Shown piece by piece: positions 1 to 43,614 of a stretch of 43,614 bases of DNA. Made by a program: the position numbers and the translations under genes. The stretch covers positions 99,443,112 through 99,486,725 of the forward strand of contig NC_057718.1 of NCBI RefSeq assembly GCF_004010195.1, read 5' to 3'. The stretch comes from Chiloscyllium plagiosum (lineage: Eukaryota). Below the pieces are notes generated by a model. The model had not been told where the DNA came from, did not search any database, and worked only from the letters and a program-made list of their open reading frames with translations. Numbering within the stretch: position 1 is the first letter of the stretch; every line of letters starts with the position of its first letter.

Positions 1-294
1 TGTCAGCGATGTTCACTGGGAATCTTACCATCCTCTCTAGTGTATCTGGTGTGCACTTACAAAGAGGTACTCACGTAGCCACATTTACCCACACGGGCTT
101 GTGTACACACGCCCCACAATATACCCGTGGAACGGTCAAAATGTTAAGGCTATTTTTTAAGATTAAATTAATGGGGTCGACTATGACATGGAGACTACTT
201 TTGAGGGGCAGAAATTCACGTAAATGAATTACGGTAATTCCACACGTGCTATAGGGGAACGCAGCTCACTGAGCTGTACATAATGGGGGGGTTA

Positions 295-533
295 GGTGAA
301 AGTGAGGACTGCAGATGCTGGAAATCAGAGTGCAGATTAGAGAAGGGCTGGAAAAGCACAGCAGGTCAGGCATCCAAGGAGCAGGAAAATCAACATTTCG
401 GGCAAAAGCCCTTCATCAGGAAAGGCTTCATCAGGATGAAGGGCTTTTGCCCGAAACATCGATTTTCCTGCTCCTGGGATGCTGCTTGACCTGCTGTGCT
501 TTTCCACAATGGGAGATTGTCACCACACTCTGA
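295..533. mobile_element. Palindromic Penelope-related hammerhead repeat (family A)
   Basis: AAAGTGAGGACTGCAGATGCTGG...GAAAAGCACAGCAGGTCAGG arm followed by its inverted copy. Hammerhead-type core CTGATGAAGGGCTTTTGCCCGAAA on the minus strand at about 392-419. Confidence 0.8.
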
Positions 534-1062
534 TATGGGATGCATCTGCAATTTTCACGCCAAATTCTTTCATTTCCCACTATTTTCTCTTGTCCACTGT
601 TGTTTTAGCTTCTCAAACTACCACTTTAACCTTTCATTTCTGATAAAAATGTTATCAGACATTTGACTCTCATACAGTCTCACCAATCATTGTAACCATG
701 AGAAATCGTCACCAGCTGCATGGTAATTATTGTGAGCTAAATGCACGTAGGCCTGTCTTATTTAGAAAATGATGGTGTGATAAACTTTGTATCACACTAA
801 TTACACTAATTATAGCGCTCATGCGATAATGATCTTAAGAAATCTGTAATCCACGTTGGTGTGGACTCGACATCAAAACACATAATAGCACGGGAAAGAA
901 AATTCATTTCCTCATCGTAACATAATACCTTGACTCAGAAATCTCAATCTGTCATCTGTGAAGAACTAGGATTGACTTTTACATGAGATATACGGAAAAT
1001 TCCAGATCTTTTGGTCAAAAATAGGGTGTCGACTTTTATGTGGGATTGATTTTCACTTGACC

Positions 1063-2918
1063 TCTTTTATTGCAAAAATATACTTTATTCATAGAAAAAA
1101 ATCTTTGGTACATATACAATTAATGAAGCCATTCAGATTGACACTTACAGAGAACGAACTAACTGACGTTCACCATTCTGTATATTTGCCGTCAACCTCT
1201 TGGTATTTAGCTGAGGTGTCAGCGGGGCCCAATTACTGAATGAGTCCCCATTATTCTTCAGCAGAAGGACCTCAGACGGTGGTCTTTCCCCATTGCGCCT
1301 TGGCAGCAATTACTCCAAGCTTCAGCCTGTCCCTCAGCACGTAGTCCTGGATCTTGGAATGTGTCCGTCTGCAACATTCGGTCAGGGTCAACTCCTTCAG
1401 CTGGAAGATCAGCAGGTTTTGGACCGCCCAGAGAGCGTCCTTCACCGAGTTGATGATCCTCCAGGCACAGTTGATGTTCGTCTCGGTGTGCGTCCCGGGG
1501 AACAGGCCGTAGAGCAGGGAGTCCCGTGTCACGGCGCTGCTCGGGACGAACCTCGACAAACACCACTGCATTCCTCTCCAGACTCCCTCTGCATAGGCAC
1601 ATTCCAGAAGGAGGTGTGTGACAGTCTCGTCCCCCCCGCAGCCACTTCGAGGGCAGCGTGCGGTACGGCTGAGAGCCCTTCTCACCACCAGCCAAGCCAT
1701 GTCTTGGTGCTTGTTGGAAAGTTCTGACAATGAGGCATTCTGCCAAATGGCTTTGACAGTCTGCTCAAGGAACCGCTCGATAGGATTTGCCCTCTCCTTT
1801 TCCCGAAGGGTCTGACCACTTCCTGATGGACTTGTGGTCAAAGGTGTTTTTCTTCATAAACTTCTCCACGAAGGACAGGTGATACGGAACGGTCCAACTA
1901 CTCGGAGCGTTCCGCGGCAGCGAGGCCAGGCCCATCCTTCGCAACACCGGGGACAGGTAGAACCTCAGTACGTAGTAACACTTGGTGTTTGTGCACTGGG
2001 GATCCACGCACTGCTTGATGTAGCCACACACAAAGTGTTGGGTGTGTTTATTCCTGCTTTGCCCAGATCTTTATACAACGAGTCCCTCCGGACCCAGTCC
2101 ATCTTTGATCTCCATATAAATTGGAAGGAGTCCCAGGTGACTGCAGCGGCACAGGTTCTGGGAATAGGCCAGACCTGTGCCACGTATAACAGCAATGACA
2201 GTGCCTCACACCTGATGACCAGGTTTTTTCCCGCGATGGAGAGCGACCATAGCTTCCAGTTTCTGCCTCACTTTGCTGATACGCTCCTCCCAAGACTTGG
2301 CGCACGCCCCAGCCCCTCCGAGCCAAATACCCAACACCTTCAGGTTGTCGGTCCAGAGGGTGAAGGGGATCGAGGATTGGTCGGCCCAGTTCCTGAAGAG
2401 CATGGTCTCGCTCTTGCCTCGGTTTACCTTGGCCCCCGAGGCCCGTTCAAACTGGTCACATATGCACATGAGTCTGCGCACGGACAGCGGATCCGAGCAG
2501 AAAACGGCGACGTCATCCATGTACAGGGAAGCCTTAATCTGCAGGCCCCTGCTGCCAGGAATAGTCACCCCTCTCAGGCTCGCATCCTTCCTGATGGACT
2601 CGGCAAATGGCTCTATGCAGCACACAAACAAGGCAGGAGGGAGAGGGCAGCCCTGCCTGACTCCAGATCTGAACTGAAACCTTTCTGAGTCCCACCTGTT
2701 GATTGAGACTGCGCTGATGTTGGTGTAGGGCAGTCGGATCTAATTGCAGACTCCCTCCACTAAACCTATTTTGGAGAGAACCTCTCTCATGTAGGTGTGT
2801 GATATCCTGTCAAAGGCTTTCCCCTGGTCTAGGCTAGTGAGGCAGGTGCCCACCCCCTCTGTCCAGCACGTAGGCGATCGTATCCCTGAGGTGTGCAAGA
2901 CTCTCAGTGATCTTCCCC
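1063..2918 (-). mobile_element. Tx1-clade (L1 group) LINE, 5'-truncated, frameshifted ORF2 plus 3' UTR
   Basis: RT motifs SLDQGKAFDRISH, MFVCCIEPFAESIR and LYMDDV. C-terminal zinc knuckle CPRSGCGGDETVTHLLLEC, stop at 1272. AATAAA signals near 1065-1090 on the minus strand. Confidence 0.9.
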
Positions 2919-2983
2919 TACTCGAGTATATACGGTAATCACGCACAAACCAGGGCAAATGCCTACAACATGCAGTAAAGGTG

Positions 2984-5520
2984 TTCACACACACGCTGTA
3001 CACACACACACCCTTTACACACACACGCTGTATACACACATGCACCCTGTACACACACACCCTATACACACACACGCTGTGCACACACACCCTGTACACA
3101 CACAAACCCTATACACACACATGCTGTGCACACACACCCTGTAAACACACACATCCTGTACACACGCACCCCGTACACGCACATCCCCTGTACACACACA
3201 CAGTACACACACACGCTGTACACACACATAACCTGTATGCACACACGCTGTACCCACACACACACCCCTATACACACACATGCTGTGCACACACACTTGT
3301 AAACACACACATCCTGAACACACCCACCCTGTACACACACCCAGTACACACACACTGTACACACACATACCCTGTATGCACACACACCCTGTATATACAC
3401 ACACACTGTATACACACACACTGTACACACACACCCTCTACACACACACCCTACACACACACACTCTGTACACACGCATACCCTGTACACACACACCCTG
3501 TACACCCACACACTGGACACACACACATACCCTGTGCACACACATACCCTGCACACACACCATGTACACACACACACACACTGTGCATACACNNNNNNNN
3601 NNNNNNNNNNNNNNNNNNNNNNNNNNNNNNNNNNNNNNNNNNNNNNNNNNNNNNNNNNNNNNNNNNNNNNNNNNNNNNNNNNNNNNNNNNNNNNNNNNNN
3701 NNNNNNNNNNNNNNNNNNNNNNNNNNNNNNNNNNNNNNNNNNNNNNNNNNNNNNNNNNNNNNNNNNNNNNNNNACACACACACCCTGTACACACACACAC
3801 ACACCCTATACACACACACGCTGTGCACACACACCCTGTACACACACAAACCCTATACACACACATGCTGTGCACACACACCCTGTAAACACACACATCC
3901 TGTACACACGCACCCCGTACACGCACATCCCCTGTACACACACACTGTACACACACACGCTGTACACACACACCTGTACACACACACACCCTACACACAC
4001 ACACGCTGCACACACACTGTACACACACATACCCTGTACACCCATACCCTGTACGCACATATGCTGTACATACACACCCTGTACACACACACACCCTGTC
4101 CACACACACGCCCTGTACCCACACATATGCTGTACACACAGACCCTGTACACACACATACCCTGCACACACATGCTGTACACACACACATGCTGTACACA
4201 CACATACCCTGTACACATACATGCTGTACACACACAGACCCTACACACACACACACACAGTACACACACATACCTGTACACACGCACGCTGTACACACAC
4301 ACCCTGTACACACACACACTGTACACACACATACCCTGTACACACACGTACCCTGTACATACACACGCTGCACACACACACTGTACACACACATACCCTG
4401 TACACCCATACCCTGTATGCACATATGCTGTACATACACACCCTGTACACACACACACCCTGTCCACACACATGCCCTGTACCCACACATATGCTGTACA
4501 CACACACACCCTGTACACACAGACTCTGTACACACACATACCCTGCACACACATGCTGTACACACACACACACCCTGTACACACACACACTATACATACA
4601 CACTGTACACACACACCCTGTACACCCACACACTGTACACACACACATACCCTGTGCACACACATACCCTGTACATACACACCGTGTACATACACACGCT
4701 GTACATACACACCCTGTCCATATACACACCCTGTATCCACACACACGCTGTACACACACACCCTGTATACACACCCTGTACACACACCTTGTACACACAC
4801 ATGCTATACACACACACCCTGTACACACACAGTACACACACACACACCCTGTACACATACAGTACACACACATCCCCTGTACACACAGTACACACACACC
4901 CTGTACACACACATACCCTGTATGCACACACACCCTGTACACACACACAGTATACACACACACACCCTGTACACACACAGTACATACACATGCTGTACGC
5001 ACACATACCCTGTATGCACACACTCTGTATACACACACACACTGTATATACACACACTGTACACACACACCCTGTACGCACACATACCCTGCACACACAC
5101 ATGCTGTACACACACACATGCTGTACACACACATACCCTGTACACACACACCCTGTACACACACATGCTGTACACACACCCTGTACACACACACGCTGCA
5201 CACATGTACGCTGTACACACAGACCCTGTACACACACACCCTGTACCCACACACATGCTGTACACACACACCCTGTACACACAGACCCTGTACACACACA
5301 TACCCTGTCCACACACACACCCTGTATCCACACACACCCTGTACCCACACATACCCTGTACACACAGACCTTGTACACACACCCTGTATCCACACACACC
5401 CTGTACGCACACACCCTGTACACACACAGACCCTGTCCACACACACCCTGTACACACACCCACCCACACACAGACACACACGCGCACAGACACGTACAAA
5501 CACACACACACGCACTCAGA
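2984..5520. repeat. (CA)-rich complex satellite, unit approximately ACACACACACCCTGTAC
   Basis: Directly visible tandem structure; source of the long H/T/C/V low-complexity ORFs. Confidence 0.97.
3593..3773. other. Assembly gap (181 N)
   Basis: Run of N inside the satellite. Confidence 0.99.
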
Positions 5521-6390
5521 GACACTATAAAAACACGTGGACAGAGATGAAAAGCTGGAAAGACAGTTTACTTGTTTCTGTCTACAGTTTCCGTTGAGTT
5601 GGTTCTTGCTGACCAGAACATTTCTCTCTGGCTTCCCATTCTCAAATGCTTGCCCTGGTTTTCAAGAGGCCCGGGGTGGATATTTCACTATACAATGTCT
5701 GTGATTTTTCTATTAGAAGTCACAGGTAATAGCAAACGCTGAAGGAAGCATGAACTGTGTTTTTCTCAGGTTGAAAGTGCATCTATGTGTGCAGGGTGTG
5801 TGTGTACAGTATGCATGTATGTGTACAGGGTGTGCATATGTGTACAGGTTGTGTGTACTACATATGTGTGTACAGGGTGTGTGCACAGTGTGTGTATACA
5901 GGGTGTATGTGTACAGGGTGTGTGCATGTACACTGTGTGTGTACAGGGTGTGTGTGTGTGTACAGGGTGCATGTGTGTGGGTGTGGGTGTGTGTGTGTGT
6001 CTCTGTGTGTCTGTGTGTGTGTCTCTGTGTGTCTGTGTGTGTGTGTGTGCATGTGTCTGTTAGTGTGAGTGTGTGTGTTGTGTGTGTATGGGTGGGTGTG
6101 TGAGTGTGTGTGTCCGTGTCTGTGTGTGTGTGGTAATGTGCATATGTGTGTTTGTAAGGGGCAGTTTATAATTTGTAACTGATGGTTTATAATTGTTTAC
6201 CTGTAGCTAGTGTCTAACTACATGTAATAAATAATAATTCTTGCAAGTGCAGGAACCCAGTCCGTGCTTCCAATCAACCAAGGTCTGAAAATCGTGTAAA
6301 TCGGGGAATATTGTGTTTAATTTATCTCTGGTGATGAATGTGAGAATAGTGGGGTTTGATTCCCCTTACCCAATGAACTGTGATCCCCTG
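5521..6390 (+). mobile_element. Probable solo-LTR remnant containing a (TG)-rich expansion (5785-6150)
   Basis: TATAAAA near 5526 and AATAAA near 6226 in LTR-like order; termini not resolved. Confidence 0.35.
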
Positions 6391-6946
6391 CAGAAGGGGT
6401 GGGGCTATGGGGTGGAATAATCCCTTCAAGTGAAATCTGATGGTGAAGACCCCATTATATAAAAAAAGAGACAAGGGAATCAAATGTGTTGGGCACGGTG
6501 TGGGCTGGAAACTTTGTGCCAGTGTGTGTGGGAGGTGTGGGGATGGCGTTGGAGGGGCAGTACGGCTGAAAGCCTTGGGAGCTCCTGAAAATCAGTGGGA
6601 TCAGACAGAGACTGTGCACCTCCACACTCCCATCTCCCCTCCCACACAGCCAGGGCGGTTCTTGGCATCCCGTCTTCCCCAGGTGCTTTCACAGCTGCGA
6701 AAAAAAACACTGATTCCTTCAAATATTTATCCAGATCATGAGGTCATTTACACTGAACGGTTTATAAAATTCATGAACATTATTCCCGTCCCCTTTAACA
6801 ACAATCTTTCAGAACAATGGCAGGTTTTGTTCGAGTGAATGCAGAGAATGTTCCCTCTTGATGGGAAGAAGCGACCTGGTGGCCATTTCAATAAAAGATA
6901 ATCACCAAGAAATCCAATAGGGATTTTGGGAAAAAAGTGTCTTAAA

Positions 6947-7930
6947 CCACAAGACCAGCATTAAGCCATTCGGCCCATTGAGTCTGCTCCTCCATTCAAT
7001 CATGGCTGACATGTTTCTCAACCCCATTCTCCTGCCTTCTGTGTGTAGTTTTGAGTCCTATATCTCAGGAAGGATGTGCTGGCATTGGAGGAGGGGCCAG
7101 TAGAGGTTTACAAGAATGATCCCGGGGAAGAAGGGATTGTCATATGGGGAGTGGTTGAGGACTTTGGGTATATACGCGATGGCAGTTTAGAAGGATCTGA
7201 TTGAAAATGACAAAACACTAAGAGGCCTGGATAGAGGGGATGTGGAGAAAGTGTTTCCACCAGGAGGAGAGAGGTGAACCTCTAAGCACGACCTCAGAAA
7301 TGAAGGGATGACCCTTCCGAACAGAGTCAAGGAGGAATTACTTCACCAGAAAGTGCATCTATGTGTACAGGGTGTTTGTGTACAGTATGCATGTGTGTGT
7401 ACAGGGTGTGCATATGTGTACAGGTTGTGTGTACTACATATGTGTGTACAGGGTGTGTGTGCACAGTGTGTGTATACAGGGTGTATGTGTACAGGGTGTG
7501 TGCATGTACACTGTGTGTGTACAGGGTGCATGTGTGTGGGTGTGGGTGTGTGTGTGTGTCTCTGTGTGTCTGTGTGTGTGATTCATGGGTGAATCTGTGC
7601 AACCCATCGCCACAGAAAGCTGTGGAAGCCAAGTCACTGAGTGTGTTTAAAACAGTGATGGACAGGTTCTTAGTTAGTAAGACATTGAAAGGTTAGAGGG
7701 AGAAGGCAGGAGAATGGGGTTGAGAAACGTATCAGTCATGATCGAATAGTGGAGCAGACTCAATGGGCTGAATGGCCTAATTCTGTTTCTCGGCTTTTGG
7801 TCATATGGCTCCTATAACCGTGATCCCTTTATTAACCTGTCCATCTCTGACTCAAATACCCAGTGACCCGGCTTCCACTGCTGTCTGGGGGAATGAGTTC
7901 CACAGATTCCCCAGCCTGTGGCTGAAGAGA
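6947..7930 (-). mobile_element. CR1 LINE 3' fragment, split by a nested opposite-strand CR1
   Basis: GCCATTCGGCCCATTGAGTCTGCTCC tail at 6966-7040; resumes at about 7810-7930 (GAATGAGTTCCACAGATTC). Confidence 0.75.
7041..7808 (+). mobile_element. CR1 LINE 3' end containing a (TG)-rich insertion at 7349-7580
   Basis: CTCAGGAAGGATGTGCTGGCATTGGAG (LRKDVLALE) through the 3' tail ATGGGCTGAATGGCCTAATTCTG. Confidence 0.85.
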
Positions 7931-8804
7931 TCTACAGCCGTGGAGCAGAGAAACTGGGGGAGGAGTGTGTCGCAGAGTCAGAAAGAGTTGGAGAGGTCCA
8001 CAGCGTGGATAAAGGCCCTTCGGCCCACGGCGGGAATGTGGGACTCACTGCTGTTGGGCAAGTTGACGTGAATTATGGTGAGGAGAGTGGGGAGTCAGTG
8101 CAAATCACTGCCACAGGAAGTGGTTGTGGCCTGAATGTTGAATGCTCTCAAGAAGGAGTTCAATATAGAACTTAGGGCTGAAGGAATCTTAGGGCATGGG
8201 GACCAGGGGACTGAGTTGGATGGTCCGCCATGATCATATCGAATGGTAGAACAGCCTCTAGGGGCCGAATAGCCTGTTTCTATATCCTCTGTTTTTCTAT
8301 GAATTACAGAGATATATTTAATGCGAAGCTAGACAAGAGTATGAGGTTCCTCAACTTTCAGGGAATGGTCACAAGCTGTGAAAAGATAGGTCTCTGCTGG
8401 TAGGGGGGTGCAGGGGTCTCTGAACCTTCAGAGATGCGTTTTGGGGTCCTGCTTGCTCAACCGAACACACCCCTCCCCACACTCCCCCCCCCTCTTGCCC
8501 ACCACCGAACCTGCTGTGGCATTAACTGCAGAACTGGGGAGAAGTGAATCCAAGTTACACGCGAGCGTACAGTTGAAAGATTAGTTTGGAAATAAATAAG
8601 AGAAATTCCAGAAGGCATCCATCCTCGGGGAGTAACAAAGCTCCATCAGGTACTTGAGAAAATGCAGGCAGAGGCACTTTGAAAGATAAAAGGCATCAAT
8701 TCTGCAAACATTAAAATGCATCAGTTGAAGTACGGATTCATGCGTGAATTTGTTTATAATGTGTTTATTTAACTAATTTCACTGTCAATGTCACTTCCAA
8801 ACAG

Positions 8805-8847
8805 GAAACGGGAGATGTCCGGACCTGCTCGGGTGTACAGCATTAAG
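8805..8847 (+). CDS. Candidate short internal exon (KREMSGPARVYSIK), gene unidentified
   Basis: Branch-like ACTAAT, acceptor ttccaaacag, donor AAG|gtcaga, in non-repeat DNA; phase-compatible with 15285-15330. Confidence 0.25.
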
Positions 8848-9351
8848 GTCAGATTAAACCTTTGAACTGTGTCCCTTCCTCAGAGATTTTGAACATTCAT
8901 CCTGCTCCAACCTTGTAAAGGTGCCAGTACAGCAGTCAGATCGCTTACGTAACAGAGATTGCTTTGAACAGAGGATACATTGCAAATTGGCTCTCGTTCT
9001 CATTAGTGCTCTCAGGCGGGTGTCCAGGCGAGAGGAGGGTGGGGGGAGAGGGGGAGGGGGGGGGGTGGATATCGTTGGATGACTGAACAAATAATTGATG
9101 CTCCTCTGTCGTTTCCATCTCCATAAGTTGGAAAGGTGACACGGGGAAGAGGTCTGTGCAGCAGCAACATTCCAACCCAGTGAAGGAGCAAGGCCTGCTT
9201 GTGAGTCCACCTTCTGTCAGACACTCAGCTCCCCGAGCATTCCACAGTGGCACCGACTGGAATGTTCACACCACCATGTGTTGACTGTGTGGAAGTGAAA
9301 CCCTTCAGAAAGACGACCAGACCACAGATCACCTCTTATTTCCACTTCGAC

Positions 9352-9730
9352 GATAAGACAATACGAAATAGGAACCAGAGTAGGCCACTCGGCCCCTCGA
9401 GCCTGCTCCGCCATTTAATAGGATCGTGGCTGATCTGACATTCCTCACGTCCACTCTCCTGCTCTTCCCCCGTGACCCTTAATTTCCCCGACTGATCAAG
9501 AATCTATCTATCTCAGTCTTAAATATGCACAGGGACACTGTCCCAACAGCTCTCTCTATGGTAAGGAGTTCCAAAGACTCACAACCCTCTGAGGGAAGGA
9601 GTTCCTCCCCACCTCAGTCTGAAATTAGTGCCACTTTATTCTAAGACTATACCCTCTGGTCCCTGACTCTCCCATGAGGAGAAACATCCTCTCAGCATTG
9701 ACTCTCACAAGCCCCTAAAGAATCTCTTTG
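9352..9730 (-). mobile_element. CR1 LINE 3' fragment
   Basis: Tail GTAGGCCACTCGGCCCCTCGAGCCTGCTCCGCCATT and GAGTTCCAAAGACTCACAACCCTCTGAG. Confidence 0.8.
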
Positions 9731-9759
9731 TGAAAGATGAATTACTCTGGCCCTGTCTC

Positions 9760-10350
9760 AGCTGATCTTCATCACTCCCCTTGCTTACCTCTAGACTCGA
9801 TTGGTCCAGTGTTCTTCTGCTCAGTCTGCCACATCCAAACCTCTCTAAATCCGAGGTCACCTTAAACTCTGTTGCCCTTGTCCTGCACTCATAGCCCCTC
9901 CCCACCCCCGAATTCCATCGTAGCAGCCTAGCTCACCGACCGAGGTTAACCCCAGCAAAGCAATGTCCTGACTTTAAAATTCTCATCCTTGTCCTCAGGT
10001 CCCTCCATGACCTTGCGCTCCCTTTCTCTGTCACCTCCTCTAGCAACGCAGCACCCTGAGCACTCTGTGCTTCTCGAATTCTGATGTTTAGATCAGAGTG
10101 GTGCTGGAAAAGCACAGCAGGTCAGGCAGCATCCGAGGAGCAGGAAAATCGACATTTCGGGCAAAAGACCTTCATCAGGAATTCCGAGCTTTTGAGCATC
10201 TCCAATTTTAAACGCACCCGTTTTGGTGGCGAGACCACTATTTATTCGGATCCCGAGCTCTGGAACCCCCTTCCCAAAGCTCTCTGCCTTCCTCTCTCTC
10301 TTCCTCTCAGACATTCCTGAAAACCTCTACCCCTTTGGTTGATCTTTCGA
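9760..10350 (+). mobile_element. L2 LINE 3' fragment
   Basis: TTTAAAATTCTCATCCTTGTC (FKILILV) and CTCTGGAACCCCCTTCC (LWNPLP) motifs. Confidence 0.7.
10085..10178 (-). mobile_element. Single-arm hammerhead repeat (family A) inserted in L2
   Basis: Core CTGATGAAGGTCTTTTGCCCGAAA on the minus strand. Flanked by GAATTCTGA (10076-10084) and GAATTCCGA (10179-10187). Confidence 0.75.
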
Positions 10351-10377
10351 GCAGCTGACCTGTGTGCCTCGATCATC

Positions 10378-10552
10378 GTCAAAAGTCACATGACACCAGG
10401 TTATAGCCCAACAGGTTTATTTAAAATCACAAGCCTTGATGAAGGGGCAGCTCTCCGAAAGCTTGTGATGTTAAATATACCTGGTAGATGATAATCTGGT
10501 GTTGTGTGACCTTTGACTTGGTCCATCTCAATTCAACACTGGAACCTCTACA
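10378..10552. mobile_element. Palindromic hammerhead repeat (family B)
   Basis: Inverted arms around TTGATGAAGGGGCAGCTCTCCGAAAGCTTGTG. Confidence 0.7.
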
Positions 10553-10559
10553 CCTTGAT

Positions 10560-11055
10560 TGTAGAGTCAGACAGAATAGAAACAGACTCTTTGGTCCAAC
10601 CAGTCCATCCTCACCATAATCCCAAACTCAACTAGTCCCACCTGCCTGCATTTGGCCCATATCCCTCCAAACATTTCTCATTCATGAACTTATCCAAATA
10701 CCTTTGAAATGTTGTAACTGTACCACCACTTCCTCTGGAGGCTCATTCCACCTCTATGTGTAAAAAAGAGCCCCTCATGCCCTTTCCAAATCTTTCTCGC
10801 TCACCGTAAAAATCAACCCCCTAGTCTTGAAATCCCCAACCCGAGGGAAAAGATATCTGCCATTCACCTTATCTATGACCCTCACGATTTTATCAACTTC
10901 CAAAAGGTCACCCCTCAACCTCCCTCGCTCCAGTGAAAAAAAGTTCCCAGCCTATCCAGCCTTTCCATATATCTCAAACTCTCCATTCCCAACAACATCC
11001 TGGTAATTATTTGCTGAGTCCTCTCCAGCTTCCTGCAACAGAACTGGACACAATA
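10560..11055 (-). mobile_element. CR1 (HER1-like) LINE 3' fragment
   Basis: Reverse complement of a CR1 ORF2 end (CTATCCAGCCT, CACCACTTCCTCTGG) and tail. Confidence 0.85.
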
Positions 11056-11137
11056 TATCTAATTTTAATTTAGAATATTGCTGAACACTGCCATGGAAAA
11101 TGTTGCTACATTGAAGATTCTACGCAGATTTCTTAGC

Positions 11138-11245
11138 GTTCTGAAGGAGGGTCACTGGACCTGAGATGTTAACTCTGCTTTCACAAGCCAGTTTCTCCAG
11201 CAACGTCTGATTTAGCCTCTGATTTCCAGCATCCGCAGCTCTTTG
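11138..11245 (+). mobile_element. Decayed hammerhead repeat (family C)
   Basis: GTTCTGAAGGAGGGTCACTGGACCTGAGATGTTAAC followed by GATTTCCAGCATCCGCAG. Confidence 0.6.
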
Positions 11246-11574
11246 GGAATACATTGCTATTCTTGTTGAAGATTCACGTCATCGCTTCAAAGCTCCAATC
11301 GCCACGTGAAAATTCAGAATTGGATGTAAATTTACAGCACAACACTTCTGCTTTACAAATGTCGCTGGCTGAGAATTGGGTTTCCAAGAAATAATCAAAA
11401 ATAAAGGTGGAGGCTATGCACTCTTGTTTTGATATGCTTTTTGGGATGTCTCATTATATTAAAGGCAGTACATAAATGTGGGTTGTTGTTGTTTCCCCAT
11501 TCGACAGCCTTGTTCAAGAGCAAAGAAACACAACCTATCCCGGGCACGAAAGCTTTGGTGGGAATGGGGGATGA

Positions 11575-11895
11575 TGTGATGCTAACGCTACTGCATTAGT
11601 AATCCAGAGGCCTGGCTAATGCTTTGAGGTCTTAGGTTCAAATCCCACCATAGCACCTCATGAAATGTAATTCAATTAACAAGCAGGGGATGTCATACTG
11701 ATCATAAAGCTTTTATTTGTTAAGAACCCCATCTGGGACATCAATGTCCGTCAGAGATGGCAATCTGCCATCCTTACCTGGTCTGGTCTACATGTGACTC
11801 CAGACCCACAGCAATGTGGTTGTTTTTTAACTGCAACACGCATTTCTCAGGGTTTTTAGGGATGGTCCTGCAAGTTCCACATCCCCCAAACATGT
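11575..11895 (+). mobile_element. tRNA-derived SINE with LINE-derived tail
   Basis: B-box-like GGTTCAAATCCC; body ATCTGCCATCCTTACCTGGTCTGG...GCAATGTGG shared with 24955-25950. Confidence 0.7.
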
Positions 11896-12164
11896 GAAGA
11901 AAGATGTGATAAAAGCTGACATTTAACATCTCTTGTGTATAATTCTTCGTGTTTGTTCAGTCCGCCACACTCCCACATGTAGGGTTATCAGTCCATCTCT
12001 GAGGACGAAACTTGCTCATGCAAAAGGTATGTTTTCCTTTAATAGTCACGTAGCAACTTGCTTCTGTGAAATGGAGTAAAAAGTCCCAAGGTGCTTGCCA
12101 AAAGAAACATTAGCGCTGAGCCGCATAAGGAGATATTGGAACAGGTAAGGTTGGTTTAAAACAG

Positions 12165-12745
12165 ATGGAAACATATAAAATGGGAGCAGGAATTGCCCAT
12201 TCAGCTCACTCCACCATTCAACATGATCATGGCTCACCATCCAACAGAGTATCGTGCTCCTGCTGTCTCCCCATACCCTTTGATCCCTTTACCATGAAGA
12301 GTTTGAGTTATAGGGAGACGCTGAATAGGCTGGGGGTGTTTTCCCTGGAACTTCAGATGCTAAGGGATCACCTTATAGAGGTTTATAAAATAATGAGAGG
12401 CATGGATAGGGTAAATAGACACGGTCTTTTCCCTGGGGTGGGTGAGTCCAGAACTAGAGGGCATAGATTTAGGGTGAGAGGGGAAAGATTTGATAGGAAC
12501 CTAAGGGGCAAGATTTCCATACAGAGGGTGGTATGTGTATGGAATGAGCTGCCAGAGGAAGTGGTGGAGGCTGGTACAATGACAACATTTAAAAGGCATC
12601 TGGATGGGTATATGAATAGGAAGGGGTTGGAGTGATATGGGCTGGGTGCTGGCAGGTGGGACTAGATTAGGATGGGATATCTGGTTGGCATGGAATAGTT
12701 GGAGCTAAGGCTTTGTTTTCATACTGTACATCTCTACAACTCTAA
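12165..12745 (+). mobile_element. CR1 (HER1-like) LINE 3' end (12293-12745) abutting an inverted CR1 tail (12165-12292)
   Basis: LSYRETLNRLGVFSLE...EVYKIMRG...SRTRGH...WNELPEEVV in ORF 12165..12635. Confidence 0.9.
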
Positions 12746-12774
12746 CAATGCCTAACTATATCTAATTAAGGAAG

Positions 12775-13260
12775 ATAAGACCATAAGGTCTTGGCAGCAG
12801 AATGAGGCCATTCAGCCTATCGAGTCTGCGCCCCCATTCAACGAGATCGTTGCTGACCCGATAACCCTCAACCCCACTTTCCTGCCTTTACCCCATAACC
12901 CTCGATTCTCTTAATGATGGTCCTCTTGCAGCACAGCAGTGGTGTCCATATCCCTGAACCAGGAGGCCTGGGTTGAAGTCCCACCTTCTCCAGAGGTGTG
13001 GAATAACATCTCTGAACAGGTTGATTTAGATAAGTTGGAAAAATGAATATCTGTTGTGTCTCAGCCTTGAGTATACTGACTGACCCAGCCTCGGCAGCCC
13101 TCTGTGGTAGAGAATTCCTCAGAGTCATTTCCGTCTGAGAGAAGATATTGCTCCTCATCTCTGTCTTAAATGTGGGACCCCTTACTCTGAGATGATACCC
13201 TCTGGTCCCAGATTCTCCCACAGGAAGATACAACGGATCTACCTCTACCCTGTCATGTTG
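12775..13260 (-). mobile_element. CR1 LINE 3' fragment with a nested SINE fragment (~12920-13045)
   Basis: GESGTRGYHLRVRG...RNSLPQRAAEAG in ORF 12868..13233. Confidence 0.8.
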
Positions 13261-13299
13261 CCAAAGAATCTCATGTGTTCGGGCTATTCTTATGAAGAA

Positions 13300-13760
13300 C
13301 CTATCTGGTCGGCATGGACAGGTTGGACCGAAGGGTCTGTTTCCATGCTGTACATCTCTATGACTCTAAGTGTTGAGGGAGCTAGGGCTTTTCTCATTGG
13401 AGTGAAGAAGGATGAGAGGTGACTTGATAGAGGTATACAAGATGATGAGAGACATAGACAGAGTAAATAGTCAGAGACTTTTTCCCAGGGCGGAAATGGC
13501 TATCACGAGGGACATAATTTGAAGGTGATTGGAGGAAGGTTTAAGAGAGATGTTGGAGAGTGGTGTGTGTGTGAAATGCACTGCCAACAGTGGTAGCAGA
13601 GTCAGATACATTAGGGACATTTAAGCGACTCTTGGATAGGCACATGGATGATAGTTAAATGAAGGGTCTGTAGGTTAGTCTGATCTTAGAGTAGGATAAA
13701 AGGCCGGCACAACATCAAGGACCAAAGGGCCTGTACTGGGCTGTACTGTTCTATGTTCAG
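13300..13760 (+). mobile_element. CR1 tail (13300-13368) followed by another CR1 3' end
   Basis: GGACCGAAGGGTCTGTTTCCATGCTGT tail; GAGGTATACAAGATGATGAG...CTGTACTGTTCTATGTTC. Confidence 0.85.
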
Positions 13761-14419
13761 TAAGGCCACCATTTATTCTTCTAAAATCCACGAAATACTG
13801 CCCCAATCTCTTCATAAGAAGAGAGAATAGAAGAGAATGGTAAAGGATAGAGAATAACATTGGAGTTTAGGGTTGAAAGCTCAACACCCACTCACCACAC
13901 CTCCCCTGCCCACCCACTCCCCCCCAAAACCAGGGCGGAGAAAATGAAAATCAGTCAGTTGTTGCTTTCGGGGTAACTGGCTTCTGAAGTAATGACATCT
14001 GGGAGAATCTGTTTAGGCAGTGGTCCAATTGTGGCAATGACTGAGTAGCAGATACTGCAGCAGAGTCAGAGGGCAAACACAGCACCTTCTCAAATTGCAG
14101 GCATTTGCAAAGCCAGCGTTCGTTACTAATCCCCAGTTGCCCCGGGGAACTCTAGCAAGACCCATCCCGAGTGAGTCACAGCATCCATTGAAGGATCTGC
14201 CTCCCAACTGTATTCATTCTACACGGCAGTGTCTTCCAGAGAAAGGGTCAACCAGTAACTCACCTTTCCAGGTATTTCACTCGTGCAATTACCTTACAAA
14301 AGAAAACATGTGTGATTCAGAGATGAGGTAGGATAAACCAGAGCAAGGGGAGAGCAACCAAAAAAACGGAAAGTGGTTGAGAGAGAAGATGGAGATACTG
14401 TAAACAAGACAATCAAACT

Positions 14420-15048
14420 ATTTGCATTTATATAGCACCTCTGAAGACACCAGAGATTTCTAATTTCAGCAAAGTGCTTTTGACACGTAATCACTGTTCT
14501 AGTGTGGAATATATATGCACAGCAATTTGATTGATCATACAATCCCTGCAGTGTGGAAGCAGGCCATTCACTCCATCAGGTCCATGCCAACCCTCTGAAG
14601 GGCATTCCAACCAGACCCACCCCCCTACCCTGTCCTTGTAATCCTGCATTTCCCATGGCTAATCCATCTAGCCTGCGCATCCCTGAACACCATGGGCAAT
14701 TTAGCACAGCCAATCCACCCTAACCTGTACATCTATGGGATTTAATGATGAGATAATCTGTTTCTTTTGGTGTTATTTGAAGAATAAGGACAGTGTACTG
14801 GGATTAATTCCTCACCTCTCTGAAAATGTATCCGACAATTCTTTTACATCTTCCCAAGCAGGCAAAAGGGGTCATCGTTCAACAGTTCATCCCTAAGACA
14901 GCATTCCAACAGTACTACACTCCTTCAGTACTGCATGAGGAGTGATGGGATTTATTTTGTTGGGCTCAGGTCATGGAGTGGGAATTAAACCCAGGACCTT
15001 GTGACTCAGAGGCAACTGTGCGAGAGCCACAGAGTTAGAGCTGACACA
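14420..15048 (-). mobile_element. SacSINE1-like DeuSINE with a nested HE1 fragment
   Basis: Tail TTGCATTTATATAGCACC, Deu-domain-like GACAGCATTCCAACAGTACTACACTCCTTCAGTACTGCA, tRNA-like head near 14985-15048. Confidence 0.7.
14536..14736 (-). mobile_element. HE1 SINE 3' part
   Basis: ATCCCTGCAGTGTGGAAGCAGGCCATTC...GGGCAATTTAGCACAGCCAATCCACCCTAACCTG. Confidence 0.8.
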
Positions 15049-15284
15049 AAATAAGTCAGAGGGAAACAGAATGGGCAGATTGAGACTGAAGCAATTGAGG
15101 GAAAAAGACAGCAAGAGTTAATAATTAGGAGCCAGTCTGACTACACCCCAGAAGAATGTGCTTTATTCCACAGAATTCCTGCCACTGCTCCTGCCACTCC
15201 ACATCAGTCCCGAGAAAGGAGAGGGAAATGCTGTTCTCTGGAGCACTCCAGATAATTCCTGTTATGGTTTTCCCTCACCCTTAG

Positions 15285-15330
15285 ATCACAATAGCGGAAA
15301 AAAGCAGGTCACAGTCTGTTAATAGTTCAA
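15285..15330 (+). CDS. Candidate short internal exon (ITIAEKSRSQSVNSS), gene unidentified
   Basis: Acceptor tccctcacccttag, strong donor CAA|gtaagt, only frame 0 open, located in unique DNA. Confidence 0.3.
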
Positions 15331-16039
15331 GTAAGTCATTGGGAGTTAGGTCATCTATTGGTCTGTAATCTGGAGTTGCTGTTTCCTGATAGAACGCTGA
15401 GGCAGACCCGCAAGTATAGTTATATTGCAGCCAGCTGAACATTAACATCATCGCTCCATTTGTAAAATCTGCTATCACGGCTGCCAGCAGAGAACCTTTG
15501 ATACCACTCAGTCACAATTGCACCTATTATTGTGTCAAGTACATAGCATTGGAAAATAAAGATTATTATAACTCATTGTATTCCATAACATGGGAACGTG
15601 AACTTAGTAAAAGAGGAATTCTTTTCTTTTCACATTCAACATTTCTTCTGATCTGAGTCACTGCTTGATATCCCAAACAGTTTTAAAATGCACTTTGAAA
15701 AGCTCTACAAACTATAGTGCCTTTAAATAAACTTCACAACTCATAACGCCCCTTTATACTTTCTGACAAAGACCCCAAAGCACCTTCAAGCCAGAAAAAG
15801 ATCATCTTTTTTAAACTGTCAACACGACCAGTGAAAGAAGATAAGGTGTTTTATTTTTCTGTTAAGTTATGAACATTTGCCTGTTTATGTGAGTTCTCAG
15901 TTCTGAATTGGGAATTCTAAAAGTGAAGCAGATTGTAGTGAGGGAAGGGAAAAAAAAAACAGAGAAAGCAGAAACAAGATCAGACATTGCTGGAGAAACT
16001 CAGCAGATCTGGCAGCATCTGTGGAGAGAAAGCAGCTCT

Positions 16040-16362
16040 CAGACGTGGACCATGTACAGCAGACACCTTGGGGCTCTGGAGAAGTAATACCAATGCTGCT
16101 CGCGCAAGATCCTGGTAGAAATACCCATCAACACCAGCATCCTTAACCAAGCCAACACACCTAGCATGGGGGCCCTTCCGTGATTGGCTACAATGAACTG
16201 GGGCACATCGTCCCCATGATCGACACGAGATTCCCCAAGCAGGTGCTCTACTTCAAGCTCCGAAATGGCAGGTGACCCCAGGGATACCCACAAGGCCTCA
16301 CTGGGGATGTGCGGCATTACTGGGAATCACTGGCCCGAGACCATCCAAAGTGGAGCAGGAGC
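16040..16362 (+). mobile_element. RTE-clade LINE fragment
   Basis: Translates with disruptions to TWTMYSRHL..., SILNQANTPS, GHIVPM.DTRFPKQVLY. Confidence 0.8.
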
Positions 16363-16369
16363 GTAGAAA

Positions 16370-16505
16370 AATGTGAAGGTTAGGTGAATTGGCCAGGCTA
16401 AAGTGCCCATAGTGTTAGGTGCATTAGTCAGAGGGAAATGGGTCTGGGTGGGTTACTCTTCGGAAGGTCGGTGTGGACTGTAGGGAATCTAATCTAATCT
16501 AATCT
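16370..16505 (+). mobile_element. HE1 SINE 3' part
   Basis: GGTTAGGTGAATTGGCCAGGCTAAAGTGCCCATAGTG and a (TCTAA)n tail. Confidence 0.8.
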
Positions 16506-16999
16506 CATCCGGGAAGGTGTTGAGTGCCTCAAGACTTGCTGTCGGGAAAAAGCAGAAACCGGGGTGGGGGTGTGGGAAACATGGAAATGAGCGCGCTGCC
16601 TCACCAAAATCCCAATCCCCCCCTTCCCTTGACCACCACCTGCCTCAGTGTAACAGAGCCTGCAGTAGTCCCATCTCTCTATACAGCCATCCACGGACTC
16701 ACCCTGGGATTGGGAGAGAGTCATCCCAGCCCGTGAGGGACCGCCAATGATGCTGATCAGGAATGTTTAGGGTCCTGTGACCTTATATCAGGACTAAAGT
16801 TAACTGAAAAATTAACTCTCCTCTCTCTCTCCTCAGATGCTGAGCTTCTCCAGCAATTTATTTTATTGTAGTAAGGGAGAGATTTCCTTAAAACAGAAAG
16901 TCCTTTCGATCAGACTGAACTGATTGTGAGAGAAGGGAAAGCTGATTCAATAATAATAATTTTGGAACTTTCTCCACATTAAAGGTGGTCCCATTAGGG

Positions 17000-17170
17000 C
17001 AGTATAACTGGTGGTGATTTAACCTGAGGGTCACCACATCTCAGCTGAGGGGAGAGGTTTTAAAGGGAAGTCCTCCATGATAACCCAGCTGCTGTGAGAA
17101 CTGAAATGGTGCCGTCAGTGTCAACACTGGATGATAAACCAGCTATCCATCCTACTGAGCTAACCAACAC
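17000..17170 (-). mobile_element. SINE-like repeat (same family as 28815-29830)
   Basis: TTTAACCTGAGGGTCACC...GGGGAGAGGTT matches the reverse complement of 29450-29495. Confidence 0.55.
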
Positions 17171-17969
17171 CTTTGCTACTGCAGTACAGTGGGTGCCTTA
17201 TGACCTGAGGACTGAGCAGTTCAGGAAGGCAGCTCACCACCACCCATTCAGGGGCAACTAGGAACAGGTGATACATGCTAGACCAGCCAACAGCAACAGC
17301 ACATCTTGTGAATGGGAGGAAGGCCTTTCCATTGACACATACTTGGAATCATTCCAACATGGAGCAGCTCAGCACAGAGACGGGTCACTTGGCCTGTTGT
17401 GTCTGCACTAGCCCTTTCCATGAGGAAGCCAACTCCACCCATTCTTCTCCTCCCTCCCTCCAATTCTTTCCCTACAAGGGATGCATGCCATTCCTTGTCG
17501 AATCCGTGCCCAGCGTGCTCCCAGGGACCACATTCCAAATCTGCCACGTCTGTCAATCACCTTCATTGCACCTGCTCCTGAAGGGCAACCAGAGGAACTA
17601 TGTTGTGTTGAATAGTACACCTGGCACCTCCTGCCACCCCACCATCCCGTGCATGTCTACTTGAGGTCAGTGACTAAAGTTCTCCTTCTTTGGTCCAATT
17701 GGAAAAGAGGGATCTGCTGGGAAACGGGGAAAGGGGAGGCTGGGGAATGTGGAACCAATTCCCTGCTGCTATTTCCCATGCCCTTCTGTGATAATGTACG
17801 CAAATGCGTGCCGTATCTCATTATCAGCAGGCCTTTGGGTTTTGCCCTATGTCTCTGGGCATTTCACTTTCTTTAATAGGATTTCCTTTGCCTGACCGGC
17901 ATTGTGGTCAGCCTCTCACTTGACCGCTGAATCAACGTCTGTTCACCGAGCGATGGGCACCTGCCTTGC

Positions 17970-18666
17970 AAACAGGAAGAAAGGAGGGGCACGCACACCT
18001 ATCCACATCTACAAAGCTGAGATGGAGAGGGTGAACAGCGTCAAGTTCCTCAGAGTGACGATAACTGACCACCTGTCTTGGTCTTCCCACGTAGCTGTGG
18101 TGGTCAGGAAGACACAACAACACCACTTCTTCCTCAGGAGGCTAAGGAAATTCAGCATGTCCATAAGGACCCTCACCAACATCAACAGATGCACAATAGA
18201 AAGCATACTGTCCAGGTGCATCACAGCCTGGTACAGCAACTGCTCTGCCCAGGGCAGTGAGAAACTACAGAGGGTGGTGTGCACAGCCTAGACCATCATG
18301 GAAGCCAACCTCCAACACACGGATTCCATTTACACCTCTCGTTGCCGCGGGGAGACTGCTAACATCATTAAAGACCCCTCCCACCCGGTAATACTCTCTT
18401 CCACCCTCTTCCCTCATTCAGAAGGTACAGAAGCTTGAACACACACACCAACAGATTCAAGAACAGCCTCTTGCAGGTGTTATTAGACTGAAATGACCTC
18501 TCAAATTTGAAATCTAATGTTGATCTTGCTTTTTGTCCACTTCCTTTGTAGCTTTACCCTTATACACCTCACTCTGTTCAGTCCTTATATGCTGTCTACC
18601 TGTACTGCTGGCAAAACCAAACTAGTCACTACACTTAGGCACATGGGACTACAATAAATCAAATCA
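17970..18666 (+). mobile_element. Rex1/Babar-clade LINE 3' end
   Basis: KFLRVTITDHLSWS...FFLRRLRKF...RCTIESILSRCITAWY; tail ACAATAAATCAAATCA. Confidence 0.9.
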
Positions 18667-18739
18667 GGACAGAAAGTTTTCCTGAACAGTTGCAAACTTC
18701 AGTGACCAATAGTACAGCATAGGATGCAGGGTACAGTGA

Positions 18740-18821
18740 AATCAAGGTCGAGAGTGTGGTGCTGGAAAAGCACAGCAGGTCAGGCAGCATCCGAGGAGCA
18801 GGAGAATTGATGTTTTGGGCC
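18740..18821. mobile_element. Hammerhead repeat family A arm fragment
   Basis: GTGGTGCTGGAAAAGCACAGCAGGTCAGGCAGCATCCGAGGAGCAGGAG. Confidence 0.75.
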
Positions 18822-19504
18822 CATTGATTGTTTTTAAGTGAGAGGTAGATAGGTTCTTGTTAGGGAGGCGAATCAGGGGTTAATTGCCCGGGAGTTGGCG
18901 GGGGAGGGGAGGAGTGGTTTTACATAGGAATGTGGAATTCAAAACACAACCACTTCAGCCAGGATCTTATTGAGTGGTGGAGCAGGCTTGGGGTGGCTGC
19001 AAGACAGTCTACTTCTCCTATTCTATATGAGTGTGCGTCAGCTTGGGTCAAAACCAGGCATCAATCATCCAAACTATCAACATCCAGGGTGGAGCTTTTA
19101 CATCGTTTAGCACAAGTTGTCCTATTTGCTGTTTTGTGCTTTCAAACTGCCAGAAATAGGAGCAGGAGTTGAATATAATCACCCCCCCCCCCCCCCCCCA
19201 GCCCAATCCTGAGGCTGCTCTGGCATTCATTAAGACTGTGTCTGTGCTTTGGTTTCAGATTCCATTTTCCACCTTCCTTCAATCACTTGCCGACCAAACT
19301 ACTCTGGCAACAACTGAGCATCCACACTTTGGTTGAAGTTATTTCCCTTCATAGAGCCATAGGGTTAGAGAAACGTGACCCTTCGGCCCAACTCGTCCAT
19401 GCTGACCGGATACTCTAAATTCATCTGGTCCCATTCGCCAGCACCCGGCCCACATCCCTCTAAACCCTTCCTATTCATATACCCATCCAGATGCCTTTTA
19501 AATA

Positions 19505-19620
19505 TTAGAAGTCAAAGGACACTAGGTTATACCCAACAGGTTTATTTGAAATCACAAGCTTTCAGAGTCCACCTGATGAAGGAGCAGTGCTCTGAAAGCT
19601 TGTGATTTCAAATAAACCAG
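19505..19620. mobile_element. Palindromic hammerhead repeat (family B)
   Basis: GGTTTATTTGAAATCACAAGCTTTCAGAG / CTCTGAAAGCTTGTGATTTCAAATAAACC inverted arms. Confidence 0.8.
19570..19604 (+). ncRNA. Minimal type I hammerhead ribozyme motif
   Basis: CAC-CUGAUGA-A-GGAGC-AGU-GCUCU-GAAA-GC-UU-GUG: stem I CAC/GUG, stem II with one G-U pair, palindromic AAGCUU in place of stem III. Confidence 0.7.
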
Positions 19621-20029
19621 ACTTGTCGAGCAAAACAAAAACCCATCAAGCTCCAATTTAAAACGATTCATCCACTGGCTTTACTGAGGGCGACTTTTAA
19701 GTGAAGAAGTGTTGCCAATCTCTGTAAGGTCTAAAGCCTTCACTGCTCCAGACTGCCATTATCAAGCTAATTTTACCAACACCGTCCCCTCCTGACACGG
19801 GCAGGAACAGAGAGCGCTCGAACAAAATTCTCGTCTGCGACTGCATTATCTTACAGCCTGGTTCCACGTGTCCTGGGGTCCATTAGACACATGCACAACA
19901 CCTCCCCCCTCACACGCCCTCCCCCCCCCCTCCCCCCATGCCCCTTCTCACCCCTGCCCAGGTGGCGATGACAACCCAACGTCGTAGTGACCCATCCAAG
20001 AGTGTGGAGGAACTGGGTGGGGGGGGGGG

Positions 20030-20310
20030 AGACATAGGTTCAGGGTGAGAGGGGGCAGATTTAAAAGGGACTGAAGGGGTAACGTTTTCACACAGAGGGT
20101 GGTGCGTGTGTGAATGAGCTCTCAGTGGTGGAGGCTGGTACAATTATAACATTTAAAAGGAATCCAGATGAGTATATGAATAAGAAGGGTTGAGAGGGAT
20201 ATGGATCAAATGCTAGCAAATACGACTAGATTAATTTTGGGTATCTAGTCAGCATGGACGAGTTGGACCGAAGGGTCTGTTTCCATGCTGTACATCTCTA
20301 TGACTCTATG
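20030..20310 (+). mobile_element. CR1 (HER1-like) 3' end
   Basis: CACACAGAGGGTGGTGCGTGTG...GGACCGAAGGGTCTGTTTCCATGCTGTACATCTCTATGACTCTATG. Confidence 0.85.
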
Positions 20311-20788
20311 AGAAATCCCATTGATCACACACCCATAACTCCCCGTGTCAATTTATTGTGAAGAGGCATTTGACCGAACAGGACAAGGTGCCATTGAGCT
20401 CTGAGTGTGCAAATCTGGAGAGGACGTGATGGAGTGGGGGGAAGGATCTTGTGGCACAGTGGTAGTGACCCTGCCTCTGGACCAGTAAACTCAAGGCTCA
20501 ATCCCTACCTGCTCCAGAGGTGCATAATAACATCTCTGGACAAGGGATGTTGATAAAACGTACTTAATACCTGGATGGTCAGTGCTGAACCTTCCAAGCC
20601 AAACTAGCAGGGATAAGGGGAAGCTTTTCCCCAGCATTTAGCAACACTGGTTCAAGTGCAAGTTCAAGCAAGAACCTGCAATGGTTAGCATAGACTCCAG
20701 TAAAATTCCAGGGCTGGGTTGCATGGATTTTGTTCGCAATGTTGCCTGTTGTTGTTTTGGTCATAGCGACTGCACTGCCTTCCTGCAG

Positions 20789-21116
20789 GAGTGGCATGGT
20801 GGCTCAGTGGTTAGCACCTCTGCCTCATAGCATTAGGGACCTGGGTTCAATTCCTGCCTCAGGTGACTGTCTGTGTGGAGTTTGCAGGTTCTCCCCCGTA
20901 TCCGCATAGGTTTCCTCCGGGTGCTCTGGTTTCCTCCCACAATCCAAAGATGAGCAGGTTAGGGTGGATTGTTCATAATGTTCAAGGATGTGGGGGTTAG
21001 GTACACTAGTTGGGGTAAATGTAAAGTAATAGGGCAGGGAATGGGTCACCCTTTGGAGGGCTGGTGTGGATTAGTTGGGCCGAAGGGCCTGTTTCCACAC
21101 TGTAGGGATTCTATGA
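20789..21116 (+). mobile_element. HE1 SINE (V-SINE), near full length
   Basis: A box TGGCTCAGTGG (20800), B box GGTTCAATTCC (20844), V domain CTGTGTGGAGTTTGCA, tail TTTCCACACTGTAGGGATTCTATG. Confidence 0.9.
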
Positions 21117-22126
21117 GTTCAGACCCCCATAGCCTGGTGACAGCAATTCTGCTGCTGTATCTGCAGTGCCATGTTAGAGAAGAACGACTCCCCCCCCCCC
21201 CCCATCTCATTAAATGGCCAATTTGGAGCACATTTGGGAGGTTTCTAAAATCAATAATTTGAATTTACTCAGCTGTACCTTCCTGGCCTTTCTCACTGTT
21301 CAAACGCTAAATAAAGATTTTTGTACCTGTTGCTTTGGGAGCTTTGGGACTGTATGCAGCTGCTTTTTTTCTCAAAGAATCCTTCACCTTTTTGACCTCC
21401 ACCTACAGCACTGGGTCACTTGGGAGGTGACACACACTTTCATAGGCCAGGCCAAGCAGTCGGTTTCCTTTAGCTCCTGTTCACACACAGAGCCATATTA
21501 GCTCAGTTTAGGTACCATCGTTACATTCCTATGAGATTACGATACTTCAAGCTACTCCTGGGGCCTCACGCCTCAAGAAATGGGAATTTTCACTTGCTCT
21601 GTTCCATTTTCAAGGCTGTTTCTGCTTTGATACTGATCTCTAGTAAACCCTAGTGTGGGATTAACATCAAGAACTGCCACCCTGAAGTGCGACCTGGTTG
21701 GTCTCTGTTTTAAAACTTTTCAATTGTTCGTTTGACATCACTGATTGATAGGTTTTATTTTCGCCAAAGGGTATTAAGGGATATGTGTGGCTGTCCAGAG
21801 ATAGTTCACACATCGCTTTGAACGGTTGGAATGCCGTAAAGTACAAATGGTCTCCTTCTTTTCCTGCCTTCCAGGTTTTTGTAATCCTCCCTTTTTTGAT
21901 CTGTTCATGAGAAGTGGGTGTGTTGGACTGAGCTTGCATTTGTTACTCGTCCCTAGTTGCCCTTGACAAGGTGGGGGTAAGCTGCCTTCTTGAACCATGT
22001 AGGTAGGCCCACAGTGCTATAAGGGAGAGAGTTACAGAATTTTGACCCAGTGACAGCCAAGGAACAGTGCTACATTTCCAAGACAGGATGGTGAGTGGCT
22101 TGGAGAGGAACCTGCAGATGGTGGTG

Positions 22127-22250
22127 ATCAAGGGCTTTTGCCCGAAACATTGATTTTCCTGCTACTCGGATGCTGCCTGACCTGCTGTGCTTTTCCTGCA
22201 CCACTCTAATCTAGACTCTGATTTCCAGCGTCTGCAGTCCTCACTTTTGC
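22127..22250. mobile_element. Single-arm hammerhead repeat (family A); donor of the copy at 26503-26862
   Basis: AAGGGCTTTTGCCCGAAAC...CTGCAGTCCTCACTTTTGC. Confidence 0.85.
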
Positions 22251-22419
22251 CGTGTATCTGCTGTCCTTGTCCTTCCCAGTGGTAGAGATCCCAGGTTTGG
22301 ATGGCTCTTTTAGGGGAGCCCTTGGTGATGCTGCTTTCCCGCATCAGTGCTGCAGGAGTGAATGTTGAAGGTGATGAACAGGATGCCAGTCAAGTGGACT
22401 GCTTTGTCCTGGATGGTTC

Positions 22420-23008
22420 GGTTTGATTTGATTTATTATTGTAGCATGTACTGAAATACAATAAAAAACATTGTTTTGCGTGCTAACCAGACAAATCATA
22501 CCTTACTTAAGTACGCCAGGATTATAGAACAGAATGCAGGATATAATGTTACAGCTACAGAGAAGGTGCAGAGAAAGATCTAATATCTGAGAGGTCCGTT
22601 CATAAGTCTGATAACAGCAGGGAAGAAGCTGTTCCTGAATCTGTTGGTACGTGTTTTCAAACTTTTATATCTTCTGCTGATGGAAGAGGGTGGAAGAGAC
22701 TATGTCCAGGGTGGGAGGGGTCTTTGATGATATTGGTTGCTTTCCCAAGGCAGTGGGAATTGTAGATGGAGTCAATGGGTGGAAGGCTGGTTTATGTGAT
22801 AGACTGGGCTGTATTCATGACTCTCTGCATAGTTTCCTTTGGGCTTGGGAAGACCAGTTCCCATACCAAGCTGTGATGCATCCAGATAGGATGCTTTCTG
22901 TGATGCATCTATAAAAATCGCTAAGAGTCATTTTGGACTTGCCGAGCTTCCTTAGCCTCCTGAGTAAATAGAGTTGTTGGCATGCTTTCTTAACCATCAC
23001 ATTGACAA
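22420..23008 (-). mobile_element. Rex1/Babar-clade LINE 3' end
   Basis: KKACQQLYLLRRLRKLG...FYRCITESILSGCITAWYGN in ORF 22815..23075; (TTTGA)n tail at 22421. Confidence 0.9.
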
Positions 23009-23654
23009 AGTACTTCTCGAGGGTTATTGAAGCTGTACCCATCCAGTCATGGGGTGGGGGGGAGTATTCCATCACACTCCTGACTTGTTGATGGGGATGC
23101 TACTCGAACTTTCTCCCAGCCTCTGCTTTCCCCTTCAAGGAGACCAGTTGAACATCGATTCCTGTACTTAGGAACAGGGTCCACTTTTCATTTTCAATTA
23201 ACAATGCAAGCCGGACATTCTATGGCCATTGAACCTGGCTTTAGCAATGTGATCCTGCAGGATTGACAAGGCAGTCTTATTTGTTGTTTTTACTACAGAA
23301 AGAAATAGAAATAAGGAAAGGCCAATGGGGATTGCATTTTAACTGAGGCTTAAGGCAGGGTTAGAGTTCAGACAGGACCAGGATTAGTGTTTGATGCTAA
23401 CTGCTCATTCGATTTTCCTAAGCTGTTTCAACTCTCTGAAACGTCACTCCAGAGACTCGAGGTGTTTAGCTCTGATAAGTTCCAGCAGCCTCAGCCCAGA
23501 TAAACTGCAGTTAATCATCGATTAGAGACATCACAGTGAAGTTTGTAATATTTAACAAAGTATAACAACATATTATTACACGCCTTTCACAATGGAACAT
23601 CTTAAAGAGCTAGGTTATGAGGGGAATATATGGATACAGAAGGTTAAGGGAGAT

Positions 23655-23910
23655 AACAAAACTTTTTCTTCCTGACAGAGAGTTGTGGATCTTTGGAACT
23701 CACATCTCTAGGGATAGGTGGAGGCTGGGATTGCTGGATTTTTTAAAATGCAGAAGGAGGTGGATTCCTGTCTAACAAGAGCATGAAGAGAATGAGGGTT
23801 GGGTGAGAAAGTGGAGTCAAGGCCACACTCAGATCAGTCACAATCACGTTGACTGGAGGAGGGAGCTCAAGGGACCTTTGCCGTCTCCTATTTCTTATGC
23901 TCTTATGTTC
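23655..23910 (+). mobile_element. Decayed CR1 3' end
   Basis: CAGAGAGTTGTGGATCTTTGGAACTC and tail TTCTTATGCTCTTATGTTC. Confidence 0.7.
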
Positions 23911-24996
23911 GTAACATCCACCAACAGGTACTCAGCGATTTGACTGCTTTGCTCTGAAATGTTTTGCATTCCTAAAAGCTAATTAGATGGCCATTCAGTT
24001 TTATAAGGCTTGCACCTGCCATGCACTGATCCAACCAGCAACTCATATTAAATATGCAATCCCCTTTTCCCCTGCTTTCTGGAATAATCACAATAATATC
24101 AGTAGAACACTGAAAGACAGCTCCTATAGACCTGACCAATTTTTGTCCTTCATTAATGTTACTAAAAGCAATTATCTGTGGACTGGGATCAGATGCGCAC
24201 TCAGTTGAGTGCATTAATGGATGCCACTGAATATCACTATATAAAAGGGATGATAAGAAACAGAAGTTCACTAAATGTAGGGGATTCTAAGAGAGGGCAT
24301 CCTCTGGAAGCCTGCAGACTCACATTCCAGTTTCACCTCCCACCACTGTGACATAGTTCCTCCTGCAGCTGCTGGTTAGTTATTCTGTCAGTAACACAGC
24401 AGATAACCCTTTACTCCACTAATACATGGTAGGGCTGGCACACAGAAATACCTCACCAGCAAAAATGAAAGATTGAGGGGATAACTTAGTCTTTAGGGTA
24501 TGCTGGTGCAGACTCCATGGCTGAATTGCCTCATTCTGTGATACTAGATGGATAGAGATTTGATTTTTTGAAAAGTTATCAAGGGGCAGGTGCTGTTTGT
24601 GATGATCATATGGAATGTGTCTGTTTTATTCATCTGTGGGGTGTGGGCATTGCTGGCTGGGTCAGCGTTTATTGCTCGTCCTTTGAAAAGGTGGTGGTGA
24701 GCTGCCTTCTTGCAGTCCATGCGCTGGACCCTTGACCTTAGGAAAGGACTCGTGTGGTGAAGTGGCAGTGTCCTTACCTCAGGGCCAGAAGTCTGAATTC
24801 AAGTCCCCCGTTCCACTTTTTTAGATGTGCTTACAATGCTAAGCAGCTCTGAGCTTAGGACAGTGACTGAAATGAAACACAATTGAATTGAAGAATTGTG
24901 CGTTGATAAACATTTCAGTTGGAAAATGCAGGTGTCATTAATGTTGTGAGTTGAGTGGAGTAGCAGTAATGTCACTGGGCTAGTAATCTAGTACGC

Positions 24997-25199
24997 CAAA
25001 GTGAGGACGGCGGATGCTGGAGATCAAGTTAAGAGTGTGGTGCAGGAAAAGTACTGCAGGTCAGGCAGCATCCAAGGAGCAGGAGAATCAACGTTTCAGG
25101 CAAATGCCCTTCATCAGGAAACTTTTGCCCAAAGTGTTGATTTTCCTGCTCCTCGGATGCTGCCTGACCTGCTGTGCTTTTCCAGCACCAAACTCTCGA
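24997..25199. mobile_element. Palindromic hammerhead repeat (family A) with ~16-bp TSD
   Basis: TAGTAATCTAGTACGC (24981-24996) / TAGTAATCTCGTACAC (25200-25215); core on the minus strand near 25090-25117. Confidence 0.85.
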
Positions 25200-25479
25200 T
25201 AGTAATCTCGTACACTCAGGATAATGCTTTGGGGGCACTGGTTCCAATCCTACTACAGCAGATGAGAGATATTTAGACTCAGGTAATATACCTGGAATTG
25301 AAAACTTTCCTCAGTTATAGCAACCATAGAACTTTGTATAAAAAAATCCCACATGGTTCACCCATACCCTTGATTGAAGGAAATCTACCATCTTTGCCTG
25401 GTGTGACCTACTTGTGACTCCACGTGCAATGTGGATGACTCTTAACTACCCACTGAACTGTACTGGCAAGCCATGCGGA

Positions 25480-25752
25480 GATGCAAATAGAAGTTACTGG
25501 AAAAGCTCAGTAGATCTGGCAGCATCTGTGGAGGGAAATCAGGAGGTAACATTTTGGGTCTATTGGAGTTAACCAGAATTAACGTTTTGGGTTGAGTGGT
25601 CCTTCCCCAGAACTATTCTGAGGAAGGGTCACTAGACGCAAAATGTTAACTCCTAATTAAGCTCCACAGACGCTGCCAGACCTGCTGAACTTTTCCAGCA
25701 ATTTCTATTTTTGTCTCTGATGTACAGTATCTGCAATTCTTTTGATTTTTAT
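25480..25752. mobile_element. Palindromic hammerhead repeat (family C)
   Basis: CTGGAAAAGCTCAG..GATCTGGCAGC arm, its inverted copy, and decayed core CTGAGGAAGGGTCACTAGACGCAAAATGTTAAC at 25618. Confidence 0.75.
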
Positions 25753-26084
25753 TTAGTTCCAGGGCAATCAGTACAGAGTCAAAATATTACTTCTGTTTTC
25801 TCACTCCACAGATGCTGAGTTTCTCCAGCATTCTCCATGTTTGTTTCAGATCTCCAACATCCTCAGTTTTTTGCTTTTATTTAAGGGCAATGAATGATGG
25901 GTAATAAATGTTGGCCTTAATTGTCAGTGACACCCATGTCCCCTGGAAGCAGACATAATGATTAACCGTATGCCCCATTTTGCCCTGGAGTTAACATCAT
26001 TTTACGGATAAATGTTGACCAAGACATGAAAGCAGCTCTGGACTTGGTGAGGAATGTAATTCTACCTTCACAACATAAAGTGTC

Positions 26085-26940
26085 GGGATCACTGGGTAGA
26101 TGCTACAGGAAGGATATCATAAAATCGGAGAGGATTCAGGAGAGCTAGCAAGATATTGCCAGGAATGGAGGGCTTGAGTTATAAAGAGAGGCTGGATAGG
26201 CTGGAACATCTTCCTTAGAGCCTAGGAGGTTGAGAGATGACATTATAAAGGTTTATAAAATCAGTAGAGGTATAGTTAAGGTGAACAGCAAAGGTCTTTT
26301 CCCGAGGGTGGGAGAGCTCAAAACTTAGGGGCATAAGTTTAAGATGAGAGGGGAAAGATTTAAAAGGGTGGGTCATATGTCGGAGGAAGTGGTAGATGCA
26401 GGTACAATTCCAACATTTAAAAGATATTTGGGCAGGCACATGAATAGGAAAGCTTTGGATGGACATGGGCCAAATGCAAACAATTGGGAGTAGATTCGTT
26501 TATGCAAAAGTGAGGACTGCAGATGCTGGAGATCAGAGTCTAGATTAGAGTGGTGCTGGAAAACCACAGCAGGTCAGGCAGCTTCCAAGGAGCAGGAAAA
26601 TCAACGTTTCGGGCAAAAGCCCTTGATCACCACCATCTGCAGGTTCCTCTCCAAGCCACTCACCATCCTGTCTTGGAAATGTAGCACTGTTCCTTCACTG
26701 TCACTGGGTCAAAATTCTATAACTCCCTCCCTTATAGCACTGTGGGCCTACCTACATGATCCAAGAAGGCAGCTTACCTCACCTTGTCAAGGGCAACTAG
26801 GGACGTTTCGGGCAGGAGCTGCCTGACCTGCTGTGCTTTTCCAGCACCACTCTAATCTTGACAGTAGATTCGTTTAAGACACTTGGTCTGCTTGCTTTGA
26901 TTGGGCCGAAGAGTCTGTGTCCATGTTGTATGACTCTATG
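26085..26940 (+). mobile_element. CR1 3' end interrupted at 26503-26862
   Basis: TTGAGTTATAAAGAGAGGCTGGATAGGCTGG (LSYKERLDRL); tail TTGGGCCGAAGAGTCTG...GACTCTATG. Confidence 0.85.
26503..26862. mobile_element. Composite hammerhead-repeat insertion carrying captured flanking DNA, 14-bp TSD
   Basis: AGTAGATTCGTTTA at 26489-26502 and 26863-26876; 26504-26805 matches the reverse complement of 21948-22250. Confidence 0.9.
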
Positions 26941-27925
26941 ACATAGGAGCGGAAGTAAGGCCATTTGGCCCATCGCGTCCACTCCGCCATTCAATCATGG
27001 CTGATGGGCATTTCAACTCCATTTACCCGCATTCTCCCCGTAGCCCTTAATTCCTTGTGACATCAAGAATTTATCAATCTCTGCCTTGAAGACATTTAGC
27101 GTCCCGGCCTCCACTGCACTCTGTGGCAATGAATTCCACAGGCCCACCACTCTCTGGCTGAAGAAATGTCTTCGCATTTTTGTTCTGAATTTACCCCCTC
27201 TAAGTCTAAGGCTGCGTCCACGGGTCCTAGTCTCCTCGCCTAACGGAAACAATTTCCTAGTGTCCACCCTTTCCAAGCCATGTATTATCTTGTAAGTTTC
27301 TATTTGATCTCCCCTTAATCTTCTAAACTCCAATGAATACAATCCCAGGATCTTCAGCCGTTCCTCATATGTTAGACCTCCCATTCCAGGGATCATCCAC
27401 GTGAATCTCCTCTGGACACGCTCCAGTGCCAGTATGTCCTTCCTGAGGTGTAGGGGCCAAAACTGGACACAGTACTGCAAATGGGGCCTAACCAGAGCTT
27501 TATAAAGTCTCAGTAGCACAACCCTCTTGAGGTAAATGACAACATTGCATTCGCTTTCTTAATCACGGACTCAAACTGCATGTTTTCCTTTAGAGAATCC
27601 TCGACTAGCACTCACAGATCCTTCTGTACTTTGGCTTTATGAATTTCCTCGCCATTTAGAAAGTAGTAATGTGAACAGCTGTGGCCCCAACACTGAACCC
27701 TGCGGGACACCGCTTGTCACCGGCTGCCATTCCAAAAAAGAACCTTTTATCCCAACTCTCTGCCTTCTGTCAGACAGCCAATCCTCAATCCAAACCAGTA
27801 GCTCACCTCGAACACCATGGGCCCTCACCTTGCTCAGCAGCCTCCCGTGTGGCACCTTATCAAAGGCCTTTTGGAGGTCCAGATAGACCACATCCACTGG
27901 GTTTCCCTGGTCTAACCTACTTTTA
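26941..27925 (-). mobile_element. Relatively young CR1 LINE, ORF2 3' part with internal deletions
   Basis: VDVVYLDLQKAFDKVPH...SGVPQGSVLGPQLF and a 168-aa open C-terminal ORF (LYKALVRPHLQYCVQFW...WNSLPQSAVEA). Confidence 0.95.
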
Positions 27926-28489
27926 ACGCTCGCTTCTCCAACACCCTCACCGCCAACCTTTGCATCGAGTCCTTGCCCGTCTGAGACCTCCTGCCAGTCT
28001 GACCTCTTCACTGGTGGCCGTGTCTTCGGGAATCCAAATCAATGTCGGCTTCCCTCAACCCTTCCTGCCCTGCACCTCTCCCTCCCCCTTTAACACACTC
28101 TTTAATCTCTCCTTCTTTGATATAAGCAGTCCTCGTGTGTAGCGGTCTCACATTCGGTTTGCGTTTGGAGCTGCTCAAAGCGCGGACTTGCTGTTTGACT
28201 CGACTCTGTTCTCAACTTGTACCAGTGTTACACTTTTCCATCCTGACCTGTCCCTCACTCAGCTCCTGTCTTAACATGTCATTTCTCATCACGTTTTTTA
28301 TTTCTTTCTCAAACAGTTCACTCACCAGCAGGTCATTTACATTTAAGATACAAGTATATTTGTCTTCCCCACCTCCCTTGACATATTTATAAATTCAATA
28401 ACATGTATCAACTTATCATTAAGTTAATCCCTCCCTTCTTGGCTCCCAGAGTTTCATCTCATTTTCACCATTACTTGCCCATCCCACTT

Positions 28490-28790
28490 TAGAACAATAG
28501 AAATCTAGAGCACAGAAAAAGACCCTTTAGATCATCAAATCTGTACCGACCAACTATTCTCATACCATTTTCCAGCACTTGCCCCATAGCCCTGGCCTGC
28601 CCTGTTACCACAAAAGTGCGCATCTAACTATTTCTGAAATGTTCTGAGGGTTTCGGACTCTCCTGTCCCCACAGGCTGTGAGTTCCAGATTCCCACCAGC
28701 CTCTGGGTGAAGCTGTTCCTCACATCCCCTGGATACCTTAAATCTACGCCCCAGCTCATTGATCCCTCATTCAAGTGGGAATAGTTTTGC
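28490..28790 (-). mobile_element. Decayed CR1 3' fragment
   Basis: GAGTTCCAGATTCCCACCAGCCTCTGGGTGAAG motif and (TAGAA)-type tail. Confidence 0.7.
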
Positions 28791-28896
28791 ATCTCTTAGT
28801 TTGTCATTTTGCTGGGTTGGCTTGACTGAGTGGTTAGCTGATTTGTCTGGAGAGCTGGTCTGCAGTGCCGAGTGAGGCCAATGGTGTGGGTTGTAG

Positions 28897-29412
28897 CGAG
28901 TTTTGAGAAGATTTGTAGCTCCAGTTGAGGTTCTGGATGTAGGTTTGCTCGCTGAGCTGGAAGGTTCATTTCCAGACATTTTGTCACCCTACTAGGTAAC
29001 ATCTTCAGTGGGTCTCAGGCAAAGCACTGCTGAATATTCCTGCTTTCTATTTTGTATGTTTGGGTTTCTTTGGGTTGGTGATGTTATTTCCTGTGATGAA
29101 GTCACTTCCTGTACCTTTTCTTGGGGGTGGTAGATGGGGTCTAACCTGATGTGTTTGTTGATAGAGTTCTGGTTGGAATGCCATGTTTCTAGGAATTCTT
29201 GTGTGTGTCTGTGTTTGGCTTGTCCTAGGATGGATGTGTTATCCCAGTCGAAGTGGTGTCCTTCCTCATCTGTATGTAAGGATACTAGTGAGCTAGAGTC
29301 ATGTCGTTTTGTGGCTAGTTGATGCTCATGTATCCTGGTGGCTAGTTTTCTGCCTGTGTGTCCAATGTAGTGTTTGTTACAGTTCTTGCAAGGTATTTTG
29401 TAAATGTGGGTT
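28897..29412 (-). mobile_element. Penelope-like element 3' part: GIY-YIG endonuclease fragment plus terminal region
   Basis: IYKIPCKNCNKHYIGHTGRKLATRIHEH...HHFDWDNTSIL...EFLETWHS...SINKH in ORF 28992..29453. Confidence 0.93.
28972..29011 (-). ncRNA. Decayed hammerhead ribozyme of the Penelope element
   Basis: CCA-CUGAAGA-U-GUUACC-UAGUAG-GGUGAC-AAAA-UG-UC-UGG. Stem I CCA/UGG and stem II are retained; GAAA is mutated to AAAA. Confidence 0.7.
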
Positions 29413-29536
29413 GTCTTCCTGTACTGGCTGAGGTTGCCACAGAGAGTATTCAACCTCTCCCCTTCCCTGAGATGAGGTGACCCTCAGGTTAAACTGCCAT
29501 CAATTGTCTGCCTCTCTCCCTTATGGTTTAGTAAAA

Positions 29537-29802
29537 AAAATATCAAAAATCGTGGCACTGGAAAAGCACAGCCGGTCAGGCAGCATCCGAGGAGCAGGAG
29601 AGTCAACATTTCAAGCATTAGCCCTTCATCAGGAATGAAGAGCTTATGCCCGAAACATCGATTCTCCTGCTCCTCGGATGCTGCCTGACCGGCTGTGCTT
29701 TTCCAGTGCCACACTTTTTGGTATTGTTTTACTAAACCATAAGGGATCCAGCCACCACTCTCTCGACTCTGATCTCCAGCATCTGCAGTCCTCACTTTCT
29801 TC
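29537..29802. mobile_element. Palindromic hammerhead repeat (family A) with an inverted target copy
   Basis: Inverted arms centred near 29632; TTTAGTAAAA at 29527-29536 and 29803-29812. Confidence 0.85.
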
Positions 29803-29923
29803 TTTAGTAAAACGATGCTGTCTTTACCTTACACTTTGTTTCTGTTTCTGTCCTTCCACAAAGATTTTGCATAACCATTGATAATGTACAGGCTTTTTGC
29901 AGGAGAAGGAACACTTTTTTAAG

Positions 29924-30600
29924 GTTATTATGGTGCCAGTTGATGATACTACAGGACAAGTCAGAACGCAGAATAAAACCTGGATTGATAGATCATGTTT
30001 CTTCTTGTTTGATTAGTTAAGGTGATGGTTGATGATTGAAACATACTCACGAGGCAGTAGATTTTCTTTAACAACAGAACAGAAGTTTATTATGCAAAAG
30101 AAGGAAAAAAGTCAATCTGAGGTATCTCAATATTGAAGGCAGTTAGATGATCTTAAAACATACGGCCTAATAAAGTTTCCTAACACTATCCATTACAGAG
30201 AGTCAAATCTAAAATAACTATATTCCCACCCCAATTCTTCAGGGTTCTAATATAACTGACTTCTGGCAGTTTCTTTGCTGTAGGCTGTAGAAGTAATTCA
30301 GTGAGTCCTTTCAATGATAGTCAATACAAACTTGACACGAACCTGACAGCCTACACTTTCTCAGTTCTAATAATCTGCAGATTTCTCACCAAATTCTCCT
30401 GGTTTGAAAGTTTCACAAACTCTCCTGTTCCACTGAAGTGACTGGTTCCCGGTTCAGCCTTAGACTTGAGGAGAGAAACTAAACTTGCTTCTAAACTCAT
30501 CCCCAGTATCTTCTGAACTGAACTTACAAATCAAATTCCCAGTCCTAGAAAGAAACTTGCTCAGTTAAATAAGCTTTTAGGTTTGCAGGGACATTATTTC
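29924..30600 (-). mobile_element. LTR-like repeat copy 1 (homologous to 31614-33045; extent beyond 30600 unclear)
   Basis: Shared blocks such as ACACTATCCATTACAGAG and CTGCAGATTTCTCACCAAA..TCCTGGTTTG.AAGTTTCACAA. Confidence 0.55.
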
Positions 30601-31855
30601 TAAATTCTTTCATAATCATAATTTCACTCATTTCTCAAAGCTTTTTTTCCAAATTCAGTGATCAAAACCATAGGTCCCACAGCTTTCTTATTCCCTTGCA
30701 AATTCCCCACACGGCTTATTAGCTTTCTTTTCTATTGATCTATTTTAATTGATAAGCCACAGACGCAAGCTTGGAAGTGTTGAGTAATTTTTAAAAAAAC
30801 TTTTGTACTTCTGCAAAATGTTTTTCGAACAATCTGGTGGACACATTCATAGTTGTATCTCTCTAAACATTCCGTGAGATCGTTTTCCGAGCAACACACT
30901 CTCGGCTCTGATCTCCAGCAATTGCAGTCCTCACTTTCTCCTGTAAGATTGAGGTCCAATGTTACACCACTTTGTCTACCTGCCTGCCTTTTCAAATGAG
31001 GTTTCAACTCCATTCTCTGTAAATTTTGATGCTAAATGTAGATTTTTTTAGTTAAAAATCACTCATGGGAATTGAATCATCTTTGAGTTGTCACCTCCCC
31101 TCCAGGTTTTTCTCTCCCTATTGTTTGATTTATCCCTTCCTGAAGTTCAAGCTTTTTAAATTCCATTTTCATTACTCTTCAATTTCTCCCAATTCCATTT
31201 TTGTCCCTTTATTTTATTCAAACTCAAATTCCTTTCACCATTTCCGTTGGAATCTTTGTTAATTATAATGGCAATGTCTCAGTTTTAAGTTTCCCTCTTA
31301 CTAATTGTAAAAGCTGAGTAATTACTTTAGGTTTGTCATCCTTATGATACCCCGCTTTTATTTAGACTTTCAATATAGCTGCTTTTTCAGTTTAGCCTAA
31401 GTCAAAGATTTCAAGTAATTTACTTTTATCTCTTCTACCCTCAGAAAAGCCTTAGCAGAACTCAGAGTTATTTCAAAAATCCAATCCATGTAATAAATAT
31501 CACCACAACGCTCCTGTTTTCTGTCCCGAAATGTCACGCAGAAGTTCTTTCAGAAGAGACACAAATCCTTCTTAAACTCAATTGATTCAAATCCCAGTCA
31601 AAGCCTCCCATGTTGTTATAAGCCCATCTGACGGCACAAGGGGACATGTCAGATTTCAGAATGAAACTTGGAAATTTTCTTTTTAATTTGCTCTTAATCT
31701 CGTGGCTGGTCACTGAGACATATTCACATGAGGCTGCATTTTTATTTTAAGCAGCAGAACAAGGGTTTATTACACAAAAGAGAAATGCAACAGGCAAAGA
31801 TATCCAAATATCAGACTCAGCTAGAATGACCTCAAATCTCACAACAAAACAAATC

Positions 31856-32087
31856 CAGGTCGTTCTGCTTTAACACGTGTTACATCAGTGCAAATTGGCT
31901 AGAATGCGATTGATGAATTGTAGACGCTGTTTGGATAAGATAAAATTTCTGCTGAATGGTTATAGTGATTTTCTATTTGCGATCGTGTACAGTGAGATTT
32001 TCTCGATAGCGCGATTCCCATAGCGCGATTTCCTATTGCGCGGGTCTGCAGGCGAACGCAACTGTCACGTTATGGCAGAACAAGCTG
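31856..32087. mobile_element. Tigger-like (TcMar) MITE
   Basis: TIRs CAGGTCGTTCTGCTTTAAC / GTTATGGCAGAACAAGCTG; internal TAGCGCGATT repeats; TA TSD not preserved. Confidence 0.7.
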
Positions 32088-32568
32088 CCCAGCCTATTTC
32101 CTGACACTATCCATTACAGAGTCGACACACCTATCTCTTTACAGTTTTACAACACCGACTCCTTAAAATCTCTTTCCCACAGGCTGTAGAGACAACATGG
32201 TGAGACCTTTCCAAGCCTATCAGTATGAACTATTCGCAGATCTGACAGTCTACACTTCCTCAGTTCTAATGACCTGCAGATTTCTCACCAAACTGTCCTG
32301 GTTTGGAAGTTTCACAACTAAACACTTGTGCTGAGGTTCTGAGGAAATGTTAACGGACCCAAAACATTAACTCTGGTTTCTCTTCACAGATGCTGCTAGA
32401 CCTGCTGAGGTGATTGGTTCCTTGAACAGCCCTAAACCCCTTCTGGAGACAAACAAACCTTCCCTTCTAAACTTAACCCCCTTCTGTCTTCCAAACTGAG
32501 CTTAAAACAACTTTCTCAACTCCAAATGCTTCTGAAATGGAAACAAAGTTTACATATTTATCCATCTG

Positions 32569-32773
32569 CTGAAAAATGTGTTGCTGGAAAAGCGCAGCAG
32601 GTCAGGCAGCATCCGAGGAGCAGGAGAGTTGATGTTTTGGGCATAAGCCCTTCTTCAGGAATGCCCGAAATGTCGATTCTCCTGCTCCTTGGATGCTGCC
32701 TGACCTGCTGCGCTTTTCCAGCAACACATTTTTCAGCTCTGATCTCCAGCATCTGCAGTCCTCACTTTCTCCT
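32569..32773. mobile_element. Palindromic hammerhead repeat (family A)
   Basis: About 90-bp inverted arms; imperfect TSD ATATTTATCCATCTG / ATATTTACACATCTG. Confidence 0.85.
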
Positions 32774-33310
32774 ATATTTACACATCTGTCATAAATCCAT
32801 TCCATTCATTAACACCATAGGGATCTGCAGTTAGTTTCTTTCTGAAAAAGTGCTGGATTGAGTCATTATGTCAGAGAGAATCTCTGGCCTTGTTTTTGTT
32901 TTAACAGAAACCCCTTCACACAGGTAACCAATACTCATCTGGCTCTAATCTGAAATCTGAATTCTAAAAATAACGTTAACATTTATAAATTATACAGCTT
33001 TTATTACATCAATAAACCAAAATGATTAAAAGTCCTTTCTTAACATGATTTCTATGTTACAGTAACAGCAATAATATAGTTACATCTGTTTGTATTAAAC
33101 AAATAATAAATTTTGCAACTTTGCATATCATTTAAATCTATTTGGATCACAGCATTTGGTTTTGTTCAGATGTGTTCTTAGGAATGGAATGACGGTCCTT
33201 ATTTCAATAAGGTTGGAGTACATGAGTAGGGGTCTCGGAGTAAAACTATACAAGGTACTAGTGAGACCACATCATGTATACTGGGAGTTGCTTTGGTCCC
33301 CTTATTGAAG

Positions 33311-33520
33311 AAAGTGAGGACTGCAGATGCTAGAGGCCAGAGTTGAAAGTGTGGTGCTGGAAAAGTGCAGCAGGCCAGGCAGCATGCGAGCAGGAGAATC
33401 GACATTTCGGGCATAAGCCCTTCTTCATTGCTGACGAAGGGCTAATGCCCGAAACGTCGATTCTCCTGCTCCTCGGATGCTGCCTGGCCTGCTGTGCTTT
33501 TCCAGCACCACACTTTCAAC
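33311..33520. mobile_element. Palindromic hammerhead repeat (family A) with a perfect 14-bp TSD
   Basis: TCCCCTTATTGAAG at 33297-33310 and 33521-33534. Confidence 0.9.
33431..33460 (+). ncRNA. Minimal hammerhead ribozyme core, catalytic residues intact
   Basis: CUGACGA-A-GGGC-UAAU-GCCC-GAAA-CG-UC; stem I is poorly paired in this copy. Confidence 0.65.
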
Positions 33521-34388
33521 TCCCCTTATTGAAGGAAAGACATCATTTCATTGGAGACAATTCAAGAGACGGTTCACTAAGATGATTCCTGGGATGAAGG
33601 GATTGTCTTATGAGCAAATGTTGAGCAGGTTGGGACTCTACTCCCTGGAGTTTAGGAGTATGGGATGTGCTCTGAGAGGATGTTTCCCCCTCATGGGAGA
33701 GTCTAGGATTAAAGGGTATAGTCTCAGAATAAAGGGGCACCAATTTCAGACTGAGATGGAGAGGAATTTCCTCTCTCAGAGGTTTGTGAGACTTTGGAAC
33801 TCCTTGCCATAGAGAACTGTGAAGGCGGATTGCTTGTATATATTTAAGGCTGAGGTAGATAGATTCTTGTTCAGTCAGGGGATCAAGGGTTATGGGGAAA
33901 GGGCAGGAATGTCAGATCAACCATGATCCTCTTGAATAGGCTCGAGGGGCTGAATGGGCTATTACTGTTCCCATTTCTTATGGTCTTATTGTCTTTGCTA
34001 GCCAAGCAAATGATTAACAAATATACAGTTGGCGTTTTAAACGCCAATGAAGCAACCCTAAGTGATTTTCCCAAGATGTCTCCAAAACCAAAAATTGAAA
34101 GATTGTAGTCTGAATGAATAACAGTTTCTTCCACATTGCTGGATATATAAACTGCTGCAGATTGGTGGATATGCAAGTTGATGCAAAATGATCAACGCAA
34201 GACTCAGCCTTCTGTGAGAAATGAAAACATTCACAAAAGTAACAACCAACCATCAGTCTCAATTTTGAAATCCAAAATTGATATGAATATATGAACAAAT
34301 TATAGGCCTTGCAACACCGCGTCTGAAGTGTGATTCATTGCGGGTTTTATAATATGGCATCTAGAGTTTGTACTTTTTGATGGCGTAG

Positions 34389-34480
34389 CTACAGGATAAA
34401 GTAACCGACTCCCTCTCACTCAGACAGAGGAAGGAAATAAGGATGGATGGCTGGAAGGAAAAAAGATCCACTGCAAGAAG
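34389..34480 (+). other. Candidate exon (acceptor uncertain), gene unidentified
   Basis: Consensus donor AAG|gtgagt at 34480/34481 in unique DNA; open frame LQDKVTDSLSLRQRKEIRMDGWKEKRSTAR. A strong acceptor lies downstream at 34853. Confidence 0.2.
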
Positions 34481-35399
34481 GTGAGTTGCACCCAATGGTT
34501 TAATAATTTAGAAAGTTGAGGATTAGAAAGCGAAGGGAATGTGGGTAAATAATCCCATACATTGCATCAAAAGTATATATGAGCTCCTTGTTGTTGGTGT
34601 GCAGTAAACTTGCACATCCAAGGTTGTGGTTAAATTTTATTGTTTGCTAACAGAATGATTAAGGTTTACATTGTGTCTAATAAGAGGCACACCCATTTTC
34701 ATGATAGTGGGCGCATTAATTATGATGATAATCCACTCCCCGTAACAAACATATGCAGAATACTCATCAAAATTGAAAGTAAGAGACTAGTGACTGTGGT
34801 GTAAACATTGAGGGCATCTTTGACTAATGGTTACTTGTTTTTTTCTCTCTCAGTTAGAGACCCACAGTCGCACCAGACCTGCCTTAGGCTTTGGGTGGGA
34901 ATCTCTCCTCCAGCCTTAACACAGTCGAGCTCACACCCATGGAGAGTGAAACATCTGCATGTTGGTGGTTCCTCATGGTGTAGCCAATGTTAATGAGATC
35001 CAAGGCGTGGCAGGAACAGACTAACATGCAGGGGCAAGTACGAAAGACTGAGAAAAAAAGAACACTGTCTCAATATTTTGTATTGCCCCAGCAACACCAC
35101 TCCACTCCCAACCCCCAGCCCTTGCTTAATTCATTAAAGTCACACACCACTGTCTCCTGTTAACTCACTGTTGCCCCACTGTGGATTACATTTCAAAATA
35201 GTAAACATTTGCCTTTCTTTATTCTATTCTGAGTCATCCTCTTCCATTTTCTGCTCCTGTATTTTTATTATAAGACTCGATTGGTTGGAATTGTGACTGA
35301 GGTGTGTGTGTGTGATAGCCTTATCCTGGAACTTTGCTTAACTGAGGAGATTCAGACATTATCCTTTGCAGTAAGCCTGTTTCTGACGTTTTGAAGTGT

Positions 35400-35691
35400 A
35401 TTAGATTAGACTCTTCAGCCCAACCAGTCCACACCGACCCTACAAAGAGCAACCCACCTAGACACATTTCCCTCTGACTAATGCACCTAACATTACAGGC
35501 AATTTAGCATGGCCAATTCACCTGGTCTGCACATCTTTGGACTGTGGGAGGAAACCGGATCACCCGGAGGAAACTCACACAGACACGGGGAGAATGTGCA
35601 AACTTCACACAGACAGTCGCCCAAGGCTGGAATCGAACCTGGAACTCTGATGCTGTGAGGCAGCAGTGCTAACCACTGAGCCATCATGCCA
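35400..35691 (-). mobile_element. HE1 SINE (V-SINE)
   Basis: Reverse complement of TGGCTCAGTGGTTAGCACTGCTGCCTCACAG, B box GGTTCGATTCC, V domain. Confidence 0.9.
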
Positions 35692-36024
35692 TATTTTTAT
35701 AATCTGAATCAAACATTGTCAAAAGATTGTCCACTGCTTCCGGTGATTTTAATTTTTGATGCTGCTTTAACAATGTGCTATTTATGAGCAGCACTTGCCC
35801 TTTACATTATCTAAGTCCTCATTTTTTATTTCTAATCTCCCACATCTCCTCCCTATGCTATACATACCTCTGATACACTGCGTGTAGTAACATCCAGATT
35901 GAAAATGAGGGGCCCTTTTCATCTTCCCACTCCAGCCTGGTCTGGGGTTATACCACAGGCTTCCCAACAGTCAGAGGGAGATAGAGAAGCAGATATACAC
36001 ACAAATCATGGAAAAGGATTATAA

Positions 36025-38375
36025 TTGCAGGGGATTCCAAATTTGCTAACCTTATCCGGGTTCACCTCAGTGTGAAAGGATTAGACAGGGTGGAATTTTT
36101 AAAGTGCACCCAGGAAAGTTTTTTTGTGCCAGTACATAGATAGTTTGATTGGAGACGGGACAATGCTAATCGTAGGGAATGAAGCTGGTCAAACGGTTGA
36201 AGTTTCAGTGAGCGAGCATTCTGGGAATAGTGATCATAACTCAGTAAGTTTCAAAGTCATTATGGAACAGGATAAGGATAGTGCAGAAACTGAGTGCCTA
36301 AACTGGGGGAAGGACAATTTCAATATCATCAGAGACTGGCAGCAGTTATTTGCAGTTAAGTCTACATTTGGAAAGTGGAAGTCTTTTAAAAATAATATCG
36401 CAAGAGTTCAGAGCCAGTCTAAGAGTGAAGGACAAGGGCAACAAATCCATGGAACCCTTGATGACAAAAGATATGAAGAGTTTGATTAAAAAAAAAAGAA
36501 GGAAACATATGTTAGGGATGCATCATTGAAAACAAGGGAGGACATTGCTGAGAAAGGAAATTGGGGGGGAAAGAGGAGAAATATCTTTGGTAGATAGGAT
36601 CAGGGAAAATCCTCCAAGGCTTTTTATAAGGATATTAAAAGTAAAAGGATTCCCAGGAAAATGTGTCCCTAACGAAGACCAAAAGGGTAATCTCTGCATG
36701 GAACGGGTGAGGTCTTAAATGAATATTTCTCATTTGTATTCACAGAGGAGAAAGACACTGTAGTTGGGATGGTGAGGTTCTATGACATGTTAAGATTAAT
36801 AAGGAGGAGGCATTAGAGGTCTTGGTGGATGTAAAAGTGATTAAATCCCCTGGGCCAAATGAGATGTATCCTAGGTGCTATGCAAGGCAGGAGTAGAGAT
36901 TGCTGGGATACCATGGGGTATTTAATATCCCTTCGGCCAGCGGTGAAGTGCCAGTTGACTGAAGGATAGCGCAAGTGGTTCCTTTGTTCAAGAACAGCAA
37001 CATGAATAGATAATTATAGACAAGTCAGTGGTAGAGAAATTATTGGAAGAAATTATGAAGATCAGGAATAATCAACATTTGGAAGGGCACATCATGATCA
37101 GGGACAGTCAGATGTTTTTGATTAATTTAATTGAGCTTTTTGGAAAAGGTGACAAAATAGTTGACATGGACTTCAGCGAGGGCTTTGACAAAGTGCCACA
37201 TCAAAGACTGGTCGAAAAGGTAAGTTGGCAACTGGATCCAAAACAGGTTTGCAAATAGGAGGCAGAAGGTGATGGTAGAGGGTTGCTTTTGTAATTGGAA
37301 GCCTGTGACTAGCAGTGTACCACAGGGATTGGTGTTGAGACCCTTGCTGATTGTTATGTACTTTAATGGTCTGGATGTGAATGTAGAAGGTATAATTAGT
37401 AAGTTTGCAGATGATACAATTGATGGTAGTGAGGAGGATGGTCTCAGACCACAATCTGATATTGATCAGCTGGTACATCAGGATTAGCAACGACAGATGG
37501 AATCTAATCCTGATAAGCGTGAGGTGATGCAATTTGGGAGGTCCACAAAGGGAAGAACATACATAATGAATGGTGGGTCTATCGGGAGCACTGAGAGCAA
37601 AGAGACCTTGGTGTACAAGTCCGTAGGTCCCTGAAGGTGTTAGCAAAGGCAGTCAGGGTGGTGGAGGTGGCATAAAGGATGTTTGCATTCATTAGCCACA
37701 GTGTAGAATATAGGAGCATGGAAGTCTTGTTATAGCTTTAAAAAATATTGGTTAGGCCACTGATGGAATACAGAATACCATGAACAGTTCTGGTTGCCAC
37801 ACCATTGGAAGGATGTGGCTGCACTGGAGAGGGTTCAGAGGAGATTCATCAGGATGTTGCCTGAGATGGAAAGTCTCAGCTATGAAGTGAGACTGGACTG
37901 GCTGCGTTTGTTTTCCTTACAGCAGAGCAGGCTGAGGGGAGGATCAGATTGAGGTATACAAAATCATGAGAGGCATAGACAAGATAGATTGTGATAATTT
38001 CTTCCCCATGGTAGACGTGTTTGTGACTAGAGGACTTAAGTGTAAGATGAGGAGTAAATGGTTTCGAGGAAATCTGAGAAATAAGAAAAATGAGCCAGAG
38101 GATGGTTGATATTTGGAATGAAAGGGTGGTGGAGGCAGGTATTTTCGCAACGTTTAAGAAACATCTGGATGAGCACTTATAATGTCAGGGCATAATGGGC
38201 TACTGACCAATGTCCAGATAAATGGGATTCGTGTTTATATCACAAATCATTCACATCCAAATTAGTGAGCCCAGGGTATATCGGTCATGAATGCTCTTTC
38301 TTTTCTTTTGAGCTGGTTGGCGTAGATATGGTGGGTCGAAGGCCTATTTCTACGCTGTACGACTCTATGTCTCAC
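36025..38375 (+). mobile_element. Long decayed CR1 LINE ORF2 (endonuclease end, RT, 3' tail)
   Basis: GNSDHNSVSF, KSPGP, DMDFSEGFDKVPH, SVPQGLVL, KFADDT and EVYKIMRG motifs with many stops and frameshifts. Confidence 0.92.
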
Positions 38376-38930
38376 TAGCCCTCCAGCCTTCTGTCTTGTC
38401 CTACAAAAGTGGTGAAGGAGTCAGTGTTCAACTATTCACAACAGCGTCCTGCGTTTCTGCATACCAGAGACGTACCTGCAGTGTTAAATAGTTCAGTGTT
38501 CAATTATGTCCATCTGGTTAAGTTAAGCCAGGTTGTGGAGATTTGAGGAACAGCACGAGAGAATACATTTTAATCCATTGAGTAAGATTCCTGCACACTT
38601 AAAACCTGGAAAGTAGGGTTTGTACATCTCTCTGAGAAATAAAGCAACACACACGTTAGAGCCATTTCTCTTAGAGCTGAGATGGTCATCTGTCATTGTC
38701 ATGATGGCAGGACAGTAGAGCCCAGTGGAACTTCAAGGATTACTGTCCTGATACTTCAAACAATTCCCTTGTTCACTCTGACTCCAATTTCATATCAGGT
38801 GTGAGATAACCAATGTTCATCGTGTTATTGAAATCAGTTCAAAAGTAGCAAGTGTTCCAAGACTGATCCCTGGGAAAATCCACTCAGCCCATCACCCTGG
38901 ACTCAGTCTTCCTCTCCCTCAACTGGTTCT

Positions 38931-39240
38931 TCATAGAATCCTGACGGTGTGGAAACAGGCCATTTGAGCCCACACCAAACCTCCAAAGAGCATCCCATCC
39001 CATCCAGGCCCATCCAATCCCTGAATTTCCCACCAAACCTGCACATCCCTGGACACTACGAGCAATTTGGCTCGGCCAATCCAACTAACCTGCACATCTT
39101 TGGAATGTGGGAGAAAACTGGAGCAACCCGGAGGAAACCCAACGTGCAAACTCCACACGAGAGTCGCCCAAGGCTGGAATCGAACTTGGGTCCGTGGCAC
39201 TGTGAGGCAGCAGTGCTAGCCACTGAGCCACTGTGCCACC
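38931..39240 (-). mobile_element. HE1 SINE (V-SINE)
   Basis: Reverse complement of the tRNA head GGTGGCACAGTGGCTCAGTGG, V domain and TTTCCACAC tail. Confidence 0.9.
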
Positions 39241-39485
39241 CAAGTCTTTCCACTTTTGAGGCACTCAGTGAGTGATCGGGTTGAAAATAGGAGTGAAGGT
39301 TCACTGGTGAGGAATTCGATCTGCCTGATTTCCCACATAGCGTGTGAACGATACAGGAATGACAGGGGCCCTTCCAGCTTCAACTCTTTAGAATTCATCG
39401 AAACGTCACATTATGTCACAGGAAAAGCTTAAATCATTAGCAATTCTATCAAAACTTTTCATGAGCCTTGCTGAGAAACATATAG

Positions 39486-39517
39486 CTGAAGGCATTTTGC
39501 CTTGCACTCATCAGGAC
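39486..39517 (-). ncRNA. Degenerate hammerhead-like motif (family E) in an old repeat remnant
   Basis: GUC-CUGAUGA-GU-GCAAG-GC-AAAA-UGCCUUC on the minus strand; GAAA is mutated. Confidence 0.4.
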
Positions 39518-39792
39518 GCACGCAAGAATACCAAATTTTCAACCATTATACCTCAAGAGAAAATGCTGCTAATTGGTCGGAAAATCAACTCTGATTGGCC
39601 AACTTGTTGCCGTGGAGTAAGCAATGGGAGGCCTTCTTATTGTGTCACATGCCTCATTTGGCATCAATTTCTGAGAATTGGCTCAGTGGACTTTCATTAC
39701 AATTCTTCTCCTCCAGTGTTGGAAATGATATAATAGCCTTGCACATCAGAAGTTCCTTACCTGTTGTGCTTCTCGAAGGAGGGGGGAGGGGC

Positions 39793-40624
39793 GGTGCTCC
39801 TTTTATTGAGCTTCTTGGATTGGGGGAGGTCGATCGCAGGTGAGGGATCGTGTTTCTGTAGGGGAAGGGGGTAAATGGGCAGGGAGGAGCGCAGCAATAC
39901 TCTGGGTTCACCCTCTGTAGGGAAATAGAACCAAGTGGCTAATGGAGTCTTAGGTTCATTGCCGACCCATTGGAGTCAGCCACTGACATTGCTCCAGCAG
40001 ACTCTATAGACAGAGGTAATCTGGCAGCCAGAGATAACCGGTTACTGTACAAACAGTCGTTTCCATACCTTCCCTCTTCCCACCACAAATATGCCATCAC
40101 CTTCAGCGAGTTCTGTGTTCGGATCAGCTACTTTGATTCCCTGCCAAAAGCAGCATCAGCTGCCACTCTGGGTTTCCTGCAGCAATTAATTCAGTGTCTA
40201 ACTATGATTGCCTCGGACATTATCGAGCTCCCACTTGGGATTACAGCATGAGCTAGGTTTAAAGTTTGGTAATGGCCCATCTTCAGCTTCTAGGTCAAGG
40301 GTCATGACCTGCCCTTTAGGCAGGAAACACACCAACAATACCGTTACCTCCCTGCTCCGAGTGGGGGAGGGGGGGAATGTCCAGGACACTCAGCAGAGGG
40401 GCTGAGTGGAGGTCCTAGATGGGGCATGGAGTAGTCAAACACTCTTCTTAAAGGCGGCCAATCCTTCTCTAAAAGGAGCAGCATTCGGGGTGCTCCTTTT
40501 ATTGGAGCCTATTGGATCGGGGGAGGTCGATTGTAGGCCGTAGGGGAAGGGGGTAAATGGGCAGGGGGGAGCGCAGCAATCCTCTGGGTTCACCCTCTGT
40601 AGAGAAATGGAACCAAATGGCTAA
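39793..40624. repeat. Pair of ~140-150 bp direct repeats (39793-39942 and 40489-40624)
   Basis: Both contain GGTGCTCCTTTTATTG...GTAGGGGAAGGGGGTAAATGGGCAGGG...TCTGGGTTCACCCTCTGTAG. Confidence 0.9.
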
Positions 40625-41134
40625 GGAAGCCTCTTGGAACTGAAATAGTCTCCATCTCACACAAGGTAGGTTTCAAGCTTAATCTATCAGAGGCTTCAAT
40701 ATTTGTGCAGTGCTAAAGACAGAACAGTCGAGTGCATATGTCTGGCCAGAAATGTAGGCTTTGTGGGGGGGCTGTGGGGATATCAGGGAGAGTTGACAGC
40801 CAGTATTGTAACTGAAAAAGTACACCATTCATGCTGTAGTGGACTGACCATTGATCTGTCCATTTTATCAACTTTGGGGCTACTATGCAGAGAAGGTTTG
40901 CTTGAAAGACTGAATAAAGAAAGATGCATGTTTAACAACTTGTTTCACTCCAGTAGGGGTCAGGTTGTATAACTCTAACCGTGTTCCTAAATCCAAGCCC
41001 TGAACCAAGTTGTCAGATCTTTCTTTAGGCTTTGCATAAGCTAATGGAGTGTAAGATTGGAAGTGAAAGAACTTTTCCAGTGAAGGTTGTGGATATGAGG
41101 ATCGCCGCCATGTTCCCCAGGCTAGGATGGTACA

Positions 41135-42020
41135 TCTTCCATTTATTCATTCGTAGGGCATAGGTATTACCCGTCCCTAGTTGCCCTTGAGAGGGTGGTG
41201 GTGAGCTGCCTTCTTGAACTGATGTAGTCCAGCTGCTCTGGGTTTGACCCAAAATACCATTAGGGATTCCAGGATTTTGATCCAGTGACAGTGAAGGAAG
41301 CCAATATATTTCTAAGTCAGGATAGTGAGGGGCTTAGAGAGGAACTTGCAGGTGGTAGTGTTCCCATGTCCTTGTCCTTCTAGGTGGAAGTGTTTGTGGA
41401 TTTGGAAGTTCTAGATACTAGAGGTCAAGGATTTAGAAGGCGTTGTCTAAGGAACCTTGGTGAATTTCTGCAGTACACCTTGAAGATGGTATACACTGCT
41501 GCTGCTGCTGTTAAGTATCAGTGGTGGAGGAGTAAATATTTGGAGGTAGAAAGGCTGAAGATTTGAGAGTAGGAAGAAGGGTCACTGGACTCAAAACATT
41601 AACTCTATTTTCTGTTCCCAAATGCTGCCAGATCTGCTGATTTCCTCCAGTAATTTCTGTTTGTTGAATGTTTGTGGATGTGGAGCGAATTAAGCGGGCT
41701 GCTTTGTCCAGGATTGTGTCGAGCTTCTTGAGTTTCGTTGGGGATGTCCCCGTTCAGGCAAGTGGGGAGTATTCCATCACATTCCTGACTTGTGCCTTGG
41801 AGATGGTGGGACAGGCTTTGGGGAGTCAGGAAGTGAATTACTCAGTGCAGACGTCCCTGCCTCTGACCTGCTCTTGGAGCCACTGTATTTATATGGCAAG
41901 TCCATTCAGTTTCTGGGAAATGGTAGCCCCCAGGCTGTTAACAGTTAATGATTCAGCAAAGGTAATTCCAGTGAACATTAAAGGATGAATTTAGACTCTA
42001 TCTTTTTGAGATGTAGTAAT
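41135..42020 (-). mobile_element. Old CR1-type LINE 3' fragment with a family C hammerhead remnant (41570-41665)
   Basis: Minus strand encodes KAQVRNVMEYSPLA...TKLKKLDTILDKAARLI; tail CCCTAGTTGCCCTTGAG. Confidence 0.8.
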
Positions 42021-42419
42021 TGTAATTCTTGAACTCAGTTAAGGGGGTAGGTGTCTGAAAGGGAATGATTCACTGAATATAATACATTCTCAGAAGGTGT
42101 GGCTGACTTCTATTAACCTTGCTTGTACAGGTACAATTTCCAACTAAATTGTTAAGCAATGGGCATTGGGATTAGTTCTCATGTCCTGGCAACTTCCTTG
42201 GTATGCCTCTCCTTTGATGTCAGGTTTGGTTCTCTTTATTGAATGATATTGGCTTCTGTTGTCACTCATGAATGTGGAGCACCCAGAGATCCGACCGCAG
42301 AGCTCTGGCTCTCACTAACATTCTTCAAGCCCCATGAAGTGCAGAAAACAATTTTAGCTGGCGTGGGCCTTTAAACTATTGTTATTTTAGTGGTTCCTTT
42401 GTCAGGATTGTCATCTAGG

Positions 42420-42880
42420 TCAATATTTATTGTCCACCCCTAGTTACCCTTGGCCTTCTTGAACCACTGCAGTCCATGTGCTGTAGGTAGACGCACAAAG
42501 CTGTTAGGGAGGGAGTTGCAGGATTTTGACCCAGTGACTGAAGAAATGGCAAGGGTGGCTGTGTAGTTCAGGAGGGAATCTGCAGGCTGTAGTGTTGCCA
42601 TGTATCTGTACCCATTGTGGTAAAGGACATGGGGTTTGGAAGGTGCTATTGAAGGAGTCTTGGCGTTGAAGGGAATCTTCTAGAAGGAACACACTGGTGT
42701 CATTGTGCATCAGTGATGGAGGGAGTGATTGTTGAAGGTGGTGGATGGGGGGGGGGGGAGATCAAGCATTGAACTGGATGGTGTTGAGCTTCTTGAGTGT
42801 TGTTGGAGCTGGCACCCTGAATGTGTCTTATAGATGGTGGACACACTTTGGGGAGCCAGGGGATGAGTTACTGTCTTCAA
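42420..42880 (-). mobile_element. Old CR1-type LINE 3' fragment (same family)
   Basis: CAGGATTTTGACCCAGTGAC and GAGCTTCTTGAGTGTTGTTGGAGCTG. Confidence 0.75.
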
Positions 42881-43156
42881 TCAGACAGTTCAAATCCCAG
42901 ACAAGTCCCAATGACCAGCATTCAGTTTGTTATCATTTCACGGAGATCAAAAACAGTACCATTGTGCTCAGCCTGACCTCAACCAATAACAACGATGGCC
43001 TCGCCATCTCTCTGCCTTCAGTCCTCAGTCACCTTTGGCCTTCCTACACTTCCTGGCACTTCCTTGTCCAGCAGGAGGTTGCATTGTGATCTCGCTGGGC
43101 AGAGTGACCATTCTGTTGTTTGGATACATGATGAATGAGATATTTCACTTTCACTT

Positions 43157-43325
43157 TGGCTCCAAGAGCAGGTCAGAGGCAGGGACGTCTGCACTGAGTA
43201 ATTCACTTCCTGACTCCCCAAAGCCTGTCCCACCATCTCCAAGGCACAAGTCAGGAATGTGATGGAATACTCCCCACTTGCCTGGACGGGGACATCCCCA
43301 ACAAAACTCAAGAAGCTCGACACAA
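43157..43325 (+). repeat. Near-identical inverted duplicate of 41714-41882
   Basis: 169 bp with two mismatches found by eye. Confidence 0.92.
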
Positions 43326-43420
43326 GAAGCTCTTGGCAAATCCTGAAACCAATTGCATGTTGCATTGAAAGATAAATTCTGATAAATGCTGATAAATTAA
43401 TTACTAATGGCCACCAGCAT

Positions 43421-43614
43421 GGGATGAAGTGGGGACAGCGACCAGGTGTCTGGGGTGGAGTCGGGACAGTGACCAGGGGTCTGGGACGGAGTGAGGACAG
43501 TGACCAGGGGTCTGGGGTGGAGTTGGGACAGTGACCAGGGGTCTGTGATGGAGTGTGGACAGTGACGAGGGGGCTGGGGCGGAGTGAGGACAGTGAGCAG
43601 GGGGCTGTGATGGA
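43421..43614. repeat. 31-bp G-rich minisatellite, at least 6 copies, runs off the window
   Basis: GGACAG recurs at 43433, 43464, 43495, 43526, 43557 and 43588. Confidence 0.95.

Follow-up and report, generated by a model that had tools for sequence, protein, structure and literature searches.

Short hammerhead-bearing palindromes in Chiloscyllium plagiosum as probable end-only insertions of a Penelope-like element

The family A repeats found in 43,614 nucleotides of Chiloscyllium plagiosum DNA (contig NC_057718.1, positions 99,443,112 to 99,486,725; the whole of this stretch is here called the window) are, with high probability, the terminal module or pLTR end of an endonuclease-positive Penelope-like element (PLE), inserted repeatedly as the smallest possible product. 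Just as probably, this module consists of a minimal hammerhead, about 60 nt and then an optional tail of 34–37 nt. Family A sequence was present at all 10 sites of the window where an earlier note, made by a model from the letters alone, had listed copies of a palindromic element, but only some of these loci were palindromes: five were simple palindromes of 202–257 bp (at 295, 24997, 29537, 32569 and 33311), one was a composite (at 26503, its centre holding 175 nt of another repeat) and four were solo arms (at 10085, 18740, 22127 and 30890). The two arms were joined head-to-head at their 5' ends in 6 of the 10 loci, and each palindrome had one long arm and one arm that was 34–37 nt shorter, an inequality that the earlier note had missed.

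The first palindrome (298..506; palindromes and the composite are given without a strand) starts with a long arm (−) at 298–422 that reaches 3 nt before the core, followed by a slipped 12-nt duplicate at the centre and a short arm (+) at 435–506 with the early end. At 24995..25199 a long arm (−) is joined to a short arm (+) truncated in loop II, whereas at 32568..32773 it is the short arm (−) that comes first, reaching 4 nt before the core, and the long arm (+) that is truncated in loop II. The palindrome at 33308..33520 has a long arm (−) and a short arm (+), and that at 29537..29802 is made of a short arm (−), a mirror copy (+) and then a 55-nt tail piece. The composite (26503..26862) holds a long arm (−), 175 nt of flank from the 22127 locus, a small templated junction piece and a short arm (+) at 26818–26862. 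Among the solo arms, the short arm at 10086..10182 (−) begins (5') 4 nt ahead of the core and has a mismatch in stem II, the short arm at 18745..18823 (−) is 5'-truncated within stem II, 30878..30942 (+) is a tail-only fragment, and the long arm at 22124..22250 (+) lies inside another repeat that continues on both sides.

Nine family A loci were tested for target duplications against 400 random pairs. The earlier note had seen duplications of 14–16 bp in several copies, and clear ones of 14–15 bp were indeed found at four of the nine (each p ≤ 0.0025): 24997 (14 bp with one mismatch, 24981–24994 / 25200–25213), 26503 (14 bp without mismatches, 26489–26502 / 26863–26876), 32569 (14–15 bp, tested as 15 bp with two mismatches) and 33311 (about 14 bp, or 17 bp including overlap with the element end, 33297–33310 / 33521–33534). 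A fifth locus, 29537, had an exact duplication of 10 bp (p = 0.03), and 295, 10085, 18740 and 30890 gave nothing better than chance. The 22127 arm, looked at separately, was without a target duplication, and a family B and a family D palindrome, their boundaries set roughly, gave none either. Alignment of the arms bore out the claim that family A copies lack poly(A). A MITE moved by a DNA transposase would be similarly short, palindromic, abundant and duplication-flanked, with the same hairpin look, but the ends here were unequal, the duplications were long and variable (10–15 bp) instead of the fixed TA or 8 bp that the earlier note had named as a check, the centre was different in each copy, four of the ten loci were solo arms and one copy carried the flank of its donor. 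That reading is thus already contradicted, and we give it next to no weight. Listings of the open literature held nothing relevant on such repeats being misclassified as MITEs.

The hammerhead core pattern was matched 10 times at ≤3 mismatches, compared with 0.02 matches expected from shuffles, and a strict minimal-hammerhead descriptor gave five matches (three in family A, one in family C and one in family D), with none in each of 30 shuffles. Family A fits the published consensus of the minimal PLE hammerhead, having CUGANGA and GAAA, one bulged base, a stem II that starts with G–C, a palindromic stem III, a UH and a short stem I, and the earlier assignment to minimal type I hammerheads of the Penelope kind was upheld. 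It differs from the published form in its short stem II (4 bp) and in a stem I of 2 bp, a mismatch and 1 bp. The published hammerheads also occur mostly solo, with some pairs 100–700 bp apart on opposite strands; no shark names were found in the part of the supplement on them that was searched. Stem II within family A paired in 35 of 36 cells, three of them as G–U, with no two-sided changes among these few and decayed copies. Between families A to D the stem sequences differed yet still paired, with either ACGU or AGCU as stem III, in a comparison of few, decayed copies that omitted two misregistered family B rows.

Two oppositely oriented cores had been proposed for the full copies. Two complete CUGANGA cores were found in none of the five simple palindromes, and the exact core as written in the earlier note occurred in only one of 17 arm pieces (33431–33458, in the short arm of the 33311 palindrome), with the first stem I pair broken there. 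The non-exact cores of the other pieces were mostly CpG-decayed, and core position 7 was variable in public contigs. When four whole palindromes were folded, the pairing probability of stem II was ≤0.03 in all of them. Whichever strand is transcribed, one of the two cores will be antisense, and the hairpin hides stem II, so that a working unit of two inverted cores was unsupported. We propose that the hammerhead is part of the RNA cycle of the parent element, not of the palindrome.

The positions of the 5' ends bore upon whether the inserted RNA had been processed by the ribozyme. Counted from the first core base and read off the arm alignments, with the predicted cut at +29, the 5' ends of the 17 arm pieces fell at −3 to −5 (six pieces), +2 to +4 (four), +12 to +17 (three) and about +52 to +78 (three), with one read-through; none was at +29, and sequence 5' of the predicted cut was still present in 13 of the 17. 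A core-damaged donor had moreover been copied again. The 22127 arm, in which core positions 3 and 8 are changed and the first stem I pair is broken, is judged from sequence similarity to be the likely donor of the 26503 copy 4.2 kb away, the two being 94.7% identical over 303 nt including the flank, of which 175 nt (21948..22123, +) were copied along. These three observations leave ribozyme processing of the inserted RNA, as claimed before, unsupported. The core pair 3/8 is swapped in both copies, 22127 and 26503, much as in a rescue mutant already described; we judged this to be coincidence, since the swap arose from a junction together with a single point change and stem I is broken.

That the mobile unit is an RNA with the hairpin in it, processed by the ribozyme and possibly circular, in the manner of retrozymes, is therefore very unlikely and already largely refuted. 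The fit to the minimal PLE hammerhead would agree with it, as would the PLE derivation of non-LTR retrozymes and their occurrence in a chondrichthyan (bioRxiv 10.64898/2026.07.22.740005). One junction piece in 26503 also ends at the predicted cut, an end that a 4 nt microhomology explains equally well. Non-LTR retrozymes (Cervera and de la Pena 2020, PMC7229834; Li 2026, bioRxiv) resemble family A in being non-coding and PLE-related, with a type I hammerhead and long duplications when present. Retrozymes form, however, tandem arrays in head-to-tail order from which cleaved monomers and circles arise, whereas family A is dispersed, head-to-head and uncleaved. Units bounded by cleavage sites, by which retrozymes are recognized, were absent among the 17 pieces, no head-to-tail array of the repeat was found in 8000–43614 or by self-comparison of the window, and each junction was different.

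At their 3' side, eight pieces shared a common tail end, and seven of eight short arms had their end no more than a few bases from a second site that lies 34–37 nt earlier. Contigs from four public runs contained both ends again, with varied AT-rich sequence following them, and loose ends in two runs lost the consensus just before the core. Only contigs were used from these runs: their summed depth is a hint and not a copy number. No RNA run was listed among those containing the repeat; two that were guessed to be RNA contain it as contigs, from which neither the starts and ends nor the strand or expression of a transcript can be read. We accept as right the earlier view that this is a shark repeat of high copy number. 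All five simple palindromes had different junctions, and the complete arm was the long one in two and the short one in three; since either arm can be complete, priming would occur from both sides. With CpG-prone columns left out, divergence was 5.9% within one insertion (six arm pairs) and 13.2% between loci (99 pairs). Arms of one insertion decayed independently at CpG, and at 29537 the (+) mirror copy had mirrored 20 nt of the left flank (29517–29536) at 29727–29746. Two results speak against the course of insertion proposed below: the palindrome partner was the nearest neighbour in just 7 of 12 paired arms, and the 24997 junction showed neither microhomology nor a stable fold.

The other features suggest the following course of insertion. 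The PLE protein would nick the two strands of AT-rich DNA at points about 14 nt from each other, as the target duplications and in vitro work on a lizard PLE indicate, and each DNA end would prime reverse transcription within an uncleaved RNA at one of two start sites separated by 34–37 nt, from which a long arm and a short arm would arise. Copying would pass through the hammerhead and halt 3–5 nt before the core, a boundary that is observed and most simply means that the RNA begins there. The cDNA end may then fold back, or anneal to the other cDNA, at 2–4 nt of inverted microhomology, so that a head-to-head palindrome with a junction of its own would be built at each landing; copying at the DNA level is shown in one case. 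If one side only were kept, a solo arm would result, nearby DNA or read-through RNA would occasionally serve as template, and the copies would thereafter decay neutrally.

Insertion by PLE machinery, which had been proposed before, agrees with published work on endonuclease-positive PLEs, where an inverted 5'-truncated copy with a one-sided tail of 30–40 bp (Craig 2021, PMC8557442) and head-to-head inverted pLTRs, 8–10 bp duplications and solo pLTRs capturing unrelated sequence (Arkhipova 2013, PMC3846280) are described. Family A shares this layout together with variable target duplications, microhomology junctions and captured DNA. It differs in that the whole insertion is the pLTR end only, in the sharp boundary 3–5 nt before the core, and in the duplications of 14–15 bp, which exceed those reported for rotifer PLEs (PMC3846280). 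As the inverted copy with a one-sided tail is the published pattern, family A is ordinary as a class, and a ribozyme retroposon class of its own is unsupported. For Poseidon of Anolis carolinensis (Frangieh 2024, PMC11167929), both strands were cleaved and extended in vitro with two internal start sites equal to the tail, AT-rich targets and an uncleaved RNA template, and hammerhead cleavage was dispensable. Poseidon is a different family, and in the text available inverted joining was not reconstituted and a fixed 5' stop was not reported.

The boundary before the core could also be caused by the hammerhead itself. According to this explanation, which we consider improbable, two uncleaved RNAs pair via stem III, a PLE dimer copies one of them per DNA end, and the paired hammerheads stop the enzyme and draw the cDNA ends close to each other, so that the junction falls at the hammerhead. 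The minimal hammerhead would then, equally doubtfully, be an uncleaved dimerisation and stop device at a 14-nt staggered break where the cDNA ends are joined; and, at the same low probability, a damaged fold would let copying continue and carry flanking host DNA, preferentially from nearby loci. In keeping with such a role, families A, B and D all had their junctions where the hammerhead begins on its 5' side, despite different flanking sequences, the stem III palindrome was kept, copying went 175 nt further in the sole copy having a damaged donor core (26503), and the lizard PLE protein was modelled as a dimer that extends both strands (PMC11167929). However, catalytic mutants of the hammerhead left in vitro insertion unchanged (PMC11167929), Naiad PLEs make the same inverted insertions without canonical hammerheads (PMC8557442), a transcript starting just before the core would account for the boundary as well, DNA-level fold-back is seen at 29537, and the hammerhead dimer was not the top-ranked structure when two copies were cofolded. 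If true, it would assign the ribozyme a non-catalytic role and answer a standing question on PLE hammerheads.

A second alternative, which we hold possible but not probable, concerns only where the RNA comes from and leaves the insertion mechanism proposed above unchanged: the template would not be the 5' end of an autonomous transcript but a separate non-coding RNA some 130 nt long, derived from a PLE and non-autonomous in the way of a SINE. The sharp 5' boundary, the existence of several subfamilies, a stop in one of them within a short reading frame that might be the start of an ORF, and the finding that no arm in the window extended upstream into element sequence all fit with this. Another subfamily nonetheless keeps the frame open up to the tail end, and the pLTR of Penelope has a known internal promoter (PMC2377424) while those of rotifer PLEs hold the first ORF codons (PMC3846280), so that an autonomous RNA may itself begin at the boundary.

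Three peptide searches found no coding parent for family A, and their blanks are weak evidence: one gave no candidates, another gave two of which none scored, and a peptide match was rejected as an unrelated, repeat-rich protein. None of the loose ends listed from public-run contigs led into an ORF. Scans with the core pattern gave no matches in viral contigs or metagenomes, and five loci matched by a shorter pattern were dismissed as chance bacterial matches, similarity being limited to the 23–25 nt pattern. In the open literature that was searched we found no description of the repeat; a match for hammerhead, Penelope and shark used "shark" for the shape of the fold.

When PLE proteins were compared with the translated window, the sole match was the remnant in family C, one of the four hammerhead families (A–D) seen there. 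This is a 5'-truncated Penelope remnant, distinct from family A (28893..29450, −), with a GIY-YIG endonuclease piece (29417–29115) and, behind it, a minimal hammerhead of its own (core at 29008) and a pLTR end. Seeing a module joined to a GIY-YIG remnant in this sister family favours the PLE reading, although the remnant itself is not part of family A. Family B, related to family A downstream of the hammerhead and differing in stems I and II, forms a palindrome at 25485..25741 with the short arm to the left and the long arm to the right, with further pieces at 11134–11245, 15982–16035, 16807–16869, 25780–25891, 32332–32409 and 41564–41663. Family D forms a palindrome at 19510..19620 with a minimal hammerhead core at 19573 and AGCU in place of ACGU in stem III, and has a second copy at 10383–10520.

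Minimal insertions in large number, with 3' ends at two constant sites, a constant 5' stop, duplications of 14–15 bp and junctions of their own, place on record the late steps of PLE insertion, i.e. the second strand and inverted joining, and also bear on the purpose of the hammerhead. For annotators, the family A hairpins are neither MITEs nor microRNA precursors. An Rfam search of the window gave 18 weak matches and no hammerhead; weak microRNA-like matches fell on the hairpins.

Family A, a hairpin-like repeat with a minimal hammerhead, was found at all ten loci where the earlier note had placed it (295, 10085, 18740, 22127, 24997, 26503, 29537, 30890, 32569 and 33311), with 10 matches to the core pattern in the window versus 0.02 expected by chance, and five matches to a hammerhead descriptor versus none in 30 shuffles. 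By sequence, the motif is a hammerhead that fits the minimal consensus of Penelope-like elements (PLEs) (PMC4209133). The core exactly as first written occurs once (33431), being absent in that form from 16 of 17 arm pieces, where the departures are mostly CpG-type. Full copies had been presented as palindromes joining two cores, usually truncated at the junction; we found simple palindromes at five loci, one composite and four solo arms, with no palindrome holding two complete cores. At the centre, one arm extends to 3–5 nt before the core and its partner starts 2–15 nt inside it. The claimed absence of a poly(A) tail was confirmed, and target-site duplications were clear at four of nine tested loci (14–15 bp) and 10 bp long at a fifth, the rest having no clear duplication. 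A MITE identity was rejected for family A, since the features of MITEs were not found.

Every palindrome consists of one arm reaching a tail end common to eight family A pieces and one arm ending earlier, an asymmetry overlooked in the first description; seven of the eight short arms terminate at, or a few bases from, a site lying 34–37 nt before the tail end. Among the matches listed from public contigs of four runs, both 3' ends recurred, followed by heterogeneous AT-rich letters, and the consensus either broke off just before the core or turned into letters resembling an inverted arm. In one run (X1), 194,320 contigs matched 1.1 kb of the window, with a summed depth, which is not copy number, of 2–10 million over the arms versus 12–30 over unique flank, hinting at some 10^5 copies or more. 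A single X1 contig covers 32756–33330 with nine differences and an X8 contig runs across the 33311 boundary; because these contigs span them, the insertions concerned are old and common to related organisms.

The mirror image is made anew at each landing. All five centre junctions of the simple palindromes are distinct, and four are consistent with fold-back or annealing through 2–4 nt of inverted microhomology, one of these after a 12-nt slipped duplicate; the junction at 24997 fits neither. Divergence was 5.9% between arms within one insertion versus 13.2% across loci (15 arms aligned, two tail-only pieces and CpG-prone columns excluded, alignment ends noisy), arms within one insertion have rare variants in common together with independent CpG decay, and the nearest neighbour was the palindrome partner for seven of 12 paired arms. 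At 29537 (29517–29746), the mirror arm runs on for 20 nt that repeat left-flank sequence, whereupon the tail resumes; this flank copy can only derive from DNA at the insertion site, and directly records DNA synthesis by fold-back in insertion or repair. In two palindromes it is the long arm that is complete and in three it is the short arm, and therefore both DNA ends prime.

With the lizard Poseidon protein, both strands were cleaved and extended in vitro, using two start sites inside the RNA spaced by the tail, with AT-rich DNA preferred and hammerhead cleavage dispensable (PMC11167929). Such two-strand, two-start extension explains why the two sides of a duplication bear a long and a short arm. 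RNA primed near its 5' end would leave a stub of about 130 nt, and two stubs joined would give the palindrome. The fixed 5' stop of family A arms, just before the core, may be the transcript start, a candidate in keeping with the internal promoter of the Penelope terminal repeat (PMC2377424), or the end of a dedicated short RNA, likewise a candidate. It is improbable that the stop comes from obstruction by the hammerhead in its folded or paired state; against this, Naiads without a hammerhead produce the same inverted insertions (PMC8557442).

The earlier note had proposed that the inserted RNA was ribozyme-processed. None of the 17 arm pieces starts at the predicted cut (+29 from the first core base) and 13 retain sequence 5' of it; judged from these arm sequences, the evidence says that the ribozyme did not process the copied template. 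The predicted probability of stem II was at most 0.03 in all four whole palindromes versus 1.0, 0.48, 1.0 and 0.07–0.19 in the arms alone; a transcript of the whole palindrome would carry one core in antisense orientation, with the other predicted to be buried in the hairpin.

The 22127 arm is embedded in a different repeat that continues on both sides. The insertion at 26503, inverted and 4.2 kb away, contains this arm and 175 nt of the sequence flanking it (94.7% identity over 303 nt); to these it adds a short arm of its own, and its 14-bp duplication is perfect. As it carries the arm, the flank and the damaged core common to both, a core-damaged copy served as template. This donor–daughter pair (21948–22250 to 26503–26862), judged within the window, with more copies possible elsewhere in the genome, suggests local templating, either from RNA that read through or by switching to DNA close by. 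At 22124–22131 and 26623–26630 the core has exchanged positions 3 and 8 (G3, C8), as in a known partial-rescue mutant, probably by coincidence as stem I is broken. A non-PLE inverted duplicate of 169 bp (41714–41882 and 43157–43325, 1.27 kb apart) is 99% identical in an otherwise decayed repeat; it is either a recent local templated copy, a conversion or an assembly artefact, and suggests that local copying occurs without PLE ends too.

Of the 36 stem II cells in family A, 35 are paired and none carries a two-sided change; the covariation asked of the copies was thus not seen within the family. Families B, C and D keep the core with stems I and II that differ in sequence yet are paired (two B rows left out as misregistered), and the stem III palindrome of family D is AGCU in place of ACGU; the 44-kb window thus has no fewer than four families with a minimal hammerhead. 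Family C is a truncated Penelope remnant (28893–29450, minus strand), 70 bp from the 29537 insertion, with its own minimal hammerhead after a GIY-YIG piece (Pfam match with E 0.00027, narrowly below the curated threshold); the best relatives of this piece are in Stegostoma (80–86% identity), Chiloscyllium and Hemiscyllium, which makes a carpet shark the likely source of the window, and its shark relatives carry reverse transcriptase domains. Families B (25485–25741, with further pieces elsewhere in the window) and D (10383–10520 and 19510–19620) likewise form head-to-head pairs centred on the hammerhead 5' edge.

An inverted 5'-truncated copy with a one-sided 30–40 bp tail is typical of PLEs (PMC8557442), and rotifer PLEs display head-to-head junctions, solo terminal repeats and captured unrelated DNA (PMC3846280); opposite-strand hammerhead pairs 100–700 bp apart were recorded in 2014 (PMC4209133). 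Retrozymes form head-to-tail arrays (PMC7229834), whereas no such array was found for family A in the window. Four features of PLE membership were found in family A; as for a link to a reverse transcriptase/GIY-YIG reading frame, the GIY-YIG remnant is known for family C, not A. Searches of the open literature gave no account of this shark family. Family A is real and abundant, is largely explained as minimal insertions of a PLE end, and offers a clean record of PLE insertion chemistry.

The window is otherwise repeat-rich vertebrate DNA. It includes broken LINE-type reverse transcriptase remnants at 1272–2739 (minus strand; RVT_1 at 2209–2739, weak zf-RVT at 1275–1853), 27013–28038 (minus strand; RVT_1 at 27640–28038) and 17896–18291 (plus strand; ALKBH8_N at 17896–18288). 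A long CA-rich minisatellite of 15/17-bp units (about 2900–6150), containing an assembly gap, adjoins the first of these, and a 31-bp minisatellite (43420–43614) lies at the window end.

Follow-up and report, generated by a model that had tools for sequence, protein, structure and literature searches.

The closest described counterparts of the locus analysed here are insertions of EN+ Penelope-like elements (PLEs), which, in the accessible portions of two reports, have an inverted 5'-truncated copy and a one-sided tail of 30–40 bp (PMC8557442, PMC11167929); the same portions state that the completion of PLE insertions and the origin of inverted arms with a one-sided tail are unresolved. In the second report, both target strands are cut and then extended by the Anolis PLE protein, whose two RT start sites bound the tail (PMC11167929). 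In Adineta vaga, host sequence is captured between Penelope pLTRs within TSDs, and the accessible part of that paper also mentions non-coding captures between solo pLTRs (Arkhipova et al. 2013, PMC3846280). Somatic L1 insertions offer a further comparison: 22 cases among about 3,600 insertions carried templated sequence, with templates shorter than 250 bp, and an SDSA-like switch of the cDNA to nearby homologous DNA is proposed in what is available of that report (10.1101/2024.08.27.596794). Templated insertions have been reported both at L1 ends and at breaks, again in partly accessible sources (PMC11702581, PMC11724301). A full-text search, with most subscription papers outside its reach, returned no publication in which a PLE captures sequence from one of its sister copies at kilobase range.

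Our locus lies in a 43,614-nt stretch of Chiloscyllium plagiosum DNA (the window), and is a PLE insertion that carries, between its two arms, a patch of DNA copied from a neighbouring copy of the same family (Table 1). The 14-mer that makes up its perfect TSD, already recognised in the first-pass annotation, occurs nowhere else in the window. After deletion of the insert and one TSD copy, the site was aligned with three host-repeat paralogs: two of the alignments have no gap and the other has two small ones; because the insert-free site is colinear with these paralogs, this is a true insertion with a TSD. We take the host repeat to be CR1-like. The annotated reverse-complement match between 26504–26805 and 21948–22250 holds at 94.7% over 303 columns (E 1e-135 within the window); with the pair 26503/22251 added, the two copies differ by 16 mismatches and one 1-nt gap (17/304), and the gap between them in the window is 4253 nt. 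The described return through ACG to TTTCGGGCA is present and yields a 12-bp direct repeat, and the inverted arm is found where the second repeat ends. The ACG of the second repeat copy is common to the donor LINE, and against the family majority the shared stretch is 4 nt (GACG).

Table 1. Coordinates, in window numbering, of the recipient insertion, its donor locus and a sister insertion.
Feature	Position	Strand	Evidence or remark
Host LINE-like 3' fragment split by the donor arm; copied part 21948–22129	21900..22380	-	Paralog alignment over the empty site
Donor arm: one arm only, of the same subfamily and without a TSD; short microhomology at either end; box 1 of the core replaced	22125..22251	+	
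Host repeat 3' end hit by the recipient insertion	26127..26943	+	Paralogs at 10.6–11.0, 12.3–12.7 and 20.1–20.3 kb
Left TSD copy, 14 bp	26489..26502	+	Exact match to 26863–26876
Arm 1: PLE 3' end with full tail, stops in hammerhead stem II	26503..26615	-	Copy at 32660 ends at the same TTTCGGGCA
One-sided 35-nt tail	26503..26537	-	Not in the inverted arm, whose alignment starts at arm position 36
12-bp internal direct repeat, copy 1	26604..26615	+	
187-nt templated piece: remainder of donor arm, donor element/LINE junction, LINE 3' fragment	26616..26802	+	
12-bp repeat, copy 2; starts at the predicted hammerhead cleavage site	26803..26814	+	Spanned by a contig; site placed via the description in PMC4209133
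Arm 2: inverted, tail-less, 48 nt	26815..26862	+	Differs 2/45 from arm 1 and 2/45 from the donor arm
Right TSD copy	26863..26876	+	Crossed by contigs of organisms B and C
Sister insertion in which 20 bp of its TSD and flank recur in inverted orientation	29517..29812	-	29727–29746 against 29517–29536, exact

If one 12-bp repeat is deleted together with the 187 nt, what remains is an ordinary two-arm insertion whose arms measure 113 and 48 nt. Like the EN+ PLE insertions in the accessible descriptions, it has head-to-head arms, a 35-nt tail on one of them and a TSD, here of 14 bp (8–10 bp in the rotifer cases); unlike a standard EN+ PLE insertion, it has no ORF and holds an internal patch of neighbouring DNA. 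The tail-less second arm is shared by five of the five other two-armed copies aligned, whose alignments begin at arm positions 27–55. As in the Adineta vaga captures, insofar as these are described in the available text, unrelated DNA lies between direct pLTR pieces with one inverted pLTR, all inside a TSD; unlike there, the donor can be identified, 4.3 kb away in cis and with an arm of its own, and about 190 nt were moved (PMC3846280). The likeness to L1 templated insertions, again from partial text, is that a short piece (here 187 nt) was copied, that the donor was kept and that microhomology marks the junction. The published L1 templates, on the other hand, typically lie within 15 bp, whereas here the distance is 4.3 kb, the event is germline, the element is a PLE, and entry seems to have been by long homology to a sister copy (10.1101/2024.08.27.596794). 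The sister insertion at 29.5–29.8 kb does fall within the L1 template distance of 15 bp.

The repeat itself is the 3' end of a PLE, a 5'-truncated tail. The first-pass annotation had a non-coding element mobilise flanking DNA, but this is not an autonomous non-coding mobiliser: 6905 reads run on past the hammerhead core with common sequence, which makes the arms truncations of a longer element. Raw reads cover the arm about 28,600-fold; with 0.5–0.7 expected per copy, this puts the family at some 40,000–59,000 arms; this number and the chance estimates given below assume a genome size of 2.7–4 Gb. The family end motif had no match in viral contigs and none in metagenome contigs. A GIY-YIG-like C-terminal piece at 28995–29483 (- strand) scores slightly below the curated cut-off (E 2.7e-4). 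The end sequence that follows it is not that of this family, and the piece probably belongs to another PLE, with its own hammerhead-like end near 28990.

As in the min-HHR motifs of metazoan PLEs (Cervera and de la Pena 2014, PMC4209133), the family has a core box, one unpaired base, a stem II closed by G-C, GAAA, a palindromic CG and UH. Nine relaxed sites in the window were compared with the full min-HHR description (CUGANGA, an unpaired base, a G10.1-C11.1 stem II, GAAA, palindromic 15.2-16.2 and UH), and two of them, at 33431 and, with a G-U pair, at 25117, show every feature; Rfam gave no hammerhead model among its seven hits on the window. Unlike the published motifs, donor and recipient have box 1 replaced by GTGATCA, and cleavage is predicted from sequence only. 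The donor has also lost its CG, so that the earlier claim of a donor without an intact hammerhead core stands. The GTGATCA letters are probably those of the LINE at the junction. Their likeness to a C3G/G8C swap that partly rescues cleavage (PMC11167929) we take as coincidence, because both letters fit LINE sequence at that junction. The role that had been given to the dead donor core is unnecessary for read-through, uncleaved RNA being the main in vitro substrate in the accessible part of that study, and no explanation needs a dead core because hammerhead mutants insert normally in vitro, as the same part reports (PMC11167929).

The donor arm splits a host fragment that is presumably a LINE. 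Paralogs of this fragment at 41.1–41.5 kb and 42.4–42.7 kb align straight through the donor's empty site, and because the fragment aligns across that site the chimeric element/LINE junction arose at the donor. Copying in the reverse direction, from recipient to donor, is ruled out, since the host LINE is continuous across the donor only, and the order of ages of the two loci is likewise shown. Over 26625–26805 the recipient matches the donor at 174/181 positions, against 144/173, 116/157, 66/83 and 68/93 for four paralogs in the window (83% at most), and the templated piece has zero mismatches to the donor from 26606 to 26695. Within the LINE segment past 26629, donor and recipient share the non-majority letter at seven of the eight positions listed, all of them positions where most reads carry another letter, with 104 further rows beyond. 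The annotated mobilisation of flanking DNA from a neighbour near 22 kb is thus supported as to both source and direction, by the continuity of the donor LINE and by the shared letters. A 433-nt contig of organism C covers 26686–26805 with six differences and one gap and then departs from the window sequence; it is most likely the donor's orthologue.

As judged from these comparisons of sequence, only the element/LINE junction and the LINE piece are shown to be donor-derived. The variant end GCAAAAGTGAGG, which had been read as a donor mark, also occurs outside the donor: in run X1 the loose ends of 305 contigs fall at 26504 and those of 893 at 26507, and the end GCAAAAG is a subfamily end. The first base of that end is altered in the recipient (26503), where 347 of 425 raw reads show the donor's G. 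The arm matches the donor at 110/118 positions and, with three gap columns, the copy at 299 at 107/115. The first-pass annotation had held that the capture would fall if the two copies were no closer to each other than to the family; this is the case for the arm but not for the LINE piece, with its 174/181. Differences from the donor number 8/101 before the 12-bp repeat and 9/203 from the repeat onward; this lies in the direction that invasion of the donor predicts but is not significant (p = 0.29), and neither is the difference in divergence between arm and LINE (p = 0.45).

The region 26189–27178 was compared at 90% likeness with four of 24 public runs, namely contigs of organisms A, B and C and raw reads of A, where A is the same species from a different run and B and C are relatives; the small-share run X14 was left out. 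One A contig crosses the left junction (26411–26529) with no differences and another crosses the LINE-to-arm and arm-to-arm junctions (26744–26846) with one difference, both at a depth of about 7, which is that of the flank and thus single-copy. Among relatives, both outer junctions are crossed by C contigs and the right one also by a B contig. No spanning piece was found over the arm-to-LINE junction near 26625 among those listed for any run, nor over the inner junctions among those listed for B or C. Since independent contigs span the junctions in the same species and in two relatives, the insertion is old and no assembly artefact, in keeping with the earlier view that it is not an assembly duplicate (contigs over three of the four junctions, 5% divergence, outer junctions in two relatives). 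Segmental duplication is ruled out as well, the match stopping exactly at the element tip and within the TSD.

A and C differ at 20/413 positions (4.8%, three pieces), near the 17/304 between donor and recipient. The insertion is real, and its age is about that of the split between the A and C species; with small counts throughout, the divergences of arm 1 from arm 2 (2/45), of the copied LINE piece (8/177) and of A from C agree. Organisms B and C have a G at 26877, so the ancestral TSD may be 15 bp, or one G may be common with the element tip; the right TSD in C shows a CpG-type change at 26872.

The explanation we favour, and to which we give an even chance, is that the free 3' end of the newly made arm invaded its near-identical neighbour, copied the neighbour's flank and returned by a 3-nt microhomology. 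A Penelope-like RNP would have nicked both target strands 14 bp apart, and two cDNAs, one per RT start site, would have been made, giving the tail-bearing arm 1 and the tail-less arm 2; such twin priming is suggested by the Anolis PLE protein, with its action on both strands and its two RT start sites. Arm 1 would have stalled in hammerhead stem II, and arm 2 would have begun to be sealed onto the last 12 nt of arm 1. At this sealing step arm 1 would have presented a free 3' end of about 110 nt, then near-identical to a young neighbour 4.3 kb off. That end may have invaded the neighbour, with DNA rather than RNA as the template, and been extended by some polymerase for about 190 nt through the element/LINE junction before its release. 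The extended end would then have rejoined the other end by the ACG microhomology. The outcome would be an ordinary two-arm insertion with a templated patch between 12-bp repeats, and an unchanged donor.

Invasion by the end of arm 1 and its return by ACG would account in one step for both the closeness to the donor and the 12-bp repeat, and the nearness of the donor would follow because a homology search acts in cis. Likeness specific to the donor is limited to the patch, as invasion would have it. The sister insertion is direct evidence that insertions of this family involve local DNA copying, because its 29727–29746 is an inverted copy of its own target site. This insertion has a 10-bp TSD and a 58-nt tail-bearing stub, after which its second arm, the TSD and 10 bp of flank are repeated in inverted orientation, and it is a clean case of a fold-back copy run out through the primer into target DNA.

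At the same time, several observations speak against invasion, and some of them suit the main competing account, 5' transduction, which we regard as somewhat unlikely. A read-through RNA across the donor would have been reverse transcribed from an internal start at the tail, through the 127 nt of arm and 177 nt of flank, followed by a jump to a second PLE RNA, possibly at its hammerhead-cleaved 3' end; a nascent, tethered transcript would account for the short distance to the donor. The captured DNA sits 5' of the donor arm in its sense, exactly where read-through RNA would place it, and the return falls at the predicted hammerhead cleavage site, where the 12-nt stub starts with 4-nt complementarity to the majority sequence; this suits a jump of the RT to the end of a cleaved RNA. 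The donor is of the same subfamily as the two recipient arms, RT begins internally and uses uncleaved RNA in vitro in the accessible part of one report (PMC11167929), and the layout is like that of the rotifer captures as far as they are described (PMC3846280). Published L1 templates lie mostly within 15 bp and not at 4 kb, and ours is one event only, which also weigh on invasion, as do the non-significant difference between arm and patch and the PLE-free inverted duplication described below.

However, RNA dispersal does not predict a donor at 4.3 kb, only 0.01–0.016 such cases per genome being expected at an assumed 5000 transductions, and an extra template jump is required. Outside the junction the arm shares a single non-majority letter with the donor among four listed positions, a CpG change found in about a quarter of the reads. 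Moreover, no host exon gives a transcript direction: 329 stop-to-stop frames of at least 50 aa outside 2.7–7.8 kb gave eight Pfam hits, RT, zf-RVT, GIY-YIG, two ALKBH8_N and a weak SNaCT7 among them, and we accepted no hit as a host exon. Because donor, direction and both junctions are identified, the locus can separate DNA invasion from RNA read-through.

It is improbable, in our estimation, that the patch arose by later host repair, in which a break in a hairpin-forming two-arm copy would have been mended by SDSA from the inverted neighbour, with overrun and closure by microhomology, so that the PLE contributed homology only. Such repair would leave the same anatomy of 12-bp repeat and patch, and templated insertions at breaks, local and distant, are general in the available text of one report (PMC11724301). 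The window also contains a young local inverted duplication of a repeat fragment (41714–41882 / 43157–43325, 1.27 kb apart, two differences in 169 nt), the second copy of which has short repeated words at both ends; since no PLE arm adjoins it, such patches also arise without a PLE. Against later repair, the near-equal divergences of patch, arms and species given above leave little time between insertion and patching, although the counts are small.

The chance that one dispersed daughter lands within 4.3 kb of its donor is 2–3 x 10^-6. The least-covered bin of the captured piece has a depth of 26.7, or 37–55 copy-equivalents, part of which are LINE paralogs; at position 26786 the paralog letter is carried by 59 of 74 reads, leaving 21–31 copy-equivalents, and three contig sets give 18–27. 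These figures are upper bounds, and they exclude a large dispersed chimera subfamily. A small one, born at the donor and with a daughter nearby by chance, is allowed by the reads up to about 20–55 copies but is very improbable, given that most LINE-piece reads have paralog letters, that of the 24 longest pieces listed (with 278,799 shorter ones beyond) only two fall on the captured segment, being the recipient itself and what is most likely the donor's orthologue, and that even 30 daughters would bring the chance of one within 4.3 kb to about 10^-4.

The locus is one well-resolved old fossil of a known kind of capture, and the DNA that moved is junk: 190 nt of LINE debris, with no sign of function. 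The annotated local copy-paste route that shuffles host sequence is accordingly more than this one event bears out. Returning to homology-guided invasion, it is possible, though we lean against it, that the lineage routinely completes its PLE insertions by DNA templating within a few kilobases, including invasion of sister copies. If so, with at least 40,000 arms per genome, flanking DNA would have a permanent route of local copying and pasting, and the junctions of the arms would record the last steps of PLE integration, in which separately primed cDNAs are joined head to head and templates are borrowed. More boldly still, the return point might mark a jump of the RT to hammerhead-cleaved RNA and so be a trace, left in the genome, of in vivo ribozyme activity. 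A genome-wide survey of donor distance and strand is feasible because the family is very abundant.

Several other features of the window were seen. The B and C contigs depart from it at 26943, beyond which read depth is about 4,000, and the sequence from 26944 is a young high-copy repeat (with an RT piece at 27640–28038) that probably inserted here in organism A only. The arm at 10073–10190 is single and has no tail; to its left lies sequence similar to the end of the element core in reverse complement, with a GAATTC context on both sides. Another family is represented at 19546–19616 by a short, perfect hairpin that has a hammerhead-like core and to which Rfam gives weak miRNA-like hits only. 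Finally, 2900–7600 is a long GT-rich satellite of 15/17-bp units with inverted blocks and a gap of 181 Ns at 3593–3773.
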